Below, piece by piece: positions 1 to 61,944 of a DNA stretch of 61,944 nt. The DNA lies in the IMG/VR virus record IMGVR_UViG_3300032268_000572, positions 1 to 61,944 of that record. One strand, written 5' to 3'. The notes below the pieces were generated by a model that saw only the letters and a list, made by a program, of their open reading frames with translations, had not been told where the DNA came from and did not search any database. Every line of letters begins with the position of its first letter. Positions within the stretch are counted from its first letter, which is position 1. Made by a program: the position numbers and the translations under genes. The DNA is from a virus (taxonomy: Duplodnaviria > Caudoviricetes).

Positions 1-78
1 AATTGCAAAAACGATGGAAGTATTAGAAGATTTTATTTACCTTAATTATTTAAAATAGAGAAACAAGATAGGAAGATA

Positions 79-312
79 ATGAGTGAAGAAGAGCAGAGAA
101 CGCACTGGATTAATAATGGAGCGCTAACGCCAGAAGAAAGAATTTCGTACTACGAAAGAGAAATAGAACTATCCCTTGAACAGGGCGAATTGAACGCTCG
201 TAAGAAGATTTTCAAGAAATTAGCCGAATCTGGGGTTGGACACTACGCTGGCGAGGGTTTATTTGTGGTAGACATAGACGGACACGCTGGTAAAGTCGTC
301 AAAATAGATTAA
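79..312 (+). CDS. hypothetical protein
   Basis: 77-aa ORF with AGGAAG RBS. Confidence 0.6.
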   Translation: MSEEEQRTHWINNGALTPEERISYYEREIELSLEQGELNARKKIFKKLAESGVGHYAGEGLFVVDIDGHAGKVVKID

Positions 313-353
313 TAAGATTTGACTAAGGTAGTAGTTTTCGGTAAACTATACCT

Positions 354-857
354 ATGAAAACTAGAAACGATGAATCTGTAACCGTAAACGTCCTTACTTT
401 TGTTAGAACCAACAATGTAGTGACCGCTGAGCTTAAGAAAAGCGGCGAAGGTTGGTGCGCAGAATGGTTGGTAAGTACTAACTTTCTCCCAACTATTACC
501 TTGGTAGGTAGTATGGCTATCCCAATACATGGTGACACTGAAGCTGAGGTATCTAGAAGAGCTGAATTTATGGTAGATGATGTTTTAAACTTCATTGTTA
601 CCAACGTTGGGGGCTCTGGAAGTCTTTCTAAAGCCCTAAATAAAGACAGCATGGTAGAAGTGGGGCTTGCCCACATCAAGGCTCATAGAGATATTTGTGT
701 ACTTCCTAGCGTTTCTGAGCAATCTGCCTTAGAGTATCTGTTCTTAGTACATCAAATTGGCTATGTAGCCAAGCCAGCTCACGTTATGGCTGAGCTAGAC
801 GGGGTAAATTTGACAACTATAAAAAGAAGGATAGCTCGCACCATTTATGGGCACTAG
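354..857 (+). CDS. hypothetical protein with probable C-terminal HTH
   Basis: C-terminal PAHVMAELDGVNLTTIKRRIAR is HTH-like. Confidence 0.55.
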   Translation: MKTRNDESVTVNVLTFVRTNNVVTAELKKSGEGWCAEWLVSTNFLPTITLVGSMAIPIHGDTEAEVSRRAEFMVDDVLNFIVTNVGGSGSLSKALNKDSMVEVGLAHIKAHRDICVLPSVSEQSALEYLFLVHQIGYVAKPAHVMAELDGVNLTTIKRRIARTIYGH

Positions 858-921
858 TGTGCTAAAATTATTGAGTGGCGGATATGTGATTGTCTGTTCA
901 TGATTACTCCTTTCTGTAGTA

Positions 922-1006
922 AAAAGAGGCCCCCCAGTTTGTTGCTTTCTGGGGGGTTTCTTATAGGCAAAGAAATACCCCCGTTTTCTAGGCGGGGGTT
1001 TTCTTA
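922..1006. terminator. two GC-rich hairpins between convergent genes (bidirectional terminator)
   Basis: ccccccag/ctgggggg and ccccgtt/ggcgggg stems flanked by A and T runs. Confidence 0.7.
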
Positions 1007-1025
1007 TTCCTTGTCGGAAACTTAT

Positions 1026-1790
1026 TTATGGAAGTTTTCCCCAAGTTATTGGGCCAACTATTCCATCAACCTTTAAGCCGTTTTTTGCTTGAAAAGCTCT
1101 AACTGCTTTATCAGTAATTGGACCAAACTGACCATCAGTTTTTAACTTAAGTACTGACTGAAGATACTTAACTAAGTTTCCAGTCGAGCCTCTTTTTAAA
1201 GAACCAGATAGTTTTGGCTTTGATGTTCCAAATACTTGAGTTGGAGTTGGAATTGTAACTGGTGTAGAAGGTGCAACACCAGACGCTCGTCTGTTACATT
1301 CAGCAACTATGTAGTCAAGCTGGGACATAATGAATGGTCCGGGACAAGCAGTTGATTTGTATTGTGAGTGCCAAGCAATAAAGAACTCTGACTGTGCAAC
1401 GGATGGTTGATTTCTAGCAAATCCCTTACCAGCTCTAGGCGACTGACTTGCGTGATAAACAATCACGTCAATCAAAGCTTCAAGTGATTCAGGTGATATA
1501 GGCCAATCTCCACCGACAGATGAGTTATCTATTTCAAACGATACAGCGTTTGGGTCTGGGGCTCCACCAGTTGAGTGGGGTCTGCGACTGGGATTAACAA
1601 TTCCAGTTACAGCCCCACTTCTGGCGATGTGGTACGTAGGGTGTGAATCTCTAGTGTTAGCGTTGGCTACATAAGATAATCCATTAGTGCCTGCAACGTG
1701 GTGTATTACTACACCATTTATTGATTGCCCGTTACGAGAGCCACCAAATCCGTTGTCTTGTACTCCTGATACTTTTGGATACCATGTCAT
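1026..1790 (-). CDS. endolysin: N-acetylmuramoyl-L-alanine amidase (Amidase_2) plus C-terminal PG-binding domain
   Basis: VVIHHVA, YHI, SFEI, AWH..TACPG motifs; C-terminal LKRGSTG..DGQFGPIT..DGIVGPITW; start moved to MTWYPK (GGAG RBS). Confidence 0.88.
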   Translation of the reverse strand: MTWYPKVSGVQDNGFGGSRNGQSINGVVIHHVAGTNGLSYVANANTRDSHPTYHIARSGAVTGIVNPSRRPHSTGGAPDPNAVSFEIDNSSVGGDWPISPESLEALIDVIVYHASQSPRAGKGFARNQPSVAQSEFFIAWHSQYKSTACPGPFIMSQLDYIVAECNRRASGVAPSTPVTIPTPTQVFGTSKPKLSGSLKRGSTGNLVKYLQSVLKLKTDGQFGPITDKAVRAFQAKNGLKVDGIVGPITWGKLP

Positions 1791-1919
1791 ACTTTTCTCC
1801 TTTTTAACATTTATTTCTCCTTGCGCGTTGAAACTTGTTTCCATTTTTAGAAACAATAGTGCCGTCTTCGACAAGCCCCCCTTGATTTATAAAGTAAAAG
1901 TAAAGTTAAGTACTTTTTA

Positions 1920-2600
1920 TTAGCCCAGTAGTCCCCAAGTTTTAGGTCCGACAATGCCATCTGCGGTTAGACCTTTTGAAGCTTGGAAAGCAACAACAGC
2001 AGCGTGAGTCTTTGGACCGAATGGACCAGTAGGGTTTACGCCTAGTTTGTTTTGTAGGTAGAGAACAGCTGGTCCAGCAGGCTCACCTTTTTGTAGGTAT
2101 CTTCCTGGATAAGCCATAACTCCTTTAGGCAACTTCTTTGCAGGTGCAACACTTGCAGGGGCAGGTGCAACACTTGTTGGTGCGCCACGGAAAGCTTCGT
2201 AGTCAAGGTTGCCAGCACCCATTGTTGGTTTGCCACCGACTCGGAATGAGAAGTGCAAGTGAGCGCCGTAGCCAGTCATTGAGCCCAGCCCTGAGCCACC
2301 AGAGAGACCAAGTACTTGACCCTGTTTTACTGCCTGTCCTGGCTGGACATCAATTCTTGAAAGGTGTAGATAGTCTGCTGTGTGACCTGATGGAAAGCTT
2401 AGGAAGATCATCATTCCACCAGAGCCAGTAAAGGTATTGGTAACGCCTATAACAGTTCCATCAGCAACTGCTTTGACTGGTGTGCCAGTACCGACGGCGT
2501 AGTCAATGCCTGGGTTTAGAGCTGGCTTTGCTCTGTTCTTATGTCCATCAAAAGTATCTGAAATTGAGCCGCCATCTACTGGCCTAATCCATGTTGACAT
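1920..2600 (-). CDS. M23 family peptidase plus PG-binding domain
   Basis: GIDY, GTPVKAVADG, YLHL, V..GQVLG, AHLHF motifs; C-terminal DGIVGPKTW. Confidence 0.88.
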   Translation of the reverse strand: MSTWIRPVDGGSISDTFDGHKNRAKPALNPGIDYAVGTGTPVKAVADGTVIGVTNTFTGSGGMMIFLSFPSGHTADYLHLSRIDVQPGQAVKQGQVLGLSGGSGLGSMTGYGAHLHFSFRVGGKPTMGAGNLDYEAFRGAPTSVAPAPASVAPAKKLPKGVMAYPGRYLQKGEPAGPAVLYLQNKLGVNPTGPFGPKTHAAVVAFQASKGLTADGIVGPKTWGLLG

Positions 2601-2677
2601 TGTGATTCTCCTTGGTTTGTGATTTAAAATTTAGGGTTTTCCCTACTAACAATTTTACAACCAAAACTAAGTTCTTA

Positions 2678-3073
2678 TTATTTACGCTTCTTTTTTAACA
2701 ATTCAAAGTCTTTAACTTTAGTTTCGCCTAAGTAGTCCCATGCGTAACCGCTAGAAACTAGAGAAGCATTAACGGATTCAGTTGCTCCATCAATAAAAAG
2801 CCATCCAAGGATTCGACCATACTTTTCGGTAGAGTCTGGCTTTTCTGTGCGAATTACTATTTCCTTGGCTGACTTTAGAAGCTCTGCTAAATGTTTCTTA
2901 GACTCTAGTCCTAGGGCTTTTTCTACCTTGTCAGTAGTCCTAGACTCTGGGGTATCAATACCCGCAAGCCTAACTCTCTGAGTGTAGGAAATGCTAAATC
3001 CTAGGTCAATGTCAACATCAATAGTGTCTCCATCAACTACTTTTAATACTTGCTTAACTCTGTACTCGTACAT
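2678..3073 (-). CDS. thermonuclease (SNase-like)
   Basis: VVDGDT, RVRLAGIDTPE, KYGRILG, VN..LV..GYA; start at MYEYRV. Confidence 0.88.
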   Translation of the reverse strand: MYEYRVKQVLKVVDGDTIDVDIDLGFSISYTQRVRLAGIDTPESRTTDKVEKALGLESKKHLAELLKSAKEIVIRTEKPDSTEKYGRILGWLFIDGATESVNASLVSSGYAWDYLGETKVKDFELLKKKRK

Positions 3074-3075
3074 GG

Positions 3076-3261
3076 TTAATCTTCTTCTTTCTCGTAACGC
3101 ATAGGGAAAGTAACTATCCAAACAAGTAGTGTGAGGATGATTAGGGACCCTGTTAAGTCACGTGCAGAACCTTCAAGTACCAAGTAGGCGATAGCCATAC
3201 CTAGTAAAGTCCATGCTTGTTCAATTAAATCCTTAGCTAGTGCGATTAGGAAATGAATCAT
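3076..3261 (-). CDS. small two-TM membrane protein
   Basis: two hydrophobic stretches; overlaps stop of the upstream gene. Confidence 0.65.
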   Translation of the reverse strand: MIHFLIALAKDLIEQAWTLLGMAIAYLVLEGSARDLTGSLIILTLLVWIVTFPMRYEKEED

Positions 3262-4712
3262 TTGATGCTCCTTTTTAGTTTGATACGTGGTTTCTTTATT
3301 GTTGTTTTTGACTTTGCTTTTGTCTTTACTTGTTTACGAGTCTTTGGCTTAGATTTGGATTCGTTACCTACTGGCGCTCCTCCTCCTCCTGAGCCACCTG
3401 TTGGTGCTACGCTTCCTGCTGGAGCTGAACCAGCTGCCATTGTGGCAACGGTTGCAACTTGTCCAACAATTACTGAGGCAACTACTACTTCTTCTGAGGT
3501 CTCACGTACTTGTGGGCTCATATCAGAACCTGCGTTACCTAAAGCGTTTACTAAATCAATAGCTCCTGCCAAGGCGTCACCTAGAAGTGGAATAGCTGCT
3601 AGCTCTTCATCTAGAACTATGTCGTCCTGCTGGGAAGCTAGATAAAGGGCATCAAGAGCCTGCTCGTACTCTGGGGAGCCCTGCTCGGCTGTCTCGAAGG
3701 TCTCTAGGGCTACTTCTATTAGGGCTTCTGCTTGTTCGAGTGTTAAGTCAGTGCCATCAATTTGGGCTAGGTCTACCTCCATAAGCTCCTCTGGTGAAAG
3801 TTCTACTGGCAAATCTTCAGCAAAAGTGATAGGCTCTTCTTCGATGGGAGTTGGTTCAGATGGAGAAGGTTCTTCAAGAGGTTCCTCAGGTTCTGTGGTT
3901 GGCAGTATTGTTGGCTCTGGTTCCTCTGGTTGCTGGGTTATCGTTGGTTCTGGCTGTGGCTCTGGCTCCGAAGTTGGCTCAGGGGTTGGTTGTTCTGTCG
4001 GTTGTGGTGTTGGGCTCTCTGTTGGTTCAGGAGTTGGAGTTGGACTCGGAGTAGGGGTAGGCTCTGGAGCTGGGGGAACTGTAGGTTCTGGCTCTGGGGG
4101 AGTTGTAATTGTTTGAATTGTTAGAGGCTGTACTGGGCCTCCCTGTGTGTAACGAACACCATATCTAGCACCTGCTGGTGCAGTATTACTTACTTGATAA
4201 GTGGGGGTCCAAGTGTAATTTACTGGGTTTACTTCTGCAATCATTCTTATGTAGACAGGGTTTCCAGAAGACTGGCCCCAAGGTAATACTTTCCAGTCAA
4301 CGCAAATGGAAGTGGCTGTTGAGCCATATCTAACATACAAGTCGTTATTGATTCCCCATCCAGGATTCCAAACTCCCTGAGTTGTTTGGTTTGGAAAAGC
4401 ATGGTAATCCCATGAAGCTATAGAGATTGACGGGGTTTGTGGGTAGTCCCAGAAAGTGAAGTCTCCTTGACCAAAGGTCATTGTGCCTTTTGGACTTACA
4501 TAAATGTTGCCATTGTAGATTGTGCCACCAAACTCAAGTGGGGTGTTTAGGTTCATTAAGAATGCTTGGTCACCACCGTTTACTTGGTAGGTATCGCAGG
4601 CGGCGCTATTGGCATATGCGTAATCGGAAGCCAGAAAACTTGGCGAAAACGTTAGTATAGTAACTAGTAAAACTTTTGGGAAAGTTAGTATTAGTGGTTT
4701 TGAGTTTAACAA
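3258..4712 (-). CDS. exported/membrane-anchored protein with Pro/Thr/Glu-rich stalk
   Basis: signal-peptide-like N-terminus, globular domain, (PT/PE)n linker, acidic domain, hydrophobic segment, basic tail. Confidence 0.75.
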   Translation of the reverse strand: MLNSKPLILTFPKVLLVTILTFSPSFLASDYAYANSAACDTYQVNGGDQAFLMNLNTPLEFGGTIYNGNIYVSPKGTMTFGQGDFTFWDYPQTPSISIASWDYHAFPNQTTQGVWNPGWGINNDLYVRYGSTATSICVDWKVLPWGQSSGNPVYIRMIAEVNPVNYTWTPTYQVSNTAPAGARYGVRYTQGGPVQPLTIQTITTPPEPEPTVPPAPEPTPTPSPTPTPEPTESPTPQPTEQPTPEPTSEPEPQPEPTITQQPEEPEPTILPTTEPEEPLEEPSPSEPTPIEEEPITFAEDLPVELSPEELMEVDLAQIDGTDLTLEQAEALIEVALETFETAEQGSPEYEQALDALYLASQQDDIVLDEELAAIPLLGDALAGAIDLVNALGNAGSDMSPQVRETSEEVVVASVIVGQVATVATMAAGSAPAGSVAPTGGSGGGGAPVGNESKSKPKTRKQVKTKAKSKTTIKKPRIKLKRSIK

Positions 4713-4726
4713 TTTATGCCTTTGAG

Positions 4727-5083
4727 TTAGTTGATTTGCTTTTTTGGGGATGTTACTGTAGAATAGGTAGAAAGACGGAAGGAGTGGTCGGAGGTGAAAA
4801 ATGGAAATAAGCTTTGTATTGGATTGGGGTAGCTTCTTTTTTGGAGCTTTAGCCCTGCTTTTACTTGAGTTTTTTGTGCTGGTATTTTTGGCAGTAGGCC
4901 AAGCTTTGAGGCAGAAGAAGCAAAAAGAAAACTCTGGGTTGTTGTCAGGTTTGGCAGAGCCACTAAGAAAGCGTCGCTAGAATTAGGCGTACTTGAAATA
5001 CCCCTTGGCTTAGCTGAGGGGTTTTTCTCTATGAAATTGTGGCGATTCTCTCCCGCATCGCCCCTGTTGTTGGGGCGTAGCAT
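4727..5083 (-). CDS. hypothetical basic protein
   Basis: fills the gap in a minus-strand run; no recognisable motif. Confidence 0.35.
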   Translation of the reverse strand: MLRPNNRGDAGENRHNFIEKNPSAKPRGISSTPNSSDAFLVALPNLTTTQSFLFASSASKLGLLPKIPAQKTQVKAGLKLQKRSYPNPIQSLFPFFTSDHSFRLSTYSTVTSPKKQIN

Positions 5084-5088
5084 TTGGT

Positions 5089-5322
5089 CTAGCTTTCTGT
5101 AGTAGGCCCTTTTAAGGACGTATCCCAGATGGAGGCGCGGACATCTTCCATAAGCTCATAAGCTGTAGTAGCTAAGTCTTCTGTTGCGAGAAGGAGGTCT
5201 GCCTTATCTTCTGGGAAAATCGGTTGTAGCAAGTTTGCATGAGCTTCTGCGATTACGTGGGTAGCAAGCTTAATCTTACGTAGATTTGCTTGGATGTTTT
5301 CTTGGTAATCATTCGAATTCAT
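5089..5322 (-). CDS. hypothetical protein
   Basis: 77-aa helical ORF; TGcTATAAAAT -10-like sequence just upstream. Confidence 0.6.
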   Translation of the reverse strand: MNSNDYQENIQANLRKIKLATHVIAEAHANLLQPIFPEDKADLLLATEDLATTAYELMEDVRASIWDTSLKGPTTES

Positions 5323-5383
5323 AGTTCTATTTTATAGCAAAACTTTTTATTTGATTGTCATACATTGACGGTTTTGTGCAAGT

Positions 5384-6337
5384 TTATTGTTTTAAGGACT
5401 CTTCTTCACGTAAGTTTTCTAGGTCCTTAGTTACACTCCAAACAGAGTCTAAAACCATTTCCTTACGCTCTTTTAAAGACAGCTCTTTAATAACATCAAT
5501 ATTCTTAGATAAGTCTTCTAGCGTACCCTTCATAGTCCCCTCGCCTTCACCAAAAGTCCTTTCGATGAACTTAGCCACCTTTGAATCCAGACGGAACCAT
5601 TCACCTTCAACACGGTGCTTACGTAGTAAGAAATGGAAGTGCCTCTCTAATTTTTCAGTGCCAGGAACGTAGCCAATTAGCTTGGCTCTCTTAAGGTTAA
5701 TGCCATTAGGGAAGATAGTGCCACCACCACTACCCGCAGTGAGGGTCTTGAATCGGCTACTCGGGTCAACTGACTTGCCAATTTTTACATATCCGTCGCA
5801 CTCGATAAAGTAAACATAGGAGTCTTGAGGCTTTTCCAGCATAGCTCGCATCGTTTCGACAGTAATATCCCCTATAGCCTCCAGCTTCTTGAGGACGTCT
5901 AGCTTCCACTCAAGGACAGTTTCCTTTTGCCAAGCGTCTAGCCACTCATCTAACTGCTCTACAGAGTATGCAGGTAGGCGGCCAACTCTTTCTCGAGAAT
6001 GCTGGGAGCAAAAGTCTCCACGGTCCTTGTGCCTGAAGCAGTGTCTACCAGAAGTGGTAGTTGCCTCGCAAAGCTTATTAATTTCGTCTCGATGACAGTA
6101 CAAGCAACGATAGGTAATCCAGTTGTCTTCGTCTTCATACTCAACGCAGGTCTCGGAGTAGTATCCGCTGGTCTGGCGACATACAGCACCCAGGTGGTCT
6201 ACATAGACATATTTATGACCATTGCCACGCCTAGACAAAATCTCTTCTGTGGTCCATACCTTTAGTAGAGCGTCTCTTTGCTCTAGGCTACCGTAAAACA
6301 TCTGCTTCCTTCCGTAGATTAATCTACAATGTAGCAT
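5384..6337 (-). CDS. GIY-YIG / T5orf172 (MUG113-like) domain protein with Cys-rich N-terminus
   Basis: YVYFIE..YVKIGKS..P..R, LERHFHF...HRVEGEWF. Confidence 0.8.
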   Translation of the reverse strand: MLHCRLIYGRKQMFYGSLEQRDALLKVWTTEEILSRRGNGHKYVYVDHLGAVCRQTSGYYSETCVEYEDEDNWITYRCLYCHRDEINKLCEATTTSGRHCFRHKDRGDFCSQHSRERVGRLPAYSVEQLDEWLDAWQKETVLEWKLDVLKKLEAIGDITVETMRAMLEKPQDSYVYFIECDGYVKIGKSVDPSSRFKTLTAGSGGGTIFPNGINLKRAKLIGYVPGTEKLERHFHFLLRKHRVEGEWFRLDSKVAKFIERTFGEGEGTMKGTLEDLSKNIDVIKELSLKERKEMVLDSVWSVTKDLENLREEESLKQ

Positions 6338-6457
6338 CTACTTAAAGAAGTCGCAAGGTATTTTTGTATAGACTTAAGATGAAGTTTGGTAACGCTTTTG
6401 CATGGGTAGCTCTTAAAAATCGTACATTAAATTAGAGGGCTAAAAATGGCTATTTTC

Positions 6458-6777
6458 AAACCTAACGTACCTAATAACCTAACGTACTGAGAATCCCAGA
6501 GGAAATGGATTTCACTTTTAGGGGTCAAGTACTATCATGGAAAACGTGTTGTAAAGGTGTGATTCGTGATAGTATCTAGGTGGTTGGTACTATCAAGAAA
6601 TGAAAAAAGTAGGGCAATTTTTTGATGATAGTAGCGGCCAAAATAGTATAGTAAAACAAACCTAATGTACCTAATAACTCAATGTACTGAGAATTTGGTC
6701 AAAACGATATTTTTTATTTTTTCCCATATAACGGATTCTCAGTCGGAAGAGTTATTAGGTTGCTTAGGTACGTTGAG
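6458..6777. repeat. iteron-like repeat cluster (candidate replication origin)
   Basis: 37-bp repeat at 6458 and 6658, rearranged inverted copy at 6735-6777, four TACTATCA sites in alternating orientation (6530, 6567, 6588, 6626). Confidence 0.7.
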
Positions 6778-6800
6778 TATGCTAAAGTATAGATATCAGA

Positions 6801-7271
6801 ATGAAGGAGATAAAAATGACAAATCCATTTGATTTTTTGGACATAAGTGAGGAAGAAGCTAAGACAGCTTTAGACGAAGCAAACAGATATGGAAAGCGTG
6901 ATGGACGTATTTGTATCTGTGGTCACTCACTAAAATTCCACAACTTTATCGACAGTCGAGGCGTCCATGTTTGTAATGCCTTGAAGCAAGCTTGTCCTTG
7001 TAAAAACCCAAGAGTGGTTATTGAAAGCACTAACACCAGAGTCTTCATGAGAAAGACTGAAGGTGGGGGTGGGCTTCATGCTTTGGTTCGAGGAATCGCT
7101 GGGGCACAGAAACTTGGTGCAACGGTTGATTGGGTTGTTGATATGAAGTGCGATAGGTGCGGGACTGAGGGACCAATAGCACCTGTACCTATTTCAGCTG
7201 AGGGCTCTATTCAAAGCAGGTCTACTGGCTATGAGGCTCTACTATGCAGGACATGCCGAGAGCAGATATAA
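6801..7271 (+). CDS. Cys/His-rich (Zn-binding) hypothetical protein
   Basis: CICGH..H..C..CPC and two CxxC pairs; true start may be MTNPF at 6816. Confidence 0.7.
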   Translation: MKEIKMTNPFDFLDISEEEAKTALDEANRYGKRDGRICICGHSLKFHNFIDSRGVHVCNALKQACPCKNPRVVIESTNTRVFMRKTEGGGGLHALVRGIAGAQKLGATVDWVVDMKCDRCGTEGPIAPVPISAEGSIQSRSTGYEALLCRTCREQI

Positions 7272-7273
7272 GC

Positions 7274-7301
7274 TTGACTTTTAGGCTTAATCCTGTATAA
7301 T
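7274..7301 (+). promoter_or_regulatory. SigA-type promoter
   Basis: TTGACT-N16-TATAAT. Confidence 0.6.
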
Positions 7302-7327
7302 AGACACTAGCGTTAAGAAAGGACGTA

Positions 7328-7693
7328 ATGGAAGACGATTTAATAAAAGAGCAGATTGATAACTCTTTTGATGGAGTTGAGTTTGTAGCTTTGAAAACAA
7401 CCTTTGGCAAGATTAATGTCGTGTCTTTGAGTGAGTTGCCTCTAGCTACAATGATTGATTTCGCTAAGACCCCTAACGATGAGAAGACAGCCAAGATTCT
7501 TAACCTGCTTAAGACTTGCCTTGTAGACCCATTAGATTGGGAAAAGATTGAGCTAGAACTAACTACTCGTGAGGCTATGTCTTTGATTCCCCAGTGGATG
7601 GCTAAAAGCTCAGAAGATGTAGATGAGTTTGAGTACAACATCAAAAATAGACAGAATGAGGGGGAGGACGGAGATGACGAAACCACACTATGA
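7328..7693 (+). CDS. hypothetical protein
   Basis: GAAAGGA RBS; 121 aa, acidic. Confidence 0.7.
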   Translation: MEDDLIKEQIDNSFDGVEFVALKTTFGKINVVSLSELPLATMIDFAKTPNDEKTAKILNLLKTCLVDPLDWEKIELELTTREAMSLIPQWMAKSSEDVDEFEYNIKNRQNEGEDGDDETTL

Positions 7694-8336
7694 CGTTCTG
7701 ATTGCTACACCGGGAAGTAGCCTTGAGCCAGCTTATGTTGAGAGCTTGGTCCAAACTACAGAGTGGCTTAACTCAAAAGGCTTAACTTACAAATGGCTCA
7801 ATAAAAGTTCCTCCTTTGTTCCATCGGCTAGAGAGCTAACGGCTACTGATACTTACTTTCAAAACTATGAAACTAACGAAATAGGCAGTGGCGAATTTAC
7901 CTATGGCGTTATCTTTTGGATAGATAGTGACATCTCTTGGGACGTCGAAGACTTTGTACAAATCTATGAAAGCGATAAGGAAATAATTTCAGGACTTTAT
8001 CAGACTCACCCAAATGGAACTGTGGCAGTAGCTTTTGATAGTGGTAATGGTTTGCCAAGGAAAGTCAATGAGTCAGAGTTTATCTTGTGGGACGAGCCAG
8101 TAGAAGCTTGGGGTGTTGGGTTTGGATTTGTTGCCATGAAGCAAGGAGTCTTTGAGAAGATTTCTAGGCCTTGGTTTGAGATTAAAAAAGTCAGATGGCC
8201 TGAGCATGAGTTTGATACTAATGTTGGAGAAGACTATTCTTGGTGTATGAAAGCTAGAGAAGCTGGCTACCAAGTATTAATAAACCCAAGCGTTAAAGTG
8301 TTACATCACAAATCGACAATTTATAAGATTAGATAG
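7674..8336 (+). CDS. GT-A fold glycosyltransferase (GT2-like)
   Basis: LIATP, FWIDSDI (DxD), ISGLY, GFGFVAM, GEDYSWC; start at MTKPHY. Confidence 0.82.
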   Translation: MTKPHYDVLIATPGSSLEPAYVESLVQTTEWLNSKGLTYKWLNKSSSFVPSARELTATDTYFQNYETNEIGSGEFTYGVIFWIDSDISWDVEDFVQIYESDKEIISGLYQTHPNGTVAVAFDSGNGLPRKVNESEFILWDEPVEAWGVGFGFVAMKQGVFEKISRPWFEIKKVRWPEHEFDTNVGEDYSWCMKAREAGYQVLINPSVKVLHHKSTIYKIR

Positions 8337-8344
8337 GAGGAGAG

Positions 8345-8533
8345 ATGAGAAAACTAATAGATTACTTTTGGTCGTTTGTTCGAAAAGGACAACTTAAGCC
8401 TTACGAGCATGGTCCAGCTGTAAAGTTCTATAGTTACGTTCCTGTACTAGAGCGTGAAAAAAATGGAAAATGGATTGTACCTAAAGAAGAGACAACAGGA
8501 GATAATTGCAAGTGCCACCAAAAAGATAGCTAG
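8345..8533 (+). CDS. hypothetical protein
   Basis: GGAGG RBS; in operon. Confidence 0.55.
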   Translation: MRKLIDYFWSFVRKGQLKPYEHGPAVKFYSYVPVLEREKNGKWIVPKEETTGDNCKCHQKDS

Positions 8534-8535
8534 AG

Positions 8536-9174
8536 ATGGATTATACAATAAAACAAATCGACAGCAAATCTGCTACTGAGATGGTTGTTGAAAATCACTA
8601 CCTACATCGACGGGCATCAACTATGTTCGCCTATGGTCTTTTCGATGGTGAGGAAATGATTGGTTGCATAATCTATGGAAAGCCAGCCTCTAATGCTTTA
8701 TGTGTTGGAGTCTGTGGGCCAGATGAATCTTCTAAGGTTTTGGAGCTGACTCGTCTTTGGATTAAAGATGGCACTCCTAAAAACACAGAGTCTTTCTTAA
8801 TTGGTCGAAGCTTGAGAATGTTGCCAAACGATAGGGACATTGTTGTAAGCTATGCCGAAATTGGGGCAGGTCATATTGGGGTTGTCTACCAAGCGACCAA
8901 TTGGATTTATACAGGGATGTCAGACAAACACGTGGAATGGAAATTAGATGGAAAATCAGCAAGTCACTCAAGACACATTTTCGATGAGTATGGTGGAGTT
9001 AATGGAGCAAAGGCTTATTTTGGGGATAGACTCGAACGCCACGAAAGGCCCCGCAAGCACAGATACATCTACTTCAATACCAACAACAAGTGGCGCCGCC
9101 GTGAGCTTAACGCCAAGCTTAGATACGCAAGACAGCCATACCCTAAACGCGAGGTGCTTCAAGTAAATGATTAG
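8536..9174 (+). CDS. Mom-like DNA modification acetyltransferase (GNAT fold)
   Basis: HYLHR, ELTRLW, PKNTESFLI, VVSYA, GHIGVVYQATNWIYTG, KHRY motifs of the Mu Mom family. Confidence 0.82.
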   Translation: MDYTIKQIDSKSATEMVVENHYLHRRASTMFAYGLFDGEEMIGCIIYGKPASNALCVGVCGPDESSKVLELTRLWIKDGTPKNTESFLIGRSLRMLPNDRDIVVSYAEIGAGHIGVVYQATNWIYTGMSDKHVEWKLDGKSASHSRHIFDEYGGVNGAKAYFGDRLERHERPRKHRYIYFNTNNKWRRRELNAKLRYARQPYPKREVLQVND

Positions 9175-9367
9175 TAAAAGGCGTTCCTTAGTTAAGTCTG
9201 TAACTTGGAGGGTGGTGGCAGTTTTAGTTACCTTCTTGGTTGGGCTAATTATGACTGGCAATTTAGAGTTTGCCCTGTCTCTGTCATTAGTCTCTAACTT
9301 TGTGAACTTTGTTCTTTACTACTTTCACGAGAGAGTTTGGCTCAGGATTAAGTGGGGGAAAATATAA
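9167..9367 (+). CDS. DUF2061-like membrane protein
   Basis: RSLVKSVTWRV ... YYFHERVW. Confidence 0.78.
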   Translation: MISKRRSLVKSVTWRVVAVLVTFLVGLIMTGNLEFALSLSLVSNFVNFVLYYFHERVWLRIKWGKI

Positions 9368-9630
9368 TTAAGAGAGGCACCATCAAAGAAGTGGCTCCCC
9401 TGATTGGGGTGTCTGTTCACACCATGTATCAGTGGCGGGTTATTACCCTCTTACAGTTTGGTGATGACCGTAAAGTTAGCGTGGCTCATGCTCTAAAAGT
9501 TAAAGAGTTTATGAAGAAATGGCGAAAGCATAATAACCAAAAAGGCAAGATGCCGGGTATCACCAGAGGTGGGTTTAAGAACTTTCCCGAATCAGTTTTA
9601 GAGAAGATTAGAAAAGACCTACAACCCTAG
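9352..9630 (+). CDS. small HTH-like protein
   Basis: TIKEVAPLIGVSVHTMYQW. Confidence 0.55.
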   Translation: MGENIIKRGTIKEVAPLIGVSVHTMYQWRVITLLQFGDDRKVSVAHALKVKEFMKKWRKHNNQKGKMPGITRGGFKNFPESVLEKIRKDLQP

Positions 9631-9745
9631 TATTTACTGGGGAGTTTTTCCGTTTCTAAATAGGGAAAGTGCCTCCGTCTCTCTCCACGCGCTGTTTTTC
9701 GTTCGGCATACTGTTATCGTAACCTTTCTAACTTAGGAGATAACA

Positions 9746-9958
9746 ATGTTACTTACCAAAGAATTCTGGATTGGCGCTCTCGAAAGAGCAGTCAAGACTT
9801 TCGCTCAAACCCTACTTGCGTTGGTAGGAACGGATGCAGTTGGCGTACTTAACGTCGACATTGCACAGTCCGTCCTTGCCTCACTCGCAGCAGCAGGTAT
9901 CTCAGTTCTTACGTCAATCTCGACGCCTAAGACTGTTACTACCTCAACCGAGAAGTAA
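9746..9958 (+). CDS. holin, r1t family
   Basis: FW..ALERAVKTFAQT ... SVLTSI; AGGAG RBS. Confidence 0.85.
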   Translation: MLLTKEFWIGALERAVKTFAQTLLALVGTDAVGVLNVDIAQSVLASLAAAGISVLTSISTPKTVTTSTEK

Positions 9959-10032
9959 GAGCGAACTAAGCAGCGAAGTGCGTTGGCGTTAGGGAGAGAC
10001 GAACGTTTAAATCACCCACACTTCGTGTAAAC

Positions 10033-10073
10033 GAGACGGGTCGACTAGACTCTCCCCAATGTCGGCCCGTCTC
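10033..10073 (+). terminator. stem-loop after holin
   Basis: gagacgggtcgac / gtcggcccgtctc stem with pyrimidine-rich loop. Confidence 0.5.
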
Positions 10074-10111
10074 CCTAACTTCTAAATTATTATAGAAAGA
10101 CAGAAATAAGA

Positions 10112-11014
10112 ATGTCAGACTTAGACCTCTCCTCCGCCTTTGGAGAAAAAGCCTTAATACCCGAAATCCAAATTGACACCCCCACCGACATACGTCCAGA
10201 CCTTTCCGCTTACGGTATTGAAGAAACCGATAAGGGCATCTGCGAAGATACGTTTGAAAATCGGCAAGCCCTTAGACGTGCCCGCCTCAACTGGATTCCT
10301 GTTTACGCGGTTAACGGAGTTCCAACGGGACTCATCCAAGCCCTTTCAAAAGAAATGCAGAGTCAGCAACGTTTACTTTCTCTAGCTGAAAAAGCTATAA
10401 TACTTGAAGACGCCCAAAACAAAAACTCAGATTACCTAACGGGCTTCGACCTCCTTGCTGAGGAAGCAGCGGACGCAATGGTTCCACCGTGGGTGTTGGG
10501 AGCTACCCGCGTTTGGATGAAGGAACAAAACGAAGGTCTGAAACTTGGACGTAAGCCTTCCCCCCTACCCCACCGCTGTAAGGCAATTAAGGACGACGGC
10601 ATCCGATGCCAGCTTTGGACTGGAGGACGTCCACAAGATGATGGCCTGTGTCGCGTTCATTTAGGTTCCCTCCGCAATAAGCCAACGGATAGCGTAGAAC
10701 GCGCTCGCGACCGTTTGACCCAAGCAGCTCCTGCAGCGGTTGACGTTCTAGAACAATTAATGGATTCTGCTGAGAGCGAACCTGTACGTCTGAAAGCATC
10801 AACGGAGATACTTGACCGCGCTGGAGTTAGAGCAGGGTTTGACATTAACTCAGATGTTACTATAGACATCCGACCTGCAGCCTCCGTTATTCAGGAGCGT
10901 CTCCAACGGCTAGCAACTAGTGTGCTAGAGTCAGCAGCAATACAAGAACAAACGGTAGACGCCGAAGTTGTCGAAGATGAAAAAGAAGTAGTTGACAAAA
11001 TTGAATCTGAGTGA
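10112..11014 (+). CDS. putative terminase small subunit-like protein
   Basis: C..C..CxxH (HGGxSTG-like) module followed by helical AVDVLEQLM..ESEPVRLKASTEILDRAG. Confidence 0.55.
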   Translation: MSDLDLSSAFGEKALIPEIQIDTPTDIRPDLSAYGIEETDKGICEDTFENRQALRRARLNWIPVYAVNGVPTGLIQALSKEMQSQQRLLSLAEKAIILEDAQNKNSDYLTGFDLLAEEAADAMVPPWVLGATRVWMKEQNEGLKLGRKPSPLPHRCKAIKDDGIRCQLWTGGRPQDDGLCRVHLGSLRNKPTDSVERARDRLTQAAPAAVDVLEQLMDSAESEPVRLKASTEILDRAGVRAGFDINSDVTIDIRPAASVIQERLQRLATSVLESAAIQEQTVDAEVVEDEKEVVDKIESE

Positions 11015-11189
11015 TATCATAGAACTAGCTAGAGAACATTCAGGACGTCTACACTCTGACATCATGCTGAGCTCTACCCGTATTGAGCATGTACGGGTAA
11101 CGGCCCGCGCCAATGAAGCAGTAAACTTGTTGCAAGCTCTAGAAAACCTAGCGGGAGAAAATGACAAAGGAAGCGAACCTCAGGGATAG
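10992..11189 (+). CDS. hypothetical protein
   Basis: 65-aa ORF overlapping both neighbours. Confidence 0.5.
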   Translation: MTKLNLSDIIELAREHSGRLHSDIMLSSTRIEHVRVTARANEAVNLLQALENLAGENDKGSEPQG

Positions 11190-11931
11190 CTTTATTGCGA
11201 GCGCCGAAAACTATTTAGGTTACACGGCCCGCGCTGACGGAACAAATCATTTCGGGGAGACCGTTGGCTATAACGGCAAGGGGTTACCGTGGGACGGTGC
11301 CTTCATTGACGTCTGCGCTAGAGAAGTCGGCTTGCCCCTACCAGCGTTTGTATATACCCCCCAAGCCTTAAGTAACTACATACGTAACGGACGTTTGTAT
11401 TTAACTCCTAAACGGGGAGATGTAGCATTCTTTGAAACGTCTACGGTAACGGACTTCGGTCCGCCTCACGTAGGTATAGTAACGGACGTCTCGAGGTTTG
11501 TAACGGATGGTGTTTTCTCTACTATAGAAGCTCAGGTAAGTCACGGCCTGCCTAGGGGGAGCTCATTAAATGACGGGGTTTATAAACGTTCACGGAGCAA
11601 GCTGGACACAATAGGGTTTGCGCGTCTTAACTTTAAAATAACGGCACGCCATAGCGGGGGGGAAAATACATCAACGGACGCCCTTCCAACGATTGTGCCT
11701 GCTCAAGTATTGCCCAACATGAAGCATCCCAATGTCCAGCATGTACAGCTAGCACTGTCTGTTGTAACGGATGTACGTCGACTTCCGCGAGGTCACTTCG
11801 ACGGTAAGACTCGTAGCGCTTACGCTAAGTTCCAACGGAGCATCGGATACGTTCCTGCAGACGGGGTACCAGATTTCAACAGCCTTCAACGGCTTGCCAA
11901 GGAAACGGGTTTATTTACTGTTGGTAGTTAG
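11161..11931 (+). CDS. CHAP-like domain (Cys replaced by Asp) plus PG-binding domain
   Basis: A..YLGY, PWDGAF, PKRGDVAFF, HVGIV, TIE; C-terminal VQLAL..GHFDGKT..FQ..DGVP. Confidence 0.75.
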   Translation: MTKEANLRDSFIASAENYLGYTARADGTNHFGETVGYNGKGLPWDGAFIDVCAREVGLPLPAFVYTPQALSNYIRNGRLYLTPKRGDVAFFETSTVTDFGPPHVGIVTDVSRFVTDGVFSTIEAQVSHGLPRGSSLNDGVYKRSRSKLDTIGFARLNFKITARHSGGENTSTDALPTIVPAQVLPNMKHPNVQHVQLALSVVTDVRRLPRGHFDGKTRSAYAKFQRSIGYVPADGVPDFNSLQRLAKETGLFTVGS

Positions 11932-12509
11932 TTGAGGTCCCATCTTTCCATTCCCTTTTTTAGCTTATCTGGATTTTCTTCAAAGAACCAGTGATCAGGT
12001 TCAACAAAGTGAAAGAACATCATTCCCACTTTTTGGACATCAGGGTTTGGATATGCTTCTCTCCAGTGTTCCTGTTCTTCTCCTAGAAATGCCAAACCTT
12101 CATTTGGATAAAGTCTGTATGCCTTGTCTTCTACATAAAGATCCCAAGGTTCAGTTTGGTATAGACACATGTCTAGGGTATATGTGCAAGCATTGCTGTC
12201 AGTATGCTTATGTAAGTTTGCTTTAGGTCCCTCATAGTGAGAGAACAAGGAGTAAGACATCAGCAATGTATCGCTCTTAAAAATATCTCTTGCTAGTGGG
12301 ACTAGTTTTTCTCCATGCTCTTCTACCATCTTGTCAGAATAGATATACCTTCCAAGATCTGGGTCAGCAAAAAAGAAGCTTCCAGACTCTTCGTCATCCC
12401 AGTCAGCCCCCTTTTCTAGATTAAACAAGTGCTCGTATAAAGCATCGTATTCATCCTTTGGAAAAAGGTTTTTAACTATCATTGGAATTCGTTCCATCGT
12501 CAGGCCCAA
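11928..12509 (-). CDS. 2OG-Fe(II) oxygenase superfamily protein
   Basis: LHKHTD (HxD), HWRE, FFHFV. Confidence 0.78.
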   Translation of the reverse strand: MGLTMERIPMIVKNLFPKDEYDALYEHLFNLEKGADWDDEESGSFFFADPDLGRYIYSDKMVEEHGEKLVPLARDIFKSDTLLMSYSLFSHYEGPKANLHKHTDSNACTYTLDMCLYQTEPWDLYVEDKAYRLYPNEGLAFLGEEQEHWREAYPNPDVQKVGMMFFHFVEPDHWFFEENPDKLKKGMERWDLN

Positions 12510-12712
12510 TCACTAATAGATACAATTTGTGTCTTAGTTCCTAGCTTACCGCTACTAAGGGGGGAGTGATAGATTTAGCACTTCTCAATAAGCTTATTTA
12601 GAAGTTGCCCCCAGGGCGGATAGATCTAGCACTTCTCAACAACGTTAAATTTAGATTTATAACGTTTTGGTAACGGCCCGCCCTTACACGGAAAAACACG
12701 AAGAATGTTGAT

Positions 12713-12741
12713 TTGACAATTGACGGCACGCGCTGTAGCAT
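12713..12741 (+). promoter_or_regulatory. SigA-type promoter
   Basis: TTGACA-N17-TAGCAT. Confidence 0.5.
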
Positions 12742-12772
12742 AGAACAAATTACTGGACGGACGGATAACGGC

Positions 12773-13024
12773 ATGGAAGAACTGGACTTAAACTTCGAGA
12801 CGTGGCTAGCCTACGGACACAGTAAAGGGTGGAACGGCCCGCCAGTATGTGAGACACACGACGGCCTGCCATTATCAGAGCTCGAGTCAACGGAGTTCGA
12901 AACGGGTGACCCATGCGTGCACATAGTCCGCTTGTACGATAGCCCAGAGCAGAAACGGGAAGTCGAAGAGAACCACTCGCCAAGTCAGTGGAGAGCTAGC
13001 AACAGGTGGGGTTTAGTAAAATAA
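12773..13024 (+). CDS. hypothetical protein
   Basis: PPVCETHDGLP..DPCVHIVRLY; start moved to MEELD because the longer ORF overlaps the promoter. Confidence 0.7.
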   Translation: MEELDLNFETWLAYGHSKGWNGPPVCETHDGLPLSELESTEFETGDPCVHIVRLYDSPEQKREVEENHSPSQWRASNRWGLVK

Positions 13025-13035
13025 CGCTGTAACGG

Positions 13036-13290
13036 ATGCCTTATGCTATAACCATGAAGCACATAGAAATCCACGTAATGCGCACCACTCACGACTCCGA
13101 GTTAGCTCAGCTAGCTGGTCTGATAGAGCTAGAAGACGATGAACACTGCGACTACTGCAGCGAACTTGTTGCGTTCAACGGTTCAGGGGGGTTCTTCCCT
13201 TGCGCGGTTGTTCTAGACGAAGATACGGTCTTCTTACTCTGCGTAGGTTGCCTAGTTCCAATTCTTGGAGAACCTTACACGGAAAACTAG
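13036..13290 (+). CDS. Zn-finger-like hypothetical protein
   Basis: CDYC ... CVGC. Confidence 0.6.
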   Translation: MPYAITMKHIEIHVMRTTHDSELAQLAGLIELEDDEHCDYCSELVAFNGSGGFFPCAVVLDEDTVFLLCVGCLVPILGEPYTEN

Positions 13291-13939
13291 GAAAAGTCTT
13301 TTGAGGATAAAACTTGAAGATTTAGAGATTGTTTACATAAATCTTCCAGAAGCTGTAAACCGAAACCAGTCAATGGTAAATATGCTTAGCCACTACGGAC
13401 TAAGATTTTCAAGAGTTGAAGCAATTCTTTCTGGCCCCCACCAAAAATACGACGTTATAGCAGACTCACACATAAAAGCTTTGGAGTCTTCTTCAGCTGA
13501 ACAATTGCTTATCTTAGAAGACGATTGTGTTCCTCATAATTATAGAAACGAAATTGAAGTTCCAGATGACGCTGACATTGTTTATCTAGGAATACACGGG
13601 TACGAGCACGTTAGGGAGAGAGTCTCCCCCGAGCTATGGAAAGTCTCTGGAATGCTTGCAGCTCACGCTATTTTGTATCTAACCCAGCGCGGTAAAGATA
13701 TTCTTATAGAAGCTCAAAAACTTACTAAAGATAAAAAATATCCTTTTGACATTAGCCTAGCTAAACTTCAAAATAAGGTAAACACTTACGCCTTGAACAG
13801 CCCAATTTGGTATCAAAAGGATTACCCAGAACTTACTAAGTTTGAATTAGATAACTCAGAGCATATGACTTTTGGCTTGTATGGCGGGGGCTATCGAGAC
13901 TACGACTCCCCCCTAAGGTTTGACACGCCCAGTTCTTGA
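13265..13939 (+). CDS. glycosyltransferase family 25-like
   Basis: YINL...R...M, RVEA, SHIKAL, LILEDD, DIVYLG, AHAILY; start uncertain. Confidence 0.8.
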   Translation: MENLTRKTRKSLLRIKLEDLEIVYINLPEAVNRNQSMVNMLSHYGLRFSRVEAILSGPHQKYDVIADSHIKALESSSAEQLLILEDDCVPHNYRNEIEVPDDADIVYLGIHGYEHVRERVSPELWKVSGMLAAHAILYLTQRGKDILIEAQKLTKDKKYPFDISLAKLQNKVNTYALNSPIWYQKDYPELTKFELDNSEHMTFGLYGGGYRDYDSPLRFDTPSS

Positions 13940-13989
13940 TTTGACTTTGTCACTCCAGTGCGTTATAATAGTAAAAACAAAAGGACGCT

Positions 13990-14118
13990 ATGAACAAAGA
14001 TTGCGATAACTGCGGGAACTCTAGGGAAAAGCAACAGCTATGGCCAGTAGGTAGATATTACTTTTGCACCGTTTGCTACTTAGCCCGCATGCGCGACACG
14101 CCCAAAACCAAGATTTGA
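13990..14118 (+). CDS. 42-aa Zn-ribbon protein (not in ORF track)
   Basis: own promoter, AAGGA RBS, CDNC...CTVC. Confidence 0.6.
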   Translation: MNKDCDNCGNSREKQQLWPVGRYYFCTVCYLARMRDTPKTKI

Positions 14119-14163
14119 CTTTGTCAGTAGGGTGTGGTATAATAGTAATAACGAAAGGGAGTT

Positions 14164-14613
14164 ATGAAAACTAAATCAAACAGCAAACACGCTGAGTATC
14201 AAGAATTATTTGACGCGCTGAAAAGCGTTTCACACGAAGCGCTCGCTGAGTGCCCAGCTCCAACCCCAATCATCGTTGGTTCGCCAAGCACACCACTTGG
14301 CACTGATGTTGACCCAAACCAGAAAACTTGGTTTGTCGAAGGTGGCGTTTCTGGTTTTGCCACTGTTGTTCTTGTGAGTGGTCGCACTGGGTTTGCTAAG
14401 TGGTTAGTGCAAGAGCGCCCAATGGGAGAAAAGCTGGGTTCCAAGTGGTGGTCGATTGGCAGAGCTAAGGGCGTTGGCATTTACACTTTCGAGCGATATG
14501 GTTTTGCTGACGCTGGCCAAAGTTATGAGCGCAATCGCTTTATCGCAAATCGTATGGCGCAATACTTGCGTGGCCAAGGATACGAGTGTTGGGTAGATGC
14601 AAGAATTGACTAA
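14164..14613 (+). CDS. hypothetical protein
   Basis: own promoter and GAAAGGGAG RBS. Confidence 0.75.
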   Translation: MKTKSNSKHAEYQELFDALKSVSHEALAECPAPTPIIVGSPSTPLGTDVDPNQKTWFVEGGVSGFATVVLVSGRTGFAKWLVQERPMGEKLGSKWWSIGRAKGVGIYTFERYGFADAGQSYERNRFIANRMAQYLRGQGYECWVDARID

Positions 14614-14800
14614 CGCTGGGTGGAAGTTCGGTGAACGCTACAACGAGTCTGGGGAATTCAATCCCCGGCTCATTGTTTGCGGAGACTGCGGAGACTATGG
14701 TGAACCAGAAACTATGACTTTTTGGAACTTGGACTCTCAAGAAGGCGCAGAGTATTGGTGTGCGACTTGCGCCAATAGATATAATTTGACTTTCAAATAG
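14597..14800 (+). CDS. small Zn-finger-like protein
   Basis: CGDC...CATC. Confidence 0.55.
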   Translation: MQELTNAGWKFGERYNESGEFNPRLIVCGDCGDYGEPETMTFWNLDSQEGAEYWCATCANRYNLTFK

Positions 14801-14841
14801 AACTATGCTATAATAGATACATACGAAAAGAAAGAGGGAAC

Positions 14842-15357
14842 ATGCACGTATTACAGTACATTGCAGTAAAAGCAGAAGATAGCGACGAAGCAATGCGTAG
14901 AGTAGAAGACACTCTCCAGAACTGGTTGGGTCGCGACGAAAGCCCAACTGGCACTTGGTATGACTGGTTCGTAGTTGGTGGTGGAAGATTTGTTGAGGGA
15001 AACCCTTACGCAAGTTCACCTAACCATATTGTTAGTTATGCGGAAGATGTTGAAAAGTTCAACGAGCTGATTGAAAAAGCAATTTCAAATCGTGTTGAAG
15101 AATTCAATAGCTATCGCAAGAGCTTAGTGGAAAAGGGTGTTGACCTAGAAACAAAGCTCGACAGCTACACTGGGGAAATGCAGTATGACTTTGAACTGTA
15201 TCCCTTGAAGAAGATGATTGATATGTTGCAAGGCGAGTGGGATTGCAATTCTTACTTCTTCGACTTGAACCACGACAGCACCAACACAGAACACCTTAGA
15301 AAAAGCCTTGAGACTGAGAACGATTGGTTCTTAGTTCCAGTGGACTTCCACTTCTAA
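14842..15357 (+). CDS. hypothetical protein (WYDWFVVGGGR ... VDFHF)
   Basis: own promoter and RBS. Confidence 0.75.
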   Translation: MHVLQYIAVKAEDSDEAMRRVEDTLQNWLGRDESPTGTWYDWFVVGGGRFVEGNPYASSPNHIVSYAEDVEKFNELIEKAISNRVEEFNSYRKSLVEKGVDLETKLDSYTGEMQYDFELYPLKKMIDMLQGEWDCNSYFFDLNHDSTNTEHLRKSLETENDWFLVPVDFHF

Positions 15358-15368
15358 GCTCTGGCGTG

Positions 15369-15388
15369 CGGGGGGCGCAAGTCCCCCG
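15369..15388 (+). terminator. GCAA-tetraloop hairpin
   Basis: cgggggg-c GCAA g-tcccccg just after a stop codon. Confidence 0.55.
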
Positions 15389-15463
15389 ACACGCTGGTCA
15401 AAATGGATTTGACAAATTGAAACAGAACTGGTAAAATAGATACATAACAATGAAAGAGGGAAA

Positions 15464-15943
15464 ATGGAAAAGAATAGAACTCCAGTAGGCAAGGCGCTCT
15501 ACATCGAGTTGCAAAAAGCAAACAGCGCATACCAAATTATCTTTGTGCCGGGTTACAAAGACCCAAGAGATGGCGAGCGCAAATTGCCAGTAGCTCTAAA
15601 AAGGCAAGTGTCAGAAATCTCACCACGCAAGCAATGGAAAATTGCAAAGACTTGGGGCCATGGCGCATCAGATTTACGCAAGACCATAGGTTCCTTGTCT
15701 AGGCAAGATGCAGTAGAAACTATGTTTTATAACTCTCTAAACTCTGTTATGAGTCAGCTATTCCACCAAGGTTGGAAAGTAAATAGCAGACCTTTAGCAG
15801 TAGAAGTTAGTGAAGAGGATGCTATGAAAGTTCACGATGGCAAAACTCCACCAGCTTTGATTCGCCGAATTGATAAGGCACGAATCGAACTTGGATATAG
15901 CAAGAACTATTACAACGAAACACCAGCAACAACAGTATTATAA
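15464..15943 (+). CDS. hypothetical protein
   Basis: own promoter and RBS. Confidence 0.75.
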   Translation: MEKNRTPVGKALYIELQKANSAYQIIFVPGYKDPRDGERKLPVALKRQVSEISPRKQWKIAKTWGHGASDLRKTIGSLSRQDAVETMFYNSLNSVMSQLFHQGWKVNSRPLAVEVSEEDAMKVHDGKTPPALIRRIDKARIELGYSKNYYNETPATTVL

Positions 15944-15972
15944 ATAACTCAACTAAATGAAAGAGGGATAAA

Positions 15973-16986
15973 ATGAGTTTAGAAAACATTCAGAAGCAGG
16001 TAAGGCTACATCCAGAATTGCCAAGAGCAATAGAAGCAGTCCTTAGTCAAGGATGGCATCAAGATGGCGCTGTTGGGACAACTGAATCAGAAATAGAAAA
16101 GTTCTATACGCCAGCAGGTAAGCTTGTTATGCGTTCTAGAGATGGAGAGGGTAAGCCTAGAAAAGTGGTAGTTGTAAATACAGAAGCACTTGCAGGCGAG
16201 ACTCACTATGTTCGACCTAATGGCGATAAGTATTACACACGCAAGTGGGGCGAACACGACGATGTTGAAGTTCTCAAAAAAGCTCGTGTAGCTAATCAGT
16301 ATGTTCTACTCTATGGCGCACCGGGAACTGGTAAGACTGCGATGGCAGAAGCTGCATTTGCAGAAGAGCTAAACACAGTCCTTGGTTCTGGCGACACCGA
16401 AGTTTCAGACTTGGTTGGTGGATATGTTCAGACTCCAAGTGGTGGATTCGATTGGATTGATGGGCCGCTGGTTCGTTCAGCAGAAGAGGGTAAGCCTTTA
16501 CTGATTGACGAAATTGGTTTGATTGACCCTAAAGTTCTTTCAATCGTTTATGGCTTGATGGATGGTAGGCGTGAGTATACTGTTACAGCTAACCCAGAGC
16601 GGGGAACTGTAAAAGCAAAACAAGGGTTCTATGTAATCGCAGCCACCAACCCAAACGCACCGGGAGTTCGCTTATCAGAAGCGTTGCTCTCTAGATTCGC
16701 AATTCACGTTGAAGTCTCGACTGACTGGGCGCTCGCTAAGAAGTTGGGCGTTCCAATTACAGCTGTGACTGCCGCGCAGAACTTGTCTAAGAAACAATCT
16801 AGTGGTGAAGTTTCTTGGGCGCCGCAGATGCGTGAGTTGCTAAACTTCAAAGCTTTGCAAGAAGATTTTGGAACCAAGTTTGCAGTTGATAACTTGCTTG
16901 CGAGCGCACCAGAAGAAGATAGACCAGTTGTGTCAGATGTATTCACAAGAGTCTATGGTGAAGAGTTTAGACCAGCTAAGATATAG
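15973..16986 (+). CDS. MoxR/CbbQ/NorQ/CobS-like AAA+ ATPase
   Basis: GAPGTGKT, WIDGPL, LLIDEI, AATNP, ALLSRF. Confidence 0.9.
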   Translation: MSLENIQKQVRLHPELPRAIEAVLSQGWHQDGAVGTTESEIEKFYTPAGKLVMRSRDGEGKPRKVVVVNTEALAGETHYVRPNGDKYYTRKWGEHDDVEVLKKARVANQYVLLYGAPGTGKTAMAEAAFAEELNTVLGSGDTEVSDLVGGYVQTPSGGFDWIDGPLVRSAEEGKPLLIDEIGLIDPKVLSIVYGLMDGRREYTVTANPERGTVKAKQGFYVIAATNPNAPGVRLSEALLSRFAIHVEVSTDWALAKKLGVPITAVTAAQNLSKKQSSGEVSWAPQMRELLNFKALQEDFGTKFAVDNLLASAPEEDRPVVSDVFTRVYGEEFRPAKI

Positions 16987-16992
16987 CAAAGC

Positions 16993-17086
16993 TTGGGACA
17001 GGATATTCCCCCCCTTTCTCCTGTCCCAAAGCGTGGCATAGTGGCCACGCCGGGGGGTGTCTTATACGCCTTGTTTAGACACCCCC
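16993..17086 (+). terminator. tandem hairpins after the AAA gene
   Basis: ttgggacagga/tcctgtcccaa and ggggggtgtct/agacacccccc stems. Confidence 0.65.
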
Positions 17087-17153
17087 CACCTAACAGACTT
17101 GACTTTTGTAATCAACTATGATAGAATAGTAATAAGAATAGAAAGGGCACAAA

Positions 17154-18971
17154 TTGCATTTTGGAAATAAAGAATTGAGAAAAGTAAGTTCGCCAGAATG
17201 GTTGCGAGCTGGTTCACAAATTGCAAACATAGCTAACCTGTGGGCAAATCGTGGAGACCTAATTGTTCTAGCTGGGCCACACGAGTCTGCACCTGCACCT
17301 GCACTATTCAATCCTGCTAGTGCCGAGATTGAAATCAATACTGATGTTGCTTTCGGAACTATGGTCAAGCCAGAAGAAGTTGGCGACCTAAGTATTCGCA
17401 AGAATCAGTATGAGTTTCCAAAAGCTACTGGCGCAATCTTCCACGAAGCACTACACGCCAGATACTCTCGTTGGAATCTAGAAGAAGCTTTCAAAGCTTT
17501 GAAGCCAGTTGAGTATAAGTTCTTAGTGATGCTAGAAGAGTCTCGCATCGAATCTATTGGAGTAAAAACAACTCCACAGAATCAAATCTTTTTACGCTCG
17601 TCAGCTTTAGAGTTGGCGCTCGCAGATATGAACTCTACTCTCGACAAGATAACAACAGCACAAGCCATTGGTTCTTCCTGTTGCTTAGTTCTAGCTCGTG
17701 TTGATGCAGGAGTTTTGGAAGCTGATGATGTTGAAAATGTTAGGGATGTTATTGTTGGTCAGATTGGTGAAGAGCTGTTAGAAGAGCTACGCCAAGTTTG
17801 GATTGAGTTCCAATCACACCTAGACCACAGCAACTCAACAAAGCTACAAGAGCTTGCTAAGAAGTTTGTTGAGCTATTGTCAAAGATTTCTGGTAACGAT
17901 GAGTCAGAAGAAGCTGGAGAGTCTGGCGAAGCTGGCGAAGCAGGGGAAGCTGGAAAATCTGGAGACTCTGGAGACTCTAAAGAGTCTGGAGTTATTGGAA
18001 AGCTTATCGAGTCTATGCAAGAAGCATCAGAGAGTAGCTCGATTGAAGTGAACGAAGAAGTTTCAGAACAGCAGACAGCAGAAGAGTGGAAAGAAATTGT
18101 TTCTACCAAAAGTCAAAAGTCTCAGCAGAAGAAAAAGAATGAAGCTGTTGCTAAAGAAGTATTCAAAGTCTCTGGAGAAGATATTGGTAGCACTGGTTCA
18201 CGCTCACAACTAATTAGCAAGCGAGCGCCCACAGCACAAGAGAGAGCTGCAGCTGTCAAGATTGGTCAGATGTTAGACAAGGCAAAGTATCGTGAGCGTT
18301 CCGAGACTGTTGTGAAAAGCATCACACCTCCGGGCAGACTTAGAACTAATGCTTTAGTTCAAGGCGCGGCTCTTCGAGCTAAGGGAGTTATGCAACAATC
18401 AGAAGCTTGGAAGCGTAAGGTTCGCAAGCACACAGACGACCCAACTCTAACTGTTGGTGTGTTGGTGGACATAAGTGGTTCTATGAGGTCAGCTATGGAA
18501 CCAATGGCTATTTCAGCTTGGGTAATGTCAGAAGCTACCAATAGAGTTCAAGGTAAGTCAGCTATGGTTTATTACGGCTCTGGAGTATTCCCGACCCTAA
18601 AGCCGGGACAGCGCTTGCGTGAAGTAAATATATATTCTGCGCCAGACAATACCGAAAACTTTGAAGATGCGTTTGCGGCGATTGATGGTTCGCTCAATCT
18701 TCTTTACGGAACTGGGGCAAGGCTATTGGTAATTGTTTCTGATGGTCAGTATAAGACTCGTCAGATAGAAGCAACCAAAAAAGCTATTGCCGACTGCAAG
18801 CGTAATGGCGTCGGGGTTCTTTGGTTGAACTTTAGTTCTCACGATTACTACATCAGAGACCTAGTTCAGAACAATGGAGAAATAGTTTCCGTTGATGCCG
18901 ACGACCCAACCAAAGCTACGCTGGCGATTGGTCAGTCAGCCACTAAAGCCTTGATGGCGGTTAGCGTATAA
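17154..18971 (+). CDS. CobT-like vWA protein with N-terminal HExxH metallopeptidase-like domain
   Basis: FHEALHA..LEESRIE; acidic linker; MIDAS VDISGSM, VIVSDG. Confidence 0.85.
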   Translation: MHFGNKELRKVSSPEWLRAGSQIANIANLWANRGDLIVLAGPHESAPAPALFNPASAEIEINTDVAFGTMVKPEEVGDLSIRKNQYEFPKATGAIFHEALHARYSRWNLEEAFKALKPVEYKFLVMLEESRIESIGVKTTPQNQIFLRSSALELALADMNSTLDKITTAQAIGSSCCLVLARVDAGVLEADDVENVRDVIVGQIGEELLEELRQVWIEFQSHLDHSNSTKLQELAKKFVELLSKISGNDESEEAGESGEAGEAGEAGKSGDSGDSKESGVIGKLIESMQEASESSSIEVNEEVSEQQTAEEWKEIVSTKSQKSQQKKKNEAVAKEVFKVSGEDIGSTGSRSQLISKRAPTAQERAAAVKIGQMLDKAKYRERSETVVKSITPPGRLRTNALVQGAALRAKGVMQQSEAWKRKVRKHTDDPTLTVGVLVDISGSMRSAMEPMAISAWVMSEATNRVQGKSAMVYYGSGVFPTLKPGQRLREVNIYSAPDNTENFEDAFAAIDGSLNLLYGTGARLLVIVSDGQYKTRQIEATKKAIADCKRNGVGVLWLNFSSHDYYIRDLVQNNGEIVSVDADDPTKATLAIGQSATKALMAVSV

Positions 18972-18974
18972 AAC

Positions 18975-19016
18975 TTCTGGCGGGGAGTCTTACTTCTATT
19001 CTTCTCCCCGTCAGAA
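18975..19016 (+). terminator. hairpin after the vWA gene
   Basis: ttctggcggggag / ctccccgtcagaa. Confidence 0.6.
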
Positions 19017-19095
19017 CCAAATCTTACGGCGTGCCGATTTGACAAATGTCTGGTGCGTATGGTATAATAGAACATAACGACGAAAGGACACAAAA

Positions 19096-19515
19096 ATGGG
19101 ACAGTATCACAAACTAGTAAACCTAGATAAAAAAGAGCAAGTAGTTTCTTACAATCTCGGCTTGGGTGCTAAGCAGTATGAGCAAACGGGTGTTGAAGGT
19201 TCTATGGGAGATGCTTTGTATCTTTTGCTTATGACATCTCCATCTCGCGGTGGCGGGGACTGGGATGAGTTCGATGACCTATCGGGTAGATGGGTTGGAG
19301 ACCGAGTAGTAGTTCTCGGAGACTATACGGGAGACGATGACTACGCCGAGTATCCCAACTTCGGCAAGCTGTTCCACGAGAGCGAGGAGTGGACTGATAT
19401 ATCGGATGATGTAGCGGTTGCCCTTGGCAAGGTGTGGGACTTCGAGATTGATGTGACGGAGAGCGGTTGGCGAACCCGTAAGCGCAAAAACGAAAACGAG
19501 AAGGAGACGGTGTAA
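19096..19515 (+). CDS. hypothetical protein (MGQYH..GRWVGDRVVVLGDY)
   Basis: own promoter and GAAAGGA RBS. Confidence 0.78.
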   Translation: MGQYHKLVNLDKKEQVVSYNLGLGAKQYEQTGVEGSMGDALYLLLMTSPSRGGGDWDEFDDLSGRWVGDRVVVLGDYTGDDDYAEYPNFGKLFHESEEWTDISDDVAVALGKVWDFEIDVTESGWRTRKRKNENEKETV

Positions 19516-19715
19516 TGGTAGACACAACGGGCAAGGTTCTGTGGGTAGCAGACGACGGAAGCTACGGATACGGCAAGCTGTTGACATTCGATACGGCAAG
19601 CTGGACTGACGAAGACTTTAGCAGACTAGATGAAGCATCGGATAGCGAAAGAGTAGATGTAGCAGTAGACATCGAGTATCAGAAGGAGACGGGTAATGTC
19701 GACTTGGGAAGTTAG
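19515..19715 (+). CDS. hypothetical acidic protein
   Basis: TAATG coupling, AAGGAG RBS. Confidence 0.7.
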   Translation: MVDTTGKVLWVADDGSYGYGKLLTFDTASWTDEDFSRLDEASDSERVDVAVDIEYQKETGNVDLGS

Positions 19716-19872
19716 GATATACGAAACGGTGTTCCATACAGCGTCAGTAGAAGCGAACAGTAGAGACGAAGCGTATGAAAAGGGTTATGAGATTATTACT
19801 AACGGCCCAAGTGACGGATACGATACAGAAGCAGAAGGATATACTGGCGACTGGGATGCTTGGGAAATCTAA
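19696..19872 (+). CDS. 58-aa protein with VEANSRDEA motif (DpnD/PcfM-like; not in ORF track)
   Basis: AAGGAG RBS; open frame MSTWEV...WEI. Confidence 0.65.
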   Translation: MSTWEVRIYETVFHTASVEANSRDEAYEKGYEIITNGPSDGYDTEAEGYTGDWDAWEI

Positions 19873-19876
19873 AAGC

Positions 19877-19970
19877 TTGTTCACACAAATAATGCGTCGC
19901 AAGACTCTAAAGTTGAAGTGAACAACAACCTAAGCAAGTTGTAAAAAGGCTTACTCAAACTTTGTAGAGC
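19877..19970 (+). ncRNA. candidate structured RNA containing pseudoknot copy 1
   Basis: ttgttcac/gtgaacaa stem; acaac/gttgt plus taagc/gctta pseudoknot. Confidence 0.5.
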
Positions 19971-20054
19971 TACACGGAAAACACGGAAAAAACTAGACTT
20001 GACAAATGTCAGTAGGTTATGGTAGAATAGAATAACAACAAAGAAAGGGAAAAA

Positions 20055-20303
20055 ATGTCAAGCAATTATCCTCCAGGCTCAATGATGGGGTCTGGTATTT
20101 ATTCAGTAGAAATTTCATATGACAGATTTGTTTGTGAAAATGAAGAGTGCGAAAAAGTAAACGAAGCAAACATTACCGCAACTGACGACTGGGGTAATTA
20201 CGAAATTGAGTGTGAGTTTTGCGGAGAAGTTTTTGCCAACAGCTCAACCTCCCAAGATGAGCAAGATTACAGAGAAACTAACTACGAAGATGAGGATAGA
20301 TAA
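20055..20303 (+). CDS. small Zn-ribbon-like acidic protein
   Basis: own promoter; C....C and CEFC. Confidence 0.7.
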   Translation: MSSNYPPGSMMGSGIYSVEISYDRFVCENEECEKVNEANITATDDWGNYEIECEFCGEVFANSSTSQDEQDYRETNYEDEDR

Positions 20304-20477
20304 ATGAGTAAAACATTATTGCCAACGCCGAAGGACTGGAAGATTTGTGTTTTTTGTGGACAAGTCTATGAAGATACCGAAACTATCGCTTGCTATGGTT
20401 GCCGAGAATATAAGGGCATTATGACCATAGAAGAGTGGGAAGAATATTCTGGCGAACAGTATGACGACAGAGCTTGA
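20304..20477 (+). CDS. 57-aa Zn-finger-like protein (not in ORF track)
   Basis: CVFC...CYGC; GAGGA RBS. Confidence 0.6.
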   Translation: MSKTLLPTPKDWKICVFCGQVYEDTETIACYGCREYKGIMTIEEWEEYSGEQYDDRA

Positions 20478-20540
20478 CTTTTACTAAAAACTATGGTATA
20501 ATAGAAAAGTAGTAAAACAACTAACAAAGAAAGGGAACAG

Positions 20541-21188
20541 ATGCCAAATTGGTGTGATTTAGATGTAGACATTATTGGGGACAAAGATACCCTAGAAAAA
20601 ATAGTGTCAAAGGGTTCTGAAGGAACTTTCAAGATTGGAAGCGACTGGAACTCTGAAATTATGAACTACGAAAAGTTTGAGGAAAAGGCTAATACTTTTT
20701 CTTTTGATAACTTTTTCCCAACACCAAACTTTATTGGTGTAGAAGAAGATAAGACTAAGCCTATTGAACAAAAAGTTGCGGAGTGGTCTAAAGGCTCTGA
20801 TGGAGTTTTTGATAACTGGTATGACTGGCGAGTTGGCAACTGGGGAACTAAGTGGGACTTAGGTCAAGATGAAGTTTCAATTACCGAGATTACAGATATT
20901 GGTAATGGAAAGTTTAGTTTCGGAATTGGTTCTTCTACTGCGTGGAGTCCAGCTTTAGAGTTCTTTAGAAAACTTTCTGAAGTCTATGATGTAAGAATTG
21001 TTTATCAGTATGCGGAAGAAGGTATGGCTTTCTTCGGAAAAGCTATCATAGAAGATGGAGAGATACTTTCCGATAGCTACCGAGAAATAACTAGCAACGA
21101 CTACAAAATTGCTGGGGCAACTCTTGACGAAGATGGACAAATAGATTGGGACAATACAGACGAATACGATTTGTATAAGGCTCTATAA
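20541..21188 (+). CDS. DUF1281/YubB ferredoxin-like domain protein
   Basis: MPNWC, WYDWR..NWGTKW, TAWSP, Y.EEG..F.G. Confidence 0.8.
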   Translation: MPNWCDLDVDIIGDKDTLEKIVSKGSEGTFKIGSDWNSEIMNYEKFEEKANTFSFDNFFPTPNFIGVEEDKTKPIEQKVAEWSKGSDGVFDNWYDWRVGNWGTKWDLGQDEVSITEITDIGNGKFSFGIGSSTAWSPALEFFRKLSEVYDVRIVYQYAEEGMAFFGKAIIEDGEILSDSYREITSNDYKIAGATLDEDGQIDWDNTDEYDLYKAL

Positions 21189-21269
21189 GGTGCGACACGC
21201 TTAGGGGATTGCGATTTGACTTTCCCCTAAGTGTGTGGTATAATAGTATTACAACAAGAAAGGAACACA

Positions 21270-21377
21270 ATGGAAGAATTCAATTCTCCAGAGCTAATCA
21301 ACGAAGATGCGATTGAAGCTCTAACGCCAGAACAGATTGAGGAAGCTCTAGCGATACTTACTAAAGCTGGCTACTAG
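21270..21377 (+). CDS. 35-aa acidic peptide (not in ORF track)
   Basis: own promoter, GAAAGGAA RBS. Confidence 0.65.
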   Translation: MEEFNSPELINEDAIEALTPEQIEEALAILTKAGY

Positions 21378-21383
21378 ACCAAG

Positions 21384-21424
21384 TTTCCTACACGCCTCTA
21401 TTGGTGAGGCATACAGGAATAACA
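21384..21424 (+). ncRNA. conserved hairpin, copy 1 (copy 2 at 24024-24064)
   Basis: ttcct..gcctc TATTGGT gaggc..aggaa; compensatory change in copy 2. Confidence 0.55.
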
Positions 21425-21427
21425 GGG

Positions 21428-21459
21428 AGAAGCCCCGCAGAAATGCGGGGTTTCTTTTT
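21428..21459 (+). terminator. intrinsic terminator
   Basis: gccccgca gaaa tgcggggt followed by T run. Confidence 0.8.
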
Positions 21460-21585
21460 GCAGAAAAATTTCACACGGAAAAAATAGAAAAGTCTTCCGC
21501 GAGCGCGACACGCTCTTACAACAGGATTTGATTTTTATCTTAGAGTGTGGTATAATAGAATAACAACAACAACGAAAGGACACAA

Positions 21586-21867
21586 ATGGGACACAAAACA
21601 TCATCAGAAATTGTTGAGAGCGAGCTAAGCTTGCGAGACCAACTAGCTTGGCACTTACAAGGTAATCACTATCCTCCAGTTCCGCTAGAGATGGTAGACC
21701 CTTGTATTGACTCTATCGAGTTAGCTTGTGTTGGGGACTGGAACGCTAAAGTATTGTTGCCTGAAGGCGTATCTTACAAGGGCGACAACTACGCTCCAGT
21801 TTGGGCAATGATTGAACAACATCACCTAAGCGAGTGGGTAGACGACGAAGGGGAAGGGGAATACTAA
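21586..21867 (+). CDS. hypothetical protein
   Basis: own promoter; HLQGNHYPP...QHHL. Confidence 0.75.
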   Translation: MGHKTSSEIVESELSLRDQLAWHLQGNHYPPVPLEMVDPCIDSIELACVGDWNAKVLLPEGVSYKGDNYAPVWAMIEQHHLSEWVDDEGEGEY

Positions 21868-22157
21868 TGGCTAAGACAATTACAGAAAACACAGACACAA
21901 TTAGCTTTGACTTGTTCGGAGAGTGTGGCGTAGAGATTAGTGAGTTTGTTTCCAACAAGGGCGAGAAAGTTTACGCCGTTTATTGGAACGACTATATGGT
22001 GAACGAGTGGACAGAATACTTTCCAACGCTAGCTATTGCGCTCGCGAGAGTTGCGGTTCTCGCGGAGTGTGTAGAAAATGAAAATGTCTACGCGTCTAGT
22101 TCTTTGGACTTTACTTTTAGTGCGTCAAGATTTATTGGCAAGCAAATACAGGCTTGA
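21867..22157 (+). CDS. hypothetical protein
   Basis: TAATG coupling; start at MAKTIT. Confidence 0.7.
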   Translation: MAKTITENTDTISFDLFGECGVEISEFVSNKGEKVYAVYWNDYMVNEWTEYFPTLAIALARVAVLAECVENENVYASSSLDFTFSASRFIGKQIQA

Positions 22158-22209
22158 CAAATAATCTAAAGTATGCTATAATAGAATTATAGAAAGGGAA
22201 GGTAGCGGT

Positions 22210-22389
22210 ATGGAAAACAAAATGTTTCTTTGTGAGATGACGGGTTGTTTTGATGACGGCACGCACGATATACAATTTACCAACGGCGAGGAATTTCAAG
22301 TTTGTGAAAGTTGCTTAGAGTTTTGGAAATTGGATACCGAATACAAAATAAAGTCTGTAAAAGAATTTGCTAACAGGAAGGCTAGCTAA
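22210..22389 (+). CDS. 59-aa Cys-rich protein (not in ORF track)
   Basis: own promoter; C....C...H...CESC. Confidence 0.6.
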   Translation: MENKMFLCEMTGCFDDGTHDIQFTNGEEFQVCESCLEFWKLDTEYKIKSVKEFANRKAS

Positions 22390-22751
22390 TGACATATGCG
22401 GTAGAGAAGCAAGTGAATACAACGGAACGGGTTATCGGTTATGTTGGAGTTGATGCGGGTATGTTGCTAATCACAGACCCTAGCTACGCCCGCAACTGGG
22501 TTGATAATGAAATGGGTGATGCGGGCGACGGACACTACTCTTGGGCGGGCGCTTGCTCAACGGCACGGGGTTTATTACAGGGCGGTTCGCTAAATTACGA
22601 CAAGGGACACGACGGACAAGGCGTGGTGTTTAGGACTGGCGTGGGCGACGGATACTATCCAGTAGTGGGACACTATGCCGAAGTAGACGGCTGGGGCGAG
22701 CGAATTGTAAAAATTGAAGTTATCTTTTTACAGGAGGAAACGGATGAGTAA
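22389..22751 (+). CDS. DUF4241-like protein
   Basis: GYVGVDAG...DP and TGVGDGYYPV. Confidence 0.7.
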   Translation: MTYAVEKQVNTTERVIGYVGVDAGMLLITDPSYARNWVDNEMGDAGDGHYSWAGACSTARGLLQGGSLNYDKGHDGQGVVFRTGVGDGYYPVVGHYAEVDGWGERIVKIEVIFLQEETDE

Positions 22752-22938
22752 ATACATAATTACAAATACAGAAAGATACGAAGTAGAAGCGGATAGCCTT
22801 GAACACGCCTTGACTCTTTACAAAATTGTTTTTGATGGTATTGAGCCAGAGATATTTGAATTACCAGACGGGGACTATGGGGACATAGACCAGTTTGAAT
22901 ATCTTGATGGAACAACGGAAGCTGTTGAGGTAGCCTAA
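22744..22938 (+). CDS. small acidic protein with VEADSLEHA motif
   Basis: GGAGG RBS; start at MSKYII. Confidence 0.65.
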   Translation: MSKYIITNTERYEVEADSLEHALTLYKIVFDGIEPEIFELPDGDYGDIDQFEYLDGTTEAVEVA

Positions 22939-23065
22939 AAAATTTCGGAGATTTGTTTTTTGCGGTGAAGGTTCACACGGAAAAAGTGGAAAAAAGCTTG
23001 CCGTGTTGGATTTGACAAATGTCGTAGGGTTATGGTATAATTGAATTACAACGAAAGGAAAACAA

Positions 23066-23239
23066 ATGACAGAGAAATTTTTCAATGTTAGTTTTATAAC
23101 AGACAGAGTAATAGTTAGCACAACAGTTGAAGCTGACGACGATACAGAAGCTCACGATAAAGCCCTAGAAGAAGTTAGAGGCTACTTGGGGCTAGACCTA
23201 ATCCCTGTTCGCTATCAAATAGAAGTTGAGCGTGTTTAG
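23066..23239 (+). CDS. 57-aa protein with VEADDDTEA motif (not in ORF track)
   Basis: own promoter, GAAAGGA RBS. Confidence 0.7.
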   Translation: MTEKFFNVSFITDRVIVSTTVEADDDTEAHDKALEEVRGYLGLDLIPVRYQIEVERV

Positions 23240-23316
23240 GACACGATTTGACAAATGTCAGTTGGTTATGGTATACTATAACTAGCAACAAAGAAGCAAC
23301 CAACGAAAGGAAAACT

Positions 23317-23535
23317 ATGAAATACCAAAACATAGACAAAGCACTAGAAGCCCTAAAAGCTCACAGACTAAGCTCAGAGCTAGATAAAGATGTTGTAGAA
23401 GCTACCGTTGAAGCCTACGCCTTCTTGAACAGCTTACTAACTAGCCAGCTTGGTGAAAAGCAATCCGAAAGAGTATTGAAAGCCGTTGAGAAATATGTTT
23501 CTGGGGTTAGCGTAGATAGCGACTTTATCTCCTAA
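23317..23535 (+). CDS. hypothetical protein
   Basis: own promoter, GAAAGGA RBS; start at MKYQNI. Confidence 0.7.
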   Translation: MKYQNIDKALEALKAHRLSSELDKDVVEATVEAYAFLNSLLTSQLGEKQSERVLKAVEKYVSGVSVDSDFIS

Positions 23536-23638
23536 GCCACGACACGCCTAGGATATTTGGATTTGACAAATGTCCTAGGTGTGTGGTATAATAGATACAT
23601 AGCAACAAAGCAACACCAACCCAACGAAAGGAAACCAA

Positions 23639-23935
23639 ATGACACAGACCCTAGTAGCAGTAGAGGTAGCAACACTAATCACCGAGCTAGCAGAAGTTCG
23701 TAGCCAAAAGGCAGACCTAACCAAGCGTGAAGGTCAGATTAGAAACGAAGTCTTGGCAACAACTGGCAAGGTTGCTACCGAGATTTTTGACCCAAGCACA
23801 GGTAAGGCTATCGCCGAGATAGTTCTTAGCGAGCGTAGGTCAATTACAGACTGGGAAACTTTCCAGCTAGCTTTTCCAGAGGCTTACCAAGCTCTCGTGA
23901 AGTTCACCGAGGTTGCGACACTCAACCTAAAGTAG
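23639..23935 (+). CDS. hypothetical protein with N-terminal coiled coil
   Basis: own promoter and RBS. Confidence 0.75.
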   Translation: MTQTLVAVEVATLITELAEVRSQKADLTKREGQIRNEVLATTGKVATEIFDPSTGKAIAEIVLSERRSITDWETFQLAFPEAYQALVKFTEVATLNLK

Positions 23936-23957
23936 TTTAGTAAAACTTGGCAAAAAC

Positions 23958-24090
23958 CAAAAATTGGATTTATCCAAAAATTTGGTAGCCTCACCTGAGC
24001 AAGTGGCTAAAAGGCTCACAGATTTTCCTAAACACCTCTATTGGTGAGGTATACAGGAATAACAACCTGAGCAAGTTGAAAAAAGGCTCA
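23958..24090 (+). ncRNA. composite structured RNA candidate: hairpin, pseudoknot, conserved hairpin, pseudoknot
   Basis: pseudoknots at 23992-24018 and 24063-24090 flank the duplicated hairpin at 24024-24064. Confidence 0.55.
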
Positions 24091-24198
24091 CCCCCGCCAC
24101 ACGGAAGTTTGAGAAAAATCTCCGCAACACGATTTGATTTTTACGAAGAAGTATGTTATAATAAATAAGCAACACAAATGATGAAAGGAAAAAGTAAA

Positions 24199-24453
24199 AT
24201 GGCAACAATTCAGAAAAATCTTCAGTATCACTTTGTCGTAGTTTGGAACGAAGCATCTGGGACTTGGGAAGTTGATGCGGAAACCCTTGATGCTAAGTTT
24301 GACACCGAAGTTATTTGGGACAAGGACAGCAACAACTGGGTCAGCTACGAAGATGATGAGGAGTTGCGAAACGACTTTACAAATAAAGAAGATGCGCTCG
24401 CAACTATTCTTCAGCAGTTCAATTCTAATTTTAGAGAGGGCGTGTTGGAATAA
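24199..24453 (+). CDS. hypothetical acidic protein
   Basis: own promoter; start at MATIQ after GAAAGGA. Confidence 0.7.
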   Translation: MATIQKNLQYHFVVVWNEASGTWEVDAETLDAKFDTEVIWDKDSNNWVSYEDDEELRNDFTNKEDALATILQQFNSNFREGVLE

Positions 24454-24855
24454 ATGAAAAGAGTGAGCATTACACAAGACCAGATTTTAGATGCGTCTTT
24501 TTATGTCAATAGTCCTAGTGCCGAAACTGTTTGGGAAGAAGAAGGCAATAGGTTCTTTGTTGTGCGTAATGGCGAGATGCGTATTCACGCTAAGAAGGAA
24601 GTTGGAGATGAGCATACCGAAGTTATTCGCTACACCGACCAGCTAAGAGATTTTGGTATCTACTTGGATAGTCAGCTTGCGGAGTGGACAGACAAGGGCG
24701 AAGAAGTATTTTGCTGGGTAAACAATTCTTGGTTTGAGGTTTGGGATACTAAGGACACCGACTATTTCTCAGAGCCTTTGTTTGACTTGAACGAAGCGAT
24801 AGAGTATGCTAAAGAACTATTAGAAGCATACGGAAACAATAAGGAAGTTGGCTAA
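24454..24855 (+). CDS. hypothetical acidic protein
   Basis: coupled ORF. Confidence 0.7.
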   Translation: MKRVSITQDQILDASFYVNSPSAETVWEEEGNRFFVVRNGEMRIHAKKEVGDEHTEVIRYTDQLRDFGIYLDSQLAEWTDKGEEVFCWVNNSWFEVWDTKDTDYFSEPLFDLNEAIEYAKELLEAYGNNKEVG

Positions 24856-25139
24856 TGGATTTCAAGGTTGCGCTAGGACACACGATTAGGCTAAGAAGAT
24901 TAGAGCAGAATAAAACTATGCGTGATATGCGTGAAGCCTGCCCTTATATTTCTTTGGGCTATCTTTCGGAAGTAGAGCGTGGCTTGAATAATGTATCCAG
25001 CGAACTACTGGGAACTATTGCCGAAGCCCTAAGTCTAGAAGTTTATGAGCTAATACGGGACACCGCTAATTTGATGGAGAACTTTGATAAACTATCCCCG
25101 TCAGATTTCCAGAAAGAATATACAGACTTGCGTAGATAA
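24855..25139 (+). CDS. XRE HTH regulator, ClgR-like
   Basis: LG..IR.RR..Q..T...ISLGYLSEVERG..SSELL..I.EAL matches the actinobacterial ClgR pattern. Confidence 0.8.
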   Translation: MDFKVALGHTIRLRRLEQNKTMRDMREACPYISLGYLSEVERGLNNVSSELLGTIAEALSLEVYELIRDTANLMENFDKLSPSDFQKEYTDLRR

Positions 25140-25200
25140 TTCCTTTCTCTACGCAACAACCCCGCTAAGATAATTCCTTTCTCTTGGCGGGGATTTCTTT
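25128..25200 (+). terminator. tandem hairpins with identical TAATTCCTTTC loops; second followed by T run
   Basis: ttgcgtaga/tctacgcaa and ccccgctaaga/tcttggcgggg stems. Confidence 0.7.
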
Positions 25201-25392
25201 TGCCCGCTTTTTTCAGGATTTTCCGTGTAGATTATCCGCCCGATCTTCAACTTTTCAATAAGGCTTATTGGGAAGTTGAGGGAAGTTCAGAAATGTCGGT
25301 GGGTGGCGCTAGAAGACACGCCGAATAGAAATAGACTTGACATATGTCAGAGGTGTGTGGTATACTAGATACATAACGAAAGGAAAACACAA

Positions 25393-25573
25393 AATGACAG
25401 TAATCAACAAGATTGAAGAAGGCTCATCACCGATTGAGCTAAGCATTAGCCACAAACTAGATGGTGGTTGCCCTTGCGGTGCTGTTGAAGGTGCTACTTA
25501 CAAAAAAGATGGCTCTGGCTACGCCAAATACATAACTACAAAAATCTACACTCACAAGAGCCTAAACAAGTAG
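25393..25573 (+). CDS. hypothetical protein
   Basis: own promoter, RBS; start at MTVINK (+/-1 nt). Confidence 0.65.
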
Positions 25574-25589
25574 ACACAAGCCAAACACA

Positions 25590-25621
25590 AAGCCCTGCCG
25601 AAAAAGCGGGGTTTTGTTTTT
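25590..25621 (+). terminator. intrinsic terminator
   Basis: agccctgc/gcggggtt stem followed by T run. Confidence 0.65.
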
Positions 25622-25683
25622 GTGTGGCAATCAGAAATGTCGGTGGGTCGTGGTATAATAGATACATAACGAAAGGAAATCAA

Positions 25684-25803
25684 ATGACTAAAGAAGAAAT
25701 CATTGAGCTAGTGAAGGCTTACCAAGCTGGCAGACTAACACTAGGCGAGATTTACTACGCCGTTCAAATCTGGGGTGGCGACTTGGACGAGGTTCTGTTC
25801 TAA
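25684..25803 (+). CDS. 39-aa peptide (not in ORF track)
   Basis: own promoter, GAAAGGA RBS. Confidence 0.6.
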   Translation: MTKEEIIELVKAYQAGRLTLGEIYYAVQIWGGDLDEVLF

Positions 25804-25818
25804 AACAAAAACAAAAAG

Positions 25819-25847
25819 TTCTCGCTCGCAAGGGCGAGGATTTTTTT
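25819..25847 (+). terminator. intrinsic terminator
   Basis: ttctcgctc gcaa gggcgagga followed by T7. Confidence 0.75.
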
Positions 25848-25986
25848 GACTCAGGGTCTACACGGAAAACTTAGAAAAAAGTTTCGCCTGGGGCCTGGGC
25901 ACGAGGCGCTCGCAAAAACTAAATTTGCTTTTGTCGTAGGTATGTGGTATAATAGTATTATCAACCAAACAAGGGAGCTGAACATT

Positions 25987-26301
25987 ATGGCAAGGAAACC
26001 AAACCTAAACCCAACACCACTTACAGAGCGCGTCTGTAAGCGCGGACACATTGGGCAATACCGTAAACGCGGTGTCAGGACATTAGCTTGCTACCCTTGC
26101 TCAAAGCTAGCCAACGCGCGATTCAAAGAGCGCGGTGGCACATACTCTCCCGCCCTAAGTCTACAAAAGAAGCCACTTGCTCAGCGCACCTGCCAGCGCG
26201 GGCACATTGGTCAGTATCGCTTGCGTGGTAAGAACTCGATTGTTTGCCACGATTGCTCAAAGCTAGCCAACGCGCGATTCAGAGAGCGCAAGGGAGCTTG
26301 A
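25987..26301 (+). CDS. basic protein with two tandem CxxGH..CxxC Zn-finger repeats
   Basis: CKRGH..CYPC and CQRGH..CHDC; start at MARKPN. Confidence 0.7.
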   Translation: MARKPNLNPTPLTERVCKRGHIGQYRKRGVRTLACYPCSKLANARFKERGGTYSPALSLQKKPLAQRTCQRGHIGQYRLRGKNSIVCHDCSKLANARFRERKGA

Positions 26302-26361
26302 CTTTTTTGCCGTTGTGTGGTATAATTGTATTAGGAGCCGAACTAATCAGTAGGCCTAACA

Positions 26362-26393
26362 GACCTGAGCAAAATAAGTCGCAAAACTGCTCA
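26362..26393 (+). ncRNA. pseudoknot copy 4 in a 5' leader
   Basis: gac/gtc plus tgagca/tgctca. Confidence 0.45.
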
Positions 26394-26421
26394 ACACAAA
26401 CAAACAGATGAAAGGACAGAA

Positions 26422-26796
26422 ATGACAAAGCTAGGTGTAGTAATCAAGACAGATGGAACGCTAGAGCGTTTGGACTTGTCAGTATCAGAGCAAGAGCTGA
26501 AGAGCTTACAGAACGCCGTTGGTGGTTATGTTCAGGTTATAGAGCTGGAAGATGACTTCACTATGTGGGTGAACGAAGAAGGAAAGCTACTTGGCTTGGA
26601 AGAAAACAAAATTGCCACAGTTATCTGGGAGGTCAGGTTTGGCCTTGGCACAGACATTATTTGCGGTGATGTTGTATTTACTGGTGGTATGGACGAAGAT
26701 GGAGAAACCCTAACCATTAGTGAAGCCAATATTCAGAGATTAGCTGAACTAGTAGAGGGGCTAAAGCGCAGTAACGCTGTAACCCAAATCTACTGA
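26422..26796 (+). CDS. DUF3846 domain protein
   Basis: LQNAVGGYVQ..MWVNEEGK..L..N..A..DIICGDVVFTG. Confidence 0.82.
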   Translation: MTKLGVVIKTDGTLERLDLSVSEQELKSLQNAVGGYVQVIELEDDFTMWVNEEGKLLGLEENKIATVIWEVRFGLGTDIICGDVVFTGGMDEDGETLTISEANIQRLAELVEGLKRSNAVTQIY

Positions 26797-26824
26797 GACA
26801 CGCCCAATCCCGAAACAAAAGCTA

Positions 26825-26868
26825 AATTCCCCTACTTCCCCGTGTTTTTGCGGGGAGTAGCGGGATTT
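26825..26868 (+). terminator. hairpin/terminator
   Basis: ctacttccccg / cggggagtag stem. Confidence 0.6.
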
Positions 26869-27026
26869 GGACACGGAAAAGTCGGAAAAATGTTGCGGGG
26901 CGCTCGCAAATGAGGTAAAATATAGACACGGCTTTCTTCGGGAAGCCGTTTATAACTGAATACAAGATTGGGAGAACCAAACCAATAAACGCCGAGAAAT
27001 TACTCTCACAGGAAAGGTAGGCGCAA

Positions 27027-27662
27027 ATGAGATGGTTGATATCAACAAGTATCACCCTTTCTCTCACTACTGGGGCAATTGCCGTTGTAGTGGAAGAAGA
27101 ACCAATTGAAACTAAAGACACAACGATTAGTAGCACATGGAAAATGCCGGGAGCTATTGAGCCTCCCCTGCCCTTTATGAGTGAAGAATACATTACTCAG
27201 ATGCTGGCAGAAGAAGAGGCTGAAAGACAAAGAATCATAGCTGAGGTAGCTCTAAAGAAACACAGAGAAGATGCCTATAAAAACAAGGTAGCCATGGAAG
27301 AGCGAATTCGCCTTTTGGGAGCGCAAGTAGGGAAGACATGGTATGTCTTCGGCGGAAGCACTACAAGAGGCTGGGACTGTTCTGGCATGGTGAAGTGGTT
27401 TTATGAAGGTCTAGGTGTGGAACTATATCACGGAGCTAGCTCTCAAAAAAACTCTGGAGTAAAAGTTGATATTCCTAAGCTTGGAGACTTAGTAGCCTTT
27501 GGCTACAATGCCGACTCAGCTGGTCATATTGGCATTTACATTTCAGAAGATGTGATGATACATGTGGGCAGGCCCGGTGAAACGACTTCTTACAGGTCAA
27601 TATCTGAATTTGGAAAATTTTACGGGGAGATAACTTATACCCGTATCTTACATACTGAATAA
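27027..27662 (+). CDS. secreted NlpC/P60 cell-wall peptidase
   Basis: signal peptide; YVFGG..GWDCSG, GDLVAF, HIGIY, MIH. Confidence 0.88.
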   Translation: MRWLISTSITLSLTTGAIAVVVEEEPIETKDTTISSTWKMPGAIEPPLPFMSEEYITQMLAEEEAERQRIIAEVALKKHREDAYKNKVAMEERIRLLGAQVGKTWYVFGGSTTRGWDCSGMVKWFYEGLGVELYHGASSQKNSGVKVDIPKLGDLVAFGYNADSAGHIGIYISEDVMIHVGRPGETTSYRSISEFGKFYGEITYTRILHTE

Positions 27663-27679
27663 AGATTGACCATAAGTTT

Positions 27680-27710
27680 GCCCCGTCAGAGATGATGGGG
27701 CTTTCTTATT
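27680..27710 (+). terminator. intrinsic terminator
   Basis: gccccgtca gaga tgatggggc followed by T-rich run. Confidence 0.7.
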
Positions 27711-27815
27711 TGATAGATCATCGGCACACGGAAAATCCTGAACGATCTTTGATGCGGGCTACTTGACATTTATGCTTTGATGCTGTATAATAGTAATAAG
27801 AAGAAAGGAGTCGAG

Positions 27816-27986
27816 ATGGCTACCAAGAAGTTTCAGTTTCACGCAATAAGCAACACGCCTTACATTGAAGGTATGCGTGAGATTCGCAAGTCTAACGCGT
27901 CTGGCACACACGCCGACAAGCGTCAGAAGCGAGCTAGGACTCGACAAGCGTCTAAGTCTAGGACTATAAAGGACTGGCTTGACTAG
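27816..27986 (+). CDS. small basic protein
   Basis: own promoter, AAAGGAG RBS; RKSNASGTH.DKR..RTR. Confidence 0.7.
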   Translation: MATKKFQFHAISNTPYIEGMREIRKSNASGTHADKRQKRARTRQASKSRTIKDWLD

Positions 27987-28061
27987 TCCGACACGCCGAT
28001 AAAAATACTTGACAAAAAAGTATCAGCGTGATACAATAGATACTAACGAAAGGAAAACAAA

Positions 28062-28283
28062 ATGATAAAAGGATTTCTAAGAGGACTGGTTGGACTGGCT
28101 ACTTTGCCGTTTATTGCTGGTGCTTATGTGTTTCTTTACTTGATTATTGGTTCTTTGACTAATAATTTTTCTAGCACGATTCAAGAAGTTTGCGAGAACG
28201 GGCTTTTGATTGGTGCGGTGTGGGTAGTGTTCCTAGTGTTCTACCCAGTAATCACTAAGCTACTTGATAAGGTGGTTGCGTAA
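28062..28283 (+). CDS. two-TM membrane protein
   Basis: own promoter; hydrophobic helices. Confidence 0.7.
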   Translation: MIKGFLRGLVGLATLPFIAGAYVFLYLIIGSLTNNFSSTIQEVCENGLLIGAVWVVFLVFYPVITKLLDKVVA

Positions 28284-28630
28284 TGGAGTGGGTAGTTCTA
28301 TTCGGCTCTCTATTAGTTGCCGTTGGTTCTATTGTTCTTATCTGGTGTATCAACTACCTTAGAAAACACCACTACACGCCTAAAAGCACGAGGTCTACTT
28401 ACAAGGGTAGAAAAACTAAAAAGGTTGGTAAGCATAGGGGAGTGCCACTAAAAGAGTTCTCTATGTTCCTAGAATCTTTTTCCGTTGGGTTTGCGTTTAT
28501 CGTAGTTATGGGATTTATTGTTGGTTGGAAGCCAGAACTTACTTGGATACCATCTTTGATGATTGGATTTATAGTTGGTTCTTTGATTTGTCTTTACCTA
28601 ATCAAGAGAGAGGCTAGACTTTATGAGTAA
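28283..28630 (+). CDS. membrane protein
   Basis: three hydrophobic segments; TAATG coupling. Confidence 0.65.
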   Translation: MEWVVLFGSLLVAVGSIVLIWCINYLRKHHYTPKSTRSTYKGRKTKKVGKHRGVPLKEFSMFLESFSVGFAFIVVMGFIVGWKPELTWIPSLMIGFIVGSLICLYLIKREARLYE

Positions 28631-28793
28631 AGTATTTATAGCTTGCTACGAGTGCGGTGAGCCGACACTTGTTCCGTCAATGGAAAAGAGCCAGACAAAA
28701 CAGATTTGCCTAAGCTGTAAGGAAGAAAGAGTTCTAGCTTGGGAGAGAAAAATTGAGGACAGAATTGAAGCCTCATATGAAAAGCTTGTCTGA
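28623..28793 (+). CDS. 56-aa Zn-ribbon protein (not in ORF track)
   Basis: CYEC...CLSC. Confidence 0.6.
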   Translation: MSKVFIACYECGEPTLVPSMEKSQTKQICLSCKEERVLAWERKIEDRIEASYEKLV

Positions 28794-28814
28794 ATTCCTT
28801 TCGGCAAGAAGATT

Positions 28815-28843
28815 CCCCCGCCAAGGTGCGGGGGTTTCTTTTT
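28815..28843 (+). terminator. intrinsic terminator
   Basis: cccccgc/gcggggg stem followed by T run. Confidence 0.75.
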
Positions 28844-28968
28844 GCGTGCGGGCAGCACACGGAAAAACCTGAAAAATGTCTGCGGAAGATCGAGGACCCT
28901 GAAGGTTAGGTATTTGCTTTTATCTTAGATGTGTGGTATAATAGATACATACAATGAAAGGAAGCCAG

Positions 28969-29166
28969 ATGTATAGACTCAGGGCAACACTAGGAACTAA
29001 GAAGAAGTGGATACACCTAGTAGCAGAGAACGACAGCCAAGCAGTAGTTGAGGCCGTTGGATACATACTCAGCGAAGCAACTACTAAGGAAGTGTGGGCT
29101 AAAGGAGCTATCACTCTAACTAACCCAAGTGGCGAAGTTATCCAGACAATGGACGCAAAAGTCTAG
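28969..29166 (+). CDS. hypothetical protein
   Basis: own promoter; start at MYRL. Confidence 0.7.
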   Translation: MYRLRATLGTKKKWIHLVAENDSQAVVEAVGYILSEATTKEVWAKGAITLTNPSGEVIQTMDAKV

Positions 29167-29226
29167 GAAAAATCTACATACTAGACTTTTACTTGTTGAT
29201 GTGATAGAATAGGTATTAGGAAAATT

Positions 29227-29364
29227 ATGGAACTTTTATTTTGGATAGCAGTAGCCCTTGCCGTGCTCTCCTTACTCGTCTTTTTTGTATTGATTTCTTT
29301 TGTAGTATTTGTGTTCTCTTTCCTCGGAGGTAGAGAAGGAGAAGAAATAGATTGGAAAAACTGA
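29227..29364 (+). CDS. 45-aa single-TM protein (not in ORF track)
   Basis: own promoter; long hydrophobic run. Confidence 0.55.
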   Translation: MELLFWIAVALAVLSLLVFFVLISFVVFVFSFLGGREGEEIDWKN

Positions 29365-29678
29365 CACCTAAGCAGAGAGATAAGTTGATTAGAGACACCG
29401 CTTTATCTATTATTCAAGAAGAGTCTAAGAAATGGATTGTCAGATTCAAGCTAACAATGTTCGCCTCTGCGGTTCTAGCCTTGGGATTTATAGCATACGG
29501 GTTCTACATTTTGACCGAGATTGCTAGTGGTGGCAACCCTGCGCTTGCTTTTATGGCGCTCGCAATAGCCCTAGGAGTCTTTGGCTCGCTAAAGTGGGGT
29601 AGAAGGGCGCTAACTAACTTACGGAGTTTGTTAGGGGCTTTAGAAACTATAAAGAAAGAAGACTTTTTTGCTAAGTAA
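29352..29678 (+). CDS. two-TM membrane protein
   Basis: hydrophobic helices. Confidence 0.65.
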   Translation: MEKLTPKQRDKLIRDTALSIIQEESKKWIVRFKLTMFASAVLALGFIAYGFYILTEIASGGNPALAFMALAIALGVFGSLKWGRRALTNLRSLLGALETIKKEDFFAK

Positions 29679-29765
29679 ACTAATAAACAAGATTCGTACG
29701 TGGAAGAATAGGAAAAAAGCTCAGCAACCTCTGCTGGGTGTAGTTCTGCCTAAGAAGAAAGATAA

Positions 29766-29942
29766 ATGATGCCTAGTTGGTTTATACAGTTGCGAGATGT
29801 AGTTTGGTCTGCCGTTATTGCGGTCGTCTTGGTAGTTCTAGCTGTGGTTATAGCTTTGTTTACCGCTATCAATTCAGTAGTCCCAATTACATTGGCTCTT
29901 AGTGGAGTGGTTTTTGCTCTGCTAGCTCAGCGTTCCGCTTGA
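29766..29942 (+). CDS. 58-aa two-TM protein (not in ORF track)
   Basis: open frame MMPSWF...QRSA. Confidence 0.6.
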   Translation: MMPSWFIQLRDVVWSAVIAVVLVVLAVVIALFTAINSVVPITLALSGVVFALLAQRSA

Positions 29943-30008
29943 TTTGACAAATTTGTTTTCTTGTGGTAATATAGACTTATAGTATTTTTTGTTTCGGAAG
30001 GAGTTGAA

Positions 30009-30194
30009 ATGATACTAAAAGATGGTGCGGTAGCTTATAAATATGAAGCTAGAGTCCCGGGTCAGACAGAAGTTAGCGTTAGCGGATTTGCCCTCCCAGA
30101 GGACATTGTTGCTATTGCTGACAACTTGACTCAGGAGTTCTACGAGATTGAAGTAGAGCCGTTGGACGAAGTTCCAGAAGATTTGAAGAACTAG
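30009..30194 (+). CDS. hypothetical protein
   Basis: promoter and AAGGAG RBS. Confidence 0.65.
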   Translation: MILKDGAVAYKYEARVPGQTEVSVSGFALPEDIVAIADNLTQEFYEIEVEPLDEVPEDLKN

Positions 30195-30269
30195 TAATTT
30201 AGTTCCGAAAGTGTCTGGGGGAAGCCTCAGACATTTTTATTGAAAGACACAAATGACGAAGGAGAATAT

Positions 30270-30650
30270 ATGTGGATTTTTACTGATACAGGATTTGTAA
30301 GTGCGGTTAGGAAGCCTTGGGCTAAGGACAAGATGACAGTTAGGGCTAGGGACAAGCAGTCTTTGGTTGAGCTATCAGAAGTTAGTGGAGAAGCTATCAC
30401 AACCTCCAAGGACTCAGACTACCCACACCGAGTGGTAGTTGATGACTTAGTATTCAAGTCTTGGTTGCTGGCTACGATAGATGTGATGGACTATGACAAT
30501 TTCAAGAACCGAGTCTACGAAACTAGAGGAAAGAAGTTTGCCTCACTGCTAAGTAAGGTTTGGTCTGTAATGCTTGGTGCGGAAGACCTAGACAGAAAGC
30601 CAGAAGAAGACTGGGAACTTGACTATAACGAGTGGAAAGCTCATCAGTAA
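30270..30650 (+). CDS. hypothetical protein (MWIFT..GFVSAV..VRAR..DYPHR..DYDNFK)
   Basis: AAGGAG RBS before MWIFT. Confidence 0.75.
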   Translation: MWIFTDTGFVSAVRKPWAKDKMTVRARDKQSLVELSEVSGEAITTSKDSDYPHRVVVDDLVFKSWLLATIDVMDYDNFKNRVYETRGKKFASLLSKVWSVMLGAEDLDRKPEEDWELDYNEWKAHQ

Positions 30651-30682
30651 TCAAGCCCCCGTGTAGATTGTAAAATAAGGCT

Positions 30683-31141
30683 ATGGAAAACTATCAAGAT
30701 CCGTCCTCCAACACGGAAAAGTTGGAAGAATCTTCAACTGAGGTCGTCGCTGCGGTAGCTGCTCCAGCACCCAAGATGGAGAAGAAAAAGATTGCTGAGC
30801 CTGTTGCTGTAAACATTGATATCGTTAGGGATTCTTTGCCTAAGCCTGCTGGAGACGCTGTTGTAGGTAATGGAGTAGTTGATACGGTAAAGCTTTCTGC
30901 TATTGTCTACAAGAACCTCTACGCTAAGAAGTCATTGAGTGTTCACCACCTGCAGCGCCGTCTGAACGAACTGAACTACACCGAAGCCTATGAAGATAGA
31001 GATGGTTGGTTTGCTGACAAGACTAAGGCCGCGCTCGCGAGATTCCAAGCAGACAACAAGGTAGGAGCAGATGGTGTTCCTGACTTGAAGACCTTGAACA
31101 AGCTCTTTGCGGGCGACCCAAATGTTGAGATAGCTGAATAG
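30683..31141 (+). CDS. PG-binding domain protein without catalytic domain
   Basis: V..LQRRL..L.Y..DGWF..KT..AL..FQ..DGVP. Confidence 0.7.
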   Translation: MENYQDPSSNTEKLEESSTEVVAAVAAPAPKMEKKKIAEPVAVNIDIVRDSLPKPAGDAVVGNGVVDTVKLSAIVYKNLYAKKSLSVHHLQRRLNELNYTEAYEDRDGWFADKTKAALARFQADNKVGADGVPDLKTLNKLFAGDPNVEIAE

Positions 31142-31152
31142 ATTCACCTTAG

Positions 31153-31181
31153 AAAGCCCTCGCGACACGCGGGGGTTTTTT
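31153..31181 (+). terminator. intrinsic terminator
   Basis: ccctcgcg/cgcggggg stem followed by T6. Confidence 0.75.
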
Positions 31182-31249
31182 ATTTATCTACTTGACAAAT
31201 GTCTTAGGGGCGTGGTATAATAGAAGCACACCAACGAAAGGGAGTCCAA

Positions 31250-31588
31250 ATGACCACCACCACACTAAACCGCACCGAACTTACCGAATACGAAACTGCT
31301 ATTTTACACGAGGTCAAAAAGCACGTTAGGTCGCACTCAATCGCGGTTGGCGCGTTTGTTGTTCGCTACGGTAGCGAGGAAGCTCTTGCCGAGGCGGGCG
31401 AACTATTTCTTGACTTGCTCAAGGCGCTAACCACCGATTCAGATATCCGCGTTGGCGCTCTTGAATACGGTTTGGCTTCTGCTACTTGGGGCGCAAATGA
31501 CCAGAACGCCTCTCAGGCTTACCAGCTACGAAGCGAGTTTCTAAAACTTCTTTACAGCTCGGCAATAGCCGAAAAGGTTGAGGCGTAA
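31250..31588 (+). CDS. hypothetical protein
   Basis: own promoter, RBS and terminator. Confidence 0.75.
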   Translation: MTTTTLNRTELTEYETAILHEVKKHVRSHSIAVGAFVVRYGSEEALAEAGELFLDLLKALTTDSDIRVGALEYGLASATWGANDQNASQAYQLRSEFLKLLYSSAIAEKVEA

Positions 31589-31602
31589 GCCCACCTACCT
31601 AA

Positions 31603-31629
31603 AGACCCGTCCGAGAGGGCGGGTTTTTT
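31603..31629 (+). terminator. intrinsic terminator
   Basis: acccgtcc gaga gggcgggt followed by T run. Confidence 0.8.
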
Positions 31630-31697
31630 ATTTACCTTGACATTACGAGTGGAAAAGTGTTATTCTGGCAACTCACGACTTACGATAGGAAATTACC

Positions 31698-32273
31698 GTG
31701 CTTACTAAGCAAAGACATACGCTACCGAAGAACATATTTGAAGAATTCAGCCGCCTCAGAGGTGGAAAGACTTACACGGAGAAACAGGAAAAATTAGCTC
31801 AGAGGAATAAGCTGATCCATTTACTCAGCGATGCGGGTTGGACTTATTCAAGTATTGGTGAAGCGTCTGGAGTTTCTAGAGAGCGGGTTAGGCAGATACA
31901 GGGATTGACCACTGTGAAGGCGCTCGCGAGAGCCGTAGAGATTCCTAGTCCACCTTTACGGGTGGTTTATGAGCCTAGGGTTCGGGCTATACCTAGTGAT
32001 GAAGACTTACACCGATTGCTAGAGCTACAACCTAAAGCTCAGCTCGTGAGAAGCAGTAGCCCTAAGTTTAGAAAAGAAGCAGAAGAGTATACGGCTCTAA
32101 TCAATAAGGTCAATAAGAAGGACGGGGTTAGCTTGTATCGTCTTGCTGGTTTTCTAGGCATAACCTATGCAGCCTTGTATTCTCGCCTAGTTAGATATGG
32201 CTATAAGCCAGTAGGTAGAGGAAAAAGTAGAGCTTATGGGATTATAAAAACAACTAATCGCTCGTTAGGTTAG
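31698..32273 (+). CDS. double-HTH DNA-binding protein
   Basis: GWTYSSIGEASGVSRERVRQI and GVSLYRLAGFLGITYAALYSRL. Confidence 0.75.
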   Translation: MLTKQRHTLPKNIFEEFSRLRGGKTYTEKQEKLAQRNKLIHLLSDAGWTYSSIGEASGVSRERVRQIQGLTTVKALARAVEIPSPPLRVVYEPRVRAIPSDEDLHRLLELQPKAQLVRSSSPKFRKEAEEYTALINKVNKKDGVSLYRLAGFLGITYAALYSRLVRYGYKPVGRGKSRAYGIIKTTNRSLG

Positions 32274-32302
32274 AATAGAACTCTAGATAGATTTGGAGTG
32301 CT

Positions 32303-33721
32303 ATGCCTAAGAGCTTGGCTCAGGTTGTTGCCGAACTCCCCGATGAAGAGCGCCTAGCTGTTCTTTCGGGTATGAACCCTGACTCACTTATCTGGGACTG
32401 GAGTTTTTGGGGACGCCCAGAGCAGATACCGCCTCCTAATAACTCTTGGAATGTTGGGCTGTTCTTGGCTGGGCGTGGTGCTGGTAAGACTAGGAGTGCA
32501 GCTGAGTGGGTTCGAGAGAAAGCTAAGGACACTACTCAGGGGCGTCTCAGGTTCTTGCTAGTAGCCAGAACTGCAGCCGATGTGCGAGATGTTATCGTCG
32601 AGGGTGATAGTGGCATCTTGGCTGTCTCACCTCCCAGTGAGCGCCCGCTGTATGAGCCTTCTAAGCGCCGTCTAACTTGGCCTAATGGCAACACCGCCGT
32701 TCTTGGAACCGCTGATGAGCCTGACTCTTTGCGAGGTGTTCAGGCTCACTACTCTTGGGCTGATGAGTTAGCTGCTTGGAGGCAGTCGCCAGATGCTGCG
32801 GGTATGACTTCTTGGGATAACTTACGGGTAGCTACTCGTCTTGGCTCTAACCCTCAGATTCTCGCAACTACTACACCTAAGCGTGTGCCGATTCTTTACG
32901 CTCTACTTGATGAAGCTAAGCGTACGGGTAAGGTCTGGGTGTCTAGAGGTTCAACTATGGATAACTCAGGCAACCTGTCAGCTACATACATTGATGCTAT
33001 TACTGGAGTTTATGCTGGCACTAGGTTAGCTCAACAGGAGCTTTACGGTGAGATGCTTGATGATGTTGAAGGTGCGCTATGGACCGAGGAGTTAGTCGAG
33101 TTGAACCGTGAACATTCCTTGCCTCCTAAGGCTCCACTAAGGATTATTGGAGTGGACCCATCAGTAGCTGAAAATCCAAGAGATGAGTGTGGGATTGTTG
33201 TTTGCGCCTCCACAGCTGAGCGTGATTTATACAAGAGGCAGTCTTGGATTTTGGAAGATGCCTCAGTCTTAGGCTCGCCTGATGTTTGGGCTAACAAGGT
33301 TGTAGCTATGGCTCGCAAGTGGGGTTGCCCAGTTGTAGCTGAGGTGAATCAAGGTGGGGCTTTGGTTAGGAATGCTATCAATGCTATTGACCCTAACATC
33401 AAGGTCCTAGAAGTCCACTCTAAGTATGGCAAGGCTTTGCGGGCTGAGCCCATTACGCTTGCCTATGAGCAAGGCAGAGTCCACCACGTGGGATACTTGT
33501 CAGACTTAGAGTCTCAGATGTTTAGCTGGGTGCCTGGCGAAGGCAAGTCTCCAGACAGGGTAGATGCTTTAGTTCACGCTCTTACGGCTTTGCTTATAAA
33601 GCCACCTGCCGGGTTTATTGGTGGCAAGCTCAGTGCTAAGTCCTTTGCGAGTAGGAGACTAGACATAGGTGGCAATAGGACAGGTGGAGCCTCTAGGGGT
33701 GGAAGGTTCAGCATTAGGTAG
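32303..33721 (+). CDS. terL: terminase large subunit
   Basis: AGRGAGKT Walker A, LRG, WADE Walker B, TTTP, QELYGE, GVDP nuclease motif, SPDRVDA. Confidence 0.95.
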   Translation: MPKSLAQVVAELPDEERLAVLSGMNPDSLIWDWSFWGRPEQIPPPNNSWNVGLFLAGRGAGKTRSAAEWVREKAKDTTQGRLRFLLVARTAADVRDVIVEGDSGILAVSPPSERPLYEPSKRRLTWPNGNTAVLGTADEPDSLRGVQAHYSWADELAAWRQSPDAAGMTSWDNLRVATRLGSNPQILATTTPKRVPILYALLDEAKRTGKVWVSRGSTMDNSGNLSATYIDAITGVYAGTRLAQQELYGEMLDDVEGALWTEELVELNREHSLPPKAPLRIIGVDPSVAENPRDECGIVVCASTAERDLYKRQSWILEDASVLGSPDVWANKVVAMARKWGCPVVAEVNQGGALVRNAINAIDPNIKVLEVHSKYGKALRAEPITLAYEQGRVHHVGYLSDLESQMFSWVPGEGKSPDRVDALVHALTALLIKPPAGFIGGKLSAKSFASRRLDIGGNRTGGASRGGRFSIR

Positions 33722-33729
33722 GCGCTCGC

Positions 33730-34500
33730 AAGCTTTAGTTGCTAGTGCTAGATGAACCGATACATTTTCTCTTGGTTGCTTTACGGTGTCATTACTAATC
33801 CATTAGTGAGCATAGGTTCACTGGATAACTATTTTATTACTAACTACATTAGCTAGTTCTTTACTATTGTTTGAGTTCAGACTTGACATTACTAATCAGG
33901 ACTTGTGATGATGGTTGGCTGGCTAGTTGTGATGCTTGTAGATTATTTTTTATCTAACTTAGTCTTGAATTGCTCTAGTAATTCTATAATTAACTTTTAT
34001 TTATGTAGCATCTAGGTGGAGTAGCTCCAGAGTTGTTGATAGCTTATGTTCACTACTTATTAGTTAGTAGAAAATAAATAAATCATAGCAAGGGGGATAG
34101 GACTAAGTAGCTAGATAAAAACTAATTCAACAATTAGATAATGCCTAGTTAAAAACTAAATTTTAGTTGTATTAGTAGAAAATTGATTTTATTCTATAGC
34201 TGAGCTAGTTTCTCACTAGAAAATAAGTAAATATAACTAATTAGCTCCTACTTTTACTAGAAAATAATAGTGCCCTAGATTACCTAGAAAAATAATCACT
34301 AAAAAATAATTATTAGCAGCTCTTTTTTCCTGGAGAAAAAGCTAATTTTATTTTTGCCCTTTGACTGGAGGGGGGGCTGCATTTATGGAAACAATTTCAA
34401 AAACTTCAAAAACAAGTGTCTTCCTTCTCACCGACCAAAAGCAAAATACGTTAATGTACTATCTTTATCTTATCAGTCCGAATCCGCTTCAACTTCTCAC
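33730..34500. other. AT-rich non-coding region (candidate pac site or origin)
   Basis: about 800 bp with no ORF, dense TAG/CTA, TAGAAAAT repeats with 41-bp period, G/C skew flips across it. Confidence 0.5.
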
Positions 34501-34534
34501 TAAGGTTCGTACGTAGCGTGCTATACTGTACATT

Positions 34535-35041
34535 ATGACTTCCCCTAGACGTCCCGCAAGAGATGAATCACTGCCAGCTAATGAAAAGGCAATTCTTCTT
34601 TCACTGACTACTAAAAACGAGCGCAACTGCCGTGCCCGCCAGCTCTTTGAGTCTGGTTGGACGCTTCGTGCTATCGGCGAGGCCTATACCCCGCCAGTTA
34701 GACGTTCCACAGTCAAGTATTGGGTTGAGAACGGTGACTTCAGTTATGCAATCCAACAAAAGCCAGTTCAACCACCAAACGAGTTAGCCCCCTCTGGGTA
34801 TCAGCGTAAGACACCAGTATCTCCTGGCATCTCTTCCGCCGATGAGTCCCGCCTTGCCTACTTAGCTCCCCTTGCCCGCCAATACAGAAGTGGCATGTCG
34901 TCGACGTCCCTACAGTTCCAAGCTAACCAAGAGTTTAACGAGCTAATCCAGCAACTTGACAACGTCGACGTTACTACGGCTGAGATTGCCAGAGCCTCAA
35001 ATGTCACTTTCCGTGCCATAGCCCGACGTTTAGGAAGATAG
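34535..35041 (+). CDS. double-HTH DNA-binding protein, paralog of 31698-32273
   Basis: GWTLRAIGEA and VTTAEIARASNVTFRAIARRL. Confidence 0.75.
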   Translation: MTSPRRPARDESLPANEKAILLSLTTKNERNCRARQLFESGWTLRAIGEAYTPPVRRSTVKYWVENGDFSYAIQQKPVQPPNELAPSGYQRKTPVSPGISSADESRLAYLAPLARQYRSGMSSTSLQFQANQEFNELIQQLDNVDVTTAEIARASNVTFRAIARRLGR

Positions 35042-35045
35042 CTCG

Positions 35046-35423
35046 ATGCAAATAGTTGTGGACGTTTTTCCAGCCCATTTTCAGCTGACCCCTGCGGGCC
35101 ACCTTGAGGACGTCAACGTTCTTAATGCACATCCGCCAACCAAAGATGAAGACATCTACTACTTGGCAACTACAAGGGTTGTTTTGACTGAAGATACTAT
35201 AACAGTTGCTCAAGACTCACCTCAAGGCGCAATGATTGTTTTTCAGGAAAAATACGTAAAAGAAGAGCTTCTAGGGCCAAAAGGCTCCAAAAAAACCTAC
35301 AGATTAACCACGGAGAGCGGAAAGATGCTAGCCTTCCAGAAGGACACTAACTGCGGATGCGGCTCTCGCCTTAGAAGTTGGAATCCTTACAAAACACTTA
35401 CATCACAACGAGGAGTTAAATAA
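35046..35423 (+). CDS. hypothetical protein (CGCGSRLR motif)
   Basis: ORF in operon upstream of portal. Confidence 0.7.
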   Translation: MQIVVDVFPAHFQLTPAGHLEDVNVLNAHPPTKDEDIYYLATTRVVLTEDTITVAQDSPQGAMIVFQEKYVKEELLGPKGSKKTYRLTTESGKMLAFQKDTNCGCGSRLRSWNPYKTLTSQRGVK

Positions 35424-35720
35424 ATGGACATTCTTAATCCAATAGCACTAATTATTCTGGCACTAGCAACGTTTAGAATTTCACGATTGCTTACCGTCGA
35501 CGTTATTTTTGACGACCTACGCAACAAGATTTGGGAAAAACGACCACCGCACACTCACAAAATAGGTTATTTGTTTACCTGTGTTTGGTGCATGAGCATC
35601 TGGGTCGCATCACTTATTACAATCTGCTATACAATAGTTCCTGTAGCAACCACTATTGCCTGTATCCCGTTTGCCTTGTCAGCGGTAGCTGGACTGGTAG
35701 CTAACCGTCTCGACCACTAA
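35424..35720 (+). CDS. DUF1360-like membrane protein
   Basis: LATFRISRLL..D.IF..LR...LFTCVWCMSIW. Confidence 0.8.
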   Translation: MDILNPIALIILALATFRISRLLTVDVIFDDLRNKIWEKRPPHTHKIGYLFTCVWCMSIWVASLITICYTIVPVATTIACIPFALSAVAGLVANRLDH

Positions 35721-35731
35721 GAAAGAGAAAG

Positions 35732-37513
35732 ATGGGCATCTTCAAGAAAGACCCTGAGCCTAAAAAGCGCTCGCGTTCTTCAATCCGTGCGACAAGTGCA
35801 GGGGCTTCTATTTCTACGTCTAGGGCAATAGTTCCTTCTGACGTTTTTACTACAAATGGAACCCCAGCTCAGGCCCTTGCTTACAATGCCCCTAGAGCCC
35901 TAACCGCTGCTGCGGTGCAAATTAAACTTGGTGACCGTGACGAAGCAATACTTTTCAAAGAGAGACGTTCAGCTTCCTCATCCATGTGGCAAGCAGAGGC
36001 TTGGGAATACTACGACGCTATCGGCGAAGTTAAGTATGCCTTCAACCTTGTTGCCTCAGTTGTCTCCCGTATCAAGCTTTACCCAGCAATTGTATCTAAC
36101 CCTGCTGAAACTCCTACAGCTGTCAAGAACGTTGAAAGCGAAGAAGATGTACGTTTACTGAAAGCAGCTGAGCGTGCGCTAGCTCGCTTGGACTCAGCTT
36201 ATGGCGGTCAGACTGGACTGCTAAGAGATGCAGCTCTGAATCTTCAGGTAACTGGAGAGTGCTACCTAGCTCAGACTCCTGCACGACCAGGCCACGGAGT
36301 TCCAGAGTCATGGGACATTCGCTCGGTTGATGAAATCCAAACTGACAGTAAGGGAAACTACTTCATCATTCCACGCCGTGAACTGAAGAGCACAACTTCT
36401 GGTGGAACAGCTAAGAAGGGTGCTATCTCACTTCCTAAGAACTCTTTTGTTGGACGTATTTGGAAGTCACACCCGCGCTTTACAGAAGAAGCTGACTCGA
36501 GCATGCGAGGTATCCTAGACCTTTGCGCTGAGCTTCTACTTCTAAACAGAACCTTCCGTGCAACTGCACGTTCACGCTTGAACGCTGGTGCTCTTTACTT
36601 ACCAGACGGTCTCAGTGTTGCAGCTACTCCAGACCCTGACTACCCTTACGACGATGCAGATGGCATTTACAACGAGCCAACTCCAGAGGAGTTAGAAGAC
36701 GAGTTCGAGGACCAGCTCATCGACGCGATGACTACTCCTATTAAAGATGAAGACTCAGCGTCTGCCGTTGTTCCTCTCATTATTCGTGGACCTGCTGAGC
36801 TTGGTGACGCAATCAAGCAGTTTAAGTTTGAGCGCTCATTCGACCCTGCACTTGCAGAGCGTTCTGACAGAGTACTAGAGCGCATTATGCAGGGCCTAGA
36901 CGTCCCTAAGGACATTGTTACGGGCCTAGCAAATGTTAAGTACTCCAACGCACTTCAGATTGATGAGAGCTTGTACAAGGCGCACATCGAGCCTCTGATG
37001 CTAATTATTGCTGACTCGCTAACAGTTGTTTACTTGCGCCCATACCTACTTGCAAATGGATTCAGCGAAGCAGAAGTTGACCGTGTTGTTGTTTGGTACG
37101 ACCCTTCACAGGTTGCTACTCGTAACGACCGAGCTGCAGATGCTGACAGTGGATTTGACAAGATGGCAGTTTCATTTGAGAGCTGGCGTAAAGCTCACGG
37201 ATTCTCCGAGACCGACGCCCCAAGTCCTAATGAAGTTGCTCTAAGACTTCTAATTCAGCGTGGAGCTATTACTCCAGAACTGACTGAAGGAATGCTTAAG
37301 TCTGTTGCCCCAGAAGTTTTCCAAAAAATTCAGGAAATGAATCAGCAGGCTAGCCCAGCCCCTCTAAGCCCAGACATTATGCAGGCAGCTCAGGGGATTC
37401 CAGTAGCTGAAGAAGTTCCTGCAGAATTAGCAGAACCAACAACCGAAACACCTACTCCCACCCCTACCGAAGCAGAAGAACCTCCAGTTCCTCTAGCAGA
37501 GCCAACCACCTAA
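35732..37513 (+). CDS. portal protein
   Basis: WQAEAWEYYDAIGEVKYA, NLQVTGE, RIWKSHPR..ADS, RSRL..G; position after terL. Confidence 0.85.
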   Translation: MGIFKKDPEPKKRSRSSIRATSAGASISTSRAIVPSDVFTTNGTPAQALAYNAPRALTAAAVQIKLGDRDEAILFKERRSASSSMWQAEAWEYYDAIGEVKYAFNLVASVVSRIKLYPAIVSNPAETPTAVKNVESEEDVRLLKAAERALARLDSAYGGQTGLLRDAALNLQVTGECYLAQTPARPGHGVPESWDIRSVDEIQTDSKGNYFIIPRRELKSTTSGGTAKKGAISLPKNSFVGRIWKSHPRFTEEADSSMRGILDLCAELLLLNRTFRATARSRLNAGALYLPDGLSVAATPDPDYPYDDADGIYNEPTPEELEDEFEDQLIDAMTTPIKDEDSASAVVPLIIRGPAELGDAIKQFKFERSFDPALAERSDRVLERIMQGLDVPKDIVTGLANVKYSNALQIDESLYKAHIEPLMLIIADSLTVVYLRPYLLANGFSEAEVDRVVVWYDPSQVATRNDRAADADSGFDKMAVSFESWRKAHGFSETDAPSPNEVALRLLIQRGAITPELTEGMLKSVAPEVFQKIQEMNQQASPAPLSPDIMQAAQGIPVAEEVPAELAEPTTETPTPTPTEAEEPPVPLAEPTT

Positions 37514-37526
37514 GGATAAATAAATT

Positions 37527-38072
37527 ATGAACGATTACTACGAGATGGAAGATGCTTCTTCTAACCCTAAAGATGCACTAGCTTCTCAGCTTGCTAAGTT
37601 ACTTGCCGACACAGTCAACCTATCTTACCTAGCACAAGGTGCTCACTGGAACGTTAAAGGTTCTGACTTTTACCAAATGCATAAGTTTTTTGGCAAGATT
37701 TATGAAGATGTCTCGGGTTCAATAGACCCGCTCGGCGAGAGCATTCTTAAGATGGGCTACGACGCTCCTTACCTACTTTCTGACTTTTCAGCTTTCACTT
37801 CAATAATGCCAATGAGAGTTACCACTGGAGACAAGATGGAGTTTGCTCAAGCTCTATACATTGCTAACCAAGAAATGCTTAGTTGCTTGAACACAGGTTT
37901 CTCTCTAGCAGACGCCTCTAACCAGCAAGGCGTTGCTGACTTCCTAGCTGGAAGAATTGAAATGCATCAGAAGTGGGAGTGGCAACTACGTTCTACTCTT
38001 GGCGTAACTTCCGCCCCTCAGGTTGAGGTAGAGGGAATAGCTCCTTATGCCGAAAACCCGATTCAGTACTGA
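37527..38072 (+). CDS. dps: Dps / ferritin-like DNA protection protein
   Basis: AHWNVKGSDF..MHKFFG.IYED..D.LGE, H.KW.WQL. Confidence 0.9.
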   Translation: MNDYYEMEDASSNPKDALASQLAKLLADTVNLSYLAQGAHWNVKGSDFYQMHKFFGKIYEDVSGSIDPLGESILKMGYDAPYLLSDFSAFTSIMPMRVTTGDKMEFAQALYIANQEMLSCLNTGFSLADASNQQGVADFLAGRIEMHQKWEWQLRSTLGVTSAPQVEVEGIAPYAENPIQY

Positions 38073-41000
38073 GTTAATTGGCGAGTTTGCTTTAACAGCT
38101 GGGGCCAATGATGAGACCAGTGCTGAAAAGCGGGCTCGTGTTGCTACTCAGCTAAGAGACCGCTATGGCCGTTGGGTCGATATGGGTCGCGGTGTTAAAT
38201 TTAAAGTACGTTTACCAAACGGCAAATACCACAACGCACTGGGTCCTTTCACTGGAGATATGACTCCAGATGGTAGAGGCTACATAAAAGTAGAAAACGA
38301 CCCCTACCTACCTAATGGCAACTACCCAGTAGCTTCCAAAAACGCTCAGCAGTATATTGCCCTACTTACTGACGAAGACTTAGCTCAACAAGGCATCGAG
38401 CTAGGTAAAGACGTTGACGGCAATGTAGTTACCGCAAGAGAAGACTCTTCAATTCCTGACCTTGCTGACTTAATAGCAGAAGGAATAGTTTCTGGTTCTC
38501 CTAATAAAGAATTACGTTCTAGCATCACAGGCGAAGAAATCCAAGACATAAAAATTTCAAGCATTGCCAAAGCCTTAAAAGCCGAGGGACGCTTCCCAGT
38601 TCCAAGGCAGAGCTCTCTAGACACTTGGGGCAAAACCTCCGATGTTACAAAAGGCGCGAAGATAGACTACTCAAAAGTTTACGAAGGTATGAGTTCTGAA
38701 GACCCAGAGTTTGCAGAAAAATACCCAACCTTTAATAGTTTTTGGGACAGAGTTGTAGACCTTGCTGTAGACGAGAGGACTCAATCTCCAAACGACTTAA
38801 ACCAAATTAACCAAGAAATGAAGGAAATAAACAAAGGCTACGCTAAGCACGTTCTAGGACTAGACCCAGAAAATGGAACTTTTACTGTTTACAGAAACGC
38901 TATCAATAATGCATTTGAAGAAAAAGACGCTGCAGTTGGATATGTTTCAACTAGTAAAAACCTAGCTTTCGACTACAACGCTGGCACAAGGGCGGGCGAA
39001 CAAGCAAACGGACGCTACGAGATAACAGTAAAGCCAGACGAAGTAAATGGAATGATTGGCTATAGCCAAGTAGAAGACGAGTATGCGCTGACTATTGGTC
39101 AAGGAGTGACTTACCAAGAGGGAAGAGTTAAAAAAGTTGGAGAACTAGAAACTGTTAAAGTAGCTCCTTGGCATGAAGAGGCAGTCGGAAAATTAAAAAG
39201 AGGACAAGGAGCCACTCCTTTTAGGGGCCACTCTTTTGTTGGTCAGTTTGACTTCTTACCAATATCAAAAAACCCCATGCAGGTTGATAAATTACAAGAC
39301 TTCCTTGACGACAACAACATGACAATGGACGATTGGAAGAACAAATTTGACGAGCTCCACGGAGAAGGGGCCTACCAACGTTTTAAAGACTCAGGCCGTG
39401 AAAACCAAGTTTCCTTACAATCTCTAGAAAGGATGTTTGTTGACCTAGGTGACGGCACTTACGGACTAGACATAACCAAGCTTAGCCCTGCTGGCAACGA
39501 CAGCGCAGGTAGCGGTTCCTACGGCGATGCCCAAAACCCAAGTAGCTTTCTTAACGACTACGTTGACAACAAACTAAAGTTTCTCTCACTAATCCAAGAG
39601 ATAACTGGTGAGCCTTTTATGGTCCACAAGAACAACTCTCGAAATAAAGAAGTAGTAGAAAAGGTCAGCCCGCCCGAGCCCGAAGCTGAAAAAATTTCAA
39701 TTTCCGAACTCCCAAACGACACTACAGACTTTGATGAAGAAATTCTTAGTTCTGATTTTGACCAGATAAAGTTTGACATAGCTAAGGCTCCAGACGCAGA
39801 AGAATCTTACGCCCTTTACCAATACCAAGGACCTAAATATGAAGACATAAACAAGTTTGCTAGAGAAAATCCAAACTATAAAGAATCCGAAAATGACCCT
39901 TTGGCAACACGTTTTGCAGAAGAAACAAAGACAATTAACAAAATAGACAGTGCCTTTGAAAACATAAAAATTGCTGAAGACGTTACTGTTTATAGAGGGG
40001 CTGCAATCTCTAAAAGCAGATACGAATCTTTGCTTACAATAAAGCCCGGCGATAAGTTAGTTGACAGCGCTTACATGTCTACCTCTGTTAGCCCGAAAGT
40101 GGCAAAGGGGTTCGCGTACGGTGTTTTTGAGGATGATAAAACTAAGGCAGATGCGCTTGTTCTCAACAAGACTCCAGTTATTTACAAAATTAACGTAAAA
40201 GCTGGACAGCCTGCAATTAGAGTAAGAGACTACACAACCGCTGATGACTTAGGCGAGTCAGAAATTCTTTTATCTAGGGGGGCGTCAATTAAAGTTACAA
40301 ATGTTTCAAAAACTACCTTTGACCCCTTAACTGAAGATGGAGATAGCGTTGAAGTACTTGTTATTGAGGGTGAATACGAGCCAGTTGAAGAATACGTTCA
40401 GCCTCAGTCCTTAAAATTGATTGACAATCCAAAGTCTTCTGAACCAGCCAAAGCCGAGTCAGACACAATCATCGTCGACGGCACAAACACTATTACAGAC
40501 AGAAAAGGTAACACCATCAACTCAGGTGAAGAAGTGGAAATCTCATACGCTATTTATGAAGTTGGTAAGGGCTCTAGAAATGCTGAAAAACCACTAAAAG
40601 CTATTTTTACTGGCTATAAAGAGTCTGATTTTTCTGCTGGAAAAGGTATTGAAACAAAAAACCGTGCTATTTTATACGTTCCAGCGCAGGAAGGAACACT
40701 TGCTGGTTATTACGGAGTAAGTCCATATGTTTTAAATGCAGACCCTAATTCTGATGATTTTAGAGGCGTTGGTGGCACTTCTCCAGTAGATATTGACGGA
40801 TTTAGCGAAAAAAATGCTCTTCCTAGCCCAAAACAAATGACCCCCCTTTCGGAACAAGAGGCAGAATCTGTAATTGACTACACCAACCACAAAGGAAGTT
40901 ACGTAGAAATCAATTCATCCCTAAGAAATGAATCTGTGTCCCCAGAAACTCAAGAAAAAATTGACGTTTTAGATAAAATTATTGGATATAACCAAATTTT

Positions 41001-41355
41001 AGAGGACCAAGACTACTATAGAGGCATTCCTATCCCCCTAGGCCTCACTTTAAAAGAATTTTTAACTAGTTTAGAATCTGGCGAGATAGAAGAGCTCGAG
41101 GAAACTGGCTTTTCTTCAACATCTACTGACGAAAAAATGGCTTCAATCTTTGCTAACAAGTATTTTGGCGGTGGCGTAGTGCTACGTATTAGGGCTAAAG
41201 CTGGGCAAAATGCTTATTATGTCCCTAAGTTCTTGGCTGGGGTTATAGCTAACGAAAACGAAGTAATTCTGCCTAGAGGGCTAAAGTATAAAATAATTAA
41301 TTACGAATTTGACCCCCAAGAAGACAAAGTTTTACTAAACGTAGAAATAGGATAG
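38047..41355 (+). CDS. protein with three ADP-ribosyltransferase domains (two clearly VIP2-like)
   Basis: three R-STS-ExE triads: VYRN/STS/EDE (~38860-39130), VYRG/MSTS/ESE (~39790-40380), YYRG/SSTS/ENE (~40850-41350). Confidence 0.85.
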   Translation: MPKTRFSTELIGEFALTAGANDETSAEKRARVATQLRDRYGRWVDMGRGVKFKVRLPNGKYHNALGPFTGDMTPDGRGYIKVENDPYLPNGNYPVASKNAQQYIALLTDEDLAQQGIELGKDVDGNVVTAREDSSIPDLADLIAEGIVSGSPNKELRSSITGEEIQDIKISSIAKALKAEGRFPVPRQSSLDTWGKTSDVTKGAKIDYSKVYEGMSSEDPEFAEKYPTFNSFWDRVVDLAVDERTQSPNDLNQINQEMKEINKGYAKHVLGLDPENGTFTVYRNAINNAFEEKDAAVGYVSTSKNLAFDYNAGTRAGEQANGRYEITVKPDEVNGMIGYSQVEDEYALTIGQGVTYQEGRVKKVGELETVKVAPWHEEAVGKLKRGQGATPFRGHSFVGQFDFLPISKNPMQVDKLQDFLDDNNMTMDDWKNKFDELHGEGAYQRFKDSGRENQVSLQSLERMFVDLGDGTYGLDITKLSPAGNDSAGSGSYGDAQNPSSFLNDYVDNKLKFLSLIQEITGEPFMVHKNNSRNKEVVEKVSPPEPEAEKISISELPNDTTDFDEEILSSDFDQIKFDIAKAPDAEESYALYQYQGPKYEDINKFARENPNYKESENDPLATRFAEETKTINKIDSAFENIKIAEDVTVYRGAAISKSRYESLLTIKPGDKLVDSAYMSTSVSPKVAKGFAYGVFEDDKTKADALVLNKTPVIYKINVKAGQPAIRVRDYTTADDLGESEILLSRGASIKVTNVSKTTFDPLTEDGDSVEVLVIEGEYEPVEEYVQPQSLKLIDNPKSSEPAKAESDTIIVDGTNTITDRKGNTINSGEEVEISYAIYEVGKGSRNAEKPLKAIFTGYKESDFSAGKGIETKNRAILYVPAQEGTLAGYYGVSPYVLNADPNSDDFRGVGGTSPVDIDGFSEKNALPSPKQMTPLSEQEAESVIDYTNHKGSYVEINSSLRNESVSPETQEKIDVLDKIIGYNQILEDQDYYRGIPIPLGLTLKEFLTSLESGEIEELEETGFSSTSTDEKMASIFANKYFGGGVVLRIRAKAGQNAYYVPKFLAGVIANENEVILPRGLKYKIINYEFDPQEDKVLLNVEIG

Positions 41356-41364
41356 ACTAAAATC

Positions 41365-41589
41365 ATGGAAAAAGATAAAACCCCTAAAAAACCATTCCCA
41401 GCTCAGAAAAGCTCCCTAGGTGAGAGAATGAACGACACCTCTGCCATGATGATTAAGAAAGATGGCAAGTGGGTTTGGCTTGATACAGGGGAAGAAGTAG
41501 AAAATCCTCCCGAGGATGGCACTCCTACTTTAGAACCAGACAAAAAAGAAAAAGAGTACGGCGAATTTTATAAGCCTTCAGACAAATAA
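41365..41589 (+). CDS. small hypothetical protein after the ART gene
   Basis: 74-aa ORF 9 bp after the stop. Confidence 0.6.
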   Translation: MEKDKTPKKPFPAQKSSLGERMNDTSAMMIKKDGKWVWLDTGEEVENPPEDGTPTLEPDKKEKEYGEFYKPSDK

Positions 41590-41665
41590 ACAGCTAAATA
41601 ATAAGATAGAATCTTTCTATTGCTTCTTTTAGCAATTAGTGTTACGTGCATAATGAGGAAGGCCA

Positions 41666-44600
41666 TTGGGCGTGAAATCTGAAATTCATGCTCTGATTGC
41701 GTCCTTGGTCTTCAACCAAGAGACTCCATCGGAGCCACAGGATTTCTCAGTATCCAAAATTACTGAGTCGGTGTCGCTACTGGTCGAAAACGGCAATGAC
41801 GGAGTTGCCCCAGAGCGTAGAGCCACTTTAAAATCTGCCCTTATTGTTGCAGAGCGTTCCTTAGTTGCCAGTGCAAATCGTAAGCTTGAGACTAGAGCCT
41901 TCAACCTAGTCAGAGACGTAACTAATTTCATCACCCTATCTAAAGATGGCAGAGTAGGTGAGTTTGCTCCGACTAACACAGACTTACTTTCTATTGGACA
42001 CCCTCTTTCTACAGCCCCGCACTCTATGGGGACTAAAGAGCTAAGAACTGCTCGCTCTAGGTGGATTGCAGCTGACCCAAGAATTTCTGTAGAGTATCGC
42101 GCTCTAGTTTCCTCAGCTTATGGTTCAGAACCTAACTCTGTAGAGCAGAACTTTGCAATTGCAAGATTGCAAGCTCTACCTAAAGGCTCGATACCAGCTG
42201 AACTTATTATTTCTTCCACCATAGAAGCTTTAACTGCTGGAATTGGTGATGGAAACTCTTCTGCTGCACGTAGAGCCCGCGTAAAGCTACAGTGGCGTGA
42301 CAGGTATGGACGCTGGGTGGAAATGGGCCGTGGCACCATGTTCAAGCTACGTATGCGTGACGGTTCTATTAAAGACGTTAGAGGAAAGTTTGTTGGTGGA
42401 ACTTCCAGCCCAGCTTTTGGACGTGTACTTGTTCGTAATAGCGGAGACGCTAACATTCCAGATGCTGTATACCTAGTCAACTCTAGAAATGGAGAAGTTT
42501 TTGACTTCGAGCTTGCTGAAGGAATTCTAGAAAAATCTGGAATTGATGCTTCTAAGGTCGAAAAGCCTGCAACTATCACAGAGCAACTTGATAAAGACAT
42601 TCAAAACATTGCAACCATTAGAACACTCTCTCCTAACTCACTGGATGACGAGCTTGCTGGTGGCTCTACTGACGAAGAAAAAGCTACTGCTAAAGAGTTA
42701 CAAGAAAAGTCACCTATCGCTAAGTTGCCAGCAGGCGCCGAAGCTGAGTCCGTTCCTCAAGAAGCCCTAGTTAACTTTGACGAAAAGTCTTTTGCTGAAA
42801 AAGTAGCTTTCAACACCGACGTTGACATTCCACTTGTTGACCAAAGATTTAAAGAATTTTTAAGCAAAGATAAGAACCTAAAAAACACCCTTGACCCTAA
42901 AAAGTTTGGCAAGTACCTAAGCTCAGACTCGCCAGTTTCAGACGCCCTGTCTGACTTTGATGCTGGCACTATAAACAAACAAGACTTGGTCAACATGTTC
43001 GAAGAGGGCTCATACGAAACTAGCTTGGGCGGTAAGAATAAAGAGCTATCTAACGTTCTACAGGGCTTGGGAGACTACTTTAAGAAAGACTATGACCCTC
43101 AAGACTACTCAGACGCAGATAAGTCAGAGCCTATTGCTTTGTTGCCAGAAACAGTCCCCACAGCTCCAGTAGCTGAAGGCGGAATACTAGAGGGCTTTGA
43201 CTACGACAAGGCAAAAGCAGATTCAAGCTATGTCGACTCTTTCTTGGATGGATTCGACGCTGGTGTCTACGCTGCTCCTGAAAAGGACATCTCTGTTTTA
43301 ACAGACTCTCAGAAAGAGGCTTACGAAGCTGGACTGTCATTAGGTGACAAGAAAAACACTGAAGCTTTAGTACTCGCTCAAGATGAATTCCCTAGGTACG
43401 GTCAAGAAGGTTTTGAGGCGGACTCGAAGCAAGCACTTTCTGAAGCTATCTCTGAAATTTCAAAGCCTTTCTATGACGAGCTTGAAAAACAGCAGGCCGA
43501 ATCTATGGCTAATGAAGCTCAAGCCACAGAAGAAGACAAAGTTGTAGGAGAGAGATTCACTGAGTGGCAGGTTCCAGCTGGAGCTTACCCACTTCAAAAT
43601 CAAGAACCTTACGAGGCGTCTGGGGCTCTTTCTGACATCTATGGTGCAGATGCAACTGATGACCCTAAAGTACTTGCTAGCTCTTTTGACTCTGAAATTT
43701 TGGAAGAAGCTTTAACTAAATCTATATCTGGTGATGGAGATTCAGAAGTCGATTTTGCAGATGCAGGACCAGTACCAATTCCAGCTGAAGCTCTCTACGA
43801 TGCTCTACGCGAGCAGGGTGTAAACGCTGACTCAGTTGTTGCAAAAGCATATGATGCTATTTCTGGTAAGAGCGAAAATCAAATCAACCTAAAGTCTTTT
43901 AGAGAAAAAAAGCCTGCAGGACAAATTGCCAAGCTAGACGCAAAGGTCATCGAGAAGTCTTCTGCTACCGAGCTAAACAAGTTTTTAGTTAAAGACGAAT
44001 TAGCAGGTAAAGCAGTAGACCTAATTGAAGCAGGCAAAACTGGAGATGGTTTTGGAGATGCTGACCTTCAAATTCTTGCCGACTCAATTAACTCAATTGA
44101 AATACCAAAGACTCAGCCAATAGATTTCTTAGAGCGTCCAGTAGGAAAGCTTCTAGCAGAATACTTACCTTGGGCGTTTAGTGATGACGAAAGCAAGAAG
44201 CAGGCTTTCAGGGGTCTTCTTGGTTTGGTTACTATTTCTGACGGCCACGAAGGTCTTGTTACCGACAAAGGCGGAGTTCTAGACAAAATCTTCAAGAAGT
44301 CTGAGTTCTACGACGAATCTGCACAGGACCCAACAGCAAAGCTTAGAGAAGCAATCTACCCAGATGGTTACACTTACACTGACTTCCTAAAAAGTAAGTC
44401 CAGAGTTGCTATTGGAGAAGAAGATGGCAATAGCCCAAACTCTTTTGCTGGAGCTACTTACAAACTAGCTGCAAAGCTTTCTAAAGAACAGACCACAGAC
44501 TCTCCAGGTGGATTTGCTAGAGGAATTATCAACCCTGGCCAAGAGGCTATAGACGCTTACACTACTGTTGGCAACGTCGTAAACATGGACTTAAGACCAT

Positions 44601-47600
44601 TCAGCGGTACTTACAACGAAGCTGCTAAATTTGCCAAGCTTTCCTTCCCAAGCAAACAGCCTGACGCAATCATTTTTACTCTAGAAGGCGCTCTTGAGGG
44701 AATAGACACTAGAGCACTAAGCAACTACTCAGAAGAAGCTGAAATTCTTGCTAGCGGTAAATACGAAGTTGTAGAGGCTACCAAGCTTGATGGCCCTGCA
44801 GGTGGCTCAAAGTATGTAGATAGAAGAGTATTCGAAGTAACTTTAAAGCCAGTAGATAAAGAACAGGGTATAGACCTAACTAAGTTTAAAACAGTAGATA
44901 AGATGGTTTCGCTTCTTCAAATAGGAGACTTAGTACCTAAAACTTTTCTCACAAGTAAGGGCGCTCAAGATGCTGTATCTGAAGAGCGAAAAAAGGACCC
45001 AAACTTTGAACTTCCACCCTTAGAGGAGGTTGTCGGGTTTAAAGCATCTGACGGCTTTATGGAAAAAATAGTTGTATTAAAAAACTTAAAAACTGGGGAA
45101 ACAAGGGACTTCAGAGCTCGGGGGACAACAGTTCTTGTAGACGTTCGTGTTCCAATAGACAGTAAACTTCCTGGTGACAATAGTCCACGCTTGCTACCGA
45201 AAGAAGGCAAGCCATCTGGAGAACCAGAGTTCTACATAGCTAACCTTGACGACTTATCAATGGTCTACGACCTTAAAGACTACAAGCAGGTTTCTGGCCA
45301 ACTTGGTTCAAACAAGGGTGGAATTTTTGAAGACTCTACTGGCAAGCAGATTTACGTTAAAGAGCCTAAGACAGACTTGCACGGAGATAATGAGGTTCTA
45401 GCTTCGGCTCTCTACGAGCTAGCAGGAGTGCCAGCTGTAAAGGTAAGAAATGGAGAGCTAGCTGATGGCACCAAAGTTACTTTCTCCGAAATGGTTCCAA
45501 ACTCTAATGCTGACTTTGCTCAAAAGGTAAACGACCCTGAATACCGCAAAAAAGTCCAAGACGGCTTTGTTGTAGACGCTTGGCTTGCCAACTGGGACGT
45601 TGCTGGTACTGGATTTGACAACATTGTTTCAGATGCCAACGATGAGCCTGTACGTGTAGACCCAGGTGGCGCTCTACTATTCCGCGCCCAAGGAGCACCT
45701 AAGGGAAATGCCTTTAACGACAAGGTTACAGAGCTAGAAACCCTTGTAGACCCTAGCCAAAACGCTTGGTCAGCCAAGACCTTCCAAGACATGTCTGAGC
45801 AGGACAAGGCAGAATCTGCCAAGAAGCTGCTTGACATTTCCAACGAAGACATAGATAATTATGTCAATGCTTCTATTACCGATGAAGAGGCAAGAACCAA
45901 GCTTTCAGACATACTGAAGGCCCGTAGAGCTACAATTTTAAACAGATATTCGCTAGAAGAAGGAGTTAAAGATGGCGGAGCAGGACAACAGCAACCAGAA
46001 CCAGGAAGTTCAGCTGGACCCGAAGGACAAGGAATTGTTCCTGAAGACGTGGAACCTCAAGGAGGGGGAGTTGACGGACAAGGAGATTCAGATGGCAATC
46101 GACCTTGGGCAACTCTAGAAAATAAACTAGAGCCACACTCTAGAACTCAAGAAATACAGGAGTCAGGTTCACCTACCCCAGACATTTATGAACTGGACGC
46201 GGAAAAATACGCAACCGATTTCGTCAAGATGATGGAGAAGCTGAAAGAAAACAATAAGCACGCTTCTTCCGTATACATTTATGACTTAGAAGATTACAAG
46301 AAGATGCGCTTGTTCTCAACAGCTGACGGTACTGCAGGATTTGGATTAAAGCCAGACGGAGACATTGTTTCCGTATTTGTTTACGGCGACTCGCCTCACA
46401 AGGGAACTTCAGCCAACTTACTAGCTCAAGCCGTTGAGCTCGGTGGTAACAAGCTTGACGCTTACGACACAATTCTTCCTAAAATTTACGCCAAGGCTGG
46501 ATTTAGAACTATTTCTAGAGTTCCTTGGAATGAAGACGAAGCCGATTCTTCTTGGGACAAAGAACTTTACAAAGACTTTAAAAACGGAGAGCCTGACGTA
46601 GTTGCTATGGCTTACGACCCAACTAGATTTGGCTCTACTTATGACCCAACCGAGGGTGAGTACTTTGACGACTACAACGACGCTATGGCAGCTCGTGACC
46701 AGTGGATAGTAAACAACCAAACACCTTCAGAGCCAAACTTTTCTAGCCCAACTGCTATCGACACTTCTGAAGGTTCCAACCTAGAAGAGCAACTACAACA
46801 AGCTATTGATAATGGCGAGTCCGTTTCGTTTAACTACAACGACAAGGCACGTGTTGTTATTCCTAAGAGCATTTGGACTAACCCAAAGAATGGAAACGTA
46901 AATCTCTACGCCATCGACGAAGATGGAAACAAGAAAAACTACACCGTTAGCAAGATTCAGCCTTCTACAGCTTTAGAGGCTGGAGAAGAGTCAGGTTTCT
47001 TTGAAGAGCCCACTGGTGACAACGTTCCAGAGCTGTCTGGTTACACGCTAGAGCAGGCTTCTAACGGAACTTACTACGCCCCTAACATCACCGCAGAAGA
47101 TATTTATGCTCTAAGGAATGGGGAGAAAAAGCCTTCTCAGTTCCCCTTTGCTGTAACCAACGACCCAGCTAATGGAAACGTTCTTTACTTTGACAAAAAT
47201 GGAGTCAAGCGTTGGGGACAGTTTGGTGCCTCAGGTGCCGTTCTAAAAAGAGACACTAACAACGGTTCTTATGAAGTTCTTTTGGTTAAGCGTAGCTCAC
47301 AGAATTCTACTGACCAAGGATTTTGGTCCGTACCTAGTGGTGCCCACAACAACATCGAAGATGTAAATGTGCCGGGTGCAACCTCTAAGAGGGAACTCAC
47401 CGAGGAACTAGGAATTGTTCTAGGAACAAGTAACATAAACAGCGTTGAAGTTGAAGTGAGCCCAGAGGATTGGAATTTTACTTACGACATCATAAACGTA
47501 GACCCAGCTATGGACCTAGCAAGCATCTCTACTCTAAACAAAGAAATAGAAGAATACACTTGGGTCAACCCTCAGCAGTTAGTTCAGATGGAGAGTGAAG

Positions 47601-50600
47601 GACAGCTTCACCCAGCTATGACTGAAGAGGTAGTAAAAGACGTTCTAAGCATGGCTAATGGCACAACTGCTAAGTACAGTGGAACAGCTAGCGCAATGAA
47701 GGCTCCTCCAAGATTAATTAACTCTGCTGGAAAAGAGTCTCAGCTATACCCTGAGGCGGTTCTTAATGGAAAAGTTCTTCGTAGCACTAACTACCCAAAC
47801 AACACAATGATGTTTGGTTACGGAACTTTAGGCTCTACTAACCACTCGGCCGACACCATACTTTCAACAAACTCAGACGGAACTGTTGATGTTTCATTTT
47901 CAGACGAAAACGAGCAGTCTAAGACCACATTTAGTAGCTTAGATTCTGCTAAAGCTTGGCTAGGCGACAAGTACGCAACTAAGTCAAATTCTCAAGTGAA
48001 CCCAATCACTAACAATCCAGTTGGCGATGGAGCATTAGAAGAATCTCAAACTATTCACAAGGGCGGTTATGCTAAGCCTGCAACTCAGCCTCAAGTTGAT
48101 TCAATTAAAAAGATGCTCGATGTCAAAGATGTTCCCGAAGATAAAAAGTCAGAAATTCAGAGCTCTCTTGATAAGAGTAGCTTTGTAATTGGCGAAGCTG
48201 GTCAATACATTAGCTACCTAAAGAGCTTGCCAGAACTCGAGCCTGAGCAAGCTTCTAATGACAGTAATTTTGTGGACAACACTGTAAACCCAGAAGTTGT
48301 TCAAGCTTCACTAGTTGACCCAGCTTTGACCCCTCAAAAAGGCTCGCCTTTCAATTCAGCTGACGACATTCTTGACCCAGCTAAGATTCTTGAGGCACTA
48401 AAGCTAAGCCACAAAGACAGCTACGAGCTTGAAAACGGTGACGTTGCTCTATACAGCACCACCTACACTACTGGCTACGGCAAGAGCTACAAGTACGAAC
48501 TGATTGCACGTCGCACTAAGAAAGAGCGTTTCTTTGCCTACGTACGCGAGACCGACATGCAGACTGGAACTGTAAGAGTATTTAAGGCAACTAAAGAAGT
48601 TCACTCTTACAAGGCAGCTATGAATAAGCTAGTTTCTGCTAAGAACGGTCTTACATCTTCTGACCCAAGAAACTGGTTCACTAAACTTGCCAAGTCAAAG
48701 GTAGAAACTGTATTAGCTAAGAACGACCTTTCTTCTATAGCTGATGAAATGCTTGGTTCAAAAACTGGCTCCGAGCTACAGGGCTCTTTGGAAGACTTGG
48801 TTGCTGGTCTTGGTGGTCAAAGCTTTAACATTGACAAGGCCATCATCCAAAAGCTTCAGAAGAATTCATCTAACCTTCCAGCTGGATTTGTTGACAATGT
48901 AATTAACAAGATGGTTGAGAGTAAGGCTAAAGAAGCAGACAACATCTCAGACCAGATTCTGGGAATCGCAGACCCACCGCCATTCCCACACATGTCTTAC
49001 AACGGACAGCAACTAAGTGTTGGAGACTATGTTGACTGGACTGACATTACTAGTGGCAAGGTCCACAGAGGTAAGGTTGTCCACGTAAAGTACAACCACG
49101 ACTCTAAGGGTTACGTTTATTCCGACCAAACTCTAGTTGAATTTACAGACCTAACCAACCAGCGTTGGAGGGTTAGCTCTAACCTAGTCAAGGTCGACAA
49201 GGGCTCACCTATTAGCGAGCCATTCTTTGCAAAGCTAGAAGAAAACGTAGAGCAAAAACTTACTCCAATTCTAAGCACTACAGAGAAGCCAGACATTGAC
49301 TTAGCAAAGCAAAAAGCTGTAGAGGATTACCAAAAAGCTCTAATGGCAGCAAAGCTAGTACCTAGTAAGCCTGACCTAGACTTGACTCCAGCCCAAGAAG
49401 CTGGTCTATCAGTTGAAATGACTACTCCAGATGTTGAGGTAACTCCTCAGCCTAACGGCTCAGTTGTTGTTGGAGACGAAGCCTCTGGTACTTACTCCAT
49501 TGTTCAAGAAGACGGAACCACTACCTACTACTTGAACGACGTTCCAGTATTTCAATCTGAGCCAAAAACTGTAGATTCTTCAACAGTTTCTGCAGTAGAA
49601 GAAGTTGTAGCTACCGTAACCGCTTCTCCAGAAAATACTGTCGAGCCAGCTCAGTTGGCTGACATTGTGGGCGATGCTAAGAAAGCAACTAGCACTCTAC
49701 CAGAGCAGGAATTAGATTCTGTTTACGGAGAGTATGGAGTAAAAATTCTAGGTCCAGACGACGTTGTCAGCACTGGTGGTAAGAAAGCCAAATTTAAGTA
49801 TTTGAAAGAAGTTTCCGAGCTAAAAGTTGGAGACATAGTAAGAAAAGCTACTGGAAGTAAAAAACACTATTACCAAATTTTGGAGAAAACTAGTCGCAAC
49901 CAGTACTTAGTTAGGTTAATTACCCCCACCACCACCGAGAGCTGGACACAAAAATGGAAGGCTCATGGAAAAATACAGACTGTAGGAATTTCTCCTTGGT
50001 ATGGTTACAAGCACGTATACAGACCAACTGAAGTTACTATTGCTGAAGGATACTTTAAGCCTAAAACTCCTAAGGTCTCACCCTCACAGGACAAAATTAA
50101 TACAAAAAATCTAAATGTCACTGCCACTCCTCAGCAATTGGCTGCTGAATCTGTAGATAAAAAATCTGACGAGTCTAACGCGTACTTTGGTATTACAGGT
50201 GAGATTAGTGACTTGCCTTACAACGAACTAGCTGTTTCTACTAACGCTACCCAGCTTTGGAAAACTGGCTTTGATTCAATTAAGGTAAAGACCGCCGATG
50301 AAAAGTATGTAATTCCTGGCGCCCTAGTTAATGAAAAAGATGGGGACTCTAGCGGTGTGGTGATTTCTACCAACAAGCCTGACTCCGAGCTGTCGGTGAT
50401 TTGGAATTCTGGCTCTAAGCAGTCAACAGTTGAAACTTTAAGCTCAAAAGAAGTTAACGACACTGGGATGTGGCTATCTCCAGAAAAAGCTAAGTCTTTA
50501 GGAATATTTGTTGATGAAGTAGCTATTCAATTCGGTAAAGACAGTATTGCTCAAAAAATTAAGTCCCTCGAAGAATCAAATGCCACCTTTATTGAGAGTA

Positions 50601-52042
50601 AAAAGAAAGAGATTGAGTACAAGAAGCTTAAAGCAGCAGCTTCCGTTAAAGGAACTGGTACTCAGTCTATAAAGGTAGAAAAAGAGCTCAGCTGGTCTGG
50701 CTCAGAGTTAGATAAAGTTAGTAGCCTAGACACCATATTAAAAACGGTGGCTTCTAACGACGACAAGGGAGCCTACGGTCAGGAGGTCTTAATTGACTCT
50801 GGAGACGTAGAAGACAATAAACTTAGAGTTTATACAGCTTATGATTCAAAGGGAAATAAAGAAACTAGACTTACCTACACCCTAACAAGCTGGGCAACAG
50901 ACAGTAACCCTAACGATTCTGGTGAAAAATCAGAGTTTATTCAGCAATTGTCTAATAACTCAGAAGTCACTACTTCTAGCAGACTTCAGTACAGAAGATT
51001 CCAGCGTCTAGAGAACAAGCTTGTAGAAAATGGAACTTGGAACGATGGCTCCATAGACAACTCTTCACTAGGTACTACTTATACTTACCCTCTTAAGGAC
51101 AACCAAGGCCAAGTAATCGGTACTGTAAGAATTCACAGAGCCAATAAAGATGCTTCTACTCCAAAATTCTTAGGACAAAGTTCGGCACCTATTGCTTACC
51201 ACAACAAGGTTGACATTTCTATAAATGGAGATGCAACTCCAGAGCAGGTACAGCTAGCATTACAGCAAGGTGGAGTTACAGAGTCTAGACCTGCTACTAA
51301 AGAAGACATCAGAGTGCTGGCTGAGAATAAAATTATTGGAATTTTTGGTCAAAAAGCAGACGGCTCTATAAACTTTGAGGGCGAGCTTCGTCAAAAAATT
51401 CTTGACGACGTAAAGTCTAGTTATGGAATAGACGCCACGGACTTAACACCAACTCAAGATGAAAATGGTGAAATTCAATTCTTGCTTCCAGAGGAATTTG
51501 GCAAGAAAATGGCTGAGATAACTAACACTAAGGTTTTCACTCACTCATGGAACAGTTCTTTGCCAAATGACGCTCAAGGCAAGGCTGGCTTCTTATTTAA
51601 GCTACTCTCTGACGACGGACTCAGGGCTACCACTTACAGATGGGCCTCTGGAATAAACAACTCAGGAATGTCCAGCACATCAGATGGCTATAGAGTAGGG
51701 GCTAACTACATCTTTACACGCAAGAGCTCGATGGAAGCTAGTCAAGGCGGTTATGGACTGAAGTTCCACTTTGACGCTTCTAAATTGCTACGTAGACTAG
51801 ACTTTTATGCAAATAGGAGTGACTCTTTTGGAGCAAAGTCCGAGAAAGACATGCTAGCTGAGATGGGGAATGACTATGTATACGAAATTTTGTTCAAGGG
51901 AACGATTTCTTGGGCTGATTTGTCTATGATTAGCATAGACTCTGAAACTAGAAAGATTTTGTTACAGATGTTATTAGATAGTGGCGATGCTAAATTTGGC
52001 GAAAACACCGCTCAGAGTATCTTGGGAATTGATAATAAATGA
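41666..52042 (+). CDS. giant polyvalent protein (ART, HipA/PI3K-like kinase, GNAT, WYL, Nudix, C-terminal ART-like)
   Basis: 3458-aa open frame; domain motifs given in findings; start codon uncertain (TTG/GTG). Confidence 0.85.
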   Translation: MGVKSEIHALIASLVFNQETPSEPQDFSVSKITESVSLLVENGNDGVAPERRATLKSALIVAERSLVASANRKLETRAFNLVRDVTNFITLSKDGRVGEFAPTNTDLLSIGHPLSTAPHSMGTKELRTARSRWIAADPRISVEYRALVSSAYGSEPNSVEQNFAIARLQALPKGSIPAELIISSTIEALTAGIGDGNSSAARRARVKLQWRDRYGRWVEMGRGTMFKLRMRDGSIKDVRGKFVGGTSSPAFGRVLVRNSGDANIPDAVYLVNSRNGEVFDFELAEGILEKSGIDASKVEKPATITEQLDKDIQNIATIRTLSPNSLDDELAGGSTDEEKATAKELQEKSPIAKLPAGAEAESVPQEALVNFDEKSFAEKVAFNTDVDIPLVDQRFKEFLSKDKNLKNTLDPKKFGKYLSSDSPVSDALSDFDAGTINKQDLVNMFEEGSYETSLGGKNKELSNVLQGLGDYFKKDYDPQDYSDADKSEPIALLPETVPTAPVAEGGILEGFDYDKAKADSSYVDSFLDGFDAGVYAAPEKDISVLTDSQKEAYEAGLSLGDKKNTEALVLAQDEFPRYGQEGFEADSKQALSEAISEISKPFYDELEKQQAESMANEAQATEEDKVVGERFTEWQVPAGAYPLQNQEPYEASGALSDIYGADATDDPKVLASSFDSEILEEALTKSISGDGDSEVDFADAGPVPIPAEALYDALREQGVNADSVVAKAYDAISGKSENQINLKSFREKKPAGQIAKLDAKVIEKSSATELNKFLVKDELAGKAVDLIEAGKTGDGFGDADLQILADSINSIEIPKTQPIDFLERPVGKLLAEYLPWAFSDDESKKQAFRGLLGLVTISDGHEGLVTDKGGVLDKIFKKSEFYDESAQDPTAKLREAIYPDGYTYTDFLKSKSRVAIGEEDGNSPNSFAGATYKLAAKLSKEQTTDSPGGFARGIINPGQEAIDAYTTVGNVVNMDLRPFSGTYNEAAKFAKLSFPSKQPDAIIFTLEGALEGIDTRALSNYSEEAEILASGKYEVVEATKLDGPAGGSKYVDRRVFEVTLKPVDKEQGIDLTKFKTVDKMVSLLQIGDLVPKTFLTSKGAQDAVSEERKKDPNFELPPLEEVVGFKASDGFMEKIVVLKNLKTGETRDFRARGTTVLVDVRVPIDSKLPGDNSPRLLPKEGKPSGEPEFYIANLDDLSMVYDLKDYKQVSGQLGSNKGGIFEDSTGKQIYVKEPKTDLHGDNEVLASALYELAGVPAVKVRNGELADGTKVTFSEMVPNSNADFAQKVNDPEYRKKVQDGFVVDAWLANWDVAGTGFDNIVSDANDEPVRVDPGGALLFRAQGAPKGNAFNDKVTELETLVDPSQNAWSAKTFQDMSEQDKAESAKKLLDISNEDIDNYVNASITDEEARTKLSDILKARRATILNRYSLEEGVKDGGAGQQQPEPGSSAGPEGQGIVPEDVEPQGGGVDGQGDSDGNRPWATLENKLEPHSRTQEIQESGSPTPDIYELDAEKYATDFVKMMEKLKENNKHASSVYIYDLEDYKKMRLFSTADGTAGFGLKPDGDIVSVFVYGDSPHKGTSANLLAQAVELGGNKLDAYDTILPKIYAKAGFRTISRVPWNEDEADSSWDKELYKDFKNGEPDVVAMAYDPTRFGSTYDPTEGEYFDDYNDAMAARDQWIVNNQTPSEPNFSSPTAIDTSEGSNLEEQLQQAIDNGESVSFNYNDKARVVIPKSIWTNPKNGNVNLYAIDEDGNKKNYTVSKIQPSTALEAGEESGFFEEPTGDNVPELSGYTLEQASNGTYYAPNITAEDIYALRNGEKKPSQFPFAVTNDPANGNVLYFDKNGVKRWGQFGASGAVLKRDTNNGSYEVLLVKRSSQNSTDQGFWSVPSGAHNNIEDVNVPGATSKRELTEELGIVLGTSNINSVEVEVSPEDWNFTYDIINVDPAMDLASISTLNKEIEEYTWVNPQQLVQMESEGQLHPAMTEEVVKDVLSMANGTTAKYSGTASAMKAPPRLINSAGKESQLYPEAVLNGKVLRSTNYPNNTMMFGYGTLGSTNHSADTILSTNSDGTVDVSFSDENEQSKTTFSSLDSAKAWLGDKYATKSNSQVNPITNNPVGDGALEESQTIHKGGYAKPATQPQVDSIKKMLDVKDVPEDKKSEIQSSLDKSSFVIGEAGQYISYLKSLPELEPEQASNDSNFVDNTVNPEVVQASLVDPALTPQKGSPFNSADDILDPAKILEALKLSHKDSYELENGDVALYSTTYTTGYGKSYKYELIARRTKKERFFAYVRETDMQTGTVRVFKATKEVHSYKAAMNKLVSAKNGLTSSDPRNWFTKLAKSKVETVLAKNDLSSIADEMLGSKTGSELQGSLEDLVAGLGGQSFNIDKAIIQKLQKNSSNLPAGFVDNVINKMVESKAKEADNISDQILGIADPPPFPHMSYNGQQLSVGDYVDWTDITSGKVHRGKVVHVKYNHDSKGYVYSDQTLVEFTDLTNQRWRVSSNLVKVDKGSPISEPFFAKLEENVEQKLTPILSTTEKPDIDLAKQKAVEDYQKALMAAKLVPSKPDLDLTPAQEAGLSVEMTTPDVEVTPQPNGSVVVGDEASGTYSIVQEDGTTTYYLNDVPVFQSEPKTVDSSTVSAVEEVVATVTASPENTVEPAQLADIVGDAKKATSTLPEQELDSVYGEYGVKILGPDDVVSTGGKKAKFKYLKEVSELKVGDIVRKATGSKKHYYQILEKTSRNQYLVRLITPTTTESWTQKWKAHGKIQTVGISPWYGYKHVYRPTEVTIAEGYFKPKTPKVSPSQDKINTKNLNVTATPQQLAAESVDKKSDESNAYFGITGEISDLPYNELAVSTNATQLWKTGFDSIKVKTADEKYVIPGALVNEKDGDSSGVVISTNKPDSELSVIWNSGSKQSTVETLSSKEVNDTGMWLSPEKAKSLGIFVDEVAIQFGKDSIAQKIKSLEESNATFIESKKKEIEYKKLKAAASVKGTGTQSIKVEKELSWSGSELDKVSSLDTILKTVASNDDKGAYGQEVLIDSGDVEDNKLRVYTAYDSKGNKETRLTYTLTSWATDSNPNDSGEKSEFIQQLSNNSEVTTSSRLQYRRFQRLENKLVENGTWNDGSIDNSSLGTTYTYPLKDNQGQVIGTVRIHRANKDASTPKFLGQSSAPIAYHNKVDISINGDATPEQVQLALQQGGVTESRPATKEDIRVLAENKIIGIFGQKADGSINFEGELRQKILDDVKSSYGIDATDLTPTQDENGEIQFLLPEEFGKKMAEITNTKVFTHSWNSSLPNDAQGKAGFLFKLLSDDGLRATTYRWASGINNSGMSSTSDGYRVGANYIFTRKSSMEASQGGYGLKFHFDASKLLRRLDFYANRSDSFGAKSEKDMLAEMGNDYVYEILFKGTISWADLSMISIDSETRKILLQMLLDSGDAKFGENTAQSILGIDNK

Positions 52043-52650
52043 AAAATACAGTGGTATTCGGAAAATACGGAGTATTAGTTAAGTTTGGTGAAGACGGCTT
52101 TGCTAAGTACATTAACGAGGCATATCTAGACTCTTCCAATCTTGACTACCTAACTGTAACTGGAGATTTTCCTCAAGCTCAGGCCTACCCAGTGGACGCG
52201 GAAGACCTATCAGTAGACGAAAACACAGGTACAATTAAATTTAAAGCTTTTGACGCAGATTACATTATTCGTGAGTTGCGTGAAGAGGATGGATATTGGC
52301 TTTCTAAGTACAAGACTCCTCTACCAGTAGAAGCTTTAGAGCAAATTATTCGTCGAGAAGGTGTGGTTAACTACATGGCTTATATGGACAACCCAGTGAT
52401 ACCAGAAGAAGAAAAAACTTACGCTTTGGCTTACCCAGATAGCGACTTTATTATTGCTCTTGTCTACGACAACGAGCTCGGTCGCTACAGCAGAATAGAT
52501 AATGATTGGGTTTTAGTTAGCCCCGTCGAGACTGCCTATAACGACACCATAGCTATAGAAATAGACCCAGATAAAACAGATTCTTTTGTAGAACTATATG
52601 ATGAAAAACAGCTAACTATAGAAGATGCTGAAAAGCATGGCTTAAATTAA
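52039..52650 (+). CDS. acidic hypothetical protein coupled to the giant gene
   Basis: abuts/overlaps the stop; 203 aa, acidic. Confidence 0.75.
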   Translation: MKNTVVFGKYGVLVKFGEDGFAKYINEAYLDSSNLDYLTVTGDFPQAQAYPVDAEDLSVDENTGTIKFKAFDADYIIRELREEDGYWLSKYKTPLPVEALEQIIRREGVVNYMAYMDNPVIPEEEKTYALAYPDSDFIIALVYDNELGRYSRIDNDWVLVSPVETAYNDTIAIEIDPDKTDSFVELYDEKQLTIEDAEKHGLN

Positions 52651-52662
52651 GAAAATTTAAAA

Positions 52663-55600
52663 ATGTCTAAAATTGTAGGTCGTTCTGGTTCTAAGCTACT
52701 AGTTAGAGGCACTAGTTTTGCTGTTGTCTATGACACCGAAGCTAGCTTAATTATTGATAGCGGAAAAGCCGACGATTTAGCTGCTTCTCGAATTTGGAAA
52801 AATACCAACGAACTTATTTCCCCCGAAGCTAACTCTTTAGTGGCTAGTGCGCTAGAAGGATTAGAAGCAGGCACCATCACTGCAGCTGGACGCAGGCTTT
52901 TTACAATTCCATCTGGCGTAAAAGCTGAAGCTAAAAAAGCACTCCAATGGCGTAGAGAAGAAAAGCGTGGAGGCACTCCTGTTGGGCTAAACACTGCTCG
53001 CACTCTAGCTAGAGGCGGACAAATAGGTCTAGAAAAAATTCGCCACATTGCAAAATACTTTCCTCGTCACGAAGTTGACAAAAAAGGTAAGGGCTGGTCT
53101 GTAGGAGAAGATAACTTCCCATCTAACGGACGTATCGCTTGGGCACTTTGGGGTGGAGATGCTGGTTGGCGTTGGGCCCGTGCAATCGTAGAGCGTGAAG
53201 ACAAGAAAGCCATGAAGGCTGATGCTTACGTTAATAGACTAGGGGCAGATGTCTCTGCTTTTAAAAAAGCTTTTGAAAACGGAGATGGCTTAGGGCCAGA
53301 ATTTATTGCCAGAGTTCGTATGGACGGTACTGGAATTGACAGAATTTACAAGGTTGACCTAGATGGCGAAGTTTACTTCTGGGACGATGGCAACTGGGAC
53401 GACCTAGGCTATGTAGACGGGGACATTTGGACTTATGACAAGTCAATAGATGACCCTTATGACACCGTAGCTAAGCAACACATAATGATTGACCCAGAGT
53501 CAGCGGTTGTTATTTGCGCCAGACTACAGACTCTACCTTTTGACAATGTTTCTGTATTTGACATTGATGCTGAAGAAGCCAAGATTGCTCAAGACTACTT
53601 GATTAATGAAATAGATGAAATTGACTTTATTGATAGGGTAATAACCGCTGCAGGAGAGACTGGAATCAAAGTTGCCGATGCTGATGGAGTCTACAGCCCA
53701 GAAGAGCGCTCTCAAAAGGCTACTCAGCAGGTAAGAAATGCTGCAGGAAGGTTCTCTAAGCAAGGTTCTAGAGTTACCGTTAATGGCAATCGCCAAGGAA
53801 CTATAACTTCAATTAATCCAGCTAACAAAAGCGTAGTTGTTAAATATGACGATGGTGCTACCGAAACTGTTCCAGCTTCTTCCACTAGGGCAGTACAGGA
53901 AAATGTTCCAGTAAGCTCTAACGTTTCTGATGTAAACATTTCAGACGTTACCCCCTTAGATGTTTCTGGAATTCTTGGAGAGCCTAGGACACCAATTGAC
54001 CGTCCTCAAGCTCAGATGCCTGGAACTTTACCAGCCCTCACTAGAGATGACTTGACTAGTTTAATGTCTAACTGGCCTGCTTGGGTCCAATCGCAAAGAA
54101 ATGCTTTCTCACCTCTACCAGTTTCAACTCAGGTCAGTAAAGACCCAAAAAATTTAACAAAAGAGTACCAAGAAGACCTTTACAAAAAAACTGGAATTAA
54201 GCACTCTTTTGACCCCTATGACCACCCCCTATTGAAAAAGTTTTTCTCTAAGAGAGATAGTGAGGGCCGTAGCCCTAACGCTATCTACGCAGCAGCCACT
54301 AAAGACGAGCGTCCAAAAGAACTCACCCCAGCAACTTCTGATATTCAGCCTCTTTATATGGCTATTGTTTCTCCCGAGGACCTAAGAGCAGTTATGGATT
54401 TAGTTGCTCTTATTCCAGCCAGCTCTAAATCTAACGAACCCATGACTTATGTTCGTAAGGAAGGAAAATGGGTACGAGAGCCTAACATTCTTGCTGACTT
54501 AAACTCTGCCACTCCACCACCAGTTGTACCTCTAGACATAGATACTTTAGATTCTGTACTAAAGCAAGCTGACGGTTTAGTTGCTTCTGCATACACTAAA
54601 GACTTAGTGCTAACAGTGCTTTGGGGTCCTGATAAAGAAAACATTGCAGACGCTATTCTGGCCGCTGGTGGGCTTGACCGTAACAGGGGTAACGCAGAAG
54701 AACTTAGAAAATATTGGACACGTGGCAAGGGTGGTGCAAAAATTCGTTGGGGCACCCCTGGCGACTGGACCCGTTGCGTTAGAAACTTACGTAAGTATAT
54801 TGGACCTCGTTCCAAAGGCTATTGCGCTCTCCGCCACAAGGAGATGAATGGGGTATGGCCTGGCGACAGAAAGAACCGTCAGAAATTTAGCTCAAACGTT
54901 AAGCTAGGAACCTTTAGTATTCAATTTTTGAACAATTCTGAAACAGTTTTGTCAGTGTCTACTCTCACAGCTTCTGGAGACTTCTCTGAAGAATTTAGCT
55001 ACGAAGGCTCTAAATTTATAATCCCTCTAGTGATTCCAGAAGAGCTAGAGTCTGGGGACGGTAGAAAGTTTAAGAAGGACTCCATCTCCTTTAGAGAGCT
55101 ACCATTACCGTTAATGTGGCAGATAAAGACTGACGATGGCCACGCTGGGTCCGTAGTTGTTGGAAGAATTGACCACATGGAGCGAACAGAGCAAGGTATC
55201 GGCAATGCTTATGGAGTATTTGATACAGGTCCTTACGCAAAAGAAGTAGAGCGTTTAGTTAAATACAAGTTTATTCGTGGAGTATCAGCTGACATGGACC
55301 AGTTTGAGGCCGAGGAACAAGAAGACACCAATGACAAGGAAAATGCTAAAAAGTCTAAGGACTCTATTGGCAAAACCAAAATTAGTATAAATAAAGCTAG
55401 GGTTATGGGTGTTACAATAGTACCAAAGCCAGCTTTCCAAGAATGCCAAATTTTCCTTGACGCACAGGAAGATGGCGATTACCAGGAGGATACTTTGATT
55501 CCAACAGATGGAATTTACGTTGATGAAATGGAGCCACAGGACGCCTCAAGTCTTGTAGCTTGTGGCATAGTCGCAAGCTCTATCTTAGTTACACCGCCAG

Positions 55601-57282
55601 CCGATTGGTATAACAACCCCAAGCTGAGTAAGGCCACGCCACTAACTGTCGACGATGATGGTCGCGTTTATGGTCACATAGCAGCTTGGCATGTGGACCA
55701 CATTGGACTTCCATACGGCACTAAGCCTCCCCGCTCTCGCAGTAATTATGCATACTTCCACACTGGCGTTGTTCGTACTGAAGACGGTTCAGATGTTCCA
55801 GTAGGTCAGCTCACCTTGGCTGGTGGACATGCTTCTCTAGAGGCTTCTGCTGCTGAGGCAGTTAAGCACTACGACGACACAGCTTCCGCAGTTGCTGACG
55901 TCCACGCTGGAGAAGACCAGTTTGGAATTTGGGTAGCTGGTTCTCTACGTCCAGGTACTGGACCTGAGCAGATTCGCACTCTACGTGCTTCCGCTCCTTC
56001 AGGAGACTGGAGACCAATTCGTGGCTCTCTAGAACTAGTTGCCGTATGTCAGGTAAACGTTCCAGGTTTCCCAATTGCTCGTGCTCGTGTTGCTTCTGGT
56101 GCAGTAGTAGCTCTTGTAGCAGCTGGTGCTAGCGTTCTTGCAAAACTAAAAGCAGACCCAGTTAGCGAACTTTCCAGCAGAGTACAGAAGCTTGAGAGCA
56201 TGAATCTTCTTGAAGAAAGAGGAGCAGAGCTAGCAGCCATCAAAGCTAAGTTTAATGAAGTAAAAGCAGAGTTTGCTTATGATGACTTTGCATTTATTTC
56301 TAGCCAAACTAGGAAAAAACTAGCAAAAGCTGGAATGGCTTTGCCTGACGGTTCTTTCCCAATTAGAAACTCTTCAGACTTGAAAAATGCTATTCAATCT
56401 TATGGCAGAGCAAGCAAAGAAAAGCGTGCTTCAGTTCGTAGACACATTATGAAGCGTGCACGTGCTCTAAAGAAGTATGACTTGGTTCCTCAAGATTGGA
56501 AGTCAGCATCTGCTGATGGCATAACTGCCTCCGTAGAGGCCATGAGGTCAAAAATAGAATCAGTTTCTGCGAGTGGCGGATACGCTGCTCCAGAGGAGGT
56601 TCTTGACCCAAAAAAAGCAGTAGCGCCAGCTAAGGTAGCTGGCGCAGACTCCAAGAAGTTTGAGTCGCTAGCTAATGAAGAGGAAATTGACCCTATAACT
56701 GGCGAACCAATCCTACCTAGCGATGAGCTTTTAGAAGATGGAAGAGTTGGCACTGATGGCAGAAAAGATGAAGGTATCTACACAGCCAAAAGCCAGCCTA
56801 GAGACCAGCAGGGCAAATTCCGTAAAGTTCTAGCTCGCCTAAAACAGGACTTGGGAACAGCTGGCCTTCAAAATATTGTAGAAGAAGTCAAGTACGTAGA
56901 AGGCCTAAACAAGCTAGGAAACTACCAAGAATCTTCTGATGCGGCTGGAAAGCTTATAGACATTGTAGACAGGCTAGACGCTGGAGCTCTAAATAAAATT
57001 TCGCTCGAGAACGTCCGTTCTTCAGCACGTGAACTTGGCAAGGTAATTGCCAACCTACCTCTAGGGTTTGACAATCAAGCTCGAAAAGTTAGGTATTCAG
57101 ATTTGCCCCCTGCTCTTAGGGACCTCATGGATGACATGATTACTAGGGTTGAGGACAAAATTGGTAAGGAAGATGCTGACATAGCAACTGAAGCCTTGAG
57201 GGCATTTAAGGGTGGTTCTGACGTATTCAGTCAGGGCGAAATCTCTGCTCAAATGGGCAAGCTACTCAGACTTCTTACCTAA
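52663..57282 (+). CDS. capsid maturation protease multidomain fusion
   Basis: ESGDGR, LPLMWQ, GHAGSVVVGRID, GVSAD, GVTIVPKPAF (~55000-55450); second module GRVYGH..SGDWR..VNVPGFP; position before the capsid gene. Confidence 0.8.
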   Translation: MSKIVGRSGSKLLVRGTSFAVVYDTEASLIIDSGKADDLAASRIWKNTNELISPEANSLVASALEGLEAGTITAAGRRLFTIPSGVKAEAKKALQWRREEKRGGTPVGLNTARTLARGGQIGLEKIRHIAKYFPRHEVDKKGKGWSVGEDNFPSNGRIAWALWGGDAGWRWARAIVEREDKKAMKADAYVNRLGADVSAFKKAFENGDGLGPEFIARVRMDGTGIDRIYKVDLDGEVYFWDDGNWDDLGYVDGDIWTYDKSIDDPYDTVAKQHIMIDPESAVVICARLQTLPFDNVSVFDIDAEEAKIAQDYLINEIDEIDFIDRVITAAGETGIKVADADGVYSPEERSQKATQQVRNAAGRFSKQGSRVTVNGNRQGTITSINPANKSVVVKYDDGATETVPASSTRAVQENVPVSSNVSDVNISDVTPLDVSGILGEPRTPIDRPQAQMPGTLPALTRDDLTSLMSNWPAWVQSQRNAFSPLPVSTQVSKDPKNLTKEYQEDLYKKTGIKHSFDPYDHPLLKKFFSKRDSEGRSPNAIYAAATKDERPKELTPATSDIQPLYMAIVSPEDLRAVMDLVALIPASSKSNEPMTYVRKEGKWVREPNILADLNSATPPPVVPLDIDTLDSVLKQADGLVASAYTKDLVLTVLWGPDKENIADAILAAGGLDRNRGNAEELRKYWTRGKGGAKIRWGTPGDWTRCVRNLRKYIGPRSKGYCALRHKEMNGVWPGDRKNRQKFSSNVKLGTFSIQFLNNSETVLSVSTLTASGDFSEEFSYEGSKFIIPLVIPEELESGDGRKFKKDSISFRELPLPLMWQIKTDDGHAGSVVVGRIDHMERTEQGIGNAYGVFDTGPYAKEVERLVKYKFIRGVSADMDQFEAEEQEDTNDKENAKKSKDSIGKTKISINKARVMGVTIVPKPAFQECQIFLDAQEDGDYQEDTLIPTDGIYVDEMEPQDASSLVACGIVASSILVTPPADWYNNPKLSKATPLTVDDDGRVYGHIAAWHVDHIGLPYGTKPPRSRSNYAYFHTGVVRTEDGSDVPVGQLTLAGGHASLEASAAEAVKHYDDTASAVADVHAGEDQFGIWVAGSLRPGTGPEQIRTLRASAPSGDWRPIRGSLELVAVCQVNVPGFPIARARVASGAVVALVAAGASVLAKLKADPVSELSSRVQKLESMNLLEERGAELAAIKAKFNEVKAEFAYDDFAFISSQTRKKLAKAGMALPDGSFPIRNSSDLKNAIQSYGRASKEKRASVRRHIMKRARALKKYDLVPQDWKSASADGITASVEAMRSKIESVSASGGYAAPEEVLDPKKAVAPAKVAGADSKKFESLANEEEIDPITGEPILPSDELLEDGRVGTDGRKDEGIYTAKSQPRDQQGKFRKVLARLKQDLGTAGLQNIVEEVKYVEGLNKLGNYQESSDAAGKLIDIVDRLDAGALNKISLENVRSSARELGKVIANLPLGFDNQARKVRYSDLPPALRDLMDDMITRVEDKIGKEDADIATEALRAFKGGSDVFSQGEISAQMGKLLRLLT

Positions 57283-57420
57283 ATAATAAACAACAAAAAA
57301 CAATGTATAATTGTTCTTAGGTGGAGTGCCTCCGCGCCTAGTTGCGTGTAGTCCCTTTGCTTTAGACCGAACACAGCAAGTGAATGAAGTCCATTCACAC
57401 AACTGTCCTTAGGAGGTACA

Positions 57421-59523
57421 GTGGACCAGATTAAGTCGCAAATTGACGTACTGTCTGAGCTTAGTGACGACCAAGTCGCACAGCTACAGGCCGATATCGT
57501 AAGCGAATTTGAATCAGTTGAGTCCCAAGAACCTACCGCAGAAACAGTTGACGCTATGACGTCGCTTGCCGACATGTTGGACTCAGTGAAGACTGAAGTT
57601 CAGCAGCGCGAGGCCGCTGCCGAGGAGCTTGCTGCGCGAGCTGCTGAGGCAACCATGCGTGTTAAAGGCGAGGACGAGGAAATGGGAGAAGACGAGATGA
57701 TTCCAGCTGAAGAAGTAGAAACTCCAGAAGCAGAAGAAGAAGTCGCACCCACCGAAGAAGTCAAAATGGCTGACGAGGTTCCTGAAGATGAGGAAGATAA
57801 AAAAGACATGAAGTCTTATTCTTCCGATTCATCCACAGCGTCTACTGAAGCGGTAGAAGGTTCTGAACTTTCAACTGAAGAAGAAACTGAAGCAGAAGTA
57901 GTTACTGAAGATGCACCAGTTGCAGATGAAGTAGTTGCAGAAGCTACCATTGAAGGCTCAATCGAGCTTTCAACCGAAGAGGAACAGCCAGCTGTAGAAG
58001 CTGAGGCTGAGAAGACCGAAGAAGAGCCAGTTACTGAAGAAGCAGTTGTTGCTTCTGGTGACGACTCTCCAGAGGCACCAGCCGAAGAATCTGTAGTAGA
58101 TGCTGAAACCCCTCAAGAAGCAGATGTAGTAGAAGCAGTCGTTGAGACTGAGCCTGCTGCAGAAGCATCAACCCAAGAAGAAAACCAAAACGCTCTAGAA
58201 GAGCAGGAAGAGCAGGCACCCGTGACCGCCTCAGCAGACGAGAGCTTCCAAGCTCCAGCTGACCGCCAGCCTGTAATCCAGGTTTTGGAACCAGCTAAGG
58301 TAGCAATTACCGCTGGTGCCGACATCCCTGGTTACACCGCTGGAACAGAAATCAAGAACATGTACGAAGTAGCTTCGGCTATGGAAAAGCGCATCCACTC
58401 GCTTCGTCGTGTAAACGGAGGAGATGGAGAGCAGCACATTGTTGCATCCGTAACCACCCAGTTCCCAGAGGAGCGCACTCTATCTACCGACGCTGAGTCA
58501 AACGCAGCCAAGATTGATGCTGTTGTAGGCCAAGAGGCACTTGTTGCCGCTGGTGGACACGCAACACCATTCGAAGTTAAGTACGACATCTTCTCCGTCG
58601 GCTCTACCACTGACCGCCCAGTTCGCGATGCATTGCCTCGCTTCCAGGCTGACCGTGGCGGAATCCGCTTCGTAACCCCGCCAAGCTTTGCTGCTGGTTC
58701 CTACGCTAACGCTGTTGGCATCTGGACTGCTGCAAACGACTCAGCGGAGACACCAAGCCCAGCCTCTAAGCTAAGCCTAACTGTAACTGCAGCTCAGGAG
58801 AACACCGTTTCTACTGACGCAGTTACTCTACAGCTACAGTTTGGTAACCTCATGACTCGCGCTTACCCAGAGTTGATTGCTCGTCACAACGAGCTAGCTC
58901 TAGTACAGCACGCACGTGAGGCAGAGCAGAACTTGTTGGCTAACATTGCTACTGGTTCTACTGCTGTTACAACCACTTCCGTAATTGGTTTTGGTCGTGA
59001 CTTCCTAGTACAGATTCGTCGTGCAGCTACTGCTTACCGTAGCCGTCACCGTATTGACCCTCAGACTCGTCTGAAGGCCATTATCCCAGCTTGGGTATAC
59101 GATGCTGTAGCAGCTGACCTAGCTCTAGCTATGCCAGGCGATGGAACACTATCAGTATCTCGTTCAGAGATTGATGCCTACCTAGCCAACGTAAATGTTG
59201 ACTTAGTAGCTTCTCTAGACGCAACTGTATTCGGTTCTCAGAGTGCTGCTGCACTTCTTGAGTTCCCAGACAGCTTCGTTTGGTATCTCTTCGCCGAAGG
59301 AACATTCTTGTTCCTAGATGGTGGAACTCTTGACCTAGGTATCATCCGTGACTCGTCACTGGTTGGAACCAACGATTACAAGATGTTCATCGAGACCTTC
59401 GAGAACGTTGCAAAGGTTGGAATTGAGTCTCTAGCTATCACCTCGACCATCTCGGTCAACGGTGTTGCTGCAGCTCTACGCGACACCACTGGTGGCGCAA
59501 CAGCAGCCGCTGTAGAGTACTAA
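57421..59523 (+). CDS. major capsid protein (hexamer type) with acidic scaffold-like N-terminus
   Basis: GGAGG RBS; ALVAAGG, RPVRDALP.FQADRGG, FLFLDGGTLDLGIIRDS.L..NDY..F.ETFE. Confidence 0.85.
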   Translation: MDQIKSQIDVLSELSDDQVAQLQADIVSEFESVESQEPTAETVDAMTSLADMLDSVKTEVQQREAAAEELAARAAEATMRVKGEDEEMGEDEMIPAEEVETPEAEEEVAPTEEVKMADEVPEDEEDKKDMKSYSSDSSTASTEAVEGSELSTEEETEAEVVTEDAPVADEVVAEATIEGSIELSTEEEQPAVEAEAEKTEEEPVTEEAVVASGDDSPEAPAEESVVDAETPQEADVVEAVVETEPAAEASTQEENQNALEEQEEQAPVTASADESFQAPADRQPVIQVLEPAKVAITAGADIPGYTAGTEIKNMYEVASAMEKRIHSLRRVNGGDGEQHIVASVTTQFPEERTLSTDAESNAAKIDAVVGQEALVAAGGHATPFEVKYDIFSVGSTTDRPVRDALPRFQADRGGIRFVTPPSFAAGSYANAVGIWTAANDSAETPSPASKLSLTVTAAQENTVSTDAVTLQLQFGNLMTRAYPELIARHNELALVQHAREAEQNLLANIATGSTAVTTTSVIGFGRDFLVQIRRAATAYRSRHRIDPQTRLKAIIPAWVYDAVAADLALAMPGDGTLSVSRSEIDAYLANVNVDLVASLDATVFGSQSAAALLEFPDSFVWYLFAEGTFLFLDGGTLDLGIIRDSSLVGTNDYKMFIETFENVAKVGIESLAITSTISVNGVAAALRDTTGGATAAAVEY

Positions 59524-59542
59524 AAACTACTCACTCGTTGAA

Positions 59543-59566
59543 GGGGTGCCTAGCAATAGGCACCCC
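59543..59566 (+). terminator. hairpin after the capsid gene
   Basis: ggggtgccta gcaa taggcacccc. Confidence 0.7.
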
Positions 59567-59602
59567 CGACACGGGATTTAAGATTTAGATAAGGATTTTA
59601 AA

Positions 59603-60478
59603 ATGGCTTTCACTAAGACTGGTGTTGTAACAGCACCTAAGATTGTGCCTTCGGCTTTTGGCCTACTCGCCGTAGTCAAGCCAGAAAATGGTCCCGATGA
59701 GGACCAGTGGATTAGGGGTTTCTCGCAGGAGTGGGAAACTACAATCGAGTACCTAACTAACTGGGACGGCACTGACACCACTTCTGGTGTACTAGTAAAT
59801 AACGCTACCGTAAATTACTACGACGAAATTAAACCATTTTTTATTGAAGTAGACGAAACTCGTTCTACTCTAGGATTTCTCGGTATTGACCGAATTGAAA
59901 GAATTAAGAGCCAGCTAGAAGGTATGACTCAAAAAGCTATCGAAGCTGAGCTTTGGGATGGAGCTGTTCGTAAAGGCGAGACTCACGAAAACAGGGCTCT
60001 CTCTTCTGCAACTGCAACAGTGTTAAATAGCGGAACTGCTGTTACTGCACGTAGGGCACTTGCGATTTTGGAGCACCAAATTGCTCTAGCTTCACAGGGT
60101 GGCGAGCAGGGTGTTATTCACATGACTCGCGATGTTGCAGCTCTACTTTCTAGTAGTTCAAACATGCTTTTTCATAACAAGGGTAAGGACCACCTACAGA
60201 CTTTTGGTGGTACACCTGTTATTGTCGGCTCTGGCTACTCAGGTGCTGGACCGACTGGCGCAACAGGAGCATCTGCTACTGACGCCAACAAATGGATTTA
60301 CGGCACTGGCACCGTCCGCACTTACGTGGGCGCTGTTGATGTCGTGAACGACAATCTAAGCCAAGCTTATGATGTGTCGGGTAATGCGAATGACATGCGT
60401 ATCAAGGCAATCCGCCCAGCTGCGGTTTACTTTGATACTTCAATCCACCTCGCTGTTCGGGTCGACCTAACAGCCTAA
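59603..60478 (+). CDS. second capsid protein (pentamer type)
   Basis: FGLL, GVIH, T..GTPVIVGSGY, WIYGTG.V; directly after the major capsid gene as in cluster B-like phages. Confidence 0.65.
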   Translation: MAFTKTGVVTAPKIVPSAFGLLAVVKPENGPDEDQWIRGFSQEWETTIEYLTNWDGTDTTSGVLVNNATVNYYDEIKPFFIEVDETRSTLGFLGIDRIERIKSQLEGMTQKAIEAELWDGAVRKGETHENRALSSATATVLNSGTAVTARRALAILEHQIALASQGGEQGVIHMTRDVAALLSSSSNMLFHNKGKDHLQTFGGTPVIVGSGYSGAGPTGATGASATDANKWIYGTGTVRTYVGAVDVVNDNLSQAYDVSGNANDMRIKAIRPAAVYFDTSIHLAVRVDLTA

Positions 60479-60498
60479 TAACTAAGGAGAATAGCTAA

Positions 60499-61575
60499 AT
60501 GGCTACTCAGGAATATGCTGCAAGCATACAGGGTGTCTGCATTCGTGTAACCCGTCTGGACGCTGCAGGAAATCTACTAAACGGAGCTGGGGACAGTTAT
60601 ACAACTTCTGCCTTCATGCGTCTTTCGTTCACCCCAGAATATGAAGAGGGCGACGAAATCACGGAAAAGTCCGCTAACGGAAGCGTTTGCGTTACTTACA
60701 AGTCTCCAGACACACTAAAAAGAATCACTATGGAACTTGCAATTTGTGAGCCAGATGTTGAGCTAACCAATCTCATCTCTGGTGGTCTACTTCTTCGCAA
60801 GAACCTAGGAAGCTTTGCCACACCAGACAACAAGTCAATCGGTTGGGCAGCCCCAGCCGTTGGAGACGACCCTGCTGGTTTTGGTGTAGCTATCGAGTCA
60901 TGGTCACACGCCATCAAGGATGGAAAGAAGAGTTCTACTCTTCCTTACTTCCACTGGGTGTTCCCATACGCTAAGCTACGTCAGTCTGGCGACCGTGTAA
61001 TTGAGAACGGAATGCTAGCAACTACTTTCGAAGGCTATGGCCTTGGAAACCTTGCATTCCAAGACGGACCTGATGGCCGTTGGGAGTTCCCAGTTGCAGC
61101 AGAGCGTCCATACAGCTACGCACGTGCTAGCTACGCACCAGTAGGTCTTAACGGATTCTACACTTGGAACTACGATGGCATCAACGATGCTTCTGAAAAC
61201 ACTGGCTACACTGCTGTTACTGACCTAGACTCTTCACCAGAGTTTAACGTTACTAACAAGGCTCTTACTTCTAACGTTGCTACAATAACAACTGAAGTTG
61301 ACCACGGTGCTATTGTTGGAGAAAGCGTAATTGTTTCTGGTGTTGACACAGACCTAAACGGTACCTTCACAATTACCGCTAGAACAGCTAACACCATTAG
61401 CTACGCTAAGGTCGCAGCAAACGTTGCCTCGACAGCAGTTACTAACACTAACGCTATTGTTAGGGTCACGTCTTCAACGTCTACCACTCAGTACAACGTA
61501 CCTGGTAACGTCGGATACAACCCAGACATTACAATTGACCGCGTGATTCGTTCAAACGAGGACCCAACCTCTTAA
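60499..61575 (+). CDS. major tail protein
   Basis: IRVTRLDAAG, YEEGDEITEKSANG..C, IESWS, YFHWVFP; C-terminal beta-rich extension. Confidence 0.8.
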   Translation: MATQEYAASIQGVCIRVTRLDAAGNLLNGAGDSYTTSAFMRLSFTPEYEEGDEITEKSANGSVCVTYKSPDTLKRITMELAICEPDVELTNLISGGLLLRKNLGSFATPDNKSIGWAAPAVGDDPAGFGVAIESWSHAIKDGKKSSTLPYFHWVFPYAKLRQSGDRVIENGMLATTFEGYGLGNLAFQDGPDGRWEFPVAAERPYSYARASYAPVGLNGFYTWNYDGINDASENTGYTAVTDLDSSPEFNVTNKALTSNVATITTEVDHGAIVGESVIVSGVDTDLNGTFTITARTANTISYAKVAANVASTAVTNTNAIVRVTSSTSTTQYNVPGNVGYNPDITIDRVIRSNEDPTS

Positions 61576-61587
61576 TAGTTGGTTCGA

Positions 61588-61635
61588 TACGGGCGGCATG
61601 TCTCATTGTATAATTTACATAGACATGTCGCCCGT
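61588..61635 (+). terminator. hairpin after the tail gene
   Basis: acgggcggcatgtct / agacatgtcgcccgt. Confidence 0.6.
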
Positions 61636-61658
61636 TTCAAATATTAGAAAGATTTAAA

Positions 61659-61944
61659 ATGACAGCACTTTGGATTGAACCAGAAGAGCTAGGCGTGTAT
61701 TCTCAAACTGAGTACGCAACCGAGGCCGCTCAGACAGCTTCTTTTTTACTTTGGGCTATGTCTGGACGTAAATTTACTGGAACTACTACAGTTACCGAAA
61801 GATACGTCTGCGCGAAACGTGCCTACAGAATGGGAGTTTCTTCTAGAACTTATGGTGGAGTTCTTATCAACGGTCAAGTATCAAACATCCCGTTAAATGA
61901 CTTTGACAACTACGCTGAACTAGTTGCTGATGGACTTTCTCCAG
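61659..61944 (+). CDS. head-to-tail adaptor (partial, runs off the window)
   Basis: MTALWIEPEEL..EAAQTASFLLWAMSGRKFTG; open to the window end. Confidence 0.6.
   Translation, partial: MTALWIEPEELGVYSQTEYATEAAQTASFLLWAMSGRKFTGTTTVTERYVCAKRAYRMGVSSRTYGGVLINGQVSNIPLNDFDNYAELVADGLSP

Follow-up and report, generated by a model that had tools for sequence, protein, structure and literature searches.

Runs of the word RACGG, confined to a single genome strand with roughly one copy every 35-40 bp, overlie the coding sequence of four stretches of the phage DNA analysed here (the window, 61,944 nucleotides). The runs are genuine, keep to their strand and are under selection at synonymous sites. They look like a DNA-level signal for the handling of the genome, not like a quirk of codon use. 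As a polar signal on the DNA, the tracts are best read as a polar zone onto which the terminase of the phage itself loads, a reading that we put forward tentatively and at less than even confidence.

Table 1. Positions of the tracts, the associated genes and the cassette elements in the window
Feature	Position	Strand	Content
Head gene of the array (300-aa Zn-ribbon protein)	10112-11014	+	ACGG 9, CCGT 3
Tract 1	10212-11908	+	34 ACGG; densest in 11161-11931 (27 per kb)
CHAP and peptidoglycan-binding lysin-like gene	11161-11931	+	ACGG 21, CCGT 2
Minus-strand gene within the tract region	11928-12509	-	0 ACGG, 0 CCGT
Tract 2	12673-13282	+	16 ACGG, 0 CCGT; intergenic stretch, promoter, two small ORFs
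Early-type domain	13300-33750	+	follows tracts 1-2, contains tracts 3-4
Tract 3	19186-19817	+	13 ACGG across three small ORFs
Tract 4	22240-22980	+	15 ACGG, 0 CCGT
ACACGGAAAA	12686, 13277, 19972, 19981, 21473, 22975, 25860, 26871, 27726, 28857, 30711	+	11 copies
ACACGGAAAA	25219	-	single reverse copy
Variant CACGGAAG	24100		cassette element family

The window belongs to a large phage of freshwater actinobacteria. Its array is interrupted by a 768-nt hole, made by the minus-strand gene, which is probably a later insertion; three further ACGG words trail from tract 2 to 13596. Tract 3 forms one promoter-to-terminator unit downstream of a MoxR/VWA gene pair, and the final ACGG of tract 4 is part of the cassette element at 22975. 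The lysin-like gene is assigned by weak Pfam matches to CHAP and PG_binding_1 and by PHROG endolysin families. In the early-type domain, promoter-like sites (at least 10 of 12 matches) number 24 on the plus strand and 1 on the minus strand, and TTAA, ACGT, GTAC and CATG are nearly missing.

Strand-biased ACGG tracts had been proposed in the initial annotation from hand counts, all four of which were reproduced exactly upon recounting: in addition to the lysin-like gene, ACGG and CCGT number 13 and 0 in 12670-13040, 13 and 1 in 19185-19820, and 14 and 0 in 22240-22920. Over the four tracts (4,009 nt summed), 76 ACGG face 7 CCGT (binomial P 9e-16), where the remainder of the window predicts 8.9 ACGG; the split is 128 to 113 outside the tracts (P 0.37), 83 to 11 in 10300-22984 and 204 to 120 over the whole window. 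The highest count in any 771 nt is 21 (Poisson P 5.5e-13), compared to a maximum of 10 when the window was shuffled 200 times with dinucleotides preserved. The spacing of the tract words is irregular, and no helical or other periodicity was seen.

RACGG, a degenerate five-letter word, occurs in all three codon phases, and the tracts indeed run through genes unrelated to one another, in every reading frame, and through part of the intergenic DNA, as had been noted. Within the tracts, the choice among synonymous codons varies with the adjacent base: the Thr codon is ACG in 32 of 46 cases before G versus 6 of 35 when another base follows, the Arg codon is CGG in 10 of 24 cases after A versus 1 of 44 after other bases, and before GG the codons for Tyr, His, Asn or Asp carry a final C 28 times and a final T twice. 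The other genes use ACT (472), ACA (247) and ACC (221) for Thr, and ACG only 49 times, in line with the preference claimed earlier. The excess also survives amino-acid-preserving shuffles, which the initial annotation had named as the test that could refute it: across ten ORFs with 70 observed ACGG, permutation of synonymous codons within genes yields 46.4±3.4 (maximum 57 in 2000) and resampling from the window-wide codon usage 23.4±3.3 (maximum 35). For the lysin-like gene the permutation gives 12.7±1.9 (maximum 19 of 2000); single ORFs reach p<0.05 in only 4 of the 10 cases, and among all 4-mers ACGG has the highest z score (6.9) relative to permuted synonymous codons. An artefact of codon usage or amino acid composition, or an imported island, is thus disfavoured, since the excess persists when amino acids and codon usage are fixed. 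GATC and CCGG are avoided in the tracts as they are in the rest of the genome.

Among IMG/VR relatives, the words are conserved in density and not in position. Homologues of the lysin-like gene carry more ACGG than CCGT in 16 of 16 cases (at least 12 ACGG in 10 of them), at 7 of 13 loci ACGG ranks first among the 4-mers of the region, and non-homologous genes at the same position are likewise rich in ACGG. Seven aligned genes share out 50 distinct ACGG positions, 22 of them private, and just 5-9 of the 21 in the window's gene are shared, at 52-57% amino-acid identity; the positions turn over between relatives. A second tract is present in relatives L010-L014 and L024 at the position of the window's tract 3, beginning within the VWA gene and not at a transcript boundary. 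In two relatives of higher GC content there is little or no excess, with 324 (L017) and 121 (L022) of 1000 permutations reaching the observed count.

Cultured relatives possess the same kind of array, made of other words: it begins 120-190 nt from the physical left end, at the start of a long direct terminal repeat, extends over 2.5-5.5 kb with 37-95 copies and is densest 1-4.5 kb from the end. The array word differs between phage lineages, being AACCG in all four Microbacterium phages (Zooman, 37 versus 2.1 expected; Pumpernickel, 16 versus 1.8; A3Wally, 29 versus 2.3; Cece, 18 versus 2.9) and TGCSG in the Arthrobacter phages Atuin and Mimi, where it fills nt 1-5600 and is strongly one-stranded. 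In Zooman, which has an exact terminal repeat of 17,079 nt, AACCG occurs 1, 4, 10, 10, 11 and 1 times per 500 nt from nt 1; the opposite strand has none through the first five of these bins and 2 in the sixth. At the other end of the Zooman repeat no matching array in opposite orientation was seen, and in Sixama neither a gene 1 homologue nor an array was found. The polarity of the word follows the genome and not the gene: within a minus-strand DndB/ParB-like gene, judged to be real, the plus-strand word is antisense and in excess in both Atuin (22 versus 8.0±2.3, maximum 17 of 2000) and Mimi (33 versus 14.3±2.7, maximum 25), and in a 576-nt non-coding gap about 15 TGCSG copies still lie on the genome plus strand. 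Because TGCSG keeps its strand across a real minus-strand gene, the signal resides on the DNA and not on the mRNA.

The loading zone for the terminase would operate in the following manner: The RACGG array is laid over whatever genes occupy the first kilobases of the region that forms a long direct terminal repeat in the cultured relatives, and is probably read by the phage's own DNA-handling machinery. The reader, presumably phage-encoded, may be the terminase, acting through the small-terminase-like protein of the head gene; the array would then be an extended, oriented landing zone adjoining the cut by which the left end of the genome is generated, and would set the site and direction in which packaging or maturation starts. 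A gene for such a putative small-terminase-like protein heads the array in every lineage. Its homologue is gene 1, 75-197 nt from the left end, in 10 of the 11 phage records that have one, and occurs at two places in the record in 10 of 11. The window's protein is 41% identical to Zooman gene 1 and 29% to Atuin gene 1 (E 1e-12), and gene 1 of Cece is annotated as terminase small subunit. The resemblance to a small terminase subunit remains a weak assignment: a profile of nine homologues matches the small terminase of PDB entry 7joq weakly (E 0.0014 over ~55 residues), five of the nine weakly match PHROG 2538, 'terminase small subunit' (best E 0.0026), no small-terminase family of Pfam was matched, and the AlphaFold2 model is poor (pLDDT 54). 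The cultured relatives display the arrangement expected of a pac site, with the array overlapping or adjoining the putative small-terminase gene, close to where the terminase cuts; synteny suggests the same for the window, placing its physical end just upstream of 10112. The sequence runs available for this phage consisted of contigs, and no ends were visible in them. Against the terminase speak, apart from this weak assignment, (i) the dimensions of the arrays in the cultured relatives, which no known pac or cos recognition region shares in length or copy number, (ii) their densest part, which lies away from the cut, (iii) the two further tracts of the window, ~9 and 12 kb downstream and superfluous for a single landing zone, (iv) the missing periodicity, (v) a rival DNA-binding candidate at 31698-32273 that adjoins the large terminase, (vi) the weak or absent excess in the higher-GC relatives, and (vii) the joint tracking of phage lineage and host genus by the word, which leaves room for a host reader. 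Of the mechanisms floated initially, translocase guidance and nucleation of a DNA-binding protein remain the right kind of idea.

A host reader is envisaged if an end-processing helicase-nuclease of the RecBCD, AddAB or AdnAB type enters at the genome end and reads the words in the manner of Chi, such that it stops degrading and turns to recombination on meeting a dense polar array. The unique DNA would then be protected, the joining of the terminal repeats promoted and the uptake of CRISPR spacers limited. The words are short and asymmetric, have one orientation relative to the DNA end (76 versus 7 in the tracts, 37 versus 2 for AACCG, one-stranded for TGCSG), are conserved in density and not in position, cluster at the terminus and change with the host genus. 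The chromosome of the host genus was sampled for TGCSG only, in 20 x 20 kb (400 kb) of dnaA-oriented sequence from one Arthrobacter species other than the isolation host. In this sample, the leading strand holds 50.3% of TGCGG and 48.9% of TGCCG (ranks 375 and 236 of 431), at 1.10 and 1.05 times the Markov expectation, although strongly polar words do exist there (CCGGGGGA, 89%; CGCTGGTG, 78%); over these 400 kb, TGCSG has neither the over-representation and co-orientation with replication typical of Chi nor the skew along replichores typical of KOPS/SRS words. At ~6 copies per kb per strand it would also discriminate poorly between self and phage, and an opposite array is missing from the other end of the Zooman repeat. 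To our knowledge, no Chi has been described for the actinobacterial AdnAB. Despite a direct precedent in phages LLS and MD8, as described in the available part of PMC12315714, such a shield is unlikely.

Read on the minus strand, the words become 5'-CCGTY in the window, 5'-ACGGTT in the Microbacterium phages and 5'-CSGCA in the Arthrobacter phages, and each then resembles a primase site in that a GT or GC core adjoins a cryptic base. Such sites are GTC in T7, GTT in T4 and GCA in SP6. Primers made at the words would be of plus sense and extend to the right, into the terminal repeat, whose copying they might for instance initiate; the genome-fixed polarity, the irregular spacing and the lineage-specific word are compatible with this, and the metagenome-assembled relative DSL-LC01 encodes a primase/helicase. 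This grammar is, however, so permissive that it accommodates nearly any short word, a terminal array of primase sites is known from no phage, and the window lacks a primase gene, which makes primase start sites quite improbable.

The array could also be a leader that enters the cell ahead of the first early promoters, its first kilobases pulled in by a DNA translocase or ratchet, either ejected by the phage or supplied by the host, that reads the array. In the cultured relatives it spans from the physical end to about the start of the early promoter cassettes (Zooman: end of the tract near 2.7 kb, first cassette at 2.9-3.5 kb); the first strong promoters of the window are at 13941 and 14115, and its head/tail gene block encodes very large, putative virion proteins (3458, 1539 and 1102 aa). 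We nevertheless regard an entry track as very unlikely: it presumes which end enters first, promoter-like -10 elements lie inside the Atuin tract (4618 and 5553), and an ejection motor that reads sequence is without precedent.

Two further explanations are given hardly any weight. The tracts might be compositional relics of imported genes or of local mutation bias, devoid of function: the genome is compositionally mosaic, and the G+C content of the tract genes (0.49-0.52) exceeds that of their neighbours. This reading is largely refuted by the context dependence of the excess at synonymous sites in all three frames, by its persistence despite the turnover of positions and by the strand that the word keeps across an opposite-strand gene; the avoidance of GATC and CCGG shared with the rest of the genome and the local ban on ACGT and TTAA that tracts 3 and 4 also obey point the same way. 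Alternatively, a sequence-specific RNA-binding protein or endoribonuclease could read ACGG in transcripts, since every word of the window lies on the sense strand of plus-strand genes and tracts 3 and 4 each form one promoter-to-terminator unit. In Atuin and Mimi, however, a real gene carries the word in antisense and a non-coding gap is densely filled with it, which also disfavours the RNA-protein loading considered initially, and the second tract of the relatives starts inside the VWA gene.

The initial annotation had further proposed that weak ACGG sites feed a strong ACACGGAAAA site. ACACGGAAAA is present at all five places then named, but it is a separate promoter-cassette element that does not belong to the arrays, which leaves the link unsupported. 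Its copies (11 forward, 1 reverse, where the backward-read pattern gives 0 and 1) sit between terminator hairpins and sigma-70-like promoters, like a promoter-upstream element, in the order terminator, yaCACGGAAAA-N4-GAAAA, 18-61 nt, promoter. ACACGGAAAA-N4-GAAAA does match an actinophage operator or 'stoperator'-type element; the tract words, 5 nt long, degenerate and mostly intragenic, do not resemble such conserved asymmetric sites of at least 13 nt in short intergenic gaps. Tract ends host four or five of the 12 copies, but 7 have no tract beside them, and in Zooman and Atuin the corresponding elements of the cassettes lack the tract word of the respective genome, so that feeding of a strong site deserves next to no credence. 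What stands of the proposed second code is a non-protein layer of short strand-specific words over coding DNA, kept by selection in relatives.

Several known systems resemble the arrays in part. Type III restriction sites in T7 occur in a single orientation, the other being avoided; as in the arrays, a short asymmetric word of a phage is biased to one strand, whereas here one orientation is enriched, by 8-18 fold. KOPS and SRS are host 8-mers, skewed over whole replichores, that orient the translocases FtsK and SpoIIIE; here, too, the words are polar and density and orientation outweigh exact position, but the phage word is unskewed in the host genome tested (TGCSG, Arthrobacter). The T7 terminal repeat is reportedly flanked by non-coding arrays of about a dozen regularly spaced 7-mers (Dunn and Studier 1983), likewise short direct words just inside the terminal repeat, ahead of the early promoters and of unsettled function, whereas the present arrays are irregular and overlie coding sequence. 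Known pac regions are compact: they measure tens to a few hundred bp and contain a handful of copies. The arrays instead hold 37-95 copies within 2.5-5.5 kb, and secondary tracts lie at a distance of 9-12 kb. As far as the available part of PMC11260489 describes them, the pac sites of P22, within the small-terminase gene, and of P1, with seven hexanucleotide repeats, resemble the arrays in having short repeated words in and next to a small-terminase gene, beside the packaging cut. In the lambdoid phage LLS, 20 of 23 Chi sites are in the active orientation and clustered at one end, and in MD8, likewise lambdoid, all 32 Pseudomonas Chi-type sites share one orientation, with none in the other (PMC12315714, available part). 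These are the host's known 8-mer Chi, at ~1 per 1.9 kb genome-wide, whereas the arrays consist of a lineage-specific 5-mer at ~1 per 40 bp in discrete tracts, and TGCSG is non-polar in the chromosome of the host genus. In both cases, as far as that source goes, a short asymmetric word far above chance runs through genes in nearly a single orientation, toward one end of the genome.

In the four ACGG-rich runs on the + strand of the window (tracts 1-4: 10112-11931, 12660-13290, 19096-19872 and 22210-22990, 4,009 nt with bounds set after inspection of the data), ACGG occurs 76 times vs 8.9 expected from the remaining window, and CCGT 7 times. The four hand counts of ACGG and CCGT on which the initial annotation had based its strand-biased tracts all proved exact. 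A or G precedes ACGG in 60 of the 76 tract words, and the longer tract word is RACGG (AACGG, 38 vs 2.1; GACGG, 22 vs 2.6). Dinucleotide-preserving shuffles (n=200) yielded at most 10 ACGG per 771 nt, vs 21 observed, and outside the tracts ACGG has no strand bias (128 vs 113). Depletion of ACGG in the non-tract genes (117 vs 164.8, z -6.7) was rejected as a special feature, since many CG-containing 4-mers are equally depleted. Window genes overall contain few GATC (6 vs 135) and CCGG (15 vs 66 expected under synonymous permutation).

The excess outlasts amino-acid-preserving shuffling, the refuting test named in the initial annotation: the ten tract ORFs hold 70 ACGG, vs 46.4±3.4 after within-gene synonymous permutation (maximum 57 in 2000) and 23.4±3.3 when codons are drawn from window-wide usage (maximum 35). 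The within-gene permutation is the conservative control, because codon usage shaped by the word itself is retained; taken singly, only four of the ten ORFs reach p<0.05. The A of ACGG is the first, second or third base of a codon in 32, 28 and 10 cases, respectively, and synonymous choice depends on the neighbouring base: Thr is encoded by ACG in 32/46 cases before G and 6/35 otherwise, Arg by CGG in 10/24 cases after A and 1/44 otherwise, and, of the Tyr, His, Asn and Asp codons preceding a GG codon, 28 have C and two have T as the last base. ACGG ranks first among all 256 4-mers in the tract genes (z 6.9 vs synonymous permutation). GATC and CCGG are both absent from these genes; as this avoidance is the same in the remaining genome, the tract genes are not fresh imports.

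The window covers a whole IMG/VR record (61,944 nt), which amounts to 36% of a genome according to CheckV and belongs to a large tailed phage (see table). Its kin by capsid protein are the Actinomycetia phage DSL-LC01 (72% identity), the cultured 186-195-kb Microbacterium phages Zooman, Pumpernickel, Big4, A3Wally and Cece, and the cultured Arthrobacter phages Atuin, Mimi, Racecar and Talia1610. DSL-LC01, a metagenome-assembled genome without known ends as far as the consulted part of its description goes (PMC10611076), has a weak TGACGG excess (10 vs 0.9). No cultured phage matched the tract region in a megablast search, and Sixama, a distant capsid relative, lacks both an array and a homologue of gp1, the 300-residue Zn-ribbon protein whose gene heads the array.

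Features of the window and of two Arthrobacter phage records (L109, L110)
Feature	Position	Strand	Remark
Mom-like modification protein	8536-9174		just upstream of the window's array
Holin	9746-9958
gp1	10112-11014	+	heads the array
Lysin-like gene (CHAP, peptidoglycan-binding)	11161-11931	+	in tract 1
Large terminase	32303-33721
Portal	35732-37513
ORF of 1102 aa	38047-41355		ADP-ribosyltransferase domain, Alt type
ORF of 3458 aa	41666-52042		NUDIX domain
ORF of 1539 aa	52663-57282		portal/protease-like region
Major capsid protein	57421-59523
Major tail protein			encoded in the window
Cell-wall hydrolases			several in the window
DndB/ParB-like protein (Pfam PF14072)	L109 1600-3102; L110 1921-3573	-	inside the terminal array, Arthrobacter phages

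Two further places in the window stand out. A 640-nt AT-rich non-coding stretch 3' of the large terminase gene (33721-34361) is full of CTAG- and TTAG-like words and could mark an origin or the edge of a repeat. At 20020-24205, contigs of two runs with a ~98%-identical relative connect 20061 with 24205, and 23935 with 20020, which is rearrangement between repeated promoter cassettes. Contigs aligned to 8500-28499 reveal no molecule ends. Depth changes two-fold from a 1.9-kb contig to the adjacent one, but this step was rejected as a repeat boundary, as it coincides with a polymorphic 197-nt deletion.

Homologues of the lysin-like gene are found in 16 IMG/VR loci at 34-84% identity; ACGG exceeds CCGT in all of them and reaches at least 12 copies in ten, the six closest having 15-23 ACGG and 0-2 CCGT. 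Across the gp1-lysin region ACGG is the top-ranked 4-mer in 7 of the 13 loci examined, ACGG-rich genes without a homologue in the window occupy the same place (e.g. L009 4069-5342 and L010 10997-11668), and a second tract recurs ~8-10 kb downstream, after a MoxR/VWA gene pair. The conservation at synonymous sites that the initial annotation had proposed as a check is present in word density and absent in word position: in a codon alignment of seven lysin genes, 22 of the 50 distinct word positions are private to one gene, and at 52-57% amino-acid identity 5-9 of the window's 21 positions are common, with 13-22 words per gene. The signal is weaker in higher-GC relatives, where the observed count is reached by 324 (L017), 121 (L022) and 52 (L024) of 1000 permutations; for the other four the figure is 0-35 of 1000. 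In the ACGG tract of four loci (L011, L012, L013, L024), short ORFs without a family match lie on both strands and are uninformative on orientation. The tract region of another relative (L016, 8500-12000) is rich in GATC (26 vs 2.1) and GGCC (25 vs 1.2 expected from the remaining locus), both of which are avoided in the remainder of that locus.

In cultured relatives, gene 1 encodes the gp1 homologue and gene 4-7 the lysin-like protein; this block occupies the far left end of the linear genome and is present twice per record, Zooman having an exact direct terminal repeat of 17,079 nt. The first 2.7 kb of Zooman are not enriched in ACGG; they hold another word, AACCG (37 vs 2.1 expected, reverse complement 2; AACCGT, 22 vs 0.8), which counts 1, 4, 10, 10, 11 and 1 per 500 nt from nt 1 and then falls to about zero. 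AACCG is also in excess in Pumpernickel (16 vs 1.8), A3Wally (29 vs 2.3) and Cece (18 vs 2.9), and is thus common to all four Microbacterium phages, so that a same-host comparison of word choice does not discriminate. Atuin and Mimi carry a third word, TGCSG, across nt 1-5600; the counts per 500 nt in Atuin are 5, 3, 4, 7, 3, 11, 10, 15, 18, 7, 8 and 3, vs 1, 0, 0, 0, 1, 0, 3, 1, 2, 3, 4 and 1 on the other strand. In these phages, too, the excess outlasts synonymous permutation; e.g. the Zooman lysin gene has 16 words vs 7.7±1.3 after permutation, and Atuin gene 6 has 18 vs 8.2±1.8. Median word spacing is 34-40 bp in every lineage, and no array shows periodicity (Rayleigh power <=6). The arrays are probably a polar signal at the DNA level that is linked to the place where the terminal repeat begins. 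Zooman (16540-16600) and Pumpernickel (19429-19480) also have a short tandem array in which G runs recur every 13 nt (GGGGGG-TCTAGA-like units); in Zooman it lies within the terminal repeat, ~500 nt from the right boundary.

A candidate reader is gp1, which is conserved across the three lineages (Zooman gp1, 41% identity; Atuin gp1, 29%, E 1e-12). An invariant Cys/His-rich segment (RC...RC...CRVH) is followed by a helical part with a short match to the solved small terminase 7joq (E 0.0014) and, in five of nine members, a weak match to a small-terminase PHROG; one GenBank record annotates the protein as small terminase, and an AlphaFold2 model (mean pLDDT 54) was too poor for a fold search. 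Judged by its sequence, gp1 appears small-terminase-like, no more. The array may be pictured as a degenerate 5-letter word laid over coding sequence where a long terminal repeat begins. Word and reader, the latter encoded by the phage (gp1 or another phage translocase), would evolve together, and the array would serve as a directional track fixing the place and direction of genome cutting, packaging or drawing in. In the preferred specific reading, which is plausible rather than probable, the arrays would be a long landing zone with fixed orientation, used by the phage terminase via gp1. Array density peaks 1-4.5 kb from the end, however, and this reading does not account for the additional tracts of the window at +9 and +12 kb.

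Alternatively, the words might act as Chi-type sites; the best precedent is given by phages LLS and MD8, whose Chi sites cluster terminally in one orientation, as described in the part of the source consulted (PMC12315714). This reading is unlikely and did not pass a test for polarity in a chromosome of the host genus Arthrobacter. In 20 pieces of 20 kb from a complete Arthrobacter chromosome, oriented by dnaA position, the leading strand shows the expected G excess, and strongly replication-polar words are found: CCGGGGGA (89%, 40 vs 5), CGCTGGTG (78%, 46 vs 13) and CGGGGGA (81 vs 22), all candidates for host KOPS- or Chi-type words. CGCTGGTG resembles the enterobacterial Chi core. The leading-strand share of TGCGG and TGCCG is 50.3% and 48.9% (ranks 375 and 236 of 431), and neither is over-represented in the sample; this lack of polarity argues against a host Chi-type reading, within a test that covers one of the three words in one species other than the isolation host. 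That the words are primase start words is improbable, and that they form an entry track is slightly more so.

Tracts without function are very improbable, and a code read in mRNA has equally slight prospects. The Atuin and Mimi arrays continue through a gene on the opposite strand, which is real because the two copies are 61% identical and match Pfam DndB (E 1e-13); its presence hints at a DNA-modification system in the Arthrobacter phages. In this gene the antisense word is enriched (22 vs 8.0±2.3 in Atuin, maximum 17 of 2000; 33 vs 14.3±2.7 in Mimi, maximum 25), and the sense form is not. A 576-nt non-coding gap of the array contains ~15 further copies. Polarity is thus a property of the genome rather than of transcripts; for the window, where all tract genes lie on the + strand, this rests on the relatives.

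The model of the initial annotation, in which weak ACGG sites feed a strong site, the 10-mer ACACGGAAAA, is the least credible. Each ACACGGAAAA copy is part of yaCACGGAAAA-N4-GAAAA after a terminator hairpin. With the overlapping pair 19972/19981 taken as one and the CACGGAAG variant at 24100 included, 8 of the 12 copies have a strong sigma-70-like promoter 18-61 nt further downstream. The cassettes of Zooman and Atuin are organised alike but carry different upstream elements, CTTTAGTG-N-ACTCTTGCGTG and ACTAACAAAAACTTCGGTAG; since neither contains the tract word of its own phage, the ACGG common to ACACGGAAAA and the tracts is most simply a coincidence. Promoter-like sites (at least 10/12 matches) at 13.3-33.8 kb number 24 on the + strand and one on the - strand. 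This 20-kb early-type domain (13300-33750), whose right edge meets the AT-rich stretch, nearly lacks several 4-base palindromes (TTAA 0 in 13001-33000; ACGT, GTAC and CATG 0-1 per kb), and the flanks are normal (TTAA 5-8 per kb). This resembles avoidance of restriction sites limited to the DNA that host RNA polymerase transcribes, as in the part of the T5 genome that enters the cell first. Within it, a sub-module with MoxR-type AAA ATPase and VWA genes (13940-18971) has its own word usage (CCGG 7 vs 0.9, GCGC 25 vs 8.6, TTAA 0 vs 19.4 expected).

To our knowledge, end choice and end formation in phages with long terminal repeats are poorly understood. A selectable layer of DNA words that overrides synonymous codon choice over several kb would give a direct handle on both. 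In the cultured Microbacterium and Arthrobacter phages, the arrays are open to recoding or inversion that leaves every protein unchanged. The array pattern could also predict the physical ends of metagenome-assembled phages, and it offers a clean example of non-protein constraint on coding sequence. The literature searched, mostly titles and abstract openings with supplements excluded, contains no description of such arrays, and a search by phage name returned no paper; a survey of Microbacterium phages, in the part consulted, has motifs that are longer, intergenic and in other clusters only (PMC7302621). Tentatively, the arrays might represent an undescribed class of phage signal: kilobase-long, irregular and in one orientation, with a phage-encoded reader and a role as oriented track. 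Known pac sites lie inside small-terminase genes and can consist of short repeats, according to the part of the source consulted (PMC11260489). None is known to come near the length or copy number of the arrays; if the reading is true, the arrays would give the phage its own equivalent of Chi or KOPS.

Follow-up and report, generated by a model that had tools for sequence, protein, structure and literature searches.

A candidate prohead-protease site and a conserved module at the head of giant enzymes in an uncultured actinobacterial phage

The head-assembly block of a large actinobacterial phage, uncultured and with a metagenome as its only source, contains two recurring sequence elements: a short, site-like motif in the head proteins, and a module of ~100 aa directly behind that motif in two large enzyme-bearing proteins. 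The whole stretch of DNA analysed, here called the window, is 61,944 bases long; the phage record has a completeness rating of 36%, and its nearest relatives are phages of 129-194 kb. Three cultured relatives, all distant, were compared: GMA2, Arthrobacter phage Atuin and Microbacterium phage Pumpernickel. An earlier note had proposed that [ILV][TVL]A[AGS] (motif 1) is the prohead-protease site and that a second motif behind it (motif 2) is a portable capsid-targeting tag, together forming one code. The pattern is real and well above chance, and the interpretation stood in part: motif 1 is site-like and the module exists, but the short tag and the single code did not survive.

Both enzymes, the ADP-ribosyltransferase (ART) protein and the giant protein, open with the module right behind the putative cut site (Table 1). 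It consists of a basic stretch ending Q-x-R-D-R-[YF]-G-R-W and then a small conserved domain, and forms the constant head of a hypervariable multi-enzyme phage family usually encoded just downstream of the portal gene. The protease-scaffold polyprotein (protease fusion) carries a diverged internal copy and, in its C-terminal part, a copy of the motif only. The best reading, to which we give about an even chance, combines prohead-protease sites with a module that retains injected enzymes in the capsid; cleavage, packaging and injection are all predicted from sequence.

Table 1 Features of the head-assembly block (positions in the window; | in a sequence marks the putative cut).
Feature	Position	Strand	Evidence
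Portal protein, 593 aa	35732..37513	+	phrog_776 portal, E = 4e-101
ART protein leader aa 1-15 and putative cut site ALTA|G aa 16-19 (nt 38092-38103)	38047..38103	+	
ART protein N-terminal module, aa ~20-115	38104..38391	+	BLASTP vs giant protein, profile search
ART protein (1,102 aa): two ADP-ribosyltransferase domains, aa 577-757 and ~900-1090	39775..41316	+	PF03496
Giant protein long leader domain aa 1-188 and putative cut site ALTA|G aa 189-192 (nt 42230-42241)	41666..42241	+	
Giant protein (3,458 aa) N-terminal module, aa ~193-290	42242..42535	+	E = 7e-57 vs A1 profile
Giant protein cargo part	42536..52042	+	NUDIX and phrog_2563 region
Protease-scaffold polyprotein (protease fusion), 1,539 aa	52663..57282	+	Motif 1 enrichment, conserved sites
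Diverged internal module copy in polyprotein, aa ~342-411	53686..53895	+	hhalign
HK97/S78-like prohead serine protease domain, polyprotein aa ~785-935	55015..55467	+	PF04586 just below cut-off; phrog_3244
Second conserved protease-annotated domain, polyprotein aa 976-1157	55588..56133	+	phrog_18402
Motif-2-only fourth copy QPRDQQGKF, polyprotein C-terminal scaffold-like part	56794..56820	+	
Major capsid protein, 700 aa	57421..59523	+	phrog_777, E = 5e-81
Motif 1 named in the earlier note: portal; ART protein; giant protein	35900; 38092; 42230		
Motif 1 named in the earlier note: protease fusion	52876, 53641, 54655, 54964, 56113, 56521		
Motif 1 named in the earlier note: capsid protein	58045, 58222, 58306, 58438, 58540		

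The ART protein matches PF03496 in two stretches (E = 2.8e-37) and the Alt-like ART family phrog_802 (E = 8.6e-18). Both domains carry R / S-T-S / E-x-E, with the motifs at aa 649-651/678-680/737-739 in the first and aa 991-993/1024-1026/1070-1072 in the second. The cargo part of the giant protein holds a NUDIX domain (aa 1866-1976, nt 47261-47593; PF00293, E = 1e-5, or 7.6e-7 when scanned as a segment) and matches phrog_1198 and phrog_2563 (the latter over aa 1495-1649); the rest of it matched no named family. In the ART protein the module is a basic stretch ending QLRDRYGRW, followed by MGRGVKFKVR... and a G-rich conserved region, and the giant protein has QWRDRYGRW at aa 209-217. The stretch that the earlier note had described as common to the two proteins is borne out (ART aa 1-164 vs giant aa 171-338, 37% identity, BLASTP E = 1e-20). 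Their module copies are 34% identical and are not mutual closest relatives, and thus both have been long retained.

At each of the four motif 2 positions (38149, 42289 ± 1 nt, 53728 and 56794) a Q opens the pattern Q-x-R-[DN]-x-x-G-[RK]-[WF], and R[DN]..G[RK][WFY] occurs exactly four times in all six frames of the window, always as one of these copies and all within three genes (ART, giant and polyprotein). Three of the four are the core of a ~100-aa domain, only 56794 being motif-only: the element recurs as a homologous unit fused to many enzyme sets, but it is not a short tag. A search with the module HMM, which the earlier note had suggested as a way to list fused cargo, returned at least 363 clusters at E <= 1e-3, mostly hypervariable "polyvalent" phage proteins of 1,000-6,000 aa with many different fused enzyme sets. 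PF03496 was present in 12 of 13 close matches; a sample of 18 of the 150 matches listed contained UvrD helicase (4), PI3/PI4-kinase (4), ART (2-3), Zeta toxin (2), GNAT (1) and WYL (1). The module itself has no Pfam, PHROG or NCBIfam match and is previously undescribed. At 29 of 39 module-gene loci the portal gene lies 19-2,598 nt upstream. A distant experimental hint of virion presence comes from the post-portal Orf10 of GMA2, which has no RD module: it is labelled 'putative structural protein' in a study that includes virion mass spectrometry (PMC4524720).

What precedes the module is more variable. The MPKTRFST..LTA N-terminus of the ART protein is kept in homologues with the same start, LTA of the cut site is invariant in alignment A1, and P1 is Ala in 98% of 132 module-family members. 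By the strict pattern, motif 1 precedes the RD motif by 18-32 aa in 98 of 133 family proteins; by a relaxed one, 97 short-leader proteins have it at the same spacing. The short leaders have a net charge of -1.4, and the post-cut segment is basic. The long leader of the giant protein aligns throughout with those of 31 long-leader members, with conserved blocks eRrV, DLLp.GHPlS, W.aaDp and R.LVA.A; family searches with it gave no match. Where the leader is missing, motif 1 is missing with it.

These leaders could themselves be the address. In such a T4-style scheme motif 1 would still be the protease site, the targeting signal would be the N-terminal leader that is cut off, and the RD module would work in the mature protein, where it might bind the DNA end, portal channel or ejection path and in this way bring the enzyme out with the DNA. 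[quoted passage not shown] The charge of the post-cut segment (+2.7 over ~17 aa) would suit nucleic-acid binding, and the GMA2 head proteins have leader and motif 1 without the module. However, the leaders are poorly conserved (0.20) and of three unrelated types (short, long and none). Three leaderless giants (Atuin gp71, L035 and L042) retain the module although the portal gene ends 6-46 nt before them and leaves no possible leader; should they be packaged, a leader could not be the universal address. DNA binding also offers no obvious account of the module copies inside the protease-scaffold protein, and we consider this scheme unlikely. The GMA2-type relatives, with motif 1 and no motif 2, tell against the single code: the two motifs are separable, and the module is not required for head assembly as such.

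The proposal of a capsid-retention module draws on those polyprotein copies. The internal one has QQVRNAAGRF at aa 355-364 followed by a small beta-rich domain, and aligns with the module profile by hhalign (Prob 95.5%, E = 1.4e-8, 69 columns); the module HMM matches the same region in homologues (14 loci, 9e-5 to 6e-7), and strict motif 2 is present in 23 of 34 homologues. In the fourth copy strict motif 2 is present in 31 of 34, with a conserved R.VLARLK.DLG behind it; hhalign relates it to the internal copy (Prob 91%, E = 9e-7, 27 columns) and weakly to the N-terminal module (Prob 20%).

All 16 motif 1 instances named in the earlier note were found where it had placed them. Further ones occur in the portal (36047), the protease fusion (52837, 54577, 55567) and the capsid protein (58783, 59203), and the giant protein has six more. 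Composition-preserving shuffles (1000 per protein) with the note's own pattern gave 9 instances against 1.64 expected for the protease fusion and 7 vs 1.32 for the capsid protein, each reached in 0/1000 shuffles, and 7 vs 2.78 in the giant protein (P = 0.019). The portal alone (2 vs 0.80, P = 0.19) and the ART protein alone (1 vs 0.68, P = 0.5) were not significant, and 37 hand-picked non-head controls (7,617 aa), which are ORFs and not validated genes, had 6 vs 6.6. The enrichment thus resides in two proteins, the protease fusion and the capsid protein; for the portal and ART sites, support comes from conservation across relatives rather than from counts.

The head specificity predicted in the earlier note also held across phages. 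With the strict pattern [ILVM][TV]A[AGS] and 400 shuffles, pooled portal, protease/scaffold and capsid proteins had 17 vs 2.64 in the window, 12 vs 2.05 in GMA2, 15 vs 1.76 in Atuin and 13 vs 2.60 in Pumpernickel, each reached in 0/400 shuffles, although the four phages share 43-58% capsid identity and the four tests are therefore related, not independent. The remaining genes of the same stretches were near expectation: 2 vs 4.4 (window), 3 vs 2.2 (GMA2), 2 vs 5.3 (Atuin) and 10 vs 9.0 (Pumpernickel). When the residue classes were arranged in 24 different orders, that of the earlier note came out clearly on top with 57 matches. The runners-up, with 35 and 30, are A-L-T-A-A shifted in register, and the median was ~6. 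Seven sites in four otherwise unrelated settings (portal, capsid, module and protease fusion) have a common P4-P2' consensus, with LIVM at P3, T/V at P2, Ala at P1 in 88-100% and A/G/S at P1', and the refined consensus is [P/A]-[LIVM]-[T/V]-A|[A/G/S]-[G/A]. By these sequence criteria motif 1 behaves as a protease-site linear motif.

The location of the sites fits this in part. In the portal, the putative site PRALTA|AA (aa 57-60, nt 35900-35911) follows a variable N-terminal piece of ~56 aa (conservation 0.26 over aa 1-50 vs 0.69-0.75 afterwards); motif 1 is present at this alignment column in 25 of 25 occupied portals, with R at P5, T at P2 and A at P1 in 100% (n = 24). The capsid protein begins with a coiled-coil-like segment (aa 1-89) and an acidic low-complexity one (aa 90-262), and conservation rises from 0.35 over the latter to 0.75 from aa 263, with putative cut sites PVTA|S (aa 268-271, nt 58222) and AITA|G (aa 296-299, nt 58306); two more instances (58438 and 58540, aa 340 and 374) lie inside the conserved body. 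The four are conserved, in order, in 65/76, 75/76, 70/76 and 73/76 aligned capsid proteins, and sites 1, 3 and 4 can be made out in Pumpernickel, in Atuin and, by a relaxed pattern, in GMA2. The claim that motif 1 marks domain boundaries therefore holds for junctions of variable leader and conserved domain in portal and capsid, but not inside cargo, where it falls to decoy level: in 239,697 aa from 109 module-family members it was neither enriched nor depleted (92 vs 59-109 for decoys and a composition expectation of 122). This gives no sign of selection against being cut, which might be expected for proteins beside an active protease.

Putative cut sites in the polyprotein are at aa 72 (52876), 327 (53641), 665 (54655), 768 (54964) and 1151 (56113), conserved in 16/31 homologues at aa 72 and in 25/34, 22/34 and 34/34 at aa 327, 665 and 1151; a separate Atuin protease gene begins 20 aa ahead of the aa 768 equivalent. 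The S78-like domain has conserved GH and GVSAD, and alone scores 20.7 bits against PF04586 (E = 4.8e-4), just short of the curated cut-off of 21. The second protease-annotated domain matches phrog_18402 'head maturation protease' (E = 3.4e-61), had no match in the Pfam scan and ends in an invariant ALVA|AGA. Either of the two protease-like domains may be the one that cuts: GMA2 Orf12 matches this second domain only, and the three GMA2 ORFs scanned (Orf11-13) had no S78 match, although the GMA2 head proteins are enriched in motif 1. Where relatives have split genes, each separate gene opens with a ~15-22-aa leader and motif 1 (Atuin gp75; GMA2 Orf11, Orf12 and Orf13); a 183-aa ORF of DSL-LC01 has the form VIAA at aa 7-10 under a looser pattern.

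Cleavage is predicted from sequence, and motif 1 could instead serve structure or assembly, for instance as a common strand or hinge that a chaperone or the scaffold recognises. The module would then be an N-terminal domain inherited vertically in one giant-protein family, with an unrelated enzymatic or oligomerisation role, and would have reached the ART protein and polyprotein by ordinary domain shuffling. Invariant motif 1 does occur within conserved domains (capsid aa 340 and 374, polyprotein aa 1151): the regions around capsid 58438/58540 and polyprotein 55567/56113 are probably folded, and because they are strongly conserved, conservation of the motif there is inseparable from that of the fold. 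The lack of depletion in cargo and the fluid domain order of head proteins among relatives also fit. Against this, the order-specific consensus recurs across non-homologous contexts; the motif is confined to portal, scaffold/protease and capsid, which are known prohead protease substrates, with no instance in terminase and few or none in tail genes; proteins have either both leader and motif or neither; and the motif recurs ~20 aa past the start codons of split genes. A structural or assembly role without cleavage seems improbable to us. Chance or composition, for which speak a loose four-residue pattern in Ala/Val/Thr/Gly-rich proteins, a capsid protein with 15% Ala and the non-significant portal and ART counts, is refuted as the origin of the motifs by the shuffles (0 of 400-1000), the order control and the six-frame motif 2 count, and keeps only a minute probability.

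Prohead-protease sites combined with a capsid-retention module have parallels in known systems. The N-terminal propeptides on ejection proteins of SPN3US are described as either short (20-24 aa) or long (111-254 aa), the long ones with several cuts; its portal is processed, and its protease self-cleaves near the C-terminus (PMC10052503). The 18-aa and 191-aa leaders, portal aa 59 and polyprotein aa 1151 of the window resemble what is described for SPN3US/phiKZ (gp245/gp175) (PMC10052503). Their sites, however, have Glu at P1 and were mapped by mass spectrometry, whereas those of the window have Ala and are predicted, and phage lineage and protease family are unrelated. As reported for T4 gp21, one protease motif occurs on many head proteins and short N-terminal peptides end at the cut site, and T4 Alt is an ADP-ribosyltransferase that is packaged and injected (PMC5512222, PMC9024508); the window's ART protein matches the Alt-like phrog_802. 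T4 gp21 is described as cutting after I/L-x-E (PMC12991175), with Glu at P1 in place of Ala. The window protease also differs in being HK97/S78-like and fused into a 1,539-aa polyprotein, and here a ~100-aa module would be retained past the cut, whereas the T4 targeting peptide is itself removed. T4 Alt is processed by gp21.

P1 DarB, a 250-kDa multi-enzyme protein encoded beside portal and prohead protease, is reported to be packaged in ~40 copies and thought to enter the cell, its N-terminal signal sufficing to load a reporter (PMC9024508). The window likewise encodes large enzyme-bearing proteins downstream of the portal gene; the DarB signal, however, is given as 10-30 residues with no consensus described among Dar proteins (PMC9024508), whereas the domain of ~100 aa is common to two cargo proteins and the scaffold/protease. 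MuF fusions and polyvalent proteins, predicted to be packaged and injected (Iyer et al. 2017, PMC5512222), similarly join a constant head-associated N-terminal domain to variable conflict enzymes (ART, helicase, kinase, GNAT, NUDIX, Zeta) in a gene beside the portal. Unlike MuF, the N-terminal domain here has no PF04233 or other Pfam match; it follows a putative propeptide site and is found a second time in the protease-scaffold protein. In work attributed to Duda et al. in 2013, the HK97 gp4 protease is said to be carried into the prohead by its own short, portable C-terminal targeting signal. By that description, the motif-only copy in the C-terminal scaffold-like part of the polyprotein resembles the gp4 tail; unlike in gp4, motif 2 also heads separate cargo proteins.

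If motif 1 is what the phage's own protease, encoded within the polyprotein, recognises in the prohead, maturation would trim ~59 aa off the portal N-terminus, cut a scaffold-like N-terminal part of ~270-299 aa off the capsid protein and the polyprotein into its domains, and remove the 18-aa leader of the double-ART protein and the 191-aa leader domain of the giant protein. Through the module that they have in common with the scaffold/protease protein, the enzymes would co-assemble into the prohead interior, stay there after processing and exit with the DNA, like T4 Alt, P1 DarB and MuF-fused effectors. The site-then-module layout suggests a route by which such phages may load enzymes into the capsid for injection.

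The 61,944 bases of this IMG/VR record, rated 36% complete, place the cargo genes among the head genes beside the portal, in the order portal, Dps/ferritin-like protein, ART protein (P0003) and giant protein (P0004). Judged by the capsid protein, the nearest named relative is DSL-LC01, an Actinomycetia phage assembled from a metagenome, at 72.5% identity across the aligned part. The Microbacterium phages Pumpernickel, Big4 and Cece come next at 53-57%, then Arthrobacter phage Atuin at 51% and Gordonia phages, for example GMA2, at about 48%. A related capsid protein is encoded on at least 299 IMG/VR stretches. The 310 nt between the ART and giant genes lack a long ORF; no promoter-like site was found in them, and the one terminator-like feature is a weak hairpin of the minus strand.

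Features of the window, with the matches that define them
Feature	Coordinates	Strand	Matches and remarks
Amidase_2 + PG_binding_1 endolysin-like gene	1026-1874	-	non-structural part
T5orf172/MUG113 gene	5384-6337	-	non-structural part
AAA_5 (MoxR-like) ATPase	15973-16986	+	non-structural part
Terminase large subunit	32303-33721	+	PF03237/PF17289
Three small ORFs	between terminase and portal	+	
Portal	35732-37513	+	phrog_776, E = 4e-101
Dps/ferritin-like protein	37527-38072	+	PF00210, E = 3e-16
ART protein, 1,102 aa	38047-41355	+	two ADP-ribosyltransferase domains, PF03496, E = 2.8e-37; Alt-like phrog_802
ART-giant intergenic stretch	41356-41665		
Giant protein, 3,458 aa	41666-52042	+	NUDIX is the sole recognisable domain
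Long leader of the giant protein (aa 1-191)	41666-42238		
203-aa ORF	between giant protein and protease-scaffold fusion	+	
Protease-scaffold fusion, 1,539 aa	52663-57282	+	phrog_18402, phrog_3244
Tandem protease-annotated domains of the fusion	55015-56133		
Major capsid protein	57421-59523	+	phrog_777
Acidic insert of the capsid protein (aa 90-262)	57688-58206		
Conserved capsid peptide (aa 272-299)	58234-58317		

The earlier note had proposed that the pattern [ILV][TVL]A[AGS] (motif 1) is a prohead-protease site enriched in head proteins. All instances that it named were located where it had placed them, and the enrichment was borne out: head proteins lie above shuffled sequences and other genes near or below expectation. 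With that pattern and 1000 composition-preserving shuffles per protein, the protease-scaffold fusion (hereafter the polyprotein) contains 9 instances against 1.64 expected and the capsid protein 7 against 1.32, and for both none of the 1000 shuffles was as high. The giant protein has 7 against 2.78 (P = 0.019), the counts in the portal alone and the ART protein alone were not significant, and 37 hand-picked non-head ORFs of the window hold 6 against 6.6 expected. A stricter form, [ILVM][TV]A[AGS], was counted in the portal, protease/scaffold and capsid proteins of the window and three cultured relatives, giving 17 observed versus 2.64 shuffled in the window, 12 versus 2.05 in GMA2, 15 versus 1.76 in Atuin and 13 versus 2.60 in Pumpernickel; none of 400 shuffles reached the observed count in any of the four phages, although these tests are not independent, because the phages are related (43-58% capsid identity). 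The remaining genes of the same stretches gave 2 versus 4.4 in the window (34 plus-strand ORFs, its 7 minus-strand ORFs being omitted), 3 versus 2.2 in GMA2, 2 versus 5.3 in Atuin and 10 versus 9.0 in Pumpernickel.

To control for local composition, each of the 24 possible orders of the residue classes was counted in the same proteins. The original order ranks first with 57 instances and the median order has about 6; the second and third, with 35 and 30, are A-L-T-A-A shifted in register. Motif 1 is a linear motif specific to head proteins and to residue order, and so has a property of prohead-protease systems: one short consensus shared by several head proteins and rare elsewhere. Aligned sites from the portal, the capsid protein (two), the polyprotein (three) and the family of proteins described below give the consensus P4 P/A, P3 L/I/V/M, P2 T/V, P1' A (also G/S) and P2' G/A, with Ala at P1 in 88-100% of the sequences, whichever of the seven sites is taken. 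Glu cleavage sites (L/I-x-E or S/A/G-x-E) were not what we found: because P1 is Ala, motif 1 falls outside the Glu-P1 class, and if it is a cut site its protease would have a different specificity.

The positions of the motif are described here with the putative cut marked by an arrow. In the portal, y..PR.[LIM]TA↓AA follows a stretch of about 55 residues that is variable and rich in gaps (conservation 0.26). The site is present in all 25 occupied sequences, and conservation past it is 0.69-0.75. The capsid protein has a conserved, coiled-coil-like N-terminus (aa 1-89) and then an insert of low complexity (aa 90-262; 37% acidic, 3% basic, conservation 0.35), after which conservation resumes exactly at PVTA↓[AS] (65 of 76 aligned sequences). 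Versions of this site were found in Pumpernickel, Atuin and, in the relaxed form AMAAS, GMA2. A second site, AITA↓G, is present in 75 of the 76, and a conserved 28-aa peptide lies between the two. That peptide (aa 272-299, ..feaPADRqPv.qv..ApVAITAG) is conserved across the family as far as Atuin; it would be odd for it to be discarded, and it may be a docking site. Two further conserved instances, at aa 340 and 374, lie within the conserved body of the protein and may be uncut.

In the polyprotein, motif 1 precedes a conserved N-domain at aa 72 (16/31) and the phrog_6439 domain at aa 665 (22/34), stands as an island at aa 327, with variable linkers on both sides (25/34; conservation 0.68 against 0.38 and 0.45 in the flanks), and is invariant at aa 1151 (34/34), directly after the second protease-like domain. 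Against a reading as cut sites, several invariant instances are located inside conserved domains. When the capsid protein, the polyprotein and a capsid profile were searched against PDB sequences, the matches were of the acidic low-complexity kind and none was meaningful, so the mature capsid N-terminus cannot be read from a solved capsid. Two gene calls begin at the predicted cut site, a portal ORF of another locus (L014, 111-1691; M-TAAAARIP...) and the protein P0154 (M-ADGNSS...), which carries the N-terminal module described below; these could be real leaderless forms or artefacts of gene calling.

Profile matches indicate that a prohead protease is encoded in the head module: the polyprotein matches two 'head maturation protease' profiles, phrog_18402 (E = 3e-61) and phrog_3244 (E = 3e-5), and its protease-like region has conserved His and Ser blocks. 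Two protease-annotated domains stand in tandem, an S78-like domain (aa ~785-935), which when scanned alone scores 20.7 bits against PF04586, just below the cut-off of 21, and the phrog_18402 domain (aa 976-1157). GMA2 Orf12 corresponds to the second domain only, and a scan of GMA2 Orf11-13 gave no S78 match. Motif 1 is enriched in GMA2, yet only the equivalent of aa 976-1157 was detected there.

Relatives that encode pieces of the polyprotein as separate genes are a natural experiment on the position of motif 1. The protease of Atuin, gp75, matches polyprotein aa 765-1200 from its residue 22 onward, and its MVAS at residue 21 aligns to LTAS at aa 768 of the window. GMA2 has ALTAA at residue 21 of Orf11, SLVAG at residue 22 of Orf12 and TIVAG at residue 16 of Orf13. 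The corresponding region of DSL-LC01 (14960-19879) consists of three ORFs (603, 851 and 183 aa) that overlap or lie apart by 4 nt; with a looser pattern, the 183-aa ORF shows the relaxed form VIAA at residues 7-10. The second motif of the earlier note was not found in GMA2, and motif 1 therefore works independently of it.

That second motif had been read as a short portable tag. Its four coordinates do fall on the first residue, Q, of Q-x-R-[DN]-x-x-G-[RK]-[WF] (the RD motif), and the six frames of the window contain four matches to R[DN]..G[RK][WFY], all of them in the ART, giant and polyprotein genes. A profile of N-terminal sequences revealed it to be instead the core of a domain of ~100 aa, which we call the RD module. 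The stretch said to be shared by the ART and giant proteins is real and longer than the motif, with ART aa 1-164 aligning to giant aa 171-338 at 37% identity (E = 1e-20). The two modules are 34% identical, and the giant module ranks 89th of 134 among the neighbours of the ART module. A recent duplication was thus rejected, and the two are old paralogues that have both been kept.

The search for fused cargo that the note had suggested was productive. A profile of six N-terminal modules, run against 1.84 billion proteins, matched at least 363 representative clusters at E <= 1e-3, and 153 at E <= 1e-10, with varied enzyme domains behind the module. Almost all of these proteins are 1,000-6,000 aa long, with the module beginning either at residues 1-30 or near 180-195. 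The strict RD motif lies within the first 700 aa in 133 of 157 family proteins, of which 100 have a short leader, 3 an intermediate one and 30 one of ~190 aa. Strict motif 1 is found 18-32 aa upstream of the RD motif in 98 of the 133, the exceptions being mostly relaxed forms (LVAV, LVAF, LQAA, LLAD), and P1 is Ala in 98% of the 132 aligned family sequences. Of the 39 IMG/VR loci whose upstream sequence is long enough, 29 have the portal gene 19-2,598 nt upstream of the module gene; in several of the other 10, which correspond to Atuin gp74, the module stands at the head of a protein of ~835 aa on the scaffold side. DSL-LC01 has an extra post-portal protein of 466 aa (1325-2725) with the module at its head.

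The module has no match in Pfam (none at E <= 10), PHROGs or NCBIfam. Tblastn of 50,697 phage records matched it in 7 Microbacterium-phage records, and the polyprotein C-terminus matched the same 7 and DSL-LC01. A search of 185,579 species-representative genomes of bacteria and archaea did not find it; that search required exact words of the Q[LW]RDR[YF]GRW type and is only weak evidence that prophages lack the module.

The polyprotein contains the module as well. By hhalign, a profile of 135 modules matches aa 318-425 (Prob 95.5%, E = 1.4e-8, 69 columns), and the module HMM matches the same region of polyprotein homologues from 14 loci (9e-5 to 6e-7); BLASTP alone does not detect this copy (E about 6), and profiles are required. 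The fourth copy, QPRDQQGKF with a conserved R.VLARLK.DLG after it, matches the internal copy across 27 columns (Prob 91%) and the N-terminal module weakly (Prob 20%). Strict RD motifs are present in 23 of 34 polyprotein homologues at the internal copy and in 31 of 34 at the C-terminal copy.

The long leader forms a separate conserved domain, aligned in 31 proteins, with the blocks eRrV, DLLp.GHPlS, W.aaDp and R.LVA.A and no family match. In most members it also includes a second motif-like LVA[AS]A. Leaderless members, namely Atuin gp71 (MAWKISKAKRQALVKLQLRDKKGRW...) and those of two further loci (L035 and L042), open with the module's basic stretch, lack both leader and motif 1, and have the portal stop codon 6-46 nt upstream. 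As leader and motif 1 are absent together, motif 1 is not part of the module's fold, and the natural N-terminus of these proteins is close to the one that the putative cleavage would create in the others. A speculative partner for the basic stretch is the acidic insert of the capsid protein, by electrostatic interaction.

Behind the module, single polypeptides carry several unrelated enzyme domains that vary among orthologues, as with the two ART domains of P0003, both of which have the R / S-T-S / E-x-E signature, and the NUDIX domain of P0004, the only one that Pfam detected in segments of the giant protein. Twelve of 13 close homologues have ART domains, differing in number and in GNAT or other inserts. 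A Pfam scan of 18 proteins picked from at least 150 family members found UvrD helicase (4), PI3/PI4-kinase (4), AAA_19 (3), ART (2, plus 1 PF01129), Zeta toxin (2), GNAT (1) and WYL (1). The suggestion that motif 1 marks domain boundaries in general did not survive inside cargo: 239,697 aa of 109 family proteins contain 92 instances, at the level of decoys (59-109; composition expectation 122.5), so the motif is neutral there and not avoided. If it is a cut site, context, such as exposed linkers, must matter.

The 3' end of the Dps/ferritin-like gene overlaps the start of the ART gene by 26 nt, and its product has neither motif. Homologues are present in 10 of 124 loci, lying directly after the portal in, for example, L003 (5213-5752), L025 (8787-9293) and L034 (7137-7592), and in L021 a Dps-like part is contained in a 680-aa ORF. 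It could be another packaged protein.

Building on the observed statistics, conservation, homology and synteny of motif 1 and the module, we tentatively propose, as a possible rather than a probable reading, that this large and environmentally abundant actinophage lineage uses a two-part portable loading code. A propeptide ending in L-[T/V]-A↓A-G would be trimmed by the phage's own prohead protease, an HK97-type enzyme with Ala-P1 specificity, and the RD module would dock cargo onto the matching RD modules of the protease-scaffold core by homotypic co-assembly. Gene position, leader and module suggest that the ART and giant proteins are present in the virion, where the module would hold them until injection into the host; any enzyme array behind the module would be packaged and injected likewise, and freshwater-phage ARTs with leader and module would be Alt-like effectors against the bacterial host.

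The pattern closely parallels three studied systems. In SPN3US, as reported in PMC10052503, mass spectrometry revealed N-terminal propeptides of two sizes, short ones of 20-24 aa and long ones of 111-254 aa, the latter with several cuts; the portal was processed too, and the protease cleaved itself. In P1, a 250-kDa enzyme whose gene lies beside those for portal and protease is reported to be loaded by an N-terminal signal (PMC9024508), and T4 Alt is a studied parallel (PMC5512222). The proposed system would work like those of T4, phiKZ/SPN3US and P1, with cuts that here are predicted from sequence. It would also resemble the MuF-fused polyvalent proteins, whose variable enzyme cargo, as described in PMC5512222, it matches; however, those have MuF at the N-terminus, whereas this family has a new domain instead. 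The module has no Pfam match at E <= 10 and MuF (PF04233) was not found in P0003, P0004 or P0005, and the family is therefore not a MuF family. Against the proposed reading, GMA2 Orf10 (4234-6885), a post-portal protein that lacks the module, is the sole protein with an experimental hint of being structural, from its record label ('putative structural protein') and a virion mass-spectrometry study (PMC4524720). Its C-terminus weakly matches Acb1 / 2H phosphoesterases (E = 8e-4 and 1.3e-3, below cut-offs), as would suit an anti-defence enzyme that a module-free relative injects.

In the literature searched, titles and abstracts yielded no published description of motif 1 or the module, which is weak evidence of novelty; our literature searches likewise found no virion proteome of a close relative and no description of Ala-P1 specificity for prohead proteases of this lineage. 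Each inferred step is directly testable in the cultured relatives, Microbacterium phages Pumpernickel, Big4 and Cece and Arthrobacter phage Atuin. If confirmed, the predicted Ala-P1 specificity would make head-protein processing predictable across hundreds of uncultured actinophages, and the module would be a defined, searchable flag for virion-packaged, injected multi-enzyme proteins. It would thereby yield a catalogue of early host-takeover and anti-defence enzymes (ART, UvrD helicase, PI3/4-kinase-like, Zeta, GNAT and NUDIX) from phages of freshwater and soil Actinobacteria. PF03496 ART proteins of freshwater phages have been interpreted, in a preprint (bioRxiv 10.1101/670067), as 'Trojan horse' toxins against eukaryotic grazers. 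For this lineage an Alt-like injected effector fits better than a grazer toxin, because its PF03496 proteins are encoded in the head module and have their enzyme part preceded by leader, putative cut site and RD module, and confirmation would give the ADP-ribosyltransferases of freshwater phages a reading other than that of anti-grazer toxins.

Follow-up and report, generated by a model that had tools for sequence, protein, structure and literature searches.

What could a phage protein of 3458 residues, encoded among the head genes and assembled from many different domains, do for the virus that makes it? The gene lies in the window, by which we mean the whole stretch of 61,944 nucleotides analysed here (IMG/VR record IMGVR_UViG_3300032268_000572). 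The window is a fragment of a siphovirus (completeness 36%) that is kin to the actinobacteriophages. This kinship is the sole ground on which an actinobacterial host is suggested, and no WhiB gene was found in the window. We propose, with a probability of about 0.6, that the protein is a giant mosaic polyvalent effector, which would be packaged into the head, ejected with the DNA and would act on the host early in infection.

A giant reading frame among the head genes

The giant ORF occupies positions 41666..52042 on the plus strand and stays open for 3458 codons. Its listed start is the TTG at 41666, with the Shine-Dalgarno-like stretch GAGGAAGG immediately 5' of it. An in-frame GTG at 41672, two codons past the TTG, is an equally good start. 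The ORF is a genuine gene, and the protein collection holds an identical 3458-aa protein (record P0002). When the whole gene was compared with GenBank phages by megablast, no match was obtained. Self-comparison of the protein showed no internal repeats.

Upstream of the giant ORF lie the genes of TerL (32303-33721), the portal (35732-37513) and a ferritin/Dps-like protein (37527-38072). The gene of a 1102-aa ADP-ribosyltransferase (ART) protein (38047..41355, plus strand) sits between the Dps-like gene and the giant ORF. Directly after the giant ORF comes a 203-aa ORF, then a 1539-aa protease/scaffold-like fusion (52663-57282), which is two genes downstream of the giant, and the major head protein (57421-59523). 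The initial annotation had placed the gene inside a head operon, and the gene order from portal through giant ORF to protease/scaffold and capsid genes agrees with this. Its description of a 3458-aa polyvalent protein was also borne out: the protein is multi-domain and of polyvalent type, and it is located in the head module.

Every motif quoted in that annotation was found at its place in the translation. FARG/PFS/EEAEIL lies at aa 949-1028, and aa 1214-1335 contain GSNKGG..YVK..NEVLA..DAWLANWD..DNI..RVDPGG; the strings quoted for the GNAT-like, WYL-like and Nudix domains are present too, as are FTH/GANYIF/YEILFK at the C-terminus. These motifs exceed chance, because each falls within a block conserved among relatives (kinase-like, 39 sequences; ART-like, 9; WYL-like, 11; C-terminal, 20; plus the Nudix box), with little or no variation at the quoted residues.

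Enzyme-like and WYL-like domains

A Nudix hydrolase domain at aa 1839-2000 (47180..47665, plus strand) was confirmed by sequence comparison. The segment aa 1866-1976 matched PF00293 with E 9.9e-6 and 26 bits, against a gathering cut-off of 21.1, and the domain was also matched by phrog_1198 and by the PDB entry of RenU (6uuf, E 5.2e-6). The reference pattern of the Nudix box is G-x5-E-x7-RE-U-x-EE-x-G-U. The box here reads G-AHNNI-E, 10 residues (not 7) and RELTEELGI, which gives G-x5-E-x10-RELTEELG. Its RE..EE..G core is kept in the Nudix relatives, and the more distant ones have the canonical spacing. PF00293 was also matched by 7 of the 14 relatives of the giant protein. With a Pfam score over the cut-off and an intact RELTEELG box, the Nudix-like call made earlier from the motif alone held.

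The block at aa 930-1075 (44453..44890, plus strand) is well supported as an R-S-ExE ADP-ribosyltransferase by profile alignment with the neighbouring gene. The 1102-aa neighbour carries, after an N-terminal module shared with the giant protein, an ADPrib_exo_Tox domain (PF03496, E 2.8e-37; also phrog_802/3895) and a C-terminus with a weak head-morphogenesis match (phrog_34890, E 1.3e-4). Its Pfam-validated PF03496 domain and the relatives of that domain were used as the hhalign reference. The ART-like block aligned with this reference at a probability of 93.9% and E 1.5e-7, and the catalytic motifs R, S-x-T and E-x-E were in register. The catalytic set is R952, S980-G-T982 and E1024-A-E1026, with invariant R952 and E1026 and conserved S980/T982 and E1024. 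PF03496 itself gave no match to the giant protein at E<=1, and none came from scanning IMG/VR for exact patterns of the ART-like region. The ART-like claim of the initial annotation is thus upheld by homology to a Pfam-validated ADP-ribosyltransferase.

The domain at aa 1190-1440 (45233..45985, plus strand) is probably an atypical kinase-like domain, as judged from its conserved residue pattern. Among 39 sequences the residues K1232, E1243, D1304, N1309, D1311, N1319 and D1332-x-G-G were invariant, and 273 relatives of the domain were found in IMG/VR. The window's own sequence matched no Pfam family, with no candidates for PF07804 or PF00454; HipA_C was found sub-threshold in 11 of the 39 relatives (best E 0.0013). 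One relative of the giant protein, P0014, matched PF00454 (PI3_PI4_kinase) at residues 2131-2165 with E 5e-7. The kinase-like domain aligned with this match over the catalytic loop (hmmsearch i-E 0.012 in a database of 14 sequences; hhalign E 0.0019, probability 14.6%). Sequence-profile search of the PDB gave nothing significant, the only hit being LepB (E 0.59). Membership in the HipA family was rejected, since hhalign against E. coli HipA gave E 0.18 and a probability of 0.3%. The initial annotation had called a HipA/PI3K-like kinase; the K, E, D..N..D..N and DxGG pattern and the loop alignment with P0014 speak for this, but a Pfam match was missing and the HipA alignment was negative. At three loci (L134, L136 and L143) a MuF-like segment is encoded in one ORF with the kinase-like domain, which also lies within gp117 of Pseudomonas phage Dolphis, a 1222-aa 'ADP-ribosyltransferase'. 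The smallest ORFs that bear it are 245 aa long.

The domain at aa 1495-1655 (46148..46630, plus strand) corresponds to phrog_2563 (E 2.7e-13) and may be GNAT-like, although this assignment is weak. Its relatives comprise 4429 representative clusters at E<=1e-3, mostly within proteins of 1000-4200 aa, and 10 of 144 matches were under 300 aa; the search of IMG/VR with this region returned one locus only. PF00583, PF13508 and PF13673 gave no candidates in the window, GNAT families were matched by 0 of 19 relatives, and sequence-profile search of the PDB gave nothing significant. Against 12 PF00583-validated domains, hhalign gave non-significant values (E 0.0039-0.0045, probability 8%). Within the 48 aligned columns, motif A and 'Y.k.GF' were in register with the validated GNATs. 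Relatives in Streptomyces phages carry the deposited name 'acetyltransferase', and Lika gp75, deposited under this name, likewise had no Pfam GNAT match. Gp4 of Microbacterium phage Barnstormer, a 'minor capsid protein' whose gene lies between those of portal and scaffold, ends in the same domain. The earlier GNAT-like call stays weak: the two motifs are in register, but the Pfam families gave no match and the hhalign probability was 8%. The further claim that the protein acetylates host targets is unsupported, because the GNAT assignment is weak.

The small beta-rich domain at aa 1700-1770 (46763..46975, plus strand) is moderately supported as WYL-like. R1729 (R40 of the aligned segment) is invariant. 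The sole PF13280 candidate in the window was located here (E 0.015, 11.7 bits), and the scores for this family, 11.7-12.4 bits, were below the cut-off of 21.8; 7 of the 11 WYL-like relatives matched PF13280 at E<=1. A profile of the 11 sequences matched PafBC in the PDB (7p5x/9fnd, E 0.0019; 6sj9, E 0.032) over chain residues 149-221, which we take to be the location of the WYL domain. The earlier WYL-like call therefore stands on the PafBC match, but not on Pfam, where PF13280 stayed below cut-off. A language-model atlas search with the GNAT and WYL region returned nothing named.

A further conserved part, which may contain more than one domain, was delimited at aa 2990-3458 (50633..52039, plus strand) by an alignment of 20 sequences. 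H3293, R3325, S3336, D3340, Y3348, R3377, N3383, D3386, E3407 and K3411 are invariant in it. This C-terminal domain and the kinase-like domain occur in one ORF at 25 of 80 loci, mostly <=50 aa from the stop. Searches of the PDB and Pfam gave no match. Its neighbours in the language-model atlas were DarT/PARP, Arr and Tox-ART-HYD1 (0.84-0.85). Together with the invariant H3293, Y3348 and E3407, these neighbours are a lead, and only a lead, to an ART of the H-Y-E type; the models of this type (PF00644, PF12120, PF15633 and PF18760) gave no candidates, and 0 of the 20 relatives matched them. A second R-S-E ART at the C-terminus was rejected by hhalign against the ART alignment of the upstream gene (probability 0.1%). 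In the searches made here, the kinase-like, GNAT-like and C-terminal calls are without a significant match to any curated family.

A mosaic family with conserved ends

Sequence comparison placed the giant protein in a mosaic family of 1000-5300 aa, whose members have a fixed N-terminal region, a fixed C-terminal domain and a swappable interior. The N-terminal region (aa 1-190; 41666..42235, plus strand) is specific to the giant family and has 15 relatives in IMG/VR at 35-42% identity. It shares an ORF with the kinase-like domain at 19 of 80 loci. At 17 of the 80, the N- and C-terminal parts and the kinase-like domain are all present in one ORF and the interiors differ.

Modules are swapped among the other relatives that the protein search gave, 14 proteins of 2213-4245 aa. 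One of them, P0015, has aa 32-244 and 663-811 in common with the giant, and it contains the domains MPTase-PolyVal and ArdC-N. Zeta_toxin, RNase_T or PI3_PI4_kinase domains were found in other relatives. None of the polyvalent hallmarks in Pfam (MPTase-PolyVal, ArdC-N, ART-PolyVal) was found in the giant protein, and PF18760 had no candidate in the window. The stretch shared at aa 663-811 belongs to a conserved middle region (aa 604-900; 43475..44365, plus strand), which tblastn found at 16-18 of the 80 loci. Another conserved module (aa 2090-2573; 47933..49384, plus strand) is common to P0012, P0013, P0014 and Pumpernickel gp82.

Following the N-terminal region is a module of ~110 aa (aa 190-300; 42233..42565, plus strand), with which the 1102-aa ART protein encoded upstream also begins (37% identity, E 1e-20). 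It has the motif QxRDxxGRFxxMGGG, with Q209, R211, D212, G215 and G221 invariant. The module is likewise N-terminal in Pumpernickel gp82 and in a 'cytoplasmic protein' of DSL-LC01. Sequence-profile search of the PDB with the N-terminal part gave nothing significant, the only echo being a phage baseplate hub (8fqc, E 0.21). Its occurrence in two adjacent effectors of the head module makes it a candidate head-incorporation module, and a capsid-targeting signal of this kind could be tested.

The position of the gene is also conserved. The recurrent order is portal, (Dps), (ART protein), giant, 203-aa ORF, protease/scaffold fusion and major capsid protein, and at least one of these head genes accompanies the kinase-like domain at 52 of 80 IMG/VR loci. 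Kin were found in Microbacterium and Gordonia phages from soil, and in phages that infect Pseudomonas and Yersinia; the closest relative is from lake water. In Actinomycetia phage DSL-LC01 (WJZ48510, 3289 aa) and Microbacterium phage Pumpernickel (gp82, 2235 aa), the slot that separates the portal from the protease/capsid genes is likewise filled by a giant ORF, and both ORFs have the N-terminal module in common with the giant of the window. For DSL-LC01 the resemblance extends to the middle region, the C-terminal domain, two WYL-like repeats and the kinase-like domain, which is 51% identical. Both differ from the giant of the window by having no GNAT-like or Nudix module (tblastn). The two giant ORFs were deposited as 'hypothetical protein'.

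Proposed role and relation to known systems

In the mechanism that we propose, the N-terminal region, the shared module of ~110 aa and the C-terminal domain would form a conserved frame. This frame would carry a row of exchangeable modules: an R-S-ExE ART, a kinase-like domain of atypical type, a WYL-like barrel that would bind a ligand, a Nudix hydrolase and possibly an acetyltransferase. The giant gene would be co-expressed with the head genes, and the protein would be loaded into the procapsid, most likely through the shared module. It would then be ejected together with the DNA and be active in the first minutes of infection. Inside the cell, host proteins would be its substrates for ADP-ribosylation and probably for phosphorylation, and the Nudix domain would hydrolyse NDP-X, e.g. 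ADP-ribose- or NAD-derived defence signals. The idea of an injected platform would fit both the published polyvalent concept and the gene position. A broader version is tentative and rather doubtful. The N-terminal region (QxRDxxGRF..MGGG) and the C-terminal domain might be a dedicated capsid-loading and ejection frame for interchangeable multi-enzyme cargo, used by actinobacterial siphoviruses and some phages of Gram-negative hosts as an uncharted phage counterpart of polymorphic toxin systems. The cargo would then come from at least three large uncurated families, namely the kinase-like, the GNAT-like and the C-terminal domain, which may be a third ART (H-Y-E).

Conservation of the two ends around a variable interior, together with a fixed slot among the morphogenesis genes, would also suit a chiefly structural or mechanical protein of the inner head, the ejection apparatus or a channel, like the T7 core proteins or the non-polymerase part of N4 gp50, with the enzymes as passengers. 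In N4 gp50, as the part of PMC5512222 on this protein describes it, the N-terminal region serves injection and the C-terminal region encapsidation. A mainly structural role keeps some weight because ~1900 of the 3458 residues are without an enzymatic assignment. Still, we consider it unlikely: relatives keep the catalytic residues of the ART, the Nudix box and the kinase-like motifs, a sign that enzymatic function is under selection, and the C-terminal domain itself has enzyme-like invariant polar residues. The two roles are also compatible, not mutually exclusive.

Two other explanations concern when and in what form the enzymes would act. The protein may stay unpackaged, either as a late cytoplasmic factor or as a toxin released at lysis against eukaryotic grazers ('Trojan horse') or competing bacteria, the latter being targets that have been proposed for MuF polymorphic toxins. 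The ART domains are of the exoenzyme/VIP2-like R-S-E type, such ARTs in freshwater phages have been interpreted as anti-eukaryote toxins (in the relevant part of PMC6802176), phage-encoded MuF toxins are described (in that of PMC5576092), and the closest relative is a lake-water one. This seems improbable to us, as the giant protein showed neither a secretion signal nor a membrane-translocation domain, the Nudix, WYL-like and kinase-like modules suit action inside bacteria, and the gene position and the module shared with the neighbour fit packaging better. The family is also not specific to grazed plankton, because Microbacterium and Gordonia soil phages and Pseudomonas and Yersinia phages have relatives. 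Alternatively, a prohead protease or self-cleavage may cut the protein at low-complexity linkers into small enzymes, packaged or acting singly. Long acidic or Gly/Pro-rich linkers do separate the modules (e.g. aa 300-600 and 1440-1495), the protease/scaffold-like fusion is encoded nearby, GNAT-like and kinase-like modules also stand alone as the small proteins mentioned above, and P1 DdrB is processed ahead of packaging according to the passage on it in PMC5512222. Against this, N4 gp50 is packaged unprocessed (the same source, in its account of gp50), no peptidase domain was found in the giant protein by Pfam and no cleavage motif was identified in it. Processing is quite improbable in our estimate, and it would be a variant of the effector explanation rather than a true alternative.

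If giants of this family are packaged and injected, as we propose for the effector, they would be a large natural library of first-minute enzymes for host takeover and anti-defence. To our knowledge, the phage-host molecular biology of freshwater and soil actinobacteria is almost unstudied. The kinase-like, GNAT-like and C-terminal modules are abundant in metagenomes and had no Pfam match here. Knowledge of their folds and substrates would give thousands of proteins an annotation.

The concept of polyvalent, virion-packaged effectors is already published, and the giant is a variant of this class with most of its domains outside curated families. What is new here, from sequence comparison, is the mosaic family with its fixed frame and the module with which the adjacent ART protein also begins. 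For polyvalent proteins that contain ART, kinase and GNAT domains, packaging and injection were predicted (Iyer, Burroughs, Anand, de Souza, Aravind 2017, PMC5512222, in its description of the class). The likeness lies in one very large phage polypeptide, several conflict-type domains and head-gene neighbours. The class is delimited by 2-15 distinct conflict-type domains in a single polypeptide from a phage or conjugative element, and the giant has Nudix, ART and WYL-like domains as well as the kinase-like and GNAT-like blocks, graded as above. P0015 provides a link, as it combines the giant's N-terminal region with two of the hallmark domains. The giant differs in lacking these Pfam hallmarks and in having an ART of the R-S-ExE exoenzyme type. 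In the passages of PMC5512222 on kinases, these are of a truncated Ser/Thr/Tyr type from prophages of Verrucomicrobia and Bacteroidetes, whereas the giant has a PI3/4K- or HipA-like catalytic-loop pattern. In its passages on Nudix, this domain stands beside the InPase domain or is fused to it and is not a recurrent polyvalent domain, whereas the giant contains it.

ART and Nudix domains fused to MuF or portal were also predicted to be injected (Iyer et al. 2022, PMC9503650, in the part on these fusions). The giant resembles such MuF-fusion effectors, as presented in parts of Jamet et al. 2017 (PMC5576092) and of PMC9503650, in its portal-adjacent gene in the head module, its ART/Nudix cargo and its supposed delivery by the capsid. 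The weak head-morphogenesis match of the 1102-aa neighbour and the fusion of kinase-like or GNAT-like domains to minor-capsid-protein domains in relatives add to this likeness. In contrast to these effectors, no MuF/head-morphogenesis domain was detected in the giant (Pfam, PHROG), where the weak match is confined to the upstream protein, nor was a portal or other known packaging domain (Pfam). It carries many cargo domains instead of one C-terminal toxin, no immunity gene is evident here, and its shared module is an N-terminal domain of another, unclassified kind.

Kinship to the virion RNA polymerase of N4 was considered because of the size, and was dropped as no polymerase match was found in Pfam, PHROGs or the PDB. 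N4 gp50, as characterized in part of PMC5512222, is like the giant in being a virion protein of 3500 aa with separate injection, enzymatic and encapsidation regions, but it has no sequence relationship to the giant, in which no RNA polymerase module was found. T4 Alt, from the account of it in the same source, has an R-S-E-type ART, is packaged in the head, is injected and modifies the host RNA polymerase, but it is a single-domain effector of a myovirus. Both proteins are working precedents for the mechanism proposed here.

The giant ORF and its head-gene neighbourhood

The giant protein is encoded by an unbroken frame of 3458 codons (41666-52042, + strand). The G+C content of the window is about 44%, and an ORF of such length at this composition rules out a chance origin. 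The identical 3458-aa protein (P0002) was already on record in the protein collection, while no near-identical DNA to the gene was found among GenBank phages. The listed start is a TTG at 41666 preceded by a GAGGAAGG stretch, and an in-frame GTG two codons downstream is as plausible. All motif strings quoted in the initial annotation were found in place in the protein. About 1900 residues fall outside the domain assignments, and two stretches of these, aa 604-900 and aa 2090-2573, are conserved.

The proposed head-module setting was borne out. The ORF is surrounded by the large terminase (32303-33721), the portal (35732-37513; phrog_776, E 4e-101), a protease-type fusion and the major head protein (57421-59523). 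The fusion (1539 aa, 52663-57282, + strand) matches PHROGs for portal, head maturation protease and virion structural protein (aa 793-1195), and a 203-aa ORF lies between it and the giant ORF. Directly upstream of the giant, a 1102-aa ART protein (38047-41355, + strand) carries ADPrib_exo_Tox (PF03496, aa 577-757, E 2.8e-37), and its C-terminus weakly matches head-morphogenesis. This protein is a second candidate packaged effector.

Several other features of this region were observed. A ferritin/Dps-like gene (37527-38072, + strand; PF00210, E 3e-16), of a kind that head modules do not usually contain, immediately follows the portal and holds the same place in many related IMG/VR contigs. The 310-base gap separating the ART gene from the giant ORF contains a frame of 74 codons, read by eye from ATG to TAA (41365-41589, + strand). 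About 800 bases past the terminase (33722-34534) hold no ORF of at least 80 aa on either strand. In Microbacterium phage Pumpernickel (L002, 1771-5615), the terminase was deposited as two genes, 'terminase' and 'terminase, ATPase domain', which are separated by two small genes. In Actinomycetia phage DSL-LC01, the region of the 1539-aa fusion is divided among three ORFs that bear the deposited name 'capsid maturation protease'.

The major head protein has matches in 207 GenBank phage records, all with an actinobacterial host genus in the name except DSL-LC01 and a 'Dulem' record. The top match is DSL-LC01 (72% identity). A giant 'hypothetical protein' occupies the same slot in DSL-LC01 (3289 aa) and Pumpernickel (2235 aa). 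By kinship to actinobacteriophages only, we infer an actinobacterial host. CheckV puts the completeness of the window record, which is linear, at about 36%, and no WhiB gene was found in this fragment.

Domains of the giant protein

All domains described here lie on the + strand. The Nudix domain (aa 1839-2000) was confirmed by PF00293 (26 bits, where the cut-off is 21.1), and it also matches phrog_1198 and the RenU Nudix hydrolase 6uuf (E 5e-6). The Nudix box core RELTEELG is intact and conserved across relatives; a three-residue insertion ahead of it is absent from more distant relatives.

The ART-like domain (aa 930-1075) has no direct Pfam match. Its nine-sequence profile was compared with one for which the neighbouring protein's Pfam-validated ART served as seed, and hhalign gave a probability of 93.9% (E 1.5e-7) with the catalytic residues in register: R952, S980 and T982 of S-x-T, and E1024 and E1026 of E-x-E. 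The predicted ART identity is thus well supported. The WYL-like assignment (aa 1700-1770) is moderately supported at the sequence level. The sole candidate of the Pfam WYL model in the whole window falls here under the cut-off (E 0.015, 11.7 bits), 7 of 11 relatives match WYL at E<=1, and the profile matches the mycobacterial regulator PafBC (E 0.0019) at chain residues 149-221, which we take to be its WYL domain. In several relatives two tandem WYL-like copies lie upstream, not downstream, of the kinase-like domain (DSL-LC01, 5169-5711; IMG/VR loci L110, 4767-5327, and L109, 6243-6737).

The kinase-like domain (aa 1190-1440) has 273 IMG/VR relatives and conserved catalytic-type residues. The Gly-rich loop, K1232, E1243, D1304..N1309.D1311, N1319 and D1332-x-G-G are invariant. 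The initial annotation had called it a HipA/PI3K-like kinase. The invariant K/E/D..N/DxGG pattern stands, but the HipA part does not: hhalign was negative for homology to E. coli HipA. PF07804 and PF00454 had no match in the window. Of 39 relatives, 11 gave a sub-threshold HipA_C match, which the window's own copy did not, and the sole PDB match was LepB (E 0.59). The alignment with P0014, one of the giant's relatives, runs from the Gly loop through DxG and overlaps the Pfam PI3_PI4_kinase match of P0014 (hmmsearch i-E 0.012 in a 14-sequence set; hhalign E 0.0019, probability 14.6%). This region is probably a protein-kinase-like enzyme whose catalytic loop follows a PI3/4K- or HipA-like pattern, and we file it in neither family. 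Another relative, P0012 (4075 aa), has one kinase-like domain at aa 635-862, a second, divergent one at 2561-2692, and a Zeta_toxin domain at 3761-3879.

The GNAT call (aa 1495-1655, equal to phrog_2563, a PHROG of unknown function) was retained only as a weak suggestion. Against 12 PF00583-validated domains, hhalign aligned 48 columns (E ~0.004), in which 'IVSVFVY..KG..LLAQAV' falls on motif A while 'IYAKAGF' corresponds to the terminal 'Y.k.GF', but the probability was about 8% and none of 19 relatives matched a GNAT family. Three GNAT Pfam models had no match in the window, and PDB profile searches with the domain were empty. Distant relatives occur in 56 Streptomyces phage records, with an 'acetyltransferase' label in many of the rows listed; one of them, Lika gp75, had no Pfam match. 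The GNAT-like domain occurs very often, with 4429 representative clusters at E<=1e-3. Among 144 new top matches, 68 proteins had at least 2000 aa and only 6 carried the kinase-like domain.

Within the family, the C-terminal domain (aa 2990-3458) is conserved better than any other part, with invariant H3293, R3325, S3336, D3340, Y3348, R3377, N3383, D3386, E3407 and K3411. No match was found in PDB or Pfam, including PF00644, PF12120, PF15633 and PF18760. An R-S-E ART was ruled out by hhalign comparison with the validated ART profile. In a protein-language-model search the nearest named clusters were DarT/PARP, Arr and Tox-ART-HYD1 (0.84-0.85). The spacing of H, Y and E would fit an H-Y-E type ART, which is a lead only.

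A mosaic family

The first protein search gave 14 other relatives of 2213-4245 aa, each sharing a different subset of blocks with the giant. P0003, P0005, P0006 and P0008 are collinear with it over the whole stretch that begins with the kinase-like domain and ends at the C-terminus, and P0007 and P0009 have no WYL-like stretch. Pfam domains in this set were NUDIX (7), RNase_T (2), Zeta_toxin (1) and PI3_PI4_kinase (1). P0015 contains MPTase-PolyVal, ArdC-N and UvrD-type helicase domains and shares aa 32-244 and 663-811 of the giant; sharing these blocks with a protein that has MPTase-PolyVal and ArdC-N ties the family to published polyvalent proteins.

We also compared 80 IMG/VR loci selected for the kinase-like domain. 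The kinase-bearing frame was complete in 63 of them (245 to 5212 aa, median 1923). The same ORF included the N-terminal region in 19 loci, the C-terminal domain in 25 and both in 17, with variable interiors, and in 44 the kinase-like domain was the only part common with the giant. The full domain set was found in none of the 80 and recurs only in close protein-database relatives. In 52 loci, one or more of the window's head genes lay nearby, with order kept. At L092 (6941-7585), an in-frame stop in the N-terminal region of the giant's homologue may mean that the gene is split or a pseudogene, or may be a sequencing error.

Proposed delivery by the virion and comparison with known systems

The giant's aa 171-338 align with residues 1-164 of the ART protein encoded next to it (37% identity, E 1e-20). 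This module, with the core QxRDxxGRFxxMGGG followed by a beta-rich stretch, also stands at the start of Pumpernickel gp82 and of the DSL-LC01 gene after the portal. No family or structure was found for it; a short resembling motif occurs in a phage baseplate hub (E 0.21). That two adjacent head-module effectors begin with this module is our best, if indirect, reason to propose that they share a way into the capsid.

Modules of the giant also occur as cargo-like parts of other phage proteins. Barnstormer gp4, a 524-aa 'minor capsid protein' encoded between portal and scaffold, has an N-terminal VG15-family domain and a C-terminal GNAT-like domain. Three IMG/VR loci combine the kinase-like domain and a MuF-like segment in one ORF, and Pseudomonas phage Dolphis gp117 (1222-aa 'ADP-ribosyltransferase') contains the kinase-like domain.

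As described in PMC5512222, polyvalent proteins bring ART, kinase, GNAT and other domains together, and packaging and injection are predicted for them. Fusions of ART and Nudix domains to MuF or portal are frequent, with a proposed role against defence systems built on NAD and ADP-ribose, and Nudix is found in <1% of surveyed non-myovirus phages (PMC9503650). Since it fits this picture, we read the giant as a multi-enzyme effector that would be delivered by the virion; its packaging, ejection, targets and any processing we infer. Alternatively, the giant could be mainly a structural or ejection protein, or a polyprotein cleaved to separate enzymes. It could also stay unpackaged, as a toxin set free at lysis, in line with the 'Trojan horse' idea put forward in PMC6802176.

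The initial annotation had suggested that the combination may be undescribed. No account of the giant's family was found in the literature searched or in passages of the papers cited here. The kind of protein, polyvalent effectors with predicted virion delivery, is already known. What is new is a frame made up of the N-terminal region and the C-terminal domain and kept at a fixed place among the head genes, the N-terminal module common to the giant and its neighbour, three abundant modules without any Pfam model match, and the combination of ART, kinase-like, GNAT-like, WYL-like and Nudix domains in one protein.
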